A DNA stretch of 64,000 nucleotides from Squalus acanthias (Eukaryota): contig CM059434.1 in the NCBI GenBank assembly GCA_030390025.1, positions 45,446,001-45,510,000 on the forward strand, given 5' to 3'. Positions 1 through 64,000 of the stretch are shown here, piece by piece. Numbering within the stretch: the first letter of the stretch is position 1; every line of letters begins with the position of its first letter. The notes beneath the pieces are model-generated. The model saw nothing but the letters and a program-made list of their open reading frames with translations. It was not told where the DNA came from and did no database searches. A program made the translations under genes and the position numbers.

Positions 1-378
1 GTTGAAGGACGCTGCGATTATCTCAAATTGTTAGGATTCTGAGTACCAATATTTGGAAGATAAACCGTACTAAAAGTATGTGTTGAAAAAAATTACATTT
101 CAACAATTCCTATACCGTGCAACTTTGTTTTCAGCTCTGCAGGCAATTTTTAGACTAACTTTGCTGCACTCAGTATTATTTTCTTAACGTATGAACCGTA
201 CAGGTTCTGCAGTTCCCAATAATTAAGCTAAAATTATTTCTGTTTTTTTGGGGTTGGAAGAAGTTGGAGCTGTAAGCTGCCTGGCTATCTAAGCATGTGG
301 TAGCTGTGGCTGCCATGATTATTATAGCTTTAATTAAAACATCGAAAATTATCAACTCTATTATATATTAAAAACAGT

Positions 379-942
379 GGCCCTGATTTTAACTTCCCTC
401 CACCTGTTGGAAACCACGTGGGCATCAATTGAAATGGAATGGGGGAACTTGCTACTTTCCTGCCCTGATTTGACCAACTGCAATCAGGCGAGTCCTCTTT
501 AAATGTGCTATTTTAACTGGAACCTAAGTGGGGAGCAGTGACGACATCCCCATCAGGCCAAACCTGCCGGAAGCTGGATGGTGGACCAGAGGAGGGCCAG
601 GCAGTTTAGTTTTAAAAACATTTTTTAGGTTTCTTTCTGGGCCAGAAGGAGCAGGAGTGCTCAAGGCCCCACAAGGAAGTCTTGGATCTCCGTAGCCCTG
701 GGCTTCCCCCAATCGCAATCGCCCATCCGCCCGCCCCCCCTCCCCCCCCCTCCCTTTCTCAGACTACCAGGAACCGTTCCCGCCCAAATGTTCATTCATG
801 CCCGCCAGTCAAGCCATATTTTCTGCTGGGTTTGGGTGGGTTTCGGGGCTTGGATATGGAAAACTCTCTGGGCCTTCATGTATTGTTGCTTGCCCTGACG
901 CCTCACATGGATGTATCCCGTCCTGCAATAAAATCGGGTCCC
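379..942. mobile_element. Non-autonomous Harbinger-type MITE
   Basis: Imperfect TIRs ggccctgatttt / aaaatcgggtcc; internal gaaggagcaggagtgctc motif shared with other MITEs in the window. Confidence 0.55.
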
Positions 943-1814
943 ATGTGTGGTCTTAAAATTCTAATAACGCATCTGTGGGTGGCACTGAGGTGAGCTTAAC
1001 TTACATGACTCAATACAGTACAGATGGGTTGCATCTTACATTATGACCCCGATATTTACTGGGGCGGGTCCCGGGGGGGAGAAGTTTTGTACAGAAATCC
1101 CGGAAGTCCGGGTTTCCCCACATGCTGTGAAGTAGCGTGTGTCTTTTTTTCTCTAGAAGGCTCCTCGTCCAGAAGCCAGCCTGATTGACAGGCTTGGCTC
1201 CCTGTCAGGCAGGAAGTGCTCTGGAGGAGGCCCCAGGAGCAGATAGGGAGCCTGCGTGGGCGGAGGGCAAGGGAGTCAGATCCTGAGGGGTGGTCCGCTC
1301 CCGGGGGTGTGTCCGTTTCTTGATCGCAGGAGGGGTCCGATACTGGGGGTCTTTGGATGGGGGCAGGGGTCTGATGGCCGGGGGAGGGTGGGGGGCGTTC
1401 TGATAGCGGGCAGGGAAGCATTCCTGCTCCTCTTGGTCCACAATCAGTTCCATAAAGGCCCTTACCTTTTCCACGAACTGGTCCTCACCTCCCTTCAGCT
1501 GTCCCAGAGTTAAACCTGGAAGATAGGTTAAATCTCAGGCATGCAGCCTCATTATATTTAAATGGCCATTTGTGTTTATTTGCAATACCTAAAGCTCTGA
1601 TTGGTTCCCTTGGATGACAAGTCCTGATTGCTGACTGGTCCCCTTGGAGGACAAGACACAACCAGCAGTTTCTCTGGAATGTGTAATTAGATCCTCCCTG
1701 CCTACATAATCAGTTACTTTGCAAAGTGTAAATCGAGCCATTCTGACTGCCTACTCCAGACAGAGCACAGCTCACTTGGAACAGACAGGGCTCACCCTCG
1801 CGGGTTAACACCTT

Positions 1815-4018
1815 CCCCTGCCCCCACTGCCCAAGTTCCTGACCTCCTTCCCCCGCCCCTCCACCCAAGTACCTGACCTACCCTCCCCCCCCGCCCAAGT
1901 TTCTGACATTCTCCCCCGCCCAAGTTCCTGACCTTCCCCCGATTCCCTCTCTCTCCTCCGATCCCCCTCTCTCTCCTCCGATCCCCCTCTCTCCCCCTCC
2001 GAGCCCACTCTCTATCCCCCGATCCCGCTCACTCCCCGTCTTTCCCTCCGATCCCCTGTCTCTCCCCCATCCCTCTCTCCCATGATCCCCCTCTCTCCCT
2101 CTGATCCCCCTCTCACTCCCCGATCCCCCCTCTCTCCCGCCGAGCCCACTCTCTCTCCCCCGATCCCCCTTCTCCCCCCCGATCCCCCCTCTCTCCCCCC
2201 GATCCCTCTCTTTCCCTCCGATCCCCCTCTCCTCCGATCCCCCTCTCCCTCCGATCCCCCTCTCCCCCCGATCCCACTCTCTTCCCCCGATTCCCACTCT
2301 ATCCCTCCGATTCCCTCCCCGATTCCCACCTTCTCTCTCCCCCATTCCCTCTCCCTGTCCCTCTCTCTCCACCTCTCTCCCCTGATTCCCTCTCTCCCTC
2401 CAATTGCCCCTCTCTCTCTCCCTCTGATTCCCCCTCTCCCCATTCCCTCTCTCCCCCTCCGATTCCCCTCTCTCTCCCTCCAATTCCCTCTCTCTCCCTC
2501 CAGTTCCCTCTCTCTCTGTCTCATTCTCCTGCTCCGATTCCCCCTCTCTCTCCCCGATTCCCCCTCTCTCTCCCATTCCCTCTCCCTCTGATTCCCCTCT
2601 CTCCCCCTCCGATTCCCCTCTCTCTCCCCCTTTCTCTCTCTGTCCCCCTCTCCCCCTCTGATTCCCCCCTCTCCCCCTCCGATTCCCTCTCTCCCTCCGA
2701 TTCCCCCCTCTCCCCCCTCGCTCCCTCCGATTCCCCCTCTCCTCCACTCTCCCTCCGATTCCCCCCACCCCCACTCTCTCCCCATTCCCTCTCTCTCCCC
2801 CAATTCCCACTCTCCCCCTCCCCTCTCTCCCCATTCCCTCTCTCTCTCCCCCAATTCCCACTCTCTCTCCCCATTCTCTGTCCCTCTCTCCCCCTCCAAT
2901 TTCCCCCTCTCCTCCTCTCCCTCTGATTCCCTCTCTCTCCCTCACTCCCTCCCTCCGATTCTCCCCTCTCTCCTCCACTCTCTCCCCGATTCCCTCTCTC
3001 TCCCTCCGATTCCCCCCTCATTCCTCCACTCTCTCCCCCAATTCCCACTCTCTCTCCCTGATTCCCCCTCTCCTCCACTCTCTCCCCCGATTCCCCCACT
3101 CTCTCCCCCGATTCCCCACTCTCTCCCCCATTCCCTCTCTCTCCCCCAATTCCCACTCTCTCCCCATTCCCTCTCTCCCCCTCCGATTCTCCCCTCCCTC
3201 CCACTCTTTCCCCCATTCCCTCTCTCCCCCAATTCCCACTCTCTCTCCCCATTCTCTGTCCCTCTCTCCCCCTCCGATTTCCCTCTCTCCTGATTCCCAC
3301 TCTCTCTCCCGCCGATTCCCCTCTCTCCTCCACTCTCTCCCCGATTCCCACTCTCTCTCCCTCCGATTCCCTCTCTCTCTCCCTCCGATTCCCCCCTCAT
3401 TCCTCCACTCTCCCCCGATTCCCACTCTCTCTCCCTCTGATTCCCCCTCTCTCCTCCACTCTCTCTCCCCCGATTCCCACTCTCTCTCCCCCGATTCCCA
3501 CTCTCTCTCCCCCGATTCCCACTCTCTCCCTCTGATTCCCCCCTCATTCCTCCACTCTCTCTCCCTCAATTCCCACTCTCTCCCTCCGATTCCCCCTCTC
3601 CCCCAATTCCCACTCTCTCTCCCCACGATTACCCCCTCTCTCCCTCCGATTCCCTCTCTCCCTCCGATTCCCCCTCTCCCCCTCCGATTCCCCCCCTCTC
3701 TCTCTCGCTCTCCGATTCCCCCCCTCTCTCTCCGATTCCCCCTCCGATTCCCCCTCTCTCCCCCTCCGATTCCCCCCCTCTCTCTCCGATTCCCCCTCTC
3801 TCCCCCTCCGATTCCCCCCTCTCTCCCTCCGATTCCCCCCTCTCTCCCTCCGATTCCCCCTCTCCCCCACGATTACCTCTCTCTCCCCCTCTCTCCCCCT
3901 CCGATTCCCCCCTCTCTCCCTCCGATTCCCTCTCTCCCCCTCCGATTCCCCCCTCTCTCCCCCTCTCTCCCCCTCCCTCTCTCTCCTCCACTCCCGCTCC
4001 CCCGATTCTCTCTCCTTT
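1815..4018. repeat. ~2.2 kb polypyrimidine/polypurine degenerate minisatellite (ccgattccccctctctc-like units)
   Basis: Directly visible; source of the spurious G/E/R-rich ORFs. Confidence 0.95.
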
Positions 4019-4039
4019 CACTGAGCTGAACAAAGTCTG

Positions 4040-4140
4040 GGCTCACGGGTACAACGCATGCGCGGATGGAACGCGGTGTTAGCGCGCATGCGCAGTAGGG
4101 AATCGGGTGCGCGGGCGCAGAAGGACACAAAATGTTCGCG
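4040..4140. promoter_or_regulatory. CpG-rich patch with NRF1-like GCGCATGCGC motifs; possible promoter
   Basis: cgcatgcgcg (~4056) and gcgcgcatgcgca (~4082) in otherwise CpG-poor DNA. Confidence 0.4.
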
Positions 4141-5852
4141 TGCTGATAATCACTTTGTAAATTTAGAATGAATGTTTTAAAATATCTTTTTAGATTCCCG
4201 AAAAGTACAGTTGGCTGTTACAGGCTGGAAGAACAAACAGTTTGGATCTGTGGGAGCTGCTGCTGTCTTTGTTAATAGCAACTAATAACACTTGCGTTGA
4301 GGACGGAAAAACAAACTTGTTTAACAGTAACCATAACTTAATTATGTTTTTGAGAATAGTGATGAATTTTGTACTGATTGAGGAAAATGGGAAATGGAGT
4401 ATCTTTCTAATAGTCTTCACTATTTATTGAATCAAGCATCTTTGTGTTGGTGTAGCATGGAAAATGGTGCAGACTTCAGCTCCTTTCAGTGTCCCAACAA
4501 TGTGCACTGATCCCAGCCTCCGAACAACACCGCTTAATGCACCAGAGTTACCTTTCCTTGTGACAGTTAAAGTGACAGTTTAGCACCAAAATGTAGACAA
4601 CTTTCTACTGTCGACTTGAAATCATTAGCAACTGGAGTTAAGATCACCTCGGATCATTTAATGTTCAATTCTTCTAGTCAACAGAAAAAATGTCATCCCG
4701 TTAGTCTGGCAAAGATTTGTATCCAGGACCCAGAGTGAGCTCATTTTATCTTCCCGTCCCACTCATATTTAGAATTGTTTTCCAAAATATTGTTCCATTT
4801 AGCTGCAAAATAGAGACAAGTTTACTATCATTGGGAGTGTTTTTTCCTCACAAGCAGTTGCAGATTTTTGTTTTGAGGCAAGGGATTAACCCTTTGAACA
4901 CCATTCCGGCCTTTGCACTAATGCTGCCAGGAACAATCCTATGTTGCAAATCTGATTCGTTAGACAGTTATATAACATTCACTTTCATTGATTGTTAATA
5001 CTGAAGAATCGAGGCTATGGCAACATTTTTGCACCTTGATGATTTGACCCATCAGCAGCCCATTGGTGAATAATAGCTTCTCATCAGTCTACAATTCTGT
5101 AGATTCAGTGGTTGGTCAATGTTGCACACTTGTGTGGAATAAAACATTCTTAGAATTACATTTTATTTTTCTTTGTACATTACAATGGAAAACAGATTAT
5201 ACATTTTTAGGCATTTGGTTTATTTCAGATTTATTTTAATCTTTTTCTGTGCAACTCCATAACCCATATTTCCATAACCCATATTTGTTCTACCATTTTG
5301 TTTTATAGTTTTTGTCTATGTTAGGATATGAAGGCATGTTTTATTGTAATTTATTTGTGAAATATGTAAATATTTTGTAACTAACCTGAATGCAGTTTTG
5401 TTACTGACGGAATTGTAGTTGTTCCACAGTTGCATATTGCTAAATAATCATTTTATAATGTATTCTGTTTATTCTTGGAGTCCATAGTACTTGAAATTGT
5501 TGCTGAACCTGCAATAAGAACATGTCTTGTTGAGGTTATCCTGCACTGTAGAATGACAAGTTTTAGTGATGTTTTGTTTTAAGGGGAATTAACATATTTT
5601 TGCAACTTTACAGTAAACAATCAGAAGTGTGAAGTATGAAGCAGGCTGCAAACCCCCCATGTTTGACGGGGGGGGGGGGGGGGGGGGAGGTTGCTCACAC
5701 TAGAGGAAGACCATCTTTTTCAGATATGGCACTGTGCTGATACATCCCAGAATCTTGTTAGCTCTTACTTACGAGAGGCTATTCAGAAATACCAAAAAGG
5801 GAGACGAAGAAAGATAGAGAAAATTGGGTAAGAAAGAGAAGGAAAATACATT

Positions 5853-6241
5853 GGCCCGGATTTTGCGGTCAGCGGCGAAGGAACGGCGCTCACTGTTCAT
5901 TACGCTTACAGCTGTCGACAGACACTTTTGGGCTTTTGAGTGGCAATTTACAGTCATCGGGAGTCTGATACAGCACGGCGCCCTCTACAGGAGAGCTGGG
6001 ACCTGTGTGACCAGAACAAGCAACAGCCCTGTGATCAGGCCCCCCCCCTGCGATCTATCCCACACCCCCACTAGACCTACCTGCTCTCAGCCCAGCTCGG
6101 CTGCGGCCTTTTGCTGTAGGAGTTCCCACCCAACAGGCCTCTAGCCTGTCAATCAGGCTGGTTGTAGGCGGGAAACCTACAGAAAAATATTTAAAGGCGT
6201 ACTGCAGTTAAAAACTGAACCGCCGAGCTAAAATCCAGGCC
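5853..6241. mobile_element. Harbinger-type MITE
   Basis: TIRs GGCCCGGATTTT / AAAATCCAGGCC. Confidence 0.7.
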
Positions 6242-6578
6242 TATGTTTCCACTTGTGAGAGAATCCAAAACTAGGGGCCATAAATACAAGATAGTTACTA
6301 ATAAATCCAATGGGGAAAAATGGAGAAATGTCTTTACTCAGAGAGTGGTTAGAATGTGGAACTCGCTACCACAGGAAGTGGTTGAGGCAAATAGCTTGGA
6401 TGCTTTCAAAAGGAGACTAGACGATTACATGAGAGAAAGAGAACAGAAAGATATGCTGAAAGGCTGAGATGAGGTAGATAGAATGGGAGCAGACTCGTGT
6501 GGAGCATAAACACCAGTACAGACTAGTTGGGCCGAATGACCTGTTTCTATGCTGTATATTCTATGTAATTCTGTGTAA
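6242..6578 (+). mobile_element. CR1 LINE 3' fragment
   Basis: TRGH..FTQRVVRMWNSLP C-terminus, 3' UTR and ttctatgt-like tail. Confidence 0.85.
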
Positions 6579-8320
6579 TATGTGCTCATTTTATGTTTGA
6601 GGTGTTTGGCCTCAGTTCAATAGGTGAAAAAGAAATGATTGGTCTGAATCCCTTTCCAGAGGTACAAATCTGTGGAACCGACAACCTCGAATGAGGAACT
6701 CTGTATAGAATGGCACTGATAGCAAGCTAAGAAATTGTGGAATTGGTGCTAACTGAATGCTAGTAAATGTGTAACACTGAATGGTAATAGGGAACTTGTG
6801 TATTAGGGGAGGAAGTGGAGGGCGGTGTATGATCTAGGGTTCTTTGCGATTTGCATGGCCATGACCTATACAAGTAAGATCCAAAGGTTTGGTAAGTATT
6901 TTACAGGATTTGCAGAAATTATTATACAACATTTGTAGAAATTACTGCACATGGGTCAATGCTGCATAATAATGAAACTAGAAGCGTGTTACAAAGAATA
7001 AAACTAATGAGAAGACTGCTTGAGAGGCTCACATGAGAATCTAATAACCTATGACTGTCAAAATAGGATTTAAAAAATGACTAGGTCCCTGCATAGTACT
7101 GTCTAAAATATTGTGGACTTGTGTTCATGTGAAAAGCAATTATATTAAAAAAGATTGTATTCCACAAGTGTCTCTTTATTGCAAAGAGTAAAAACATATG
7201 TATATATATACTGTTCATCCATAACAACAGATTAAGTCCCATTTACAGCCTATCTCAGCTGTCTCTATCTGTGACCTTTGGCAGAACTACTGCTCCATGT
7301 GACTAGAAGACACCCATTTACAGCCTACATGGCTGTCGGGCATTGACCAGCTTAAGATTTAGCACTTGTTTCCTTTTGTTCTTCCTCTAAAGCAGAAGGG
7401 AACAAAATGCTGTTAGGAGAGGGGACTATTCTAGATTCCATACAGCAAGTGAAAAGGTGCTGTTAAAGTAGAACTATGAGTCTGATAGTTTTTTTCTTTC
7501 TAGGGAAAAGTGCCTCCTTTCACTGCCAAATGGCATAATTAAAATCAGGAGCTCCCTGCCTGGGAGTTCACTGACACAGACCTGCATCCCATTACTGCGA
7601 TGCAGCAAGTTGCAGTATTTCAGAGTGACCTGACATTGGCTGGGTTATAGCCCTTTCCAAAAAAGTTAGTGACACTGATGTTACCATATACTTTCTTTAG
7701 AACTGCATTCTACAAGTTTCACTATAAAACACCCAAGCTTTTCCAGGTTCTGTGAATGTGTCTTTGAAACTGAGTCAAAACCTAACCCTTTCTTGTGGTG
7801 ATAAAGGGAAATTGCAACTTTTGTCACAGGGTTAATTATCGAAGAGGTATTTATATATTTTGCACTGGACTACTAACATATTTTGTATATTTTTCAAAAT
7901 TGTAATGATTGCTGGAAAGAAAAAAAAAGTGTGGAGGATTATAGTTTAAAAAAAAAAGTCTTTCTGGATTTGTCACCAAACAAATAAAAGTATTCAGCTG
8001 ACATGGATTAAGAAAATATATCTATGTTGATGCTACACATTGGTGCAATGGTGAACCAGTTTATGCATAAGTATCTGATCACACTCCCAGGAACGTTTTC
8101 TAGGAATAAAGGTTTGCAATCAGAGAAACTATAATGTTTATTTTTAATTAACGATGTGATTTCCCTCTGCCACTTCTCTTACAGGAATGGCCACCTTGAA
8201 GTTCTGTTTCTCCCCAACATGATTTCTGTTTGTCTCTTTTACCCTGTTCACTCACCATCATTTTTATCCTTTTCCTTATAATGTTGATCATGTATTTGCT
8301 TTCACAGCCACATCTCTTTT

Positions 8321-9357
8321 GGTTGGGAGGTAGGAGACAGAGAGTAGGGATAAAGGGAACATTCTCTGATTGGCGGGACGTGACAAGCGGTGTTCCCCAG
8401 GTATCTATATTGATGCCTCAGCTATTTCACCATATACATTAATGACTCAAATGAAGGAATTAAGAGTTGTATATCCGAGTTTGTAGTTGTCACTAAGTTA
8501 GAAGGCACAGTAAGTTGTGTAGATGGGAACATGACAGACTAAGTGAGTTGGCAAAACTAATACAAATGGGAATTCAATATTTGTGTAGTGTGAGGTCATC
8601 TACTTTGGATCTGAGAAAGACAAATGGGAATATTTTCTTAATCATGAGAGACTAGGAGCTGTTGATAAGCAAAGGGATTTAGGGGTCAATGTACACAAAT
8701 GACTAAAAGCTAGTGCACAGGTACAATAAGTAATCAATATAGGCTAATGGAATGTTATCCTTTGTCTCAAGGGGATTGGAATTCAAAAGAGAAAAAGTGA
8801 CACTTCAGCTCTACAGAGTCTTGGTCAGAGCCCATCTGGAGTACTGTGTTCATTTTTTGGCACCAAACCTCAGGAAATATATATTGGCCTTGAAAGGGGT
8901 ACAGTGCAGACTCACCAGGGTTAAATTATGAGGACAGGTTATATAAATTGGTTTGTATTCCCTTGAGTTTAGAAGGTTGATGGGTGATCCAATCGCGGTC
9001 TTTAAAATGATAAAGGGATTCAATAGGGTAGATACAGAGAAGCTATTTTCTCTGGTGGGAGAGTGCAGAACAAGGGGGCACAATCTTAAAATTAGAGCTA
9101 GGCCATTCAGGACTGAAATCAGAAAGCACTTTTTCATACAAAAGGTAGTGTAAATCTGGAACTCTTTCCCAAAAGCTGTGGATGCTGGGTCCATTGCGAT
9201 TTTCAAGAATGAGATGGACAGATTTTTATTAGGTAAGTGCATTAAGGGATATGGACCCACGGTGGGTAAATGGAATTGAGGTACAGATCAGCCATGATCT
9301 AATTGATTGGTGGAACAGGTTCAAGGGGTTGATTAGCCTAATCCTGTTCCTATGTTC
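8321..9357 (+). mobile_element. Degraded CR1 LINE (RT to 3' end)
   Basis: RRQRVGIKG..SGVPQ..; YSLEFRRLMGD..TRGH; CR1 3' UTR. Confidence 0.9.
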
Positions 9358-10609
9358 TCAGCATCTATCTCCAGTTCTGGCTCATTCTCCATGGATACAG
9401 GCTTAAAATTCATTATTCCTCTTTTGGACTCACCCATGATCACCATGATATTCAATGTTCCTGTAACTACTTCTCTCGCTGCTTTTTAAAATCCACCCTC
9501 TCCACCATGCGCTGATGCATCCATGCTCTCCATCTCTCTCTTCAGCAGCATCAATTCACATTACTTTGGAACTGTATTGGTCCTCAGTTCCATATAATCT
9601 TTTGCCCCATCGGGCAGTTTAACAAAAAATATCATTTTAGGTAGCAAAGACGGTAAGCTTCAACAAGGTGTGGGATGGGTACGAAACGCAATCTCTGGCC
9701 TGTATTACAGGCCCGGGGTATTTTAACTTCAGGGCCTCATTTAAATGCTGCTGCCACTGGCTTCCAGGCAAGTAAAGGGGAAAAGGTTACGAGAGGATCT
9801 TGCGGGAGGGAAGGTGGGGGTGCGGAATTCCAGGTCAGGGAAGACCACAACTTTTCTTGTGGGGCCGAGAGCAGCACTCCTGCTCCTCCTGGTTCTGCAG
9901 AGAAAATACTTTTACTTGCCTGGAGGGCCTCTTCATCTTTCCCACCAGCTGATGACCTGCTTTAGCCTAGCGGGAGAGCCATGGCGACTTCCCCGCTCAG
10001 GCCCTGGTTAAAATGTCTTTGGGGTCCTGTTGACGTATTGGAACCATGATTTGCATAAATTCAGAAGGCTCCACCTAATTTAGGTGAGCAGCTTATCCTC
10101 CTGCAGAACCCTGCAAGGTAATATTGGCGACTGCAGGGAAAGGTTAGGTTCTGAGCAGGTAAGTAACCTGCTCATTTTTAACTGGCGGTAAAGTCTGTGG
10201 CTTCCCTGCTCTCAACTTGCCCGCCGGAACATCTGGCTCTTCAAAAACGGTACCCACAACCCTCCTAGTGACTGTCATGGTCTACCACTCCCCACTGATA
10301 TTCAAAAAAAAGAATTCCTGCTTCTGGGTTCCCCAGCACCTATGTCTCCCCTACTCTCTGGTCAGTGTTTAAAGTGGCCTCTCTCTCTCCATTCGTCTCT
10401 TTCTTTCTCCTCTCTCCCTATTCATCATTCCCTCACTCCCTCTTTAATAACTGTGCTCTGCCACGGTATTATTAGTCTATCTTACTGAAGAATCATAGTA
10501 CATTGATCAGCCAAATGAGTAAACTCAAGTGGAAGTGATTTCCACTGTTTGTGTACCTTTAAATTGCTCCTCCCGAGTTTCCATGATCTTTCAGAGGCAG
10601 TCAGAGAAA

Positions 10610-13571
10610 TCAACGGTTTAAATCAAACATGGCCACAGTAAATAATAATTCTAATAGGTCTAACAGCGTTAAAAAAACAAGCCTGAAGGCTTTGTGTCTT
10701 AATGCGAGGAGCATTCGTAATAAGGTGGATGAATTAGCTGCGCAAATAGAGGTAAACAAATATGATTTGATTGGGATTACGGAAACATGGCTCCAGGGTG
10801 GCCAAGGCTGGGAACTCAACATCCAGGGGTATTCAATATTCAGGAAAGATAGGCAAAAAGGAAAGGGAGGTGGCGTAGCTTTGCTGGTTAAAGGGGATTA
10901 ACACAATTTTAAGGAAGGATATTAGCTCTGATGATGTGGAATCTGTATGGGTAGAACTGAGAAATACCAAGGGGCAGAAAATGTTAGTGGGAGTGGTATA
11001 TAGACCCCCAAACAGTAATGTGGAGTTTGGGGATGGCATTAAAAGGGAAATTAGAGAAGCGTGCAATAAGGGCACAGCAGTAATCATGGATGACTTTAAT
11101 CTACATATAGATTGGGCTAACCAAATTAGTAACAATACTGTGGAGGAGGAATTCCTGGAGTGTTTACGGGATGGTTTCCTGGACCAATATGTCGAGGAAC
11201 CAACCAGAGATCATGCCATCTTAGACTGGGTATTATGTAATGAGAAAGGATTAATTAGCAATCTTGTTGTACGAGGCCCCTTGGGTCGGAGCGATCATAA
11301 TATGATTGAATTCTTCATTAAGATGGAGAGTGAAGTAGTTGACTCAGAGACTAGGGTCCTGAATTTAAATAAAGGAAACTACAATGGTATGAGGCGCGAG
11401 TTGGGTAGGATTGATTGGGGAATGTCACTCAAAGGGTTGACGGTGGATAGGCAATGGCAAACATTCAAAGACCGCATGGATGAACTACAGAATTTGTTCA
11501 TTCCAGTTTGGCATAAGAATAAAACAAAAAAGGTGACTCAACCGTGGCTAACAAGGGAAATTAGGGATAGCATAAGATCCAAGGAGAGGACATATAAATT
11601 GGCCAGAAAAAGCAGTAAACCTGAGGATTGGGAGCAGTTTAGGATTCAACAAAGGAGGACAAAGGGATTAATTAAGAAGGGGAAAATAGAATATGAGAGG
11701 AAGCTTTCAGGGAACATAAAAACTGACTGTAAAAGCTTTTATAGATATGTGAAGAGAAAAAGATTGGTGAGGTCAAGCGTAGGTCCCTTGCAGTCAGAAT
11801 CAGGGGAACTTATAATGGTGAACAAAGAAATGGCAGACCAATTAAATACATATTTTGGTTCTGTCTTCACAAAGGAGGACACAAATAACCTCCCAGAGAT
11901 GTCGAGGAACATAGGGTCTGATGAAAGGGAGGAACTGAAAGAAATCAGTATTTGCAGGGAAATGGTGTTAGGGAAATTGACGGGATTGAAGGCCGATAAA
12001 TCCCCAGGGCCTGATAATCTACATCCTAGGGTACTTAAGGAAGTGGCACTAGAAATAGTAGATGCATTGCTGATCATCTTCCAACATCCGATGGAATCTG
12101 GAACAATACCCATGGATTGGAGGGTAGCTAAAGTTACCCCACTATTCAAAAAAGGTGGTAGAGAGAAAACGGGGAATTACAGACATCGGTAGTGGGGAAA
12201 ATGCTAGAGTCCATTATAAAAGATGTAATAGCAGAGCACTTGGAAAACAGTGACAGGATCGGACAAAGTCAACATGGATTTACAAAAGGTAAATCGTGCT
12301 TGACTAATCTACTGGAATTTTTTGAGGATGTAACTGGTAAAATAGATAAGGGAGAACCAGTGGATGTGGTGTATTTGGACTTTCAAAAGGCTTTCGATAA
12401 GGTCCTGCATAAGAGATTAGCGTGTAAAGTTAAGGCACATGGAATTGGGGGCAAGGTATTGACTTGGATAGAGAACTGGTTGGCAGACAGAAAGCAAAGA
12501 GTTGGAATAAACGGGTCTTTTTCCGAGTGGCAGGCAGTGACTAGTGTGGTACCGCAGGGATCGGTCCTTGGACCCCAGCTATTCACAATATATATTAATG
12601 ATCTAGACAAGGGAACTAGATGTAATATCTCCAAGTTTGCAGACGACACAAAGCTGGGTGGGCGTGTGTGCTGTGAGGAGGATGCCGAGAAACTCCAGGA
12701 TGATTTGGACAGGTTGGGTGATTGGGCAGAAGCATGGCAGATGCAATATAACGTGGATAAATGCGAGGTTATCCACTTTGGTGTCAAAAACAGGAAGGCA
12801 GATTATTATCTGAATAGCAATAGATTGGGAGAAGGGGAAGTGCAACGAGACCTGGGTGTCCTTGTGCACCAGTCGCTGAAGGTAAGCATGCAGGTGCAGC
12901 AGACGGTTAAGAAGGCAAATGGTATGTTGGACTTCGTAGCGAGAGGGTTTGAGTACAGGAACAAGGATGTCTTGCTGCAGTTGTACAGGGCCTTGGTGAG
13001 ACCACATCTTGAGTATTGTGTGCAGTTTTGGTCGCCTTATCTGTGGAAGGAGGTTCTTGCCATGGAAGGAGTTCAGCGAAGATTCACAAGGCTGATACCT
13101 GGGATGGCAGGAATGACGTATGAGGAGAGATTGGGTCGATTGGGCTTATACTCGCTGGAGTTTAGAAGAATGAGAGGGGATCTCATTGAAACTTATAAAA
13201 TTCTGACAGGACTGGACAGACTAGATGCAGGAAAGATGTTCCCGATGGTCGGGGAGTCCAGAACCAGGGGTCACAGTCTGAGGATAAGGGGTAAGCCATT
13301 TAGGACAGAAATGAGGAGGAATTTCTTCACCCAGAGAGTGGTGAACCTGTGGAATTCTCTACCACAGAAGGCAGTAGAAGCCAATTCATTAAATATATTC
13401 AAGAAGCAGTTGGATAAATTTCTTAAGGCTAAAGGGATCAAGGGATATGGGGAGAAAGCAGGGACAGGGTTCTGAATTTGGATGATCAGTCATGATCGCA
13501 TTGAATGGCGGAGCAGGCTAGAGGGGCTGAATGACCTACTCCTGCTCCTATCTTCTATGTTTCTATGTTTC
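10610..13571 (+). mobile_element. CR1 LINE, near-complete ORF2 (APE endonuclease + RT) with frameshifts
   Basis: [42 protein letters not shown] across three ORFs (10629-10901, 10936-12192, 12192-13475); tail ttctatgtttctatgtttct. Confidence 0.97.
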
Positions 13572-14165
13572 TGGCTTTACCCATGATCCGCTTGCTGAGT
13601 GCCCGATGTGCTCATTTGCCTGTCAGCCAGCGGCACCGCCGATGCGAGTTTCCTGGTTTTGCACTCTGGCTAGCTGGCACTCAATTAAAAATGGTAACCT
13701 AGCCAAGTGGCTCGCCTGCCCGTTTGGAATAAAAATCGGGCCATTTCCACACGGGCAAGCAATTTGCTCTGACAGATTGCCATCCAGGCGGCAAAGTTGA
13801 GAATTCTCCCGCTGATATTAATGATAAAAGTGACATTTATGAACAACAGCAAAATGGTATGAGGTGTGAGTGATGTGATGCCATCTATTTTTGATGCAAT
13901 ATGTGTTTAGAAAAATGTTCTCGTTTACAATCTTTAATTGAAACGCTGTACTTTTCAATATTAGTGAATAATTAAACCATTGTGCTGGAACTTTGTCCCG
14001 GGTAACAAAAGTTCTATTTTCTTTGCTCCATCTTGCTAATCAACCAGACAAAGGTTGTTTAATAATGAAAGTAAAAGACTGAGTTTGTTCTACAATAAAC
14101 ACGCACCTGTTGATGGATATTGTTCTTGGAGAATGCTTTAGGAGCTTGCAGCTCTCAAAACAAGA

Positions 14166-14214
14166 ATGAACATTTTGACTTTTTGCAGTATTGTTTCATT
14201 TATTTCAACATCAG
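14166..14214 (+). CDS. Putative signal-peptide exon ([16 protein letters not shown])
   Basis: agaATG (A at -3), 16 mostly hydrophobic codons, TCAG|gtaaag phase-1 donor matching the IgV exon phase. Confidence 0.6.
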
Positions 14215-17200
14215 GTAAAGTACTGATCTAAGTTCTCTTTTAGTTTTAGTACGATGACAAAATGCAGGTGGATAACAAAAGTGTTTTAAGAGATTTTGCT
14301 TCTGTTACAGTCAACATTTACAAATGTAAGGATGATCGGATTAATAGCAAAGTCTGCTCACTATTGCATAGAAAAGTTACAAATCAACATTAGCAGAATT
14401 TTAATAGGTGCAGCTTCTAAACTGTTGATTATGTGTAATTATTTAAGCTCATTCATTATTTGTAAGCTTGCCGTTACTATGAGCCTTGCAGAAAGGATAT
14501 TTACCATGACATATATTTAATTTCATATTGTAAATAACAGCGTCTCTGCTACTGTCAGTTAAATAATCAGGTGTAAGACCAGCTGGTCGTGAATACACCT
14601 GATTTTTTTTCTGGCAGAGTTACACCTGGAATCCTATCTGCTTTTTATCCTTTTTAAATGATTTCAGTTTTAAACTTTAAAATCTTCTTAAGTGCTGGGA
14701 AAATAAAACATAATGTTTCACTTTTTGTATGATGAAATAAAACAGAGTACGTGTGTGGTGGGCTTTAAATGGTGTCTCCGCTGCTGCCCTTTGCCAGAGT
14801 AAGCTATGTGAAGCTGGCTGTTGAGCTCGAACAATCATTTTGAGTTTGAAGCTGCATTCACACACCAATGTTAGTGTTGCAATAAACTCAGTTTTTGATG
14901 TTTTATTTCCGTCTAATGAAATAAACAATCTCCAACAGCTTTAGATTGCAGTTTGGTGGTGGCAGTATATGTTGGTTCTGGAATGAACTTTGGAGCAATT
15001 CGCTCCTAGTTTTCTTATTGCAGTGTGATTGTGACATTACTTAAATGCTTCCAGGTTGTTTCAGGTCTAAGGTGTCAGCAAAAGAAGGTTGGGCAGGCTA
15101 CCTTTCAGGGTGTAAGTAAAGGGGCAATGGAGACTGATCAAAAGGAATGTCATCAGAAAACAACAGGAGAAGCAAAAGAAGGTCGGGGAAAGTGGGGGGA
15201 GAGAGATGAATTTAAACCCGTTCAGTGTTGGAGGCACATTATAGATCAGCACTTGCAATAAAGGAACAATCGGGAAGAAATGAGGAGAGCAAAGGTAGCT
15301 CGAAACATGCTGATGAGAAGCATGAAGAGTTGCCTTGGGTGAATAAAGGTAGAAAGGACACAAACTAAAAATTTTAATATAATGTGAATTTCATTTTACA
15401 CTTGTCCATGTTCATGGAAACTCCCAAGAAGATTCTGGTCAGTTTGCCAAAAGTCTTATTTGATTACAAAGATTAGGAATAATAGTGAAAGTAAAAATAA
15501 AGGGCTAGAAATTCCATAGCACCTCGTTTGGGGCGATAACTTTTGAAATCTCAGAAAAGTATCATCAGGCTCCAAGAGGGAAGTGGAGCGCTAAATCAAG
15601 CGCTAACCACTTCTCTTAGGGCGCGAAAGTGCGAGAGCGGGGCGATAGCGGCAGAGCGCTGAACAATGTGGAGTGAAAAGATACCGGCATCTGAGGCTGC
15701 TTCTCTCATAAACATAAGGAACATAAGGATTAGGAGCAGGAATAGGCCACTTGACCCCTCAAGCCTGCTGCGCCATTCAATAAGATCATGGCTGATCTTG
15801 GGCTCAAAGCCACTTCCCTGCCCGCTCCCCATAACCCTTCACTCCCTTATCTTGCAAAAATCTGTCTATCTCCACCTTAAATGTATTTCATGACCTAACC
15901 TCCACAGCTCTCTGTGGCAGAGATCTCCACAGATTTACGACCCTCTGAGAGAAGAAATACCTCCACATCTCAGTTCTAAAAGGGTGACCCTTTATTCTGA
16001 AACTATGCCCCCGAGTTCTAGATTTCCCCATGAGGGGAAACATCCTTTCTGCATCTACCTTGTCGAGCCCCCTCAGTTTTATATGTTTCAATAAGATCAC
16101 CTCTCATTCTTCTAAATTCCAATGATTATAGGCCCAACCTGCTCAACCTTTCCTCAAAAGTCACCCCCCTCATCTCCGGAATTAACCTAGTGAATCGTCT
16201 CTGAACTGCCTCCAATGCAAGTATATCTTTCCTTAAATAAGGAGACCAAAACTGTACGCAGTACTCAAGGTGTGGTCTCATCAATACCCTGTACAGTTGT
16301 AACAGGAATATACTCTTTTATACTCCAACCCCCTTGAAATAAAGGCCAACATTCCATTTGCCTTTTTGATTACTTGCTGTACCTGCATGCTAACTTTTTG
16401 TGTTTCATGCACAAGGACCCCCAGGTCCCTCTGAACTGTAGCATTTTGTAATCTCTCTCCATTTAAATAATAATTTGCTTTTTTATTTTTCCTGCCAAAG
16501 TGGATAACCTCGCACTTTCCCACATTATACTCCATCTGCCAAATGTTTGCCCACTCACTTAGCCTGTCTATATCCCTTTGCAGATTCTTTGAGTCCTCTG
16601 CACAACTTGCTTTCCCATCCATCTTTGTATCATCTGCAAACTTGGCTACATTACACTCAGTCCCTTCATCCAAGTCATTAATGTAGATTGTAAATAGTTG
16701 AGACCCCAGCACCGATCCCTGTGGCACCCCACTAGTTCTGATGAAAGGTCATCGACCTGAAACGTTAACTCTCTTTCTCTCTCCACGGATGCTGCCTGGC
16801 CTGCTGAGTTTTTCCAGCGTTTTCTGTTGTTATTTCGGATTTCCAGCATCCGCAGTATTTTGCTATCCACTAGTTACTGTTTGCCAACCGGAAAATTACC
16901 CATTTATCCTGACTCTCTGCTTTCTGTTAGTTAGCCAATTCTCTATCCATGCTAATATATTACCCCAACTCAATGAGCTCTTATCTTATGCAGTAACCTT
17001 TTATGTGGCACCTTATCGAATGCCTTCTGGAAATCCAAATACACCACATTCACTGGTTCACCTTTGTCCAGCCTGCTCGTTACATCCTCAAAGAGCTCCA
17101 GCAAATTTGTTAAACATGATTTCCCTTTCATAAAACCATGCTGACTCTGCTTGACTGCATTATGATTTTCCAAATGCCCTGCTACTGCTTCCTTAATGAA

Positions 17201-20200
17201 GGACTCCAGCATTTTCCCAACGACAGATGTTAGGCTAACTGGTCTATAGTTTCCTGCTTTCTGTCTCCCTCCTTTCTTAAATAGGGGTGTTACATTTGCG
17301 TTTTTCCAATCCGCTGGGACCTCTCCCGAGTCCAGGGAATTTTGGTATATTGAAACCAATGCATCCACTATCTCTGCAGCCGCTTCTTTTAAGACCCTGG
17401 GATGCAGGCCATCTGGTCCAGGGGACTTGTCGTCTTTTAGTTCCATTATTTTACCAAGTACTATTTCCTTAGTGATAGTGGTTGTCTTTAGTTACCCCCT
17501 CCCTGTGTCCCTTTGATTATCCATTATTGGGATGTTAGTGTCTTCTACTGTGAAGACAGATACAAAATATTTGTTCAGAGTCTCTGCCATTTCCCCGTTC
17601 CCCATTATTAATTCCCCAGTCGCATCCTCTAAGGAACCAATGTTTACTTTAGCTACTCTCTTCCTTTTTATATACCTGTAGAAGCTCTTACTATCTGTTT
17701 TAATATTCCTTGCCAGTTTACTCTCATAATTCATCTTCTCTCTCTTTATTATTTTTTTAGACATCCTTTGCTGGTTTTAAAAAATTTCCCAATCCTCTGG
17801 TCTCCCACCAATCTTGGCAACATTGTATGCCTTCATTTTCAATTTGATACCATCCTTTACTTCCTTAGTTAGCCACGGATGGTGCTCCCTTCTCTTAAAA
17901 TATTTCTTTCTCACTGGTGCACCATCATTGGCCCTTCCCTTTCTCGCTTAAAGGGAAGGGCCAATGATGGTGCACAACATACTTCTGCTCAGTTCTGTGT
18001 TGCCAGGCGACCTTTGCGACTGCCATTACAGCCCCAAACACTCTGAGAGTTGAGGGCTTGGACATGTCACTGCAATAAAGCATCGAAAACTTTCAGTAGG
18101 CACAGACTGGTGCAAAGAATAAAGTTCGGCCTACCTGAAAACCACTGCCTTTAATTAGCGCTCCCCAAGCAGCCAGCCGAGGTGACAACGCCTCCTCTTC
18201 CTGCTGTTGTTCACGGCTGGCGATACAGCAGGGGCGGGAGGCAATTTCACATCTGGGGCGTTAACAGGGCGCTGCGCACTTTATGATGTCACGATCTGTG
18301 AGGTGCGAGAGGGCGAGGCGCTAAATCGGCAGGGAAATTCGCGGGTGTCGCAGAATTCGCTGCGCCCGATCGCTAACCCCGTAGCGCCCTGTTACCTGCC
18401 CCCCCCAGGCGCTAACGGGAGGTGCAAAGCAGCCGAATTTCTCCCCCTAAGTAATTTACTAAACATTATGGCCACGTCAGAATCTACAGGTATTAAAAAC
18501 GTGTCAAATTGCATCTTCAGTGTCAGATAAAATCAAAGTTTTTACTTCTATGTATTGCTTCTCTTTTCAATTTCTCGAAGCATTACTGAAATAATTTATT
18601 TTAATTTTCAGTACTGTGTAAACATGAAATGGAGGCAGTAAGATAGCATGCCATTTACAGCGAGTTTTTATCAAGAGAGCAATTTGTTATTGTTACAGCC
18701 GCTTGCTTCATCTAAAATTGGTTAATTTTTATTAGTTCACAATTGGCTAACTTTCAAGATAATCAGAGTAATGAGTAAGTTTTCGACTGTACTGTTTATC
18801 ATATCTTACCTGAGTTATTTTACAATTGCTCTAATTTTCTACTACAATGTCAGTTCAGTGCAATGCCCTAACTTGGCCATGTCTAGCCTGTGGCCTGCAG
18901 GCCAAATCCAGCCCATGATCTGACAACCATGGATGTCGAATGTTTGGTTTGTCCAACTGGTAGAACCAGCTGATCTGCTGGTGGGTACATGGAAATTAAA
19001 AAGAATTACTCAGACAGTGCTGTGAATTTTTGTCAGCAGGAGCACTGCCAGATTGTAAGATTTTTTGATTATTTGGCCTAAGGATGTCGAGTAGATTTGC
19101 ATGCTATTAAGTTAAATTCAACACACAAGGGATTAACGCGACACAAACTTCAGGGAGTGTGGATTAAGTTCAGACGGAGTATCTGTTCAGAATGGTGTTT
19201 CGTGCTTAGTGCAACAGTTTGAGGCAAGGAGGTTTGTTAATATGTTCCAGTGACATTCACACACAACTATGCTGGAATAGTCATATCTAACTGAGCCCAG
19301 CAGGGGCGGGAGGAGGTTAGCTCCAAGGAGAACCTACACCTAGAAGGGCAGTAGCAAGTTTGATCAGAGGTTAGGTTTTAGGCTCCCTGTCTAGTTGGAT
19401 CTCAGACAGTCTGCAGACATTTGGAGTAGAAACAGTCACAGAGGAAGAGCTCTCTATTCCTAAGGTTAGAAATGACTAGTTTCAGAGATTTGTTGGTGTG
19501 TAAAGTGAATTGAGCCCAGTAACAGAGGTAGTGTCTCAGGCTAAAGCAGACTGTTTGCAACCTTGGCATCCTATTTGTCCTCAAGCTGAGCTCCCAACCT
19601 CATAAGCTCTCCATCAGATAGATCGCCTACTTCTACCTCCATAACATAACCCACCTCCAGCCAAAACTCAACCAGTCTGCCTTTGTCACCTCCAGATTCG
19701 ACTAATGCTGTTTGGGCCTCACCCCATTGTCCACCGTCCCTAAATTTCAACTCATCCAAAACTCTGCTGCCCTCATCCTAACCTATACCAAGTCCTATTT
19801 ATCCAGCACCCCTGTCCTTGCTGACCTGCATTTGCTCCTGGTCTCCCAATGCTTCAAATTTAAAATTGTTATCTTTGTGTTTAAATCCTTCATGGCCTTG
19901 TCCCTCCCTATTTCTTTAACCTGCTCCAGCCTTACAACCCTCCAACTCTGGCCTCTTGTGCATCTCACTCCCTTTGCCCCTCCATTGGCCGTTGTGCCTT
20001 CATCCTACATTCTGGAATTCCCTCCCTAAACCTCTCTGCCTCTCCACTTCCCCATCACCTTTAAGATCTTCCTTATACCGTACCTCTTTGACCAAGATTT
20101 TGGTAATATCCCTCCTTTGGCTCAGCATCCATTTTTCCTCATTACACTTCTTTGAAGTGCCTCGGGACATTTTTCTCTGTTAAAGGTGCTATATAAATGC

Positions 20201-23200
20201 AAGTTGTTGTTGTTGTTTAATTTTCCCCTAACCTTACAACTCCTCACAAACTCTCCACTCCTCTGAGGTAGAATTTTTATTTGTGGTGTGTGGGAAGCGA
20301 ATATTTGGAGCAACAGGCAGAATTTCGATAACCAGGGTACCCTGATTTTCAGATACTACTGTGAAGTTGTTTATTGAACAAATCAGGTCCAGGAAATGCT
20401 GTGTGTCCTTTGCTATGTGTCCTCCCCCCACCAATAAAATTGATCCATTGCAGCATCCTCCATTGGAGTGAGAGTTTGCAACATAGCTTATCCTTTCCCG
20501 GTTCCTTCAGTCTCCCTTCTGTTTTGTGCAAGCTTGTCCTGTAAGAAGAGTGGGAGTGGGTTCGTGTGAATAATGTCTGAGGCAGCTTGGCATCAGATGC
20601 ATGCTGAGAGGAAGAAGCAGCAAGTGTGTGCAAGAGGGGAGAGTTGTTGAAAGAAAGTGTATACAATGTGAAGTATCACAGAGCTAAACAGAAATGTGAA
20701 CTTTACCCTAGTCGAAACAAAATAAAAGCAGAATGTTGTTTCTTCCTGCTTTTGAAGGCGGCAGCAGGTGTTTAGTCTGTGTACAAAGAAGTAGGTGTAG
20801 TAAAGTGTTCCATTGTGATTGAAGGAGAGGCATGTGTAGTGGGAGAGAGAAGGGTTGGCAGTGTTGGGGAAAAATGTGGTATTCCAGGGCTGTATTCAGA
20901 GTAAGAGAGATGTGAAGAGGAGTCTTACTCCTGCTATCCTGGTAAGATCATTACATTTTTTCCGACTCTACAGCCAGGTTCTGGGAATGACGTTGCTAGT
21001 ATTGACCTGCTCAGCCATTTCTCTCCACACCTGCTGACTTATTTGGCATGGCATCCATCAATCATCTGAAGGAAAAGGACCTCTTTCCTGGACCTGATTT
21101 GTTCAATAAGCACCTTCGTGGCAGTATCTGAAAATCAGGGTACCCTGGCTGTTGAAATTCTGCCTGTTGCTCCAAATATTTGCTTCCAACACACCACAAA
21201 TAAAAACTCTACATTCCCTTTTAAAAGGCTCAGGTTAACTTTGAGAAGCAGCTGGCCTGTTAGATATCCTGTGCTCCAAAACAGCGAGGTGCCTGTAAGC
21301 TGCAGGATTCGTGCTGGCACTTTGCCAATCAAGTTTGAATAAGGCCTTACTCCTAAATGGATTGGACATCCCACCGACATCACTGGGCAGGTATAGCGAT
21401 TGTCCCGCCCATCTGATGTACGGCACAGACGTAAATCAACCCCGTGCTTTCTGCTTACTTTTTGGGGGGGAAACAGCCTCATGAGTTGCTGGAACTTATG
21501 TTGATATAGCTCCCTTCCCATTAACGTCCATGAGAAAGAGGCCCTATTCATTGTACTTTTTTTGCTGTTGCTGGTTTAAAGAAGTGTCTGAAGAGAGAAC
21601 TACTGTCAGTTTTCAATCATTAGTTCCTGTATATAGCACACATGCTGATCAGCTCTGACCTCTGAAGATCTTGTAGTGAAAGTTCTAGATATTCTATAAT
21701 AATTACATTAAAAGTAAACATGGCACAGATAGGTAAGTTGCTGTTTTAAACTTAGAAGTAATATACAAATGTGTCTTGTGCACAAAGCTGTACAGTATTA
21801 TTGTGGCATTATATCTTGTTAGATGGTTTCACAACTCTTGCATTTTTTTTAAAGATACCATAGATCTGGAGATATTTCAAAGCCCACTGAAAGTATTAGT
21901 AAATGAAAATGTTCACCTGAAATGCAAGGTAACTGGCTATGTTGGTGACAACATCGACCTAAGAAAGGTAGGAGTCCAATGGTTCCTTGAACAAACAGAA
22001 GTGTATTCATTGATTGGAAGAGATCATAAGCAAACGCGACCTGGAGCATACATTTCTGAGAGTGATTTACTAAAGGGAGATGCTTCACTTCATCTTCCAA
22101 AAGTACAGTTAGCAGATGAAGGAAGATACACTTGCAGTGTGTTCATAATCCCTGAAAACGCAAAACAGAGTTCAACAATTCAGGTATCAGGTAAGGATCG
22201 TAAAAACCACATGTGTGATATCTTCGTGTTAAATGATGTCAGAAAGTGCATGAGTCTATGGATAATGATTATTTCCTCAGAGTTGCTCCCGCTCCACCGC
22301 TGTAACTTCGCCAGAAGCATGGCAGAAACTTTGCTTCTGCACATAAATGGTATTTCTGCCCCACTTCCTGCGAAGTTACATCGACATTACAGGGATCATG
22401 CCAGCCAGAGCCCTGTGCTGCTGACCCCCTTTGAGTATGTGGAGTAACGGGAGGGTCACCTAATTTAAATATGCCCGGCACCTGTCTGCATCGCTGGATG
22501 TATCTCGGTTGCCCACCTTCACCCTGAGGTCACATACTGTTACATAGTCAGACAGATCTGGGTTCAGGGGGTTTGTTGCCTCTGCTCCCCAGAAAGAAGA
22601 ATGAATTGTCCGATCAGCTTCCTTTATAAGGAGCTGTTAAAAAAAACTCACCTATATTTCTGAGGGCCATCAGGCTCAAGCCACATATACGACCCACAAT
22701 CAACATTCAGCACACTAGTTTCTCTCCTCTCACTGGGTGTACCTCCTCTCATTGGGTTTCCCTCCTCTCACTAGGTTGCCCTCCTCTCACTGGGTGTACC
22801 TCCTCTCACTGGGTGTACCTCCTCTCCCTGGGTGTACCTCCTCTCATTGGGTTTCCCTCCTCTCACTAGGTTGCCCTCCTCTCCTTGGGTGTACTGCCTG
22901 CTGAACCTTCTCTGACCTGTTGCTAGGGCAAGGAAGCAGAAATGACCAATGTTGGGGGTTCCCAGATGCGGTCATGAACCTGTGTATCTGGGTTCTGGTC
23001 TGATATTGCCTAAGGGAAGACCAAGAGAAATATTTAAGATACCAATTCATAAAGTTCCATTCCAAACCAAAAGTATTTTTGTTTGTTGGAAATTTCTATG
23101 GCTTGGTTTCATCACAAAGACTAATTGTATTCAGACTTGAAAGGCTTCATGTGAGAACGTAGAAAGGGAAAAAAAGGTATTTTGATCACATCTAAGATCT

Positions 23201-26200
23201 ACATTTTATGAAATAACAACAGAAAACGCTGGAAAAACTCAGCAGGCCAGGCAGCATCCGTGGAGAGAGAAAGAGAGTTAACGTTTCAGGTCGATGACCT
23301 TTCATCAGAACTGGGAAGAGCCGGAAATCAAATAGATTTAAGGCCAGGGTAAAGCTGGGAAAAGGGGGAGGGGATAAAGGAACAAAGGTGGAGATGAAGA
23401 GACATTAAGAGACATTAAGAGATATGCAAGGCTAGAGGTGGTAATGTGACAGATTAAGGCTGAATGAAGTGTGAAATCCACTGGCAGAATGAAGGACAGC
23501 TGCCAGCTTCTAGGAGGAAAAAAAAGGTGGGGGGGGACAAATAGAAGGGTGGATAAAATAAAATATAAATGTGATTGGAGCTGAGGTTATGATCTAAAAT
23601 TGTTGAACTCGATATTGAGTCCAGAGGGCTGTAGCGTGCCTAAACGAAAGATGAGGTGCTGTTCCTCGAGCTTACGCTGAGCTTCCGTGGAACAGTGTAA
23701 TAGGCCGAGGACGGTGAGATCAGAGTGGGAGTGAAGCGGTGAATTAAAGTGACAGGCCACCGGGAGCTCGGGGTCCCCCTTACGGACTGAACGGAGGTGT
23801 TCTGCAAAGCGGTCACCCAATCTACATTTTATGGTTTTGTAGTAGCTTATCAGTAAGATATTGCTAGCATATTGCTGGTGTATTATTAAACTATACAACC
23901 TCTACTTAAATTTACATTTGTTTTCTACACAGCTCGACCAAACATTAGCTTATCCGCACAATCCATTACAATTCCGAGTGGTGCAGAGGGCTCTGTGAGA
24001 TGTGATGTTACTGGATTTTATCCTTGGCCGCTAGACATCAGCTGGGTCAAGATATCAAGATGGAGAACAGAAAATGTTTCGTTAGATAGCTATACAAAAA
24101 AATTTGTCAGCAATAGTGATAAAACATTTAATATTTCCAGTCAACTGAGGATTCAACCAACAGAGAATGATGATGGTGTCAAGTACAGATGTGTGGTGAG
24201 GCACCCAACATTTCCTGATGGTTTCACAATAGAATCTGTACTCACTGTACAAGGTGAGTTCTATCATGAGAGGAACATAAATGTGAGGGGAGGATAGAAG
24301 AGAGGAGAGAAGGAGGGTTGAGTGAGCGGAGGGAAGGGGAGGAGAATGTGAAAGGTGGATATGTGACAGGGAAAGGGAGTGGGAAAGAAAAAGTGGGTGG
24401 TGTTGCATTAATCCTTATTCTTTTAATAACCGATTCAAAAAGCTAGAGAGAGTAATATGTCTGACAATTAACTTCATTTATTATAGTTTCAAAACATTCA
24501 TCTTACATACAGACTACATACAGAGTAGTACATGTAGTCCTATGTCTAGAAACTTGCGTGTAAAGAACTTCCTGACAATTGTGAGCGATTGTCTATCCCA
24601 GCCGTTCACGGTACCTCACCTTGAAGGTAGCTAAAGTTCCTAACATGAGTGAAGGCTTGATTCCCTCTTTATACCATGTTAAAAACAATCATACGTTGCC
24701 CAATTCTTGCTGAGTTTAACTTTGACCTTTAGGTCATCAAACAGATTGCTGAATATACAATCATATCCTGCACATGTTCTGTTACATTCTCATCTCAGCA
24801 GCCTTTGCTCCTTATATTCTCAGTGTCTTTGATCAAAAGATAAGATCCGCCAGTATACATAAGAACAAAAGAAATAAGAGCAGGAGTAGGCCATTCGGCC
24901 CATTGAGTCTGCTCCGCCATTCAATAAGATCATGGCTGATCTTCTACCTCAACTCCACTTTCCTGCACTATCCCCATATTCCTTGATTCCCTTAATATCC
25001 AAAAATCTATCAATCTCTGTCTTGAATATACTCAACGACTGAGCAACCACAGCCCTCTGGGGTAGAGAATTCCAAAGATTCACCGCCCTCTGAGTGAAGA
25101 AATTTCTCCTCATCTCAGTCCTAAATGGCCGACCCCTTATTCTGAGACTGTGACCCTCGTTCTAGACTCCCCAGCCAGGGGAAACATCCTCCCTGCATCT
25201 AACATGTCAAGCCCTGTAAGAATTTTGTTTGTTTCAAGGAGATCTCCTCCCATTCTTTAAACTCTAGAGAATATAGGCCTAGTCTACTCAATCTCTCCTC
25301 ATAGGACAATCCCCCCATCCCAGAAACCAGTCTGGTGAACCTTCGTTGCACTCCCTCTATGGCAAGTATATCCTTCCTTGGGTAAGGAGACCAAAACTGT
25401 ACATAATACTCCATGTGTGGTCTCACCAGGGCCCTATATAATTGCAGTAAGATGTCTTTACTCTTATACTCAAATCCTCTTGTAATAAAGGCCAACATAC
25501 CATTTGCTTTCCTAATTGCTTGCTGTACCTGCATGTTAACTTTCAGTGATTTTTGTACAAGGACATCCAGGTCCCTCCGAACACCAACATTTCCCAATCT
25601 CTCAGCATTTAAGAAATACTCTGCTTTTCTATTTTTCCTACCAAAGTGGATAACTTCACATTTCTCCACATCATATTCCATTTGCCATATTCTTGCCCTC
25701 TCACTTAGCTTGTCTATATCCCCTTGAAGCCTCTTTGCATCCTCCTCACAACATACATTCCCACCTAGCTTTATATCATTAGCAAACTTGGATATATTAC
25801 ATTTGGTCCCCTCATCCAAAGCATTACTATAGATTGTGAATAGCTGAGGCTCAAGCACAGATACTTGCGGTACCCCACTAGTTACAGCTTGCCAACCCGA
25901 AAATGACCCATTTATTCCTACTCTCTGTTTTCTGTCCGTCAACCAATCCTTAATCCATGCTCGTATATTACCCCAATCCCATGAGCCCCAATCTTTTCAG
26001 CTTCATCCTTAACCATTTCAACATCATTCATGTGTATGTGTTGTCTATTTTCCTTCCTATATGTAGCATGTTAACTACTGTTTCCTAGGTTATTATGGTA
26101 CAGTTAATCCTCAGGTTTGCTCCTAATAATCAATTCCATTAGTTTACACACAATTAAAGTAAGGCTGATGGGCCCATAGTTGCCTGTGTCTGTTTTGTCA

Positions 26201-29200
26201 CCCTTTTTGGTTATGGGCACCTTATTAGTCTGTTTCAATCTTCTGGTAGCTTCCCAGATTCCATGGACTTCCTCATAATGATTGTTAGTGCCTTGCAAAT
26301 CTCCTCCCTAGTCTTTCACAGCACTCTGGGGTAAATATCATTTATCTCTTTTGAGTACTTCTAACATTTATAAGACTTCCATCTCATTTATACCTAAGTA
26401 ATTGATTTTACTTGGAATATCTTTGTTTGGGAAGGGCATATTGCTCCTGTCTTCCCTTGTGAATACTTGGAGGAAGTAATCATTTACAGTATTTACTTTT
26501 TATTGCTCATATTCAGTTTTGAACCCTATCGTTTGTTTTTTAAGCTCTTACTGTTGTTCTGAGGAACTGAGTGTTAACATCAAATCTGCATGAACACTGT
26601 GTTCAATATCATGGATCATTATCAGTTCTCCTTACACTTTCAGCCAATTCATTGTTATAGATTTTCAAATAGCTATTTCTTTTTATACTCTGATAATTTA
26701 CAGAATCTGGGGCCCGTTCACATGTTGTTGCAGCTATAATCTGTGTTGTGGTGCTAATATGTATAGCACTTGGCTTTGGCATTTACATTTGGAGAAACCA
26801 TCGAAACGGTAAGCTACTTCTTAATCTTATAAATAAGTGATTGAATCTGTTAATAATTTCTCTTTTTTTAGTTCATTCTTGGGTTATGGGAGTCGCTAGC
26901 AAGGCCAGCACTTATTGCCCATTCCAAGCTGCCCTTGAGAAGGTAGTCGTGAGCCTACTTCTTGAACCCCTGCAGTTCATGTGGTGAAAGTACTCCCACA
27001 ATGCTGTTGGGTAGGGTGCTCCATAATTTTTACCCAACGATGATGAAGTAACGATGATATATTTCCAAGTCATGGTGGTTTGTGACTCGGGAGGGGAACG
27101 TGGAGGCGATGCGCCTGCTGCTCTTGGCCTTCTAGGTGGTGGAGAGCATGGGTTTAGGAGGTCCTGTCGAAGTAGCCTTGGTGAGTTACTGCACTGCATC
27201 CTGTAGATAGTACATAATGCAGTCACCGTACACTGGTGATGAAGGGAATGGATGTTTAAGGTGATGAATGGCTGCTGATCAAGTGGACAGCTTTGTCCTG
27301 GATTGTGTCTAGCTTCTTGAGTGTTGTTGCAGCTGCACCCATGCAGACAAGTGGAGAGTGTTCCATAACGTTCTTGACTTCTGCTTTGTAGGTGGTAGAG
27401 AGGCTTTGGGGAGTCAGGAGGTGAGTCACTCTCTGCAGAATACCCAGCCACTGACCTCTCCATAAATTGACTAATATATAGCTGTGACAAATTGGTATAT
27501 AGTATTGAAAGAAATGGGCATGATGGTTCGAATGGCTTCCTTCTGTGCTGTATGATTCTATGAAATCCAATAGGAAATTTAAGAGATTGTGAATAACTGA
27601 GACCCAAGCATTGTTCCTTGTGGTACCCCACTAGTTAGAGCCTGCCAACCTGAAAATGACACATTTATTCCTACTCTCTGTTTTCTGTCCATTAACCGAT
27701 CCTCAATTCATGCTGATATATTACCCCCAATCCCATGAGCACTAATTTAGTTTAATAACCTCTTGTGTGGCACCTTATGGAATGCCTTCTGAAAATCCAA
27801 ATACACCACATCCACTGGTTCCCCCTTATCTATTCTGCTAGTTACAACCTCAAAAAATTCTAACAGATTCGTCAAACATGATTTTCCTTTCATAAATCCT
27901 TGTTGACTCTGCACAATCCTATTATTATTTACTAAGTGCCCTGTTACCACGTCGTTAATAATAGATTCTAGCATTTTCCCTTCTACTGATGTCGGGCTAA
28001 CTGGTCTGTAGTTCTCCATTTTCTCTCTGCCTCTCTTCTTAAATAGTGGGGTTATATTTGCTACCTTCCAATCCGCGGGAACTGTTCTCGAATCAGTGGA
28101 ATTTTGGGAAATGACAACCATCATCACTATCTCTATAGCCACCTCTTTCAAAACCCTAAGATGTAGGCCATCACGTCCAGGGGATTTAACGGCTTTCAGT
28201 CCCATTAATTTCCCCAGTACTATCTTTTTACTAATACTAATTTCTTTCAGTTCCTCATTCTCGCTAGACCCTTGGTTCTCCACTATTTCTGGGAGTTTTT
28301 TTGCGTCTTCTTCCGTGAAGACAGGCACAAAGTATTTGTTTAATTTCTCTGCCCTTATTCTCCATTATAATTTCTTCTGTCTCAACTGTAAGGGACCCAC
28401 ATTTACTTTAGCTAATCTTTTCCTTTTTACATACCTATAGAAGCTTTTACAGTCTGTTTTTATGTCTCTCGCTAGTTTACTCTCATATTCTATTTTCCCT
28501 TTCTTTATCGATTTCTTGGTTCTCCTTTGCTGAATGCTAAAATCCTCCCAATCCTCAGGCTTACTGCTCCTTTTCGCAACATTATAAGCCTCTTCCTTTG
28601 ATCTAATACTATCTTTAACTTCTCTTGTTAGCCATAGTTGGACCACTTTTCCTGTGCCTTAAACAAATGTATATTGGTTGTAAATTATGTATTAATTCTT
28701 TAAATGCGAGCCATTGCTTGTCTACTGTCATACCTTTTAATGTAGTTCCCCAATCTACCTTAGCCAACTCGCCCCTCATACCTTCATAGTTTGCTTTGTT
28801 TAGATTTAAGACCCTAGTTTCGGATTTAACTAAATCACTTTCAAACTTAATATAGAATTCTATCATATTATGGTCATTCTTCCCTAAGGGCCCCTTTACT
28901 ACAAGGTTATTAATTAACCCTTTCTCATTGCACAATGTCTAAAATAGCCTGTTCCCTAGTTGGTTCCTCAACATACTGATCTAGAAAACTATCTTGTATA
29001 CATTCTATGAATTCGTCCTCCACACTATTACTGCAAATTTTGTTTGCCCAGTCTATATGTAGATTAACGTCCCCCATGATTACTGTATTACCCTTGTTAC
29101 ATGTGCCTCTAATTTCCTGATTTATACTCTGCCCTACATTACAACTATTGTTTGGGGGCCTATAAACAACTCCCACCAATTTTTTCTGCCCCTTGCTGTT

Positions 29201-32200
29201 TCTTAGCTCCACCCAAACTGATTCTACTTCTTGATGTTTGGAGCTAAGATCCTTTCTCTCTACTGTCTTTATTCCATCCTTTATTATCAGGGCTACCCCT
29301 CCTCCTTTTCCATTTTGCCTATCTCTTCTAAAAGTTAAGTATCCTGCAATATTTAGTTCCCAACCTTGGTCACTTTGCAACCACGGGGGGCGATTTTGTG
29401 AATGGGGACGCGTTGGAGGCGGGACTGCTGATTTTCTGGTCGATGTCCCACCTCCATCGATGTGTGGCCAACCTACGCTATTTTTCCTTGATTGACCTTC
29501 TTAAACCCGCCCAGTGCGCTTAGCAGGCCAATCAAGGGAAAGCCGGTTGCAGAGCACGTCAATGTATGACGTTTCATCTGTCAAAAATTTTTGACAGATG
29601 AATTGTCATCGTTTGACAGCTCTGTGAAGCTGCCAAACAGTGACATTCTCTGCAGTTTGATGAGGTCTTGCATACAAGACCTCATCAACCTTCTTTCTTT
29701 TACAGAAATTAGATAGTTGTTGCATCAGAGAATGCAATGTTCATCTCTCATCCGCAACACGGAGGTCCGAGAGTCTCCGCATACAAACCGACTGAAGCCT
29801 GCAGGAAGAAACAAAGGTAAGTACACTTTTAAAAACACTTTGCACTTACCTCAGATACTCACCTCTACACTCTTGCAGCCATCACTTTACCTTCACACCA
29901 CACTTTTGCACCCCTCCCAACCCCCGCAGACCCAGTACTCGCCTCACTGAGCTGGCGGGTTTTGGAGCCTTCGGGAAGCCCGCGCTTGTGAGGGCAAAAA
30001 GGGGATAATCCTATTTTCTGCCTGTTAACTACTTGTTAACAGGCAGTTAATAGGCTTAAGTCCCTTCCTGCCTTCAAGGAGACGGGACCCGGCGCGGGAC
30101 GGCTACCCACCTCCTGGGAAGATGGCATGGAGGCGGGCTGGGTGCGGGTTGGGCACCTGTCCCCAAATTCTGCCATTTTCCCGGCAGTCCTGCCTCCATA
30201 CCCGCCTCCCCAGGGCTGATAAAATCGCCCCCCCACATCTCCGTAATGGCTATTAGATCAAACCTATTAATTTCTATCTCTGCTATTAATCTGTAAGAGG
30301 TGCGGAAATTGCCCCTCGCCCCGTCAAACAGTTTCCAAAGTTCAGACCCGTCGAGCAGACAACACAAAACACAATGAATCTGTGAAAACTTCTTTTACTT
30401 AAACATCAGCAAGAGATTACAAGTAATCCGATAGTCTTGTAATGTATAATAATTCCCAATTATACCTAAACATACACAGAGCTATCCCTTTACTTTATGC
30501 TCAAGCAAAACAAAACCACATACGTACTAACACCAATGATTGGTCAATTCGACTGTGACTAGACGTATGATTTCTGGCAACTGACCAGGTCGCCCATCCC
30601 GACTGCAGCAGTGAGTGTCTTGAAACAGCACCTGTTATACCCCCAAATATGGCAACCCTCCCACTGCGTACGTGTCCCTAACTATACGGCATAATGGTCA
30701 TCAGTTGTTTCTCAGACCCTCTTATCACTAGTCAGTTAGGCATCCATGGGCCTTCAAGATTACATTCCAAAGTCTGAAGATGTTTCCACAGTTCAATAGT
30801 CTGTTGTCACAGGAGCCCCTCAATTTCCCGAAGCATGCTGGTATACCAAAATGTGGTCAAGTTTGTTTTCAGTTTTGGTCAAGTTACAGCAATATTTACA
30901 GCAAATGGGTTATTCTTACAAATTCATCTATTTTGTTGCGAATGTTTCACGCATTCAGATATAATGCCTTTAGCTTTGACTTTTTTCTATTTTTTCCTGA
31001 TGTCACCTTAGTCACTGACGCCCTATTACCTTTGTTACTCTCTCTGTCCCTTCCTGACCCACTCTTCTTATTTTTACTCAAAACTCTGCCCTGCTCTAGA
31101 GCCTTGACATTTCTCTTGCTGCTTTTAAATTTACTCTTTCCTGAATTCTCCCATCTCCCCCCCCATCTTCATTAGTTTAAAGCCCTGCCTACTGCCCTAG
31201 TTATTCGATTCGCCAGGACACTGGTCCCAGCCCGGTTTAAGTGGACCCCATTCCAACAGAATAGCTCCCTCTTTCCCCAGTACTGGTGTCAGTGCCCCGT
31301 GAAGCAAAACCCTTGTCTCCCACACCACTCTTTGAGCCTCGCATTTAAACCTCTAATCTGTTTGTCCCTATGCCAATTGGCCCGTGGCTCAGGTAACAAT
31401 CCTGAGATTATTACCTTTGAGGTTCTGCTTTTTAATTTGGATCCTAGCTCCTCAAACTCTCTCAGCAGAACCTCATCTCTAGTTCTACCTATGTCGTTGG
31501 TTCTTACGTGGACAATGACAACTGGATCCTCCCCTTCCCACTCCAAGTTCTTCTCCAGCCGTGAGGGGATGTCTTTAACCCTGGCACCGGGCAGACAACA
31601 CAACCCTCGGAACTTCCGGACGCAGCTGTAGGGAACAGTATCTATCCCTCTGACTATACTGTCCCCTACCACAACTACATTCCCTTTCACTCCCCCCACT
31701 TGAATGGCCTCCTGCGCCATGGTGCCATGGTCAGCTTGCTCACCCATCCTGCAGGCTTTTCCCTCATCCACACAGGCAGCAAGAGCCTCATACCTTTTGG
31801 ATAAGGGCAAATGGCGAGGCTCCTCCAGCACTTCACCTGGGGTCCCCTTACCTGCCTGAGTTGCAGTCATACCCTCCTGTCCCTGACCACTAACCAGCCC
31901 TGTACCACTACTTAACCTAAGGGGTGTGACTGCCTCCTGGATCAAAGTGTTCAGGCTAGGAATGGGAGATGTGCCTCGTGATTGGTACAGATTGTTGGTA
32001 GGTGGATGATTGGAGGGGGAGTCGTGCATTGAGCAGTGGGTGAGGCTAGTGATGCAGTTAGTAGGAGATGACTATTGAAATTGCATTCACTGATCTTGAC
32101 CAGTGGTCTGAGGTCATGAAGCTTTTTTGGGCACTGGCGCCAGGTGCTGTGGGCGACACCGCTAGCAGTGACGGCCTCGGTGATTTGGTCCCACATCGTT

Positions 32201-35200
32201 CTTTCTAGCGGGCCTCCTGGACCCTGTGGGTAGAGCACCTCTCTTGCAGTGTTGACCCCCTGTACAAAGCTGGAGTTTTATGCATGCTGAGCCATTTGTG
32301 TTCGTGCTGAATACTTACCTTTAAGCCTCTTCTCTTCCTTCACTCATGGATCTGATCGTCTCTGACCTAAAATTGCAATTTTATGTCGTAGGACCTCAAT
32401 TTCTATATTAGAAGGGGCCTATCACCTGAATCAGGTGAACACTTTGGACACCTGCTTGAAGGCCCCTTTTAAAATGGAGCTGGCCGCATCGTCTGTGTTA
32501 ATGAGACGGTAAGGCTACCAACCACATTTTGAGGCCATTACCACCCCATTAACGTCAGGCCAAGGCACTCAAAATCGACCCCACCCAGTGGTCAACACCT
32601 GCAACTATATGTAGACTGGAAGCACGTCTTCGATTTTTAGCATCACAGGCTGATATATTAAGGGAAAATCTTATTAAAAACATTACTGCACCACCAGATC
32701 AGGTATGGTGGCATAGTAGTTATGTCACTGGACTAGTAATCCAGAGGCCTGGACTAATGATCCAGAGACATGAGTTCAAACTCACCACAGCAGCTGGGGA
32801 ATTTAAATTCAATTAAATAAATCTGGAATAAAAAGCTAATATCAGTAATGGTGACCATGAAACTACCAGATTGTCGTAAAAACCCTACTGGTTCACTAAT
32901 GTCCTTTAGGGAATGAAATCTGTCGTCCTTACCCGGTCTGGCCTATATGTGACTCCAGACCCACAGCAATGTGGTTGACTCTTAACTGCCCTCTGAAATG
33001 GCCCAGCAAGTCACTCAGTTGTATTCAAGAAGGCAGCTCACCACCACCTTCTCGAGAGCGATTAGGGATGGGCAATAAACGCTGGCCTTGCCGGCGACGT
33101 CCACATCCTGTGAATGAATTAAAAACATGTGGACACAATTAACAATGCAAACCTCATATGTACTGTTGACAAAGGTCTTTTGAATAGAAAGATGCCAGGA
33201 CATACCAATTTTAATAATATATAGATTATGTAAGTTAACAGTTAATTCTTTATTAAATTATGAAATGTTTAATTTCTTGAACTCTTGGCATTTATATTCT
33301 ATTCTAGTCCCACTCCAGAGATTTAAGCACAGAAATCTAGGCTGACACTCCAGTGCAGTACTGAGGGAGTGCTGCACTGTCGGAGGTGTCGTCTTTCGGA
33401 TGAGATGTTAAACTGAGGCCCCGTCTGCTCTCTCAGGTGGACGTAAAAGATCCCATGGCACTATTTCGAAGAAGAGCAGGGGAGTTATCCCCACTGTACT
33501 GGCCAATATTTATCCCTCAACCAACATCACTAAAACAGATTATCTGGTCATTATCACATTGCTGTTTGTGGGAGCTTGCTGTGCGCAAATTGGCTGCTGC
33601 GTTTCCTACATTACAACAGTGACTACACTTCAGAAGAGTCTTCCATTGGCTGTAAAACACTTTGGGATGTCCGGTGGTCATGAAAGGCGCTATATAAATG
33701 CAAGTCTTTCTTTCATTCTTTCCAGACTACAATGTAGGTGATGAAGAAACAAAAGCATTTATGAACAATGAATTACCTGGCTGTAGAACAGAGTCAGAAG
33801 TACCAGAAATTGAAGCAGGTAAGCCATTAGCCATTTGTATCGCACAATATTTTTCTCTTTTCCATCTAGATCTCAGGGAGAGTATAAATACCCAGGTATG
33901 GGCCCAGCTTGCTTAGGACATTCCTCAACAGGAACTAGTGAAGACACAACTAGATCTCCATGTTGTAAAACAGTTGATTAAAGCTTTGTTTAACGCTTAG
34001 ACCAAGTGCCTAGTAGTTTTCTTACGTCACTCACCACTGGCGATAATAAGAATGGAACTGGATGTAATGGTTCTTATTTTGTGTGTTCCTAAACACTATT
34101 TGTGCTTGAATTATAATCTTGAGTTTTGTTTTTGTAATAATATCCGGATTTTGACCAAGTCCTGATTTGTACCAGATCTTATATATTATGATAAAGTCCC
34201 TCATAAGAGACTGTTAGCTAAAGTTGAAACTCTTGGAACTGAAGGCAAATTATTGACCTGATTAGGAAATTGGCTAAGCGGCAGGAGACAGAGAAGAGAT
34301 AAAGGACAGGTCCTCTAATTGGCAGGATATGACTAGTGGTGTCCCGCAAGGATCTGTTTTGGGGCCTCAACTATTCACCATACTTATTAACGACTTAGAT
34401 GATGGGATAGAAAGCCACATATCCAAGTTTGCCAATGACACAAAGATAGGCAGCATTGTAAGCATTGTAGATGGAAGCATAAAATTATAAAGAGATATTA
34501 ATAGATTAAGCGAATGTGCAAAAATGTGGCAAATGAATTTCAATGTAGGCAAATGTGAGGTCATCCACTTTGGACCTAAAAAGGATAGATCAGAGTACCT
34601 TCAAAATGGTTAAAATCTAGAAGCAGTGAAGGTCCAAAGAGACTTGGGGGTCCAGATACATAGATCATTAAAATGTCATGGACAGGTACAGAAAATAATC
34701 AAAAAGGCTAATGGAATGCTGGCCTTTATATCTAGAGGACTAGAATACAAGTGGGTAGAAGTTATACTACAGCTATGCAAAGAGAGAAATTATTTCCGCT
34801 GGTAGGGGAGTCGAGGTCTAGGGGGCATAGTCTAAAAATTAGAGCCAGGCCTTTCAGGAGTGAAGTTAGGAAACATTTCTACACACAAAGGGTGGTAGAA
34901 GTTTGGAACTCTCTTCTGCAAATGACAATTGATGCTAAGTCAGTTGTTAATTTTAAATCTAAGATTGATAGATTTTTGTTAACCAAAGATATTAAGGGAT
35001 ATTGGGCAAAGGTGGATATTTGGGGTTAGGTCACAGATCAGCCATGATCTCATTGAGTGGCGGAACAGGTTAGAGGGGCTAAATGGCCTACTCCTGTTCC
35101 TATGTTATTCCTACATTATAACAGTGACTACACTTCAAAAAGTACTTCATTGGTTGTAAAGTGCTTTGGGATGTCCGGTGGTCTTGAAAGGTGCTATATA

Positions 35201-38200
35201 AATGCAAGTCTTTCCTTTCTTTATATATTTGTTCCACACACACCAATCTTGAAAACTATCACAATATGATGAACAGTTTAAAAAAATGGAAGAAGGTTGT
35301 GGCACAAATTTTGGGGATCTTACCTCATTTCTTGCTAAGAAATCACAGGTTGTTGTGCCATGTATTGGCACTGTCTGTTGCTATATCTGATTATTAAAGT
35401 GTTTTGAAAAGGTTTATATGTCTGTCGCGGTGTGACATACTGGCCTTCTTGTCCCCATTCCCAGGACAGAGACACCTTTTTCCCTTTTCCTTGGTTTGTG
35501 CTGTCATTTCTCTTCATCTCCTGCTAGTTCTTCTGCCGCACCCTTCAGTTTATGCTAGTACTGTCTACCCGAGTTCTTGCTAGCACTGTCTATCTACTGT
35601 TTCTTCTCTCTTTTCCTCACTCAGTTCACATCAGTACTCTTCTCAACCCCAAACCTCCCTCTCCCCTGCTCCTTGTTCATTTCGAGATTCTTTTATAACT
35701 GTGCAGGGGCAGACTCGGCCATCGCGATCCAAAGAGGCATCTGGGGCTCTGACTGAGGGGACGGGGGGCAGGCTGTGGGGGAGAAGTGTGAGCACTTTGA
35801 GAGGAGCCCCCACTCCCATGTCCCCTCTCACCATCATCCCTCTCATGGGCCACCCGCACTTCCCTGCTAGTAAGGAGCTGGAGAGCACCTTGCTGCACAG
35901 CAGTGGGGCCATGAGGACCCAAGTCTACGTTTGCATCCTGGTAGAGAGGAGGTCTATGAGCTGCTGCCATCTGTTGTCCATAGCTGGCATGTGCTCATGT
36001 GAGTGGTGCATTAGCTGCTCCGTGCAAGTGGCCATCCTTTCCATGGAAGAGCACATCGTCGCCATCGCCTGTGACATGATGGTGCTCATATTGGAGATGG
36101 ACTCCTCCATTCTCTGCAGATTTACAGACATCACGGCTGCAAAACCTGCCAGAGCCTCCTGCATTTCTTGCTGCCCCTCCAGGATCACCCTCTTTCTCAA
36201 TGGCCCCCGAGGCTCAGCGTCTGCCTGAAGCTGAGCAGAGCTTGGAGCGTCTTGCGCCCTCCGGCGAGGAGTCTCCACTGCTGTCCCTGTCTCCACCATC
36301 TGCTCTTGCTCACTTGTGACTTGTGAGACACCAGGTGACAACACTACTCTATCTCACATAGGACCCACCAAGGTGTGCGTATCCGTGCTGGTGCTGGGTT
36401 CGCTTGGCTCTGCTGACGGCGCACCCTCAGAGGCTGGAGGCTCCTCTGAGGAGTCGTCTTCCTCTTCTGGCTGGACAGTGGTGGGAGCTCTTGATGGACC
36501 TGTGGGAGAGTAAAGAGATGATTTAGAAATATTTTATTAAGAATGGGTAAAGTTACAATTATGCACATGATGAACATTCACTGGCTGCTGACATCAGTCA
36601 CCATATGAGTGACTACTGTATGCCATGTGGCTGTATGAGATGTAATTTCGTCACCAGGTTGCTGAGAGACCCCCCTCTCTCAGTCTCCCACCGCCAGCAG
36701 CTCTGCAACTCTTGAGACCTGCAGGGCCACCTCCTCTGCTGGAGTTAAAGTGCTGAATGATGGAGGGCCACCTCCGGTTCTCTCCCTCTTGTTGTGTGCT
36801 CTCTTCTCCTGTAAGGAGGGAAAGAGGAGAAGTTTGAGTGAGAGTGATGGCATAAGTGTAAGGATTGTGTGGGTTACATCTGTTGAGAGTGACTATGAGG
36901 GAGTGGGGTGCCAATGCCAAATGGCCTCCTTTTGTGGTGTTACTTGTTATGATTGCATTAGGATGAGGGTGAGTGTGAGGTTGGTTAGTCAGAGGGGGAT
37001 GTGAGTATGTATATAGATGTGCAAGGTATGTTGGTGTGAGTAATGATGTCAGGAGTAGGCTTGGGAAAGCAGAGTGATGGGGATGTGGTGACAGGCACAG
37101 CAGGATGAAAGTGGGTGTGGCTTGGCATCTTCTCATCAGATCACTGAAGCGCTTCCGACACTGCACCCAGGTCTGCCTCACCACATCTCTGCTGTTCACC
37201 TCCTCAGCTATTTGGAGCCAGGCTCTTTTTGTCTCTTTGGGAGGTCTCTTCCACCCATCAACAGGGAAGAGGACCTCCCTGCGTGCTCTGACTCCCTCCA
37301 CAAGAATATGTAGGGAGTCTTCGGAAAACCTGAGTGCAACCCTTTGTCTTTGGGAAGTCACGTTTAGCAATCTCAGCAATAACAAGATCCTCCAATATAC
37401 TCCCTCCACGCGATGTGGCCAAGGCTGCTTTAAATAGCCCCGCTGCAAATGAGTCATCGATGACATCATCAGACCCGCACCATTGAATAGGGCTGGGAAA
37501 CGCGCATGTCTGCCTTAATGGGGGCCATTAACTGAAAGTCGCTCTGAGGAGCGGGCTGATCAATACATTGAAGTACCAACCCGCCACGCGACCCGCATGC
37601 TCCCGACCCGACACGACACGGTGAGGAAAATTCTGGTAATAAGATGGATAAAGTATCTGATCAAATTTCAAAATGGCATCATTTATTTAAGGTGAGACAC
37701 ACAGAAGAGGAGTACAGTTAGCTAAAGCTAATTGATCCAAAAGGGGAATGATTGTCTTTTAAAAATGTATCCCTTAATCCAATGTGAGCCAAAGATGAAA
37801 AAAAATGATCCTGTTCATTGGGTCCTGCCTGCGCTCCCTCTAATATCCTCATAGTAACATGGTAGCACTCCAATGTTCAGGGCTGATATCAGGTTGAAGG
37901 GATAATTACAAGTCCTAGCCCTTTCGGACTACCCCACATCAGGCGTATTCCCCAGACGTTCACCTTCAACTAAAGTTAGAGATAGCCGAATCCCATAAGA
38001 CGCTTAATTGGGTCTAAAGGTCAGACTATCTCTCCCTAAAGGAAAGAGATGGTTTGAAGATGTTACCGTCCTCCGGATAGTATTTTAATAAGTTTAACTA
38101 GACTGTAACCTTCCGGATATTATGAGGGTCCGGAATACCCCCCAGAATTCTGCAACTCCTCACTGAAGAGTGTACAGAAATTGAGTTTGTGAGATGATAC

Positions 38201-41200
38201 AGAAATACTCTGTGAGATAATTTTAAAAATATATAGATTTATTTAAGAACCAACATTTAGTTTAACAGCTGGTATGGCATTCACAACTTTAACCGTTCAA
38301 AATACAAATAGCTTACATTTCTTATCAGAGATCCTTATTCTCAAATCTTAACTTCGTTACATTTCCACACTTCTACTTATTTCTTAATCCAGAATATCCA
38401 CCAAAATCAAATACCTTGATTTACCCGAGACTCAAAGTTAAAAACTTACAGAGCGTGCATGTGAAGTTGAGAAACGCTTGCCCTGTTCAGCGACTTCTGA
38501 CTTTCCATTTGAAAAGCTCTTATTTTTATATCTTTTTTTGGTGGTTTATCCTTTGAAGTTTTCCTGATGTAAGCTAATTGTCTCAAGTCATTCTTTGCTG
38601 ACTTTCTTCTATTCTTTACTGTCATTTCAGCTGTTAGCTTTTAGACTTCTGTCTCCTGTTTAGGTGTTTAAAAAAGCATCATAAAAAACAATATGACAGT
38701 AGTATTTATTTGATGTGATTCTTATTGAAGGTTTTCCATTCAATTCTAACACTACTTTAACTGGTTATTATCACTCTTTGTGACTCCATGGTATTCCAAG
38801 TTCAGTACAAGAACAATGTAATTGCTTGGTGTATCTATTGATGTTATATTTTCAAAGTCTCTCTGTAGGTACTTTTTACAATTTGTAAACACTTCATCTA
38901 GGGTGTTTTTTGCATTTCTTATTTACTTCAATTGGTTATACCATGTCTCCTGTTTCTAAGTTTAACATAAAACTATTTTACGGCAGGTATTTCTTTTACT
39001 TGATGTCATTTTTTCAAAGGCACTTGGTTTTTTTAATGTTCAGTGCACCTGTTCGACGTGTTAGATTTTGACACTTTTCTTGGGTCATTCCTATTGTTTC
39101 GTTCCAAACTCTAGACATTCTGGAAGCACCAATGGTTTGCTTCAATAGGGGCTTTGTCTCTGTATTTACAAACCAATTCCCATTTCAAAGCTTGTGTTCA
39201 CAGCTTTGTGTTAACAACTGATCTTTATCTCAGAAGCCTGTATTTCTGTTTTACGGCTTGTGTCGTTGAGGCTTTTAGATTTTTAACCCCAGTTTGTCAT
39301 GTTTTAATATTATCAAATCTGTTTATAGGATGATGTATTTCTTGGAATATGGCTATTTCCTTCAGAAGGTTGTGTGTCGCTCATGCACCCTTGCAGCTTC
39401 TCGAGGCCTGCCCCACCGATGTAGATGACCTGTCCCTGGCATTTAGGACAGGATCTGGACTTGTCTGTTCAGGTGGATTTAGGGTTCGCTTTTCTGCTTT
39501 CTCTCTGGTGCAGCAGCACTACAGGACTTCAGGAGCAAAAATTAAGATTGTCTGAATGGATTGACGTTTCTTGTCTCAGAAAGCATTGAAAATCTTACGG
39601 CTGAAATTTCTTTCCTTTGTTTGAATGCAGCGTTGAATGCAGAGGAAACAAAAGAAACAGATGATGGCGATAAGGGAGCACGAAGTAACCTTGCTACTTA
39701 CAATACTGTGAAACAAGAAAAGACAACATGTGCAACCGACGATGCAGGTAATAATTTTGTTGAAACGACTCATCTATTATTGAAAATGAAAAGCAGAATT
39801 GTTTGTAGTCCAGGTTTTGAAGTCTGCACATTGTGACTTCAGAAATTCCTGGAGGTATTACCTGCATCATTCAACACTCTTGCTTCTGAGTCAGCAGGTA
39901 TTGTGTTGAAGTCCCATTCCAGGCCTTGAGCAAATACCCCGACTGACACCCCAGTACAATGGAAAGATGCACTGTCACGTCGCCATCATATTCAGACGAG
40001 ATGAAGCTCCTCTTTTCTAAAATTCAGAAATTGATGACATTTTCTTCTGAGAACTCCACTGATGTATCCTTACATCAAAGTACAGTATTTTTACAATCAT
40101 TGGACCACATTAAGATTTTGTGCTAGTACATGACTGGGGCATTTGAATAACCAAGTTGTGGATTTTCGCCTCTATTATTTGAAGCTGGTTGACTGAGGTA
40201 AATTCAGGGCAGCGAGATAAACCTACTAGCAGTTAATATTCTCAGTGAGCAACAATTCTGCATTATTCTAAAGATCTTTAGTGCGGCGCCAGTCTGAGAA
40301 ATTATATTATCTCTCCTTGGATGCAGTTGCATTGTGCTCAACTGAATGCCTGTGTATTCTTTCAGTATTGGCCAAAAGCATAATCACTGCAGTTTCTGCT
40401 CTGTTACACTAAGGGTTTTACAATGTATACAGTGTTTTTTTGTGCTCATTTAGAATCAGAGCAAACCTCTGCAAGAGAACAAAGCAATACTGACAAAAGA
40501 AAGCACCGTGCAGAGGATCAAAGTAAAGAAGAAGGTGAGTTGCAAAGGATCAATAAGCAAGGAACTGAAGCTGTGATCAATCAGTTGGGTAAAGTATCTG
40601 ACCTAATAAAATAATGTCATCATCAGCTATAATCTGTGTTGTGGTGCTAATATGTATAGCGCTTGGCTTTGGCATTTACATTTGGAGAAACCATCGAAAA
40701 GGTAAGCTACTTCTTAATCTTATAAATAAGTGATTGAATCTGTTAATAATTTCTCTTTTTTTAGTTTATTCTTGGATTATGGGAGTCGCTAGCAAGGCCA
40801 GCACTTATTGCCCATTCCAAGCTGCCCTTGAGAAGGTAGTCGTGAGCCTACTTCTTGAACCCCTGCAGTTCATGTGGTGAAAGTACTCCCACAATGCTGT
40901 TGGGTAGGGTGCTCCATAATTTTTACCCAACGATGATGAAGTAACGATGATATATTTCCAAGTCATGGTGGTTTGTGACTCGGGAGGGGAACGTGGAGGC
41001 GATGCGCCTGCTGCTCTTGGCCTTCTAGGTGGTGGAGAGCATGGGTTTAAGGAGGTCCTGTCGAAGTAGCCTTGGTGAGTTACTGCACTGCATCCTGTAG
41101 ATAGTACATAATGCAGTCACCGTACACTGGTGATGAAGGGAATGGATGTTTAAGGTGATGAATGGCTGCTGATCAAGTGGACAGCTTTGTCCTGGATTGT

Positions 41201-44200
41201 GTCTAGCTTCTTGAGTGTTGTTGCAGCTGCACCCATGCAGGCAAGTGGAGAGTGTTCCATAACGTTCTTGACTTCTGCTTTGTAGGTGGTAGACAGGCTT
41301 TGGGGAGTCAGGAGGTGAGTCACTCTCTGCAGAATACCCAGCCACTGACCTCTCCATAAATTGACTAATATATAGCTGTGACAAATTGGTATATAGTATT
41401 GAAAGAAATGGGCATGATGGTTCGAATGGCTTCCTTCTGTGCTGTATGATTCTATGAAATCCAATAGGAAATTTAAGAGATTGTGAATAACTGAGACCCA
41501 AGCATTGTTCCTTGCGGTACCCCACTAGTTAGAGCCTGCCAACCTGAAAATGACACATTTATTCCTACTCTCTGTTTTCTGTCCATTAACCGATCCTCAA
41601 TTCATGCTGATATATTACCCCCAATCCCATGAGCACTAATTTAGTTTAATAACCTCTTGTGTGGCACCTTATGGAATGCCTTCTGAAAATCCAAATACAC
41701 CACATCCACTGGTTTCCCCTTATCTATTCTGCTAGTTACAACCTCAAAAAATTCTAACAGATTCGTCAAACATGATTTTCCTTTCATAAATCCTTGTTGA
41801 CTCTGCACAATCCTATTATTATTTACTAAGTGCCCTGTTACCACGTCGTTAATAATAGATTCTAGCATTTTCCCTTCTACTGATGTCGGGCTAACTGGTC
41901 TGTAGTTCTCCATTTTCTCTCTGCCTCTCTTCTTAAATAGTGGGGTTATATTTGCTACCTTCCAATCCGCGGGAACTGTTCTCGAATCAGTGGAATTTTG
42001 GGAAATGACAACCATCATCACTATCTCTATAGCCACCTCTTTCAAAACCCTAAGATGTAGGCCATCACGTCCAGGGGATTTAACGGCTTTCAGTCCCATT
42101 AATTTCCCCAGTACTATCTTTTTACTAATACTAATTTCTTTCAGTTCCTCATTCTCGCTAGACCCTTGGTTCTCCACTATTTCTGGGAGTTTTTTTGCGT
42201 CTTCTTCCGTGAAGACAGGCACAAAGTATTTGTTTAATTTCTCTGCCCTTATTCTCCATTATAATTTCTTCTGTCTCAACTGTAAGGGACCCACATTTAC
42301 TTTAGCTAATCTTTTCCTTTTTACATACCTATAGAAGCTTTTACAGTCTGTTTTTATGTCTCTCGCTAGTTTACTCTCATATTCTATTTTCCCTTTCTTT
42401 ATCGATTTCTTGGTTCTCCTTTGCTGAATGCTAAAATCCTCCCAATCCTCAGGCTTACTGCTCCTTTTCGCAACATTATAAGCCTCTTCCTTTGATCTAA
42501 TACTATCTTTAACTTCTCTTGTTAGCCATAGTTGGACCACTTTTCCTGTGCCTTAAACAAATGTATATTGGTTGTAAATTATGTATTAATTCTTTAAATG
42601 CGAGCCATTGCTTGTCTACTGTCATACCTTTTAATGTAGTTCCCCAATCTACCTTAGCCAACTTGCCCCTCATACCTTCATAGTTTGCTTTGTTTAGATT
42701 TAAGACCCTAGTTTCGGATTTAACTAAATCACTTTCAAACTTAATATAGAATTCTATCATATTATGGTCATTCTTCCCTAAGGGCCCCTTTACTACAAGG
42801 TTATTAATTAATACGATAGCAAAATACTGCAGATGCTGGAAATCCGAAATAACAACAGAAAACGCTGGAAAAACTCAGCAGGCCAGGCAGCATCCGTGGA
42901 GAGAGAAAGAGAGTTGACGTTTCAGGTCGATGACCTTATTAACCCTTTCTCATTGCACAATGTTTAAAATAGCCTGTTCCCTAGTTGGTTCCTCAACATA
43001 CTGATCTAGAAAACTATCTTGTATACATTCTATGAATTCATCCTCCACACTATTACTGCAAATTTTGTTTGCCCAGTCTATATGTAGATTAACGTCCCCC
43101 ATGATTACTGTATTACCCTTGTTACATGTGCCTCTAATTTCCTGATTTATACTCTGCCCTACATTACAACTATTGTTTGGGGGCCTATAAACAATTCCCA
43201 CCAATTTTTTCTGCCCCTTGCTGTTTCTTAGCTCCACCCAAACTGATTCTACTTCTTGATGTTTGGAGCTAAGATCCTTTCTCTCTACTGTCTTTATTCC
43301 ATCCTTTATTATCAGGGCTACCCCATCTCCTTTTCCATTTTGCCTATCTCTTCTAAAAGTTAAGTATCCTGCAATATTTAGTTCCCAACCTTGGTCACTT
43401 TGCAACCACGGGGGGCGATTTTGTGAATGGGGGCGCGTTGGATGCGGGACTGCTGCTTTTCAGTCGATGTCCCACCTCCATCGATTTGTGGCCAACCTAC
43501 GCTATTTTTCCTTGATTGACCTTCTTAAACCCACCCAGTGCGCTTAGCAGGCCAATCAAGGGAAAGCCGGTTGCAGAGCACGTCAATGTATGACGTTTCA
43601 TCTGTCAAAAATTTTTGACAGATGAATTGTCATCGTTTGACAGCTCTGTGAAACTGTCAAACAGTGACATTCTCTGCAGTTTGATGAGGTCTTGCATACA
43701 AGACCTCATCAACCTTCTTTCTTTTACAGAAATTAGATAGTTGTTGCATCAGAGAATGCAACGGCCATCTCTCATCCGCAACACGGAGGTCCGAGAGTCT
43801 CCGCATACAAACCGACTGAAGCCTGCAGGAAGAAACAAAGGTAAGTACACTTTTAAAAACACTTTGCACTTACCTCAGATAGTCACCTCTACACTCTTGC
43901 AGCCATCACTTACCTTCACACCACACTTTTGCACCCCTCCCAACCCCCGCAGACCCAGTACTCGCCTCACTGAGCTGGCGGGTTTTGGAGCCTTCGGGAA
44001 GCCCGCGCTTGTGAGGGCAAAAAGGGGATAATCCTATTTTCTGCCTGTTAACTACCCCATTCCAACAGAATAGCTCCCTCTTTCCCCAGTACTGGTGCCA
44101 GTGCCCCGTGAAGCAAAACCCTTGTCTCCCACACCACTCTTTGAGCCTCACATTTAAACCTCTAATCTGTTTGTCCCTATGCCAATTGGCCCGTGGCTCA

Positions 44201-47200
44201 GGTAACAATCCTGAGATTATTACCTTTGAGCGTCTGCTTTTTAATTTGGATCCTAGCTCCTCAAACTCTCTCAGCAGAACCTCATCTCTAGTTCTACCTA
44301 TGTCGTTGGTTCCTACATGGACAACGACAACTGGATCCTCCCCTTCCCACTCCAAGTTCTTCTCCAGCCCTGAGGGGATGTATTTAACCCTGGCACCGGG
44401 CAGACAACACAACCTTCGGAACTTCCAGACGCAGCTGTAGGGAACAGTATCTATCCCTCTGACTATACTGTCCCCTACCACAACTACGTTCCCTTTCACT
44501 CCCCCCACTTGAATGGCCTCCTGCGCCATGGTACCATGGTCAGCTTGCTCATCCATCCTGCAGGCTTTTCCCTCATCCACACAGGCAGCAAGAGCCTCAT
44601 ACCTGTTGGATAAGGGCAAATGGTGAGGCTCCTCCAGCACTTCACCTGGGGTCCCCTTACCTGCCTGAGTTGTAGTCATACCCTCCTGTCCCTGACCACT
44701 AACCAGCCCTGTACCACTACTTAACCTAAGGGGTGTGACTGCCTCCTGGATCAAAGTGTTCAGGCAACTCTCCCCATCCCTGATGCCCCGCAATGTCTGC
44801 ACCTCAGACTCCAGCTCAACAACTCTGAGCTGAAGTTCCTCAAGATGCAGGCACTTACTGTGGTTGTCTGGGATCACAATGCTCTCCACAAACTCCCACA
44901 TGCTGCAGTTGCGGCACACCACCTGCACTGCCATCCCTATATGACCTTGTTCTATTTAATTAAATTAAATTAAATTTGTATTTAAGTAACTTAGTTGACA
45001 GTTTAGTTTCTTGACTACTTAATTGATCTAGATTAAGTTATGGGCAATGAAATTCAATATCTACCTGTAACACAAAGCACTACAAGTAGTGTAGGCAAAA
45101 AGCAGCAACTCCTTCCCCCTCTTCTCCGAATTCCCACTCTTTCCAAATTCCCAAATAAAACACTCTGTTTACGTGCACTCCGTTTACTCCGTGCATCTGG
45201 GATGGAATGGAATCACCCTTATGCATTCTCTTAGTGACTGTCTTTGCCTATGCTACTGATGTCATGCAGTGCTACCCCAGTGGCTGCAGCATGGCTCATG
45301 GAAAACTGCTGACTTTCAGTTGGGGACACTGCAAATGGTGTTGCTAGTTGACCATGAGGAGCTGGTGGCTGGGAGTGTCAAATCAATCATCTTCTTCTTC
45401 ATCTTCTTCACTCTCCTCTCCCTCTTCTTGGTCAACCACTGGCTGGGCAGGCTGCAATTCTTGGGTGTGCGAAATGAGGAAGGCACAAGGGTGGAGTTGT
45501 GGTGAGGGGAGGGTGGGAAAGCAAGAGGTGCATGGCAGAAGGAGGATAATGTATGAGGAAAGCAGCATCTTGTATCCTTTCAGCCCCGCAGCTGGCCAAA
45601 GGGCTCAGCCATGCTCCTGCTAATAATGGCCTGCACCATCTCCTCCAAGGGGGTGAGGTGAGGCTAGGAATGGGAGATGTGCCTCGTGATTGGTACAGAT
45701 TGTTGGTAGGTGGATGATTGGAGGGGGAGTTGTGCATTGAGCAGTGGGTGAGGCTAGTGATGCAGTTAGTAGGAGATGACTATTGAAGTTGCATTCACTG
45801 ATCTTGACCAGTGGTCTGAGGTCATGAAGCTTTTTTGGACACTGGCGCCAGTTGCTGTGGGCGACACAGCTAGCAGTGACGGCTCGGTGATTTGGTCCCA
45901 CATCGTTCTTTCTAGCGGGCCTCCTGGACCCTATGGGTAGAGTACCTCTCTTGCAGTGCTGACCCCCTGTACAAAGCTGGAGTTTTATGCATGCTGAGCC
46001 ATTTGTGTTTGTGCTGAATACCCGCCGCTAGGTGTCGGGTCCATGTGCAAATCGGGGACCCGACACTTGGGAAAATTGTTTGGACGTGGGTTGATGGCGG
46101 GATCAGAACCCGCCGTCAATCAAAACGATTTTAACTCTTGACCCACCTCCAAACCCACCCTCTCAGTGCCAATAAAATTGCGGCCAGCATCCTGCAGATT
46201 ACAGCAGGTAATTTCTGCATTTTGAGAACCACACAAAAACCTGCACACATGTTGGTGAAAACCTTCCACTGACAATCATGGCACCAAAATAAGATAGCTT
46301 GAAATCTTATTTCCCTTCAGTATAATAGTGAAATTTGACAAGTCTTGCTCAGTCCTGATGTGTGGATCCACAGCCATGATGAAATGCCCAGAAGTGATTT
46401 AGTATTTTCTATCAGCACCGTAGGAATTACTGAACTGAAAGCTCTTTTTCAGCTTTACATTAGTACACTGCGGGATACTGTGCAGGGACTCAAATATGTT
46501 CTCTACAGCAGGTGTAGTAGTTATTACTGGTCTCACTGGTAGTTTAAGAAAGTGAAGACTACATGTAGGATTTAACAATTACCAAAACACAAGAGTGGAG
46601 ATGGACGATATTAATTCCTACATTTAGTCCTTGGCCTCTCCTACTGCTGTTCTGTAGATTTGTGTTGTTTGTATTTTCCATTTTGTCCTGCTGTCTTTTA
46701 ATTGACCCATGATAACCACATATATTATCAAAGGCATGCTTAGCAACCAGTAAGATGCCAGAATCATAAGAAAGAGAGGAGCCAATGAAACCCTGAATCC
46801 TGGTGTCACCACTAAAACCTCGCCCAATCCGGGAGCCACAGAGAGACACCCATGAGCAGGAAATCTGCTTGCCTGTGCACATGTATGTATTAACTATGTA
46901 GGAGTCATGACTGAATCTGCTGTGGATTTGGCATAGCATCCATCCTGGGTTGAGGTTTCAATACAATCACAATGGGGATAATTTTAACCTAAAAAAACAG
47001 GTGGGTTTGGAGTGTGGGGGAAGTTAAATTGTTAAAAGTCTGAATCCTGACCTGAACCCGCCTCCAACCCGCTCACTTCCGATTTTAACGGAGGCGGGAT
47101 GTGGACGGGCAGCCAACCCGCTGCCAGGAGGCGGGACGTCAATTTAAATATTACAGTGAGGCTGGCAGCCTCTTCTTTCAACTACATTTTGTTTTTAACT

Positions 47201-50200
47201 GCAGCTGGATGGGTTTTACACACTTCATCAAACCTGGCAGTTACAGCAAGGCGGGGTCTTTACACTTACCTCCTGGATCCAGGAGCCCTACCTAATCCAG
47301 CCCCCGCGATTGGAGACCCCCTCATGAGGCCTCCGATCGCCTTCCTCCCCCCACTAATCAGCCTGAGGCCATCCCCGATCTTCCTCCCCTCCCGCATCCC
47401 CCCCGCCACTCCTCCCCGCCCCTCCTACCCGCGCCCCACCACCTCCGGTCCCTCAATGGCCGCAATCTTCTTCCATCCCCCACACGATCCCTCCCACCCT
47501 CCTCTGTGCGGCCTAGTGCCGCAGGCCTACCCGCCCGCAGCCAGCCAGCCTCTCCATCTGGCTGGCTGCAGGTGGTAAACAGAGGCCTCAGATGCAAATC
47601 AGGCCCTGCCGTTAAAGTTGGCAAGGCCTGAGGGAAACCCGTTCTCCCGGGTTTCCTGCCCGCAACAGAGTCCCCCCATCCCCAACTTGCCTTCCCCAGG
47701 AAAATCCAGCCCAATGTTTCACCAAGTGTTTGCAGGTCAGACTTCGTGAAATTGGGGCATCTTCTCTGCCTTTGTGCCAATCCCCGGTTCCTTGCTTGTC
47801 GGTCTGTGGCAGCTGTTCCTGAATGTGGTAGACATTCCTGAAAAGTGCCGCAAAATATCCATGAGACTTGCAGTCAAGCTAATGATTACTTAAGTGATTG
47901 AGTGAAAAACGTTTTCTTACTTTCCTTCTGCTCCCCAGCCGACAGTTTTTTTTTCTCAACTGTGGATAAAATATTGATTTCTTAACAAGAAACCATAATT
48001 CTTGCTATTATGTGTGTATTGATTTTTTTCTCTGACAATCATTTTGACTAACACTGACTGCCCACATTATGGTAAATATTGCTGCAGCCCTATTAACCCT
48101 TTCATCACAAATCTCTATTCCGGTTTGAAGAGACTACCCTAATTGTCATCCCCTAACTTTTCTGTTTCTGCTGCTATCATTGTTGCTTTAAAGCATAACA
48201 CGTTGTTTTCAGGTGATATTCTGCAAATTTAGTACAAATAAAACAGATTAAACATAACTGAAAAGTTGGAAACTAATTATTAATAATGGTTGTGACCGTT
48301 TCCACTTGAATGTTCACAATAACCAGACGTTTGGTCCTGCTTCATTACACTTGAGCAGTGAAAGAGTTGAGACAATTGTTTCATTGAAGTGGTATCAAAA
48401 ATCCCTCATATAAGGAGCTTAAACTGGAATCTAGAATGATGTACTTTTAAAATTGCCACATTCAGGATCCAACTGCTATGGATTCAGGTTAGTTTGCATG
48501 TTGGCTAATATATTTTGACTGCATTGTTGTTTAAGGACAAACAAAACGAAATGAAAATGAGGATGCCATTCGCGAAGCATTTCTTGAGAAGAAGATTCCT
48601 CAATCTGAAAGAGGTAATTCAATAACCAGAATACTTATGTCAACTGCAAGATTTCCATTTTAATCAGTGCACTCCAAACACAATCAATCATATATTATGT
48701 CACAATCGCCATACAGATATGTTCAGAATGAATTTCAATGGGAGAGTGACATTCCAAACATTTCGGCCACGATTTTGCAAATGGATGCGGGTTGGGAGCG
48801 GGTCAGGTGGTTTCCGGCTTCCAGTCCCGCCCCCAACTGCATCTGGCCCACGGGTGTGATTTTACGTTGATTGACTTTGCTAAGCCCGCCTTGCGGGATT
48901 GCTGGCCAATTAAAAGGAAGCCGGTCAGATGACGTAATTTGATGATGCGCAATCTGCCAGTTTTCTTAAAGGGACTACACGCAATTTTTTTTTTACTGCT
49001 GATTTCTCAGTGTTTGACAGCATTGAGGTGCTGCAAACACTGACAATCACTGTACAAAGGTGAGCTCTTGCACCCAGCCTCTCCAATGACTCCCTCCATA
49101 GGCTGGAACAGATGGCAGCTGCAGGTGAGGTGAAGGAAGTGATCTGTCACTGGTGAGAGAGGTTCTCCCAATGAGGTGGCACTGGACATGGATTTCAAAA
49201 CTTGTTACCTGAAGAAATGTGTAAATGCATTAAAAATGAATTTCCCAACATTTTCTTACCTCTGACACTCACCAGTGCACCACTGGATCCTTCACACCAC
49301 TTCTGCAGCTGTCATCAATCCAGAAACATTGCAGCATATTCACAACATGCCACACTTACCTGGCGTGGTGTCCGGATGTCAGGAAACCCGAGGCAGATGC
49401 AGCAAAATTGAAAAAGAGCCTGTTAACTACTATCAAGTACCTGTTAACAGGCGGGTAAGTGGCTTTAATCCTCTTCCCGTCACTAGGTGTCGGGTCCATG
49501 TGCAAATCGGGGACCCGACACTTGGGAAAATTGTTTCGAGGCGGGTTGACGGCGGGATCAGAACCCGCCATCAATCAAAACGATTTTAACCCTTGACCCA
49601 CCTCCAAACCCACCCTCTCAGTGCCGATAAAATCACGGCCAGCATCCTGCAGATTACAGCAGGTAATTTCTGCATTTTGAGAACCACACAAAAACCTGCA
49701 CACATGTTGGTGAAAACCTTCCGCTGACAATCATGGCACCAAAATAAGATAGCTTGAAATCTTATTTCCCTTCAGTATAATACTGAAATTTGACAAGTCT
49801 TGCTCAGTCCTGATGTGTGGATCCACAGCCATGATGAAATGCCCAGAAGTGATTTAGTATTTTCTATCAGCACCGTAGGAATTACTAAACTAAGCTCTTT
49901 TTCAGCTTTACATTAGTACGCTGCGGGATACTGTGCAGGGACTCAAATATGTTCACTACAGCAGGTGTAGTAGTTATTACTGGTCTCACTGGTAGTTTAA
50001 GAAAGTGAAGACTACATGTAGGATTTAACAATTACCAAAACAGAAGAGTGGAGATGGTCGATATTAATTCCTACATTTAGTCCTTGGCCTCTCCTACTGC
50101 TGTTCTGTAGATTTGTGTTGTTTGTATTTTCCATTTTGTCCTGCTGCCTTTTAATTGACCCATGATAACCACAGTGACATGGTTAGCAACCAGTAAGATG

Positions 50201-53200
50201 CCAGAACCATAAGAAAGAAAGGTGCCAATGAAACTCTAAATCTTGGAGTCACCGCAAAACCCAGGAGTCAGACAAACACCCATGAGCAATGTCACAGGAT
50301 ATCTGCTTGTGTGTGTACACGTATGTATTAACTAAGTATGAATCATGAATGAATCTGCTGTGGATTCAGCATCGCATTCATCCCTGGATGGCAGTTTCAA
50401 TACAATCACAATGTTCCAGTAAGGGCTTGCAAGTCAGTCTTCGTGAAATTGTGGCATCTTCTCTGTGTTTGTCCCATTTCCTGGTCTGTCTGTGGCAGCT
50501 GTTCTTGAATGTGCCAGACATTCTTGAAAAATGCCACAAAGCATCCATGAGATATGCAGTCAAGTTAGCTGTCAGTTAAGCGAGTATGGAAAATACTTTT
50601 CCTTACTTACCTGCTGCTCCCCAGCCTGTTGATATTCTCAACCGATTTATTAACAAGGAGTCACAATTCATGATATTATGTGTGGAATGATTTTTCTCCC
50701 TGACAATCATTTTGACTAACATTGAATGGCTCATTATGGTAAATATTGTTGCAGCGCTATTAACCCTTTCATCACAAATCTCTATTGTGGTTTGAAGAGA
50801 CTACCCTAATTGATAACTCCTAATTGTTTCTGCTGCTATCATTGTTGCTTTAAAGAATAACACGTTGTATTCAGGTGGCATTCTGCAAATTTAGTACAAA
50901 TAAAACAGCATAAACATAACTGAAAAGTTGGAAATTAATTATTAATAATGGTTATGAGAGTTTTCACTTGAATGTTGAACGTTTGGTTCTGCTTCATTAC
51001 ACTTGGGCAGTGAAAGAGTTGAGATAATTATTACTTTGAAGTGGTGTCAAAAATCCCGACTACAAGGAGCTTAAATGGAAATCTAGAATGACATCCTTTT
51101 AAAATTGTCACATTCAGTATCCAACTGCTATGGATTCAGGTCAGTTTTTGCCTGCTGATATATTTTGACTGCCTTATTGTTTCAGGACAAACAAAACCAA
51201 AGGAAAGTGAAGATGATAGTAACAAAGCACTTCTTGAGAAGAAGTATCCTCAGTCTGAAAGAGGTAAATGCCTATGCCAAGTACATAATTTCCATTCTTA
51301 TCAATGCACTCTGAACACACTCAGTCATATATTCTGTAACAATGATAATTTCAGAATTAATTTCAATAGGAGAGGGACATTGCAAAATTTTAATTATCCA
51401 GATTCAAAAGGTTTCAAAAGTTGGTTCAGTCTCACAGAATTGATTCCAAGGCAGTGAAATGCAGATGTAATGGAGACCATTATAGAGTTATGCACAGCAA
51501 GGTCCCACAAACAGCAAATAAAAAGAATGCTAGTTTATTCTGTTTTTTTGATGGCATTGATTGAGGCAGAAACATTGTTCATAATAACCAAAGAGCACCC
51601 TATTCTTCTTGGAACATCCGCCTGAGCAGACAGATGGGTCCTTAGTTTAATGCAACATTTTAAAAATGGCACCTTCAACTATGCAGTACTCCCTCATTAT
51701 AGCACTGAAGTGTCACCTGGATTATGTGTTCAAGTCCGATGGTGGAGCTTGAATTCACAACCTTATGACTCAAAAACAAGAGTGCTACCAACTTAGCCAA
51801 CTGGATAACTGAAGGTCATGTAGGAGGGTCTCTGACAGGTTCTAGCTAAATACTCACAATGGTGAATGCACTCCATTCGCCATTAAATTATAGGCTGCTG
51901 AGTACTGAATTATCTAAGGTTTTCTGACCATATAACACGAAGAACTGTCTGTACATTCCGATGACCTCAGCTCAGTAACCATTAAAACAGTGAACTCAGG
52001 CCCATTAGTTCAATAAATGTAGCTATTAATTCAGTTCATAATTTGTGTCTGAACAAGAACACATAGGAGATAGTTAGAACATAAAATTTATATTACATTA
52101 ATGCTTTTTGTTTTGTAGTTCCTCCTACAATTAGTGATATTGAGATACCGCATGAAATCAAAGACGGCGAGGAAGCCCAGCTGAGTTGGGAAGTTACTGT
52201 GTTCAGTCCTGCGGTCGTGAATGTTGTTACATCCCTGAAGAGGAAAGGGGAGCAGGAAGCAAAGAAATTATATCACTGGAAACTGACAGCAAAAAAATTG
52301 TTAGGTCTATCCAGTCCCCTCACAAATGTACAAGTTTTATGCAAGAAAGACGATTCCTTCAGTGCTGAGGTGCCAGAATTACAACGTACAGCTGAAGGCA
52401 CTTTCAGAATACGCTGCGAAGTTACACTGTGCCCTGATATATCCAAGGATGATGGTGCTGAGTTAATCATTGAAGTTGATCATGACACGCCTGGGGAAGC
52501 TTGGACTAAAAGTGCAGTACTGAACATTACAGCAGGTAATTTCTGCATTTTGTACATCACACATACCCCTGCACAGCTGGAAATCATGGCACCAACTTAA
52601 AGATAGCTTATTTCCATTATTTCCATTCAGTATTATGATGAAATTTAACACATCCGGCATAGATCTGATGTGTGGAACCACAGCCATCATGAGTTGGTCA
52701 GAAGTGATTTGCTGTTTTCTATCAGCACCATAGGAATTACTGAACTAAAACTTCTTTTGCAGCTTTACATCAGTAAACTGTAGAATGCTATTCAGGTGCA
52801 GCAGTTATTACTGGTGTCATTGGTAGTTTAAGAAAGCAAGGATTACATGGAGGATTTAACATTTACGAAAAACACAACAGGGGAGAGATTCTTATCTTAA
52901 AGAATGATGAAACATTTATGATTCAATCTCTCTGACTCCCACTTGGTCACTATGATTCTTGCTCCTCAGTTATTTTCTCTCCTGTTTTCCATATTTCTCT
53001 CCATCATACAACATTCATGTCAGAGGGGAGGGGCAGATTTTCTGTTTTGTCGATCTAAGAAGGCTCCATTTTTCATGGCAACAATCTGGTAACACCAGCA
53101 TTGCTCAAGGAAAAAGCTGTCATAGACACAATGGGTCAAATGGCCTGCTTCTGTTGTTATTTTACATCTATACTTCTGCTTCTCCTGCCGTTTTCATTCT

Positions 53201-56200
53201 TTGATCAAAAGAATACAGTGTTGGTCTGTGACACTGCTACAAGTTTCAGGTCTGCCTTAGATATTCTCTTGGGTACAGTGATGCTGGTCACTCCCATAAG
53301 CAGTCTGAGCGTCTTCTGTTCAGGCCTGTGCCCGTACTGCCCAATATTTAATTATACGACCGCATAACCTGGGTATAACAATAAGGCCCAATTTTTACTT
53401 GAAGTGGATATTGAGTCTTTTCCATATGCCCTCAAGTGCACTTCACCAATCTTTTTGGAGAGGAACTGGAAACATTTGATTGAGATGAGGCCAGATACGA
53501 ATCGATCAACTGCGTTATTTTACAGATAGCAAGCTAGACGTGCAGAGTAACAGATGTAGCCAAATCTCACCTTGATTTAACTAACTACAGAACCTTCTTT
53601 GGGAGCAGAAAAATTAAAAAGAATATACCAAACTATCCCTATTAACAGGCTAGCATCACCCTTTCTGGTTAGCCTTCTGATTCTGATTGGCTCTGGGTTT
53701 GAGGTGAAAACATTTTCCCTCGCTTTCCGTTACTTGGAGATATTGAATTGATGTGGCATGTTGGCAGAGTATCCTATTAGCACCCCATGGCCTATTCTTA
53801 TAGCAACTGCCAGTGCCTAAATTAGACTTTACATTCAAGCAATTTGATGACGTGATCTGACTACTCAAAATTAGTTGTCAAAGGTAGATTTAATGTAGCA
53901 AGAGAGGTCTACTGGCAGTTAATTTTCTCAGAGGACCAGGTCTTCATTATTCTAAGATTCTCCAATGAGGAGGCAATCTGAAAATTAATGACATTTCCCC
54001 TTTGAAGAAGCGACATTTTGTTCAACTGAATACATGTGTTTTCTTTCAATATTGGCCAACAGTATTATCGCTGCTGTTTCTGCTCGTTTACACTATGGGG
54101 TTTACACTATTTACAGTGTTATTTACTTTGCATTAATGTAGAATCAAAGAAAACCTTTACAGGAGAAGAAAGCAATACTGAGGAAACAAAGCAAGCCACC
54201 GATGATAACTGCAGGCAAGGAGACGAGTTGGAGGAAAAAAATAATCGGGAAACTGAAGGTGGAATTAGCAGCAAAGGTATCTGATCTAATGAAAAGAATT
54301 TGTTATTTAATTAACGTGAAAGAGATGCAGGAAAGGAGTACATTAATGCAACTCTACATTGTAGACCTTAAAGGGGAAAAGATGTCGAGGGTAGGTACTT
54401 TTATTTCAAATTACAGTACTCATATTTATGTGGTAAAACAGAAAGGATTTTCATTAAATTATAGGCTGCTGAGTACTGAATTATCTAAGGTTTTCTGACC
54501 ATATAACACTAAGAACTGTCTGTACATTCCGATGACCTCAGCTCAGTAACCATTAAAACAGTGAACTCAGGCCCATTAGTTCAATAAATGTAGCTATTAA
54601 TTCAGTTCATAATTTGTGTCTGAACAAGAACACATAGGAGATAGTTAGAACATAAAATTTATATTACATTAATGCTTTTTGTTTTGTAGTTCCTCCTACA
54701 ATTAGTGATATTAAGATACCGCATGAAATCAAAGACGGCGAGGAAGCCCAGCTGAGTTGGGAAGTTACTGTGTTCAGTCCTGCGGTCGTGAATGTTGTTA
54801 CATCCCTGAAGAGGAAAGGGGAGCAGGAAGCAAAGAAATTATATCACTGGAAACTGCCAGCAGCAAGATTGTCAGGTCTAATGAGAGTATATATTCCCCT
54901 CACAAATGTACCAGTTTTATGCAAGAAAGATGATTCCTTCAGTGCTGAGGTGCCAGAATTACAACGTACAGCTGAAGGGACTTTCAGAATACGCTGCGAA
55001 GTTACACTGTGCCCTGATATATCCAAGGATGATGGTGCTGAGTTAATCATTGAAGTTAATCATGACACGCCTGGGGAAGTTTGGACTCAAAGTGCAGTAC
55101 TGAACATTACAGCAGGTAATTTCTGCATTTTGTACATCACACATACCCCTGTACACACGATGGTGGAAACAACAGCGGGAAATCATGGCACCAACTTAAA
55201 GATAGCATATTTCCATTATTTCCATTCAGTATTATGATGAAATTTAACACATCCGGCATAAATCTGATGTGTGGAACCACAGCCATCATGATTTGGTCAG
55301 AAGTGATTTGCTGTTTTCTATCAGCACCATAGGAATTACTGAACTAAAAGTCATTTTGCAGCTTTACATCAGTAAGCTGTAGGATGCTGTCCAGGTGCAG
55401 CAGTTATTACTGGTGTCATTGGTAGTTTAAGAAATCAAGGATAACATGTAGGATTTAACATTTACGAAAAACACAACAGTGGAGATATTTTTATCTTAAA
55501 GAATGATTAAACATTTATGATTCAATCTCTTTGACCCTCATTTGGTCACGATGATTCTTGCTCCTCAGTTATTTTCTCTCCTGTTTTCCTTATTTCCCTC
55601 CATCATACAATATCCATGTCAGAGGGGAGGGCAGATTTTCTGCTCCTTTGCCTGCTGTAGTGTTGTTTTACTTAGGATTACACGGGATATATGGCACAGA
55701 AACAGGCCATCGACCCAGCCAGTCCATGCTGGTTTTTATGCTCCACTTGAGCCTCCTCCCGTCTTTCCTCATCTAATTCTATCAGCATAACCCTCTATTC
55801 GCTGCTCCCTCCTATGCTTATCTAGCCTTCCCTTAAATGCATCTATACTATTCGCTTCAACCAGTCCCTGTGGTAGCGAGTTCCGCACTCTCACCACTCT
55901 CTGGGTAAAGAAGTTTCTTCTGAAGACCCTATTTGATTTATTGGTGACTATCTTATAATGATGGCCTCTAGTTTTGCTCTTCCCCACAAGTGGAAACATT
56001 CTCTCTGTATCCACTCTATCAAAACCTTTCATAATTTTAATGACCTCTATTAGGTCACCCCTCAGCTTTCTCTTTTCAAGAGAAAAGAGACCCAGCCTGT
56101 CCATCCTTTCCTGATAGGTATAACCTCGCATCCTTGGTATCATCCTTGTAAATCTTTTTTGCACACTCTCCAGTGCCTCTATATTCTTTTGATAATATGG

Positions 56201-59200
56201 CAACCAGAATTGTATGCAATAGTCCAATGTGGTCTAACCAAGCTTTGATACAAGTTTCGCTTTTCAATTCTATCCCTCTGGAAATAAACCCTCGTGCTTG
56301 GTTTACTTTTTTTATGGACTTATTAACCTGCGTTGTTACTTTTAGTGATTTGTGTATTTGTACTCCGAGATCTCTTTGCTCTTATCATTTACATTCTTAT
56401 TTTCCAAGTAATATGTGAACTCCTTATTTTTCTTACCAAACTGTAATACATTCATCTGTGTTTTTTAGATCTAAGTAGGCTCCATTTTTCATGGCAACAA
56501 TCTGGCAACACCAGCATTGCTCGAGGTAAAAGCTGGCACAGACACGATGGGTCAAATGGCCTCCTTCTGTTGTTATTTTACATCTATACTTCTGTTTCCC
56601 CTGCCATTTTCATTCTTTGATCAAAAGAATACAGTGTTAGACTGTGACACTGCTACAAGTTTCAGGTCTGCCTTAGATATTCTCTTGGGTACAGTGATGC
56701 TGGTCACTCCCATAAGCAGTCTGAGCATCTTCTGTTCAGGACTGTGCCCATACTGCCCAATATTTAATTATATGACCGCATAACTTGGGTATAACAATAG
56801 GGCCCCATTGTTACTTGAAGTGGATAGTGAGTCTTTTTCATATGTCCTCAAGTGCTCTTCACCAATCTTTCTGAAGAAGAACTGGAAACATTTTAGTGAG
56901 ATGAGGCCAGATACAAATTGTTCAACTGCATTATTTTACAGATAGCAAGCTAGATGTGCAGAGCAACACATGTAGCCAAATCTCACCTTGATTTAACAAT
57001 CTACAGAACCCTATTTGGGAACAGGAAAAATAACAAGAATATACCGAACTATCTCTATTAGCAGGCTAGCGTCACTCTTTCTGGTCAGCCTTCTGATTCT
57101 GAATGGCTCTGGGTTTGAGATGAGCAATTTTTACTCACGAGACCGACTTGGCTGCATCGACCTGAAACATTGGGCTGGATTTTGATCCTGGGGCGGGTTG
57201 GGGTCGTGTTTTTCGTGTTATCCACCCGACTGCAATTGGATGTGGGAGATTGATGTGATTTTCACCTAATTGGGCAATTGAGTTCCAGCATGTGGGAACC
57301 CATGACCCAATTAGTGTTTTCAGTCTGAAAGTCGCCTCTGATGATGTCATCATTGCTGCTGCATTGAAGGTCTGCAAAGACTGCCTGGCCTTTGCTGTGA
57401 GAGGACCTGGATGCAAAATGAGCAGCAGCAGCCCAAAGTCTGCTCCCAGATATTTTTGCACCACCACTCCCAGATATGTCTCCCTTGCACCACCACTCCC
57501 AGATATGTCTCCCTTGCACCACCACTCCCAGATATGTCTCCCTTACACCACCACTCCCAGATATGTCTCCCATTCACCACCACTCCCAGATCAGCCAGCC
57601 AGCTATCCAAATGTGCTCCCGCCAGCTTTCACATTCGTGTTTCAGAACAGGCGTGCTTCACGTAGAAAAAGGGTTAAAATCACAAAGGCCTTTCAAAATG
57701 GCATTGTAGAGGCAATTTAGTGCTTGTTAAGGGCCTTAACAACCTATCCCGCCTCTTAGAGGCGGGACGGAGTCAGGACCAGCAGACACGATTTAATGAA
57801 AATTGCGTGGAGGCGGGATGGAGGCGGGCTTGTGCCTGCCCGCCAGTTTTCGCAATTTTAACCCCCCACACGCCTCCAAACCCGCCTCCACGGGTCAATG
57901 AAAATCCAGCCCATTAACTCTGTTTCTCTCTCTACAGATGCTGCCTGACCTGCTGAGTATTCCAGCATTTTCTGTTTTTATTTCAGATTTCCAGCATCCG
58001 CAGTATTTTGCTTTTGTGTTTGGCTGAATTACGGCCCCGTCTTGCCCTGTCCTTTTTCTCAGTGTTTCCAATAAGTGAGGGGGTTTTCCCTCTTACTTCT
58101 TCCTTGTTCAGGAATTCACCAGTAGGCCTGTCAACCAAACCAACAATCCGATCTCCCAAGAGTATGTCCTCAGCAAATTCACTCTAGGCTTTTGTTAATA
58201 GAAACATTCCCACCTGAATAGGTGTGAATGGTCCTGAAATCTCTAAACTAACTTTCATTGTTTAAAGCACTCTGGTTCAGACTCCTTGTCTGAATTTTAA
58301 GCAACATTTCCCAGCTCTGCTGTTCTGTTAATTTAACCCCTTGATAGTTATAATTAAACTAATAGCCTCATTTTAATGTATATTACACCAATAGCCTTGC
58401 CTGGAGGCAGTCGGAAATAAAGCAAAATATATAATTAACCTTATCCTGTAAAGTTGTCCTCATTCTAACACTTTTCACCACAGGAGAAACACACCCTGAC
58501 GATAGCAAAATACTGCGGATGCTGGAAATCAGAAATAACAACAGAAAACGCTGGAAAAACTCAGCAGGCCAGGCAACATCCATGGAGAGAGAAAGAGAGT
58601 TAACGTTTCAGGTCGAAACCCTTCGTCGGAACTAAGAGAGCAAGAAATAAACAGATAAAAATGCAAGGGGGAGGCTGGGGGGAGGAATAAAAGAACAAAA
58701 GGGATGGTCTTTAGTGAGTAGAGACATTAAGAGATGCTCAAGGCAAGACGAGATGGTAATGGACAGGTTGAGAAACAAAAGGTAAGGTGTGAAATGCTGG
58801 CAGAATCAGAGACAGCTGCCGTGGGGGGAGAGAGAGAAAAAAAGGAAAAAGGCACGGACCAAAAGAGTGGATAAAATGTATACATATGTGGTAGGGGCCG
58901 GGGTTATGATCTGAAATTGTTGAACTCGATATTGAGTCCGGAAGGCTGTAAAGTGCCTAAACTGAAGATGAGGTGCTGTTCCTGGAGCTTACGCTGCGCT
59001 TCCGTGGAACAATGCAAGAGGCCGAGGACGGTGAGGTCTGAGTGAGCGTGGAGGGGTGAATTAAAATGACAAGCGACCGGAAGCTCGGGGTCACCCTTCC
59101 GGACTGAACGGAGGTGTTCCGCAAAGCGGTCACCCAATCTGCGTTTGGTCTCCCCAATGTAGAGGAGACCACATCGTGAGCAGCGAATACAGTATACTAG

Positions 59201-62200
59201 ATTGCAAGAAGTACAAGTAAATCGCTGTTTCACCTGGAAGGGGTGTTTGGGGCCCTGGAGAGTGGGAAGGGGGGATGTATAAGGGCAGGTGTTGCATCTC
59301 CTGCGCTTGCACGGGAAGGTGCCGGGTGAAGGGGAAGGGGTGCTGGGGGTGATAGAGGAGTGGACTAGGGTGTCTCGGAGGGAGCGGTCCCTATGGAATG
59401 CTGAAAGGGGAGGTGAGGGGAAGATACGTTTGGTGGTGGGATCACGTTGGAGGTGGCGGAAATGGCGGAGGATGATCCGTTGAATGTGGAGGCTGGTGGG
59501 GTGAAAGGTGAGGACAAGGGGAACTCTATCGTGGTTCCGGGAGGGAGTGATGGCTTTGTTTCCTTCCAGTGTTTTTCTGTTACTCAGAGGCATTGAAAAG
59601 ATGTGGAATTTTGGCAGAGTATTCTATTAGCACCCCCTGGCCTATTCTTACTGCAACTGCCAGTGCCTAAATTATACTTTACATTCAAGCAATTTTTTAT
59701 GATGTGATCTGAATCATGTTGGAACATAAATGGGACGTATTAAATAATTTAATACTCTGCTTTCATAAGGAAAACATAAAACAGGGGGAAATACCACTCA
59801 AGTAACCAAGCTGTGGAATTCTGCCAGTACTACTCCAAACTAGTTGTCAAAGGCAGATTTAATTCAGCAAGAGAGGTCTACTGGCAGTTAACATTTTCAG
59901 AGGGCCAAGTCTTCATTATTCTAAGATTCTCCAATGAGGAGGCAAGCTGAAAATTAATGACATTTCCCCTTTGAAGAAGCGACATTTTGTTCAACTGAAT
60001 ACTTGTGTTTTCTTTCAATATTGACCAACAGTATTATCGCTGCTCTTTCTGCTCGTTTACACTATGGGGTTTACCCTACTTACAGTGTTATTTACTTTGC
60101 ATTAATGTAGAATCAAAGAAAACCTTTACAGGAGAAGAAAGCAATACTGAGGAAACAAAGCAAGACACCGATGATAACTGCAGGCAAGGAGACGAGTTGC
60201 AGGAAAAAAATAATCGGGAAACTGAAGGTGGAATTAGTAGCAAAGGTATCTGATCTAATGAAAAGAATTTGTTATTTAATTAACGTGAAAAAGATGCAGG
60301 AAAGGAATACATTAATGCAACTCTACATTGTAGACTTTAAAGGGGAAAAGATGTCGAGGGTAGGTACTTTTATTTCAAATTACTCATATTTATGTGGAAC
60401 GAAACAATAGTTTCATCACAAATTTCATTGAGTACTATATTTTTAAAAACTAACAACTTTATTTTTGAAATGGGGACTGTCAAGTAGAATTTCCCATCCT
60501 GGTACGGTGCTACATTAACGTTATATATGGCCACAGCCCATGCATTCTACAGTGGTTGCTTTGCAAACAGTGAAGGCCAAGACCTCAAAATGTCCCACTA
60601 GTTGCTCAAAATCCGTCAGATCCCAGGGGAACTTGCTACAAGCCACAAAATCTGCATCCTCCATCTTTAGCATGATTACCTGAGGTTGGGCAGTTCCGAA
60701 GTAGCTCTTAGGCCTGTTTGAAGTAATGCACACCAAGACATCTACACCGTCTTCATTTGCTTCCACACTACTCCAAAATGCTTTTCGTAATTCATGTCAC
60801 TGGAGTGGCCTTGCAGGGAGGGAGACTCCATTTGGGGTGTTTGTGTTGGCAAAAAATTGGTGGTTTTATAAATGTCAAAGGAATTTATGGTAAGACTGTT
60901 ATTTTCTTCTATAAAAAGAGATAACACTTTGAACAAAACAGTACCTCCCCCTTAAACATTTCTTGAACAAAATTCTGGAAATTTTAGTTGATTCATTTTA
61001 CAAATGCAGATGACAGATGGAGTCAAATAACCTGTTCAAAATTCAACTGTTCTCCGTTACCTGGTATCAATTGTTCTGAAGTGAATTAGATGGTAGTCAA
61101 TGAATAATACCATCCATATCTGTGATATTTCTGTTGCCTTTCTACTGGTTTTGCACTATTTTCAATGTTCCTTCCTTTGCATAAATGCAGAATCAAAACC
61201 TAAGGGTATGGGAGAAGCAAAAGGAGACAATGAAGCAGAAAATACCCTTCAAGCTCAGACTGAGGAAGAAGGTAGGTCTCCAGTAGTAAACAAGGCTGCA
61301 GAAAACAATAAAAAATTGAATGTAGAACGGATGGTGAAAGTATAAAATGGAGTGATGTGATAAAACAGAAAGGATTTTCATTGGACTTGGAAGTGATGAA
61401 GGAATGGAGCACAGTGATGAAAGTCATTATTGTATGATAACAAAATGCTGAAAAGTTGAGAATAAAATACACACTGAAGATCAATCACTAGGTTAATTCT
61501 ACAAAAAAAATGATAAATGCAATTGAATATTATTAGTACAAAAGCAAAATACTGCGGATACTGGAAATCTGAAATAAAAACAAAAAATGCTGGGAATGCT
61601 TAGCAGGTCAGGCAGCATCTGTGGAGAGAGAAACAGAGGTAACGTTTCAGGTCAATGACCTTTCATCCGAACTGGATAAAGTTCGAGATGTAACAGGTTT
61701 TAAGCAAGTACTGAGGCAGGGAAAGTGGAGAGGGGAGGAAAGAACAAAAGGGAAGGTCTGTGATAGGGTGGAAGGCAGGAGAGATTACATGACAAAAGGG
61801 ATGATGGTGCAAGGCAAAAGTAGATGGTAATGGGGCAAGTAAAGTAAAGTGCAGTTATGAAAGTTACAGCATGTAATTTACACAAACCCCTGCACACATG
61901 ATGGTGGAAATGTCCAGCTGGAAATCACGGCACCAGCATAAAGATATCTTGAAATATTATTTCCCTTCAGCATTACTGAGTAACCCGCTGGGCCACGACA
62001 GAGTGCAGTTAAGGCTCAACCACACTGGTGTGGGAGTGGAATCAGATATAGGCTAGACCGCATAAAGATTGCAGGTTTCATTCCCTAAAGGATATTAGTT
62101 AACCAGTTGGGTTTTTAGAACAAACTGACAGATTCATGGTCACTTTTATCTCCACATTTCTCAACCAGCCATGGTGGGACTTGAACTCACGTTCTCCGGA

Positions 62201-63998
62201 TTATTAGTCCACTAACAGTACCACTATGGTGCCAGACCCATATTCTATTATTGGTGCTGCCCTCTTAACCCTTACATCACAAATGTCTATGCCGGTTTGA
62301 GGAATTTACCCTAATTGCTATCTCTTAACTTTTCTGTTGCTGCTGTTATCATTTTTGATATTCAGGTGACATTCTGCAAATTCAGTACAAATAACACAGA
62401 GTAAACATAGCTGAAAAGCTGGAAAGTAATTATTAATAATGATTATGACAGTTTTCACTTGAAGATGAACAATAACCCGACATTTGGTTCTGCTTCATTA
62501 CACTTGGGCAGTGAAAGATTTGAGACAATTGTTTCATTAAAGAGGTCGCAAAAATCTCTACTACAAGGAGCCTAAACTTGGATTTAGAATGATGTACTTT
62601 TAAAATTGTCACATTCAGGATCCAAGTGCTATGAACTCAGGTTAGTTTGTGTGCTGGCTAATAGATTTTGACTGCATTGTCGTTTAAGGACAAACAAAAC
62701 CAAAGGAAAGTGAAGCAGGTATTGACAGAGCATTTCCTGAGAAGAAGATTCCTCAATCTGAAAGAGGTAAATACTGATGCCAACTACATAATTTCCAATC
62801 TTTTCAGTACAATCTGAACACACACAGTCATATATTTTGTAACAATGATAATTTCAAAGTTTCAAAAGTTGGTTCAGTATCATGGAAGATGTTCCAGAAC
62901 AGTCAATGAGATGCAGATGTAAAGGAGACCATTCTAGAGTTATGTACATCAAGGTCCCACAAATAGCAAACAAAAAGAATGCCAGTTTATTCTGTTTTTT
63001 TGATGGCATTGATTGAGGCAGAAACATTGTTCACAATAACCAAAGAGCACCCTGTTCTTCTTGGAACATCCACCTGAGCAGACAGATGGGTCCTTAGTTT
63101 AATGCAACATTTTAAAAATGGCACCTTCAACTATGCAGTACTCCCTCATTATAGCACTGAAGTGTCACCTGGATTATGTGTTCATGTCCGATGGTGGAGC
63201 TTGAATTCACAACCTTATGACTCAAAAACAAGAGTGCTACCAACTTAGACAACTGGATAACTAAAGGTCATGTAGGAGGGTCTCTGTGACAGGTTCTAGC
63301 TAAATACTCACAATGGTGAATGCTCTCCATTCGCCATTAACTTATTGGCTGCTGAGTACTGAATTATCTAAGGTTTTCTGACCATATAACACTAAGAACT
63401 GTCTGTACATTCCAATGACCTCAGCTCAGTAACCATTAAAACAGTGAACTCAGGCCCATGAGTTCAATAAATGTAGCTATTAATTCAGTTCATAATTTGT
63501 GTCTGAACAAGAACACATAGGAGATAGTTAGAACATAACATTTATATTACATTAATGCTTTTTGTTCTGTAGTTCCTCCTACAATTAGTGATATTAAGAT
63601 ACCGCATGAAATCAAAGACGGCGAGGAAGCCCAGCTGAGTTGGGAAGTTACTATGTTCAGTCCTGCGGTCGTGAATGTTGTTACATCCCTGAAGAGGAAA
63701 GGGGAGCAGGAAGCAAAGAAATTATATCACTGGAAACTGACAGGAAAAAAATTGTTAGGTGTAATGAGTGTATACAGTCCCCTCACAAATGTACAAGTTT
63801 TATGCAAGGAAGATGATTCCTTCAGTGCTGAGGTGCCAGAATTACAACGTACAGCTGAAGGCACTTTCAGAATACGCTGCGAAGTTACACTGTACCCTGA
63901 TATATCCAAGGATGATGGTGCTGAGTTAATCATTGAAGTTGATCATGACACGCCTGGGGAAGTTTGGACTAAAAGTGCAGTACTGAACATTACAGCAG
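14166..63998 (+). CDS. NCR3LG1: B7-H6/NCR3LG1-like type I membrane receptor with a long cytoplasmic tail of tandem Ig-like domains (multi-exon, 3' incomplete)
   Basis: Hand-assembled exons, all phase 1 with GT-AG and no stops: 14166-14214, 21855-22190, 23933-24253, 26704-26808, 33726-33818, 39631-39747, 40454-40534, 48536-48613, 51186-51263, 52119-52535, 54142-54276, 54690-55115, 60111-60245, 61191-61271, 62689-62766, 63573-63998. V-C1-TM core is firm; joining of the tail exons is inferred. Confidence 0.7.
16734..16770 (+). ncRNA. Minimal type I hammerhead ribozyme motif
   Basis: AGTT-CTGATGA-A-AGGTC(ATC)GACCT-GAAAC-GTT-AACT: core, stem II, palindromic stem III, 4-bp stem I. Confidence 0.75.
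16738..16866 (+). mobile_element. Short Penelope-terminal-repeat insertion inside CR1
   Basis: Flanked by duplicated CCACTAGTT (16729-37, 16867-75); matches the PLE ends at 23210 and 58500. Confidence 0.85.
19680..20217 (+). mobile_element. L2 LINE 3' fragment
   Basis: [23 protein letters not shown]; tail aaaggtgctatataaatgcaag(ttg)n. Confidence 0.8.
20268..21212. repeat. ~130-bp inverted repeat pair (20268-20396 / 21084-21212)
   Basis: Arms are reverse complements; they also yield homologous ORF text on opposite strands ([17 protein letters not shown]). Confidence 0.9.
21855..22190 (+). CDS. NCR3LG1: IgV exon of B7-H6-like gene
   Basis: tttttaaag|AT..TCAG|gtaagg, 336 nt; [44 protein letters not shown] resembles B7-H6 V-domain motifs (RPGA, GDASL.LP, D.G.Y.C). 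Confidence 0.92.
22723..22893. repeat. 19-bp minisatellite x9 (cctcctctcactgggtgta)
   Basis: Directly visible. Confidence 0.95.
23210..23828 (-). mobile_element. Penelope-like element 3' fragment (GIY-YIG C-terminus + terminal repeat)
   Basis: [35 protein letters not shown]. Confidence 0.9.
23276..23312 (-). ncRNA. Minimal type I hammerhead ribozyme motif in PLE terminal repeat
   Basis: Reverse complement reads agtt CTGATGA a aggtcatcgacct GAAAC gtt aact. Confidence 0.75.
23933..24253 (+). CDS. NCR3LG1: IgC1 exon of B7-H6-like gene
   Basis: ctacacag|CT..CAAG|gtgagt, 321 nt; [30 protein letters not shown] are C1-set signatures. Confidence 0.92.
24856..25997 (-). mobile_element. CR1 LINE 3' part
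   Basis: ORF 25199-25942 encodes RT C-terminal half; CR1 3' UTR. Confidence 0.95.
26100..26560 (-). mobile_element. Old degraded CR1 fragment
   Basis: [20 protein letters not shown] motif. Confidence 0.6.
26704..26808 (+). CDS. NCR3LG1: Transmembrane exon ([35 protein letters not shown])
   Basis: tttacag|AA..AACG|gtaagc, 105 nt; ~22 hydrophobic residues followed by basic stop-transfer residues. Confidence 0.88.
26870..27460 (-). mobile_element. 3' fragment of a second non-LTR retrotransposon family (duplicated at ~40760-41355)
   Basis: [31 protein letters not shown]-terminal-like text; 3' tail shared with the SINE at 32705. Confidence 0.7.
29385..30233. mobile_element. Harbinger-type MITE in CR1
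   Basis: Perfect TIR GGGGGGCGATTTT / AAAATCGCCCCCC; 3-bp TSD CAC. Confidence 0.88.
30292..30920. mobile_element. Solo LTR inserted in CR1 ORF2
   Basis: TGTAAGA...TCTTACA ends; 4-bp TSD AATC/AATT; removing it restores CR1 [14 protein letters not shown]. Confidence 0.75.
31953..32582 (-). mobile_element. Harbinger remnant with Myb/SANT-like ORF fragment
   Basis: [22 protein letters not shown]; end aaaatcgacccc. Confidence 0.7.
32705..33125 (+). mobile_element. tRNA-derived SINE with LINE-derived tail
   Basis: A box tggcatagtag, B box gagttcaaact; 3' ~100 nt homologous to the LINE tail at 26870-26965. Confidence 0.75.
33305..33720 (+). mobile_element. Deu-domain SINE (SacSINE1/AmnSINE1-like)
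   Basis: Recognised from memory: gtctttcggatgagatgttaaactgaggcccc..aaaagatcccatggcactatttcgaagaagagcagggga..; L2-type tail. Confidence 0.8.
33726..33818 (+). CDS. Cytoplasmic linker exon 1 ([31 protein letters not shown])
   Basis: ttctttccag| ... GCAG|gtaagc, 93 nt, phase 1-1, open. Confidence 0.7.
34185..35108 (+). mobile_element. Degraded CR1 3' part
   Basis: RT motif [16 protein letters not shown], 3' UTR. Confidence 0.88.
35700..37635 (-). mobile_element. Harbinger transposon remnant with intron-containing Myb/SANT-like accessory gene
   Basis: [36 protein letters not shown] plus downstream Met-rich coiled-coil ORF; no transposase seen. Confidence 0.75.
39631..39747 (+). CDS. Cytoplasmic linker exon 2 ([39 protein letters not shown])
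   Basis: pyrimidine tract + gcag| ... GCAG|gtaata, 117 nt; in-frame tandem acceptor 12 nt downstream. Confidence 0.7.
40454..40534 (+). CDS. Cytoplasmic linker exon, type C ([27 protein letters not shown]); alternative donor at 40588 gives 135 nt
   Basis: catttag| ... GAAG|gtgagt, 81 nt; same length and ends as 61191-61271; the 135-nt form matches the length of 54142-54276. Confidence 0.65.
40627..40701 (+). pseudogene. Duplicated 5'-truncated TM exon ([25 protein letters not shown]), possible cryptic exon
   Basis: Near-identical to 26734-26808; keeps the gtaagc donor; catcag at the duplication junction lacks a pyrimidine tract. Confidence 0.6.
41478..44940 (-). mobile_element. Duplicated CR1 with ORF1 N-terminus (Cys-rich + esterase)
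   Basis: ORF 43906-44934 [27 protein letters not shown]. Confidence 0.92.
42812..42937 (-). mobile_element. Short PLE terminal-repeat insertion, present only in duplicate copy 2
   Basis: Absent at the paralogous site ~28915; hammerhead truncated at stem II. Confidence 0.85.
46974..47712. mobile_element. Harbinger-type MITE
   Basis: TSD AAT; empty paralogous site at ~50410. Confidence 0.85.
48536..48613 (+). CDS. Linker exon type A copy 1 ([26 protein letters not shown])
   Basis: tttaag|..AGAG|gtaatt, 78 nt; three homologous open copies in the window. Confidence 0.65.
48765..49640. mobile_element. Harbinger-type MITE (right end also at 46024-46185)
   Basis: ggccacgatttt / aaaatcacggcc; no TSD. 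Confidence 0.75.
51186..51263 (+). CDS. Linker exon type A copy 2 ([26 protein letters not shown])
   Basis: tttcag|..AGAG|gtaaat, 78 nt. Confidence 0.7.
51475..51805 (-). mobile_element. Degraded Deu-SINE (duplicate at ~62930-63260)
   Basis: Reverse-complement similarity to 33305-33720. Confidence 0.6.
52119..52535 (+). CDS. Disulfide-less C1-like Ig domain exon, copy 1 (139 aa)
   Basis: ttttgtag|TTCCTCCT..GCAG|gtaatt; [41 protein letters not shown] aligns to the C1 pattern with both Cys replaced. Confidence 0.8.
54142..54276 (+). CDS. Linker exon type B copy 1 ([24 protein letters not shown])
   Basis: aatgtag|..AAAG|gtatct, 135 nt. Confidence 0.65.
54690..55115 (+). CDS. Disulfide-less C1-like Ig domain exon, copy 2 (142 aa)
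   Basis: Same splice sites as copy 1; open; 426 nt. Confidence 0.8.
55643..56458 (-). mobile_element. CR1 3' fragment inserted in Ig repeat unit 2 only
   Basis: YCIQFW..TRGH..FFTQRVV; empty site at ~53043. Confidence 0.9.
57172..57912. mobile_element. Harbinger-type MITE with internal 29-bp minisatellite, inserted in a PLE terminal repeat
   Basis: Perfect TIR GGGCTGGATTTT/AAAATCCAGCCC, TSD ATT; (ctcccagatatgtctcccttgcaccacca)~5 at 57443-57591. Confidence 0.9.
58500..59555 (-). mobile_element. Penelope-like element 3' part (GIY-YIG endonuclease + terminal repeat)
   Basis: ORF 58904-59593: [35 protein letters not shown]. Confidence 0.93.
60111..60245 (+). CDS. Linker exon type B copy 2
   Basis: Near-identical to 54142-54276, same splice sites. 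Confidence 0.65.
61191..61271 (+). CDS. Linker exon type C copy ([27 protein letters not shown])
   Basis: ttcctttgcataaatgcag|..GAAG|gtaggt, 81 nt. Confidence 0.65.
61538..61840 (-). mobile_element. PLE terminal repeat fragment
   Basis: aaaagcaaaatactgcggatactggaaatc..; decayed hammerhead at 61637-61673. Confidence 0.8.
62689..62766 (+). CDS. Linker exon type A copy 3 ([26 protein letters not shown])
   Basis: tttaag|..AGAG|gtaaat, 78 nt. Confidence 0.7.
63573..63998 (+). CDS. Disulfide-less C1-like Ig domain exon, copy 3 (142 aa)
   Basis: ttctgtag|..GCAG|gt at the window end; open; contains SVYSPL and TLYPDI. Confidence 0.8.
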
Positions 63999-64000
63999 GT

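Follow-up and report, generated by a model that had tools for sequence, protein, structure and literature searches.

A B7-H6-like gene of Squalus acanthias with a predicted array of immunoglobulin-fold domains behind its transmembrane segment

B7-H6 and NKp30 serve as a model pair for "induced-self" recognition, and the C1-set domain is the hallmark of the extracellular molecules of adaptive immunity. A locus of Squalus acanthias raises the question of whether a ligand of this type can carry an array of immunoglobulin (Ig)-fold domains behind its transmembrane (TM) segment and, if so, on which side of the membrane the array resides. The window, i.e., the whole stretch of 64,000 nucleotides that was analysed (contig CM059434.1, positions 45,446,001 to 45,510,000), contains no N.

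Gene core and its transcripts

One gene was found on the + strand of the window, with the following leader, IgV, IgC1 and TM exons:

14166..14214, + strand: leader (signal peptide) exon, with ATG, 16 hydrophobic aa and GT donor; matched by the N-terminus of the relative P0002
21855..22190, + strand: IgV exon, Pfam V-set match at E = 3e-9
23933..24253, + strand: IgC1 exon, Pfam C1-set match at E = 3.8e-12
26704..26808, + strand: TM exon, 105 nt, 35 codons, phase 1-1, then WRNHRN; matched by tblastn to the TM of P0002

The TM exon encodes one hydrophobic segment with basic residues after it, and the 3' end of the gene lies beyond the window. The best PDB matches of the IgV exon, CD276 (9e-13) and B7-H6 (3e-11), were nearly tied, while the best match of the IgC1 exon was B7-H6 (1.1e-12), followed by UrIg2. 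The ectodomain of the relative P0002 also matched B7-H6 best (E = 2e-24 vs. 8e-16 for CD276). These comparisons support the assignment of the ectodomain of the window gene to the B7 family as B7-H6-like, and the normal leader-V-C1-TM core reported by the first-pass annotation holds, its exons being located and its domains matched. The locus is probably a paralogue within a family of shark B7-H6 (NCR3LG1)-like genes, which would encode type I membrane proteins, a degree of confidence that applies to our best explanation as a whole.

RNA contigs contained the V-C1 joint in two of four runs (X3 and X2) and the C1-TM joint in three of them (X1, X3 and X2), with positions 26705-26806 covered, and the intron bins of 22446-23141 had zero depth in all four. 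Contig 16 of X3 ran 78 nt past the TM exon, and these nucleotides did not match the intron, of which 144 nt were compared. The RNA contigs also extended 88-163 nt upstream of the V exon, outside the compared genomic stretch. The transcript is spliced from V through C1 and TM and onward past the TM exon. The window gene and B7-H6/NCR3LG1, the NKp30 ligand, have in common the signal peptide, IgV, IgC1 and, as predicted, a single TM, but the window gene adds a tail of ~700 aa or more, with Ig-fold modules and charged linkers. The tail of human B7-H6 is short and is not known to contain an Ig domain.

Exons 3' of the TM exon and the fold of the repeat

We located 11 candidate exons 3' of the TM exon, 2,108 nt in all and encoding ~702 aa, with the frame open at the end of the window. 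An AG acceptor, a GT donor and phase 1-1 were found for 11/11, and all 10 complete exons are divisible by 3. The first-pass annotation had described at least 12 in-frame phase-1 exons of ~715 aa; the phase-1 tail that is open at the window end stands, while count and length are corrected here. Its three repeats of 139-142 aa agree with the long exons (139, 142 and at least 142 aa). The candidate exons, two relics and a partial TM-exon copy are as follows:

39631..39747, + strand: charged linker exon, the weakest candidate; AG/GT, 117 nt, open frame, without homolog match by tblastn
40454..40588, + strand: charged linker exon; AG/GT, 135 nt, tblastn match to P0007 residues 235-272 and 338-383
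40624..40701, + strand: partial TM-exon copy (its last 78 nt), 99% identical to 26731-26808, where a duplicated LINE on the minus strand has its edge
46187..46207, + strand: relic, 3' end of an Ig-repeat exon with donor; alignment to the intact unit is limited to the final ~20 nt of the exon plus the intron downstream
48536..48613, + strand: linker exon, GQTK type; AG/GT, 78 nt, tblastn match to P0007 residues 144-169
~49642-49662: second Ig-repeat exon relic, from alignment to the intact unit
51186..51263, + strand: linker exon, GQTK type; AG/GT, 78 nt, tblastn match to P0007
52119..52535, + strand: Ig-fold repeat 1 (139 aa); AG/GT, 417 nt, 71% identity to P0007 residues 376-517, AlphaFold2 pLDDT 90.8
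54142..54276, + strand: charged linker exon, ESKK type; AG/GT, 135 nt, 80% identity to P0007 residues 570-615
54690..55115, + strand: Ig-fold repeat 2 (142 aa); AG/GT, 426 nt, 72% identity to P0007
60111..60245, + strand: charged linker exon, ESKK type; AG/GT, 135 nt, 83% identity to P0007 residues 570-615
61191..61271, + strand: charged linker exon, SKPKG type; AG/GT, 81 nt, tblastn match to P0007 residues 544-569 and 613-641
62689..62766, + strand: linker exon, GQTK type; AG/GT, 78 nt, tblastn match to P0007
63573..64000, + strand: Ig-fold repeat 3 (at least 142 aa), continuing to the window end; AG acceptor, frame open through the last base, 69% identity to P0007

The exon order in the window is that of Heptranchias XP_067849687 (P0007), as determined by tblastn. 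The three long repeat exons share 95-99% DNA identity, introns included (repeat families D1 and D5; D4, D12 and D17 for the relics). The linkers consist of 24% D/E and 18% K/R. The partial TM-exon copy, apparently unused, was probably carried along with the LINE. That S. acanthias expresses the repeat exons and joins them to the TM exon is a candidate reading, indicated by the homologues and by the 78 nt of one RNA contig.

AlphaFold2 modelled the repeat with a pTM of 0.85 at the pLDDT listed for repeat 1. Foldseek returned at least 399 PDB matches to this model at E ≤ 0.001, with an Ig-type fold in all 50 listed, and comparison by VIA yielded 358 chains with Z ≥ 8, the top Z being 11.7 over 115 residues. 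Because of an insertion of ~45 aa, the number of strands is V-like. The Ig fold that the first-pass annotation had proposed is thus recovered, and on the strength of the model the repeat can confidently be taken as an Ig beta-sandwich.

No Pfam C1-set match above threshold was obtained with any of the three repeats, and the sole Pfam match was ICAM D2 in two of them (E = 0.11 and 0.16). The profile of the repeat (A2) matched the constant domains of Ig alpha, mu and kappa, SIRP and MHC II beta-2 at E = 3e-5 to 5e-3, and the repeats were also recruited by an HMM started from a Callorhinchus C1 domain. Descent of the repeat from C1-set domains is shown by these profile comparisons. The cysteine columns were read from an alignment of 311 Ig domains built with an iterated HMM. 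In this alignment of relatives, the columns of the canonical B- and F-strand Cys and C-strand Trp hold W, T and I instead ("WTI" in the P0001, P0005 and P0007 repeats), and W and I occupy the two canonical Cys columns in the elasmobranch repeats. The window repeats contain LSWEV and LIIEVDH, and the earlier reading of W for the B-strand Cys and I for the F-strand Cys is confirmed by these columns.

Relatives and the side of the membrane

The signal-V-C1-TM-Ig array plan was found in chimaera, sharks, rays, bichir, sturgeon, coelacanth, lungfish, amphibians, turtles, crocodilians and snakes. Most of these relatives are named "uncharacterized," and members from alligator, gharial, turtle, python and axolotl bear the automatic NCBI name NCR3LG1. 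In the older branch, which extends from chimaera to reptiles, 6-8 C1-set domains follow the TM; the single intracytoplasmic Ig domain in ectotherms mentioned by the first-pass annotation does not survive this count. Over nine species, the post-TM domains match the ectodomain in conservation (30-41% vs. 35-39% identity), a sign of constraint. We could not find a description of this architecture in the literature searched, whose coverage was limited, in keeping with its earlier labelling as probably undescribed.

Among the systems closest to the window gene are proteins of an unnamed family with post-TM C1-set arrays (Callorhinchus LOC103174895, Latimeria LOC102345720 and Xenopus clusters), which have the same ectodomain and TM. 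The window repeat is 24-34% identical to the first post-TM domain of that family (E down to ~1e-14), and the F-strand Cys of this domain is absent in the 33 aligned copies, apart from a single-residue offset in two rows. The unnamed family has 6-8 differing C1-set domains, three of them with canonical Cys, starting ~5-10 aa past the TM, whereas in the branch of the window gene only the first domain type is present, amplified and separated by long charged linkers. Tandem cytosolic Ig-fold modules in which disulfides are not obligatory are also found in titin and filamin (titin Ig match, Z 10.6 by VIA), but those domains are I-set or filamin-type and not attached to membranes, in contrast to the C1-set-derived window repeat tethered to an immune-type ectodomain. 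In an IGSF1-like topology, Ig domains flank an internal hydrophobic linker and are all lumenal, the chain being returned to the lumen by a second hydrophobic segment or a C-terminal TM. The relatives of the window gene have one internal TM and none at the C-terminus. The non-rearranging UrIg and UrIg2 of sharks are described, in the part of the source consulted, as a V domain with many tandemly duplicated C1 domains and acidic stretches (PMC12227049). In UrIg2 as described there, the TM follows all C1 domains and the array is extracellular; in the window gene, the TM follows the first C1.

From one cleavable signal peptide, one TM and the basic residues that follow it (positive-inside), we infer that the array would be cytoplasmic. 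Neither a second TM nor a C-terminal TM was found in the relatives examined, and the end of the window gene lies outside the window. With the tail in the cytosol, the canonical disulfide would be dispensable, which fits its replacement by W and I. The Cys pair is absent in 117/191 post-TM domains vs. 7/61 ectodomain domains (kept in 74/191 vs. 54/61). The number of Cys per repeat varies from 0 to 6 and is odd in 20/33. N-glycosylation sequons are in excess in the elasmobranch ectodomains (30 observed vs. 13.4 expected) but not in the tails (22 vs. 22.6); this test is weak in the older branch, where the ectodomains themselves show no clear enrichment (33 vs. 27.5 expected).

These observations have to be weighed against a different use of the TM exon, which may be a cassette, with the repeats mainly in a TM-less secreted isoform (signal-V-C1-Ig array) whose array is extracellular and with a TM form that is minor or ends early. 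Its phase of 1-1 means that skipping preserves the reading frame, and predicted isoforms of Heterodontus (P0052) and Hemitrygon (P0072) skip it exactly, removing 31 and 38 aa, respectively; the whole chain of such isoforms would be secreted. Polypterus P0126 is a TM-less V-C1-(C1)n relative. In the older branch, moreover, post-TM domains 2, 3 and the last keep both Cys and Trp in nearly all species, and these conserved Cys pairs are easier to explain by an oxidising compartment. C1-set domains are not otherwise known from inside the cell. We nevertheless judge a mainly secreted array less likely, given the C1-TM joint in three of four RNA runs, the contig spliced past the TM and, in the window repeats, the absence of canonical Cys, the variable, often odd Cys number and the lack of sequon excess. 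The TM is also kept ahead of the domain in 37 of 49 HMMER matches and in 32 of 35 further relatives, in which 460-1557 aa follow it, with a conserved "..KK.PPK" junction to the first domain.

That the repeat exons form a transcription unit of their own, or are unused pseudo-exons, leaving a leader-V-C1-TM gene with a short tail, is quite improbable. A gap of 13 kb, full of LINE copies, does separate the TM exon from the next exon, two exon relics lie at 46.2 and 49.7 kb, and TM-less models make up 5 of the top 14 HMMER matches. Against this, each of the 11 exons has splice sites, an open frame and a common phase, the repeats show 69-72% protein identity to Heptranchias without stops, and splicing in the RNA contig continues past the TM exon. 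Full models connect the repeats to the TM, in the same order, in database proteins of at least seven cartilaginous-fish species, which upholds the linkage of repeat exons and core proposed earlier. The five TM-less models whose starts were read, among 12 of the 49 matches that are TM-less, all begin inside a domain and look like fragments. An assembly or annotation artefact, i.e., collapsed or expanded tandem duplicates or neighbouring genes fused in database models, is scarcely credible: repeats that are nearly identical and a LINE duplicated at 99% identity make assembly difficult and the relatives are mostly automatic models, but many species show the same architecture in assemblies made independently, the post-TM domains to the C-terminus of the family are encoded by a Logan contig of 3,507 nt (P0106), and spliced RNA contigs match the window.

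Proposed role of the tail

The explanation we consider probable is a B7-H6-like paralogue with a cytosolic tail of Ig modules. The protein would consist of a signal peptide, IgV, IgC1 and one TM helix, followed by a long tail in which highly charged, presumably disordered linkers alternate with 140-aa Ig-fold modules. These modules would derive from the first post-TM C1-like domain of the older family, a single domain type that would have been amplified in tandem in elasmobranchs, here to three intact copies and two relics.

The best functional analogy may be that of the butyrophilins. BTN3A1 and BTN2A1, which are B7-related, have IgV-IgC, one TM and a cytosolic beta-sandwich that senses intracellular ligands. 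Their intracellular domain is, however, B30.2/PRY-SPRY, and a Pfam scan of the window exons and of 17 relatives found no PRY or SPRY match. By this analogy, the most likely working mode would be inside-out control of an NK-receptor ligand, as with butyrophilin B30.2: binding of cytosolic partners to the Ig array would regulate how the ectodomain is displayed, clustered or turned over.

More tentatively, as a joint proposal, B7-H6-type NK ligands from chimaeras to reptiles may have carried cytosolic C1-set Ig domains over a span of more than 400 million years, in what would be the first intracellular use of this class. The domains would serve as a sensing or scaffolding arm that controls ligand display like butyrophilin B30.2; they would have been lost in mammals and rebuilt in sharks as a fast-duplicating, cysteine-free array.

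If the array is cytosolic, the C1-set class has an unstudied intracellular role, and a stress ligand of cold-blooded vertebrates bears its own butyrophilin-like intracellular sensing arm. If instead the TM exon is a switch, one gene would give rise both to a membrane-bound ligand and to a long multi-Ig protein that is secreted; this would also be new for the B7 family. Either reading would account for dozens of publicly available models of ~1,000 aa that are now labelled "uncharacterized" or "NCR3LG1."

Gene structure and spliced transcripts

The window, which holds no N bases over its 64 kb, contains one gene on the + strand, which begins at 14166 and is still open where the window ends. In this B7-H6 (NCR3LG1)-like gene, leader, IgV, IgC1 and transmembrane (TM) exons precede an array of Ig-repeat and linker exons, an architecture that is very probably real.

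Exons of the gene named in the text
14166-14214, + strand: leader exon with a GT donor, encoding a 16-residue sequence
21855-22190, + strand: IgV exon (Pfam V-set, E 3e-9)
23933-24253, + strand: IgC1 exon (Pfam C1-set, E 3.8e-12)
26704-26808, + strand: TM exon, 105 nt, phase 1-1, encoding a 20-residue hydrophobic stretch and then WRNHRN
52119-52535, + strand: long (repeat) exon
54690-55115, + strand: long (repeat) exon
63573 to window end, + strand: long (repeat) exon

The TM exon is followed by 11 candidate exons with AG and GT throughout. The ten complete ones (117, 135, 78, 78, 417, 135, 426, 135, 81 and 78 nt in order) are each divisible by three in length, and the last (428 nt) has an open frame at base 64000. 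Together they amount to 2,108 nt or ~702 aa, slightly fewer than the first-pass annotation had counted (at least 12 exons and ~715 aa), while its three repeats of 139-142 aa were recovered as the three long exons. The DNA of these exons is mutually 95-99% identical, as are the flanking introns, and the copies are therefore recent or homogenised. The eight short exons encode 271 aa, composed of 24% D/E, 18% K/R and 10% hydrophobic residues.

The sole stretch that differs among the near-identical repeats is the loop after HWKL (52290-52320, 54860-54930 and 63745-63810), whose variable sequences comprise 23 and 13 residues. A YxxL tyrosine motif has been gained in repeats 2 and 3 (RVYIPL and SVYSPL) and is found neither in repeat 1 nor in the aligned orthologues. 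Two exon relics (~46187-46207 and ~49642-49662) retain the last ~20 nt of an Ig-repeat exon, the donor and the downstream intron, with unrelated, repeat-like sequence in place of the upstream part.

Ten runs were presumed to be RNA, none being recorded as such, and four of them (X1, X2, X3 and X7) were aligned to 21750-26950, a stretch that ends before the post-TM exons. Zero depth was found across the intron bins 22446-23141 in all four, which indicates that they hold spliced RNA. At the V to C1 joint, contigs jump from 22187 to 23930 (GT..AG) in runs X3 and X2. At the C1 to TM joint, they jump from 24254 to 26705 in runs X1, X3 and X2, one base off the canonical sites, an offset that a single-base difference at the first base of the exon would explain. 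Contig 9 of run X2 (595 nt) spans V, C1 and TM, and run X7 yielded a V-exon contig alone. Contig 16 of run X3 (470 nt) covers C1 and TM and continues for 78 bases that do not match 144 nt of the downstream intron; the TM exon is thus included and spliced onward. A homologous-protein search with the C1 exon, confined to proteins whose length is 0.55-1.75 times that of the query, returned no protein at all, and thus no transcript-derived fragment of this species.

Both RNA contigs covering the TM exon cease to align at 26806, two bases short of the donor. Just past this break lies base 26807 (C against A), the single position at which the copy at 40.7 kb departs from the TM exon, and the break could reflect allelic variation, a paralogous gene or a transcript of the copy. 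That copy comprises the last 78 nt (3' end) of the TM exon, duplicated along with a minus-strand LINE with reverse-transcriptase and endonuclease ORFs (26731-31544 and 40624-44353, 98-99% identity), and it begins 35 nt past the donor of the 40.4-kb exon; the arrangement looks like a 3' transduction or a segmental duplication. The fragment (40624-40701) would provide, behind a CAG, an in-frame hydrophobic cassette of 75 nt. It was rejected as a second TM exon, being only 38 nt past the donor of the previous exon and with no sign of use, and is treated as a side effect of the LINE duplication. The intronic repeats at 23142-23837 and 24708-26099 reach contig depths of 1e3-3e5 in each of the four runs and are transposable-element families of high expression or great abundance.

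Relatives and the Ig fold of the repeat

Pfam assigned the three repeats to no usable family: two matched ICAM D2 at E 0.11 and 0.16, and the third had no match. Their homology to other proteins came from the HMMER library search only, in which, among 1.84 billion representatives, 49 proteins reached E<=0.001, of which 24 reached <=1e-10 and 10 reached <=1e-30; in view of these 49 homologues, simple chance is rejected. The best matches have the order signal-V-C1-TM followed by one to seven copies of the repeat domain with charged linkers. The distant relatives have a repeat-type domain 5-10 residues past the TM and then five to seven Pfam C1-set domains.

Relatives of the gene
Best match: Heterodontus XP_067902348, 7 repeats
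Best match: Scyliorhinus torazame
Best match: Callorhinchus LOC121850342
Best match: Stegostoma
Best match: Heptranchias, 71-72% identity over two complete repeats and 69% over the third, same exon order from C1 on
Best match: Rhinoraja
Best match: Mobula
Distant, C1-set tail: Callorhinchus LOC103174895
Distant, C1-set tail: Latimeria LOC102345720
Distant, C1-set tail: Erpetoichthys
Distant, C1-set tail: Protopterus
Distant, C1-set tail: Alligator

The Heptranchias model has no signal peptide or V domain and therefore looks N-terminally truncated. Searching again, this time with the Latimeria tail as query, yielded 41 proteins at E<=1e-20, including those of sturgeon, caecilians, axolotl, newt, turtles, gharial and snakes and many Xenopus paralogues; several carry the NCBI name NCR3LG1 and the remainder are uncharacterized. 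A hydropathy scan placed a TM inside the chain, followed by hundreds of residues, in 37 of the 49 first matches and 32 of 35 new ones, and the TM-to-tail junction "..KK.PPK" is conserved among relatives. No mammal, bird or teleost occurred among the named clusters, which were 30 of the 49 from the first search and the 41 from the second. Human B7-H6 was the best match of the ectodomain of the relative P0002 (E 2e-24; CD276, 8e-16) and B7-H6 that of the window's C1 exon, while B7-H6 and CD276 were nearly tied for the V exon. One relative, V9K7L7 (P0057), is presumably cDNA-derived.

The C-termini of the elasmobranch repeat-type proteins P0001, P0005 and P0007 have a common NPSQ motif (ENPSQ or DNPSQ). 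A further group of uncharacterized proteins carries 6-16 Ig domains behind an internal TM: P0031 (Dendropsophus, 2158 aa), P0035 (Mixophyes), P0036 (Bombina), P0025 (Erpetoichthys) and P0038 (Natator). Cys-Trp-Cys domains are interspersed with Leu/Val-Trp-Val domains in its frog and turtle members, and P0025 keeps Cys-Trp-Cys in 10 of 11 post-TM domains.

The first-pass annotation had proposed that the repeat would model as an Ig fold, and the predicted structure agrees. AlphaFold2, given an alignment of 33 repeat-type domain copies (A2), produced an all-beta pattern with pLDDT 90.8 and pTM 0.85. Foldseek matches in the PDB numbered at least 399 (E<=0.001); the 50 listed were without exception Ig-type folds, among them nanobodies, beta-2-microglobulin and MHC. 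VIA-align against 48,161 chains gave 358 with Z>=8, the best being MPZ and TCR V domains (top Z 11.7, 115 residues, rmsd 2.8). The modelling thus shows a predicted Ig fold, with a V-like strand count that is due to ~45 aa inserted after the C strand and before the D/E region. The A2 profile also matches the constant domains of Ig alpha, mu and kappa, SIRP and MHC II beta-2 (E 3e-5 to 5e-3) through the blocks "LsCxVtGFrP..I.v.W" and "DdgAel.C.V.H..L..P". An HMM seeded with a Callorhinchus C1 domain picks up the repeats, and in the resulting alignment the repeats of relatives have W, T and I in the columns of the C1-set Cys, Trp and Cys. These profile comparisons show the repeat to be, as judged by sequence, C1-derived.

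Side of the membrane

The array is probably cytosolic in the main product, toward which point the one signal peptide, the one TM and the basic residues behind it. Cysteine loss is a further sign. Of 61 ectodomain domains, 54 keep the canonical Cys pair, the seven exceptions being V domains apparently misaligned in the F column, whereas of 191 post-TM domains only 74 keep it (neither cysteine remains in 54, the first alone in 47 and the second alone in 16). Given that this loss is position-specific and common to chimaera through lungfish, it is old and stable. Repeat cysteines number 0-6 across species, and in 20 of the 33 copies the count is odd. The post-TM domains are not decaying; their mean pairwise identity across nine species (30-41%) is on a par with that of the ectodomain (35-39%). 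In elasmobranchs, N-glycosylation sequons are enriched in ectodomains (30 vs 13.4 expected) and not in tails (22 vs 22.6).

A mainly secreted use of the gene, with the TM skipped, is less likely. Some observations do speak against a cytosolic array. Among them is TM skipping in models of relatives: isoform X3 of Heterodontus (P0052) lacks exactly the 31-aa TM exon, isoform X6 of Hemitrygon (P0072) lacks 38 aa including the TM, and the TM exon in the window is likewise frame-neutral. Polypterus P0126 is a TM-less V-C1-(C1)n relative. Also against it, in the branch with C1-set tails, from chimaera to reptiles, Cys-Trp-Cys is kept almost everywhere in three post-TM domains (the second, the third and the last), and the sequon test has little power there (ectodomain, 33 vs 27.5). 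The Logan-derived P0106 starts inside the first post-TM domain and is therefore uninformative on TM inclusion.

Comparison with known systems

To our knowledge, the tail of human B7-H6 is without Ig domains. The main texts of the full-text literature yielded no account of B7-H6-like proteins with Ig domains behind the TM, an earlier mention being possible. In an excerpt of PMC12227049, the TM of UrIg2 is located after all its C1 domains; in an excerpt of PMC10751288, NKp30 occurs in the text and B7H6 solely in a reference title. Membership of the butyrophilins was rejected, as Pfam found no B30.2 domain in the window exons and 17 relatives. The function that we would infer for a cytosolic array is drawn by analogy, and the closest working analogy for the Ig array of the shark gene comes from the butyrophilins, in which a beta-sandwich in the cytosol, the B30.2 domain, exerts control over a B7-like ectodomain from within the cell.
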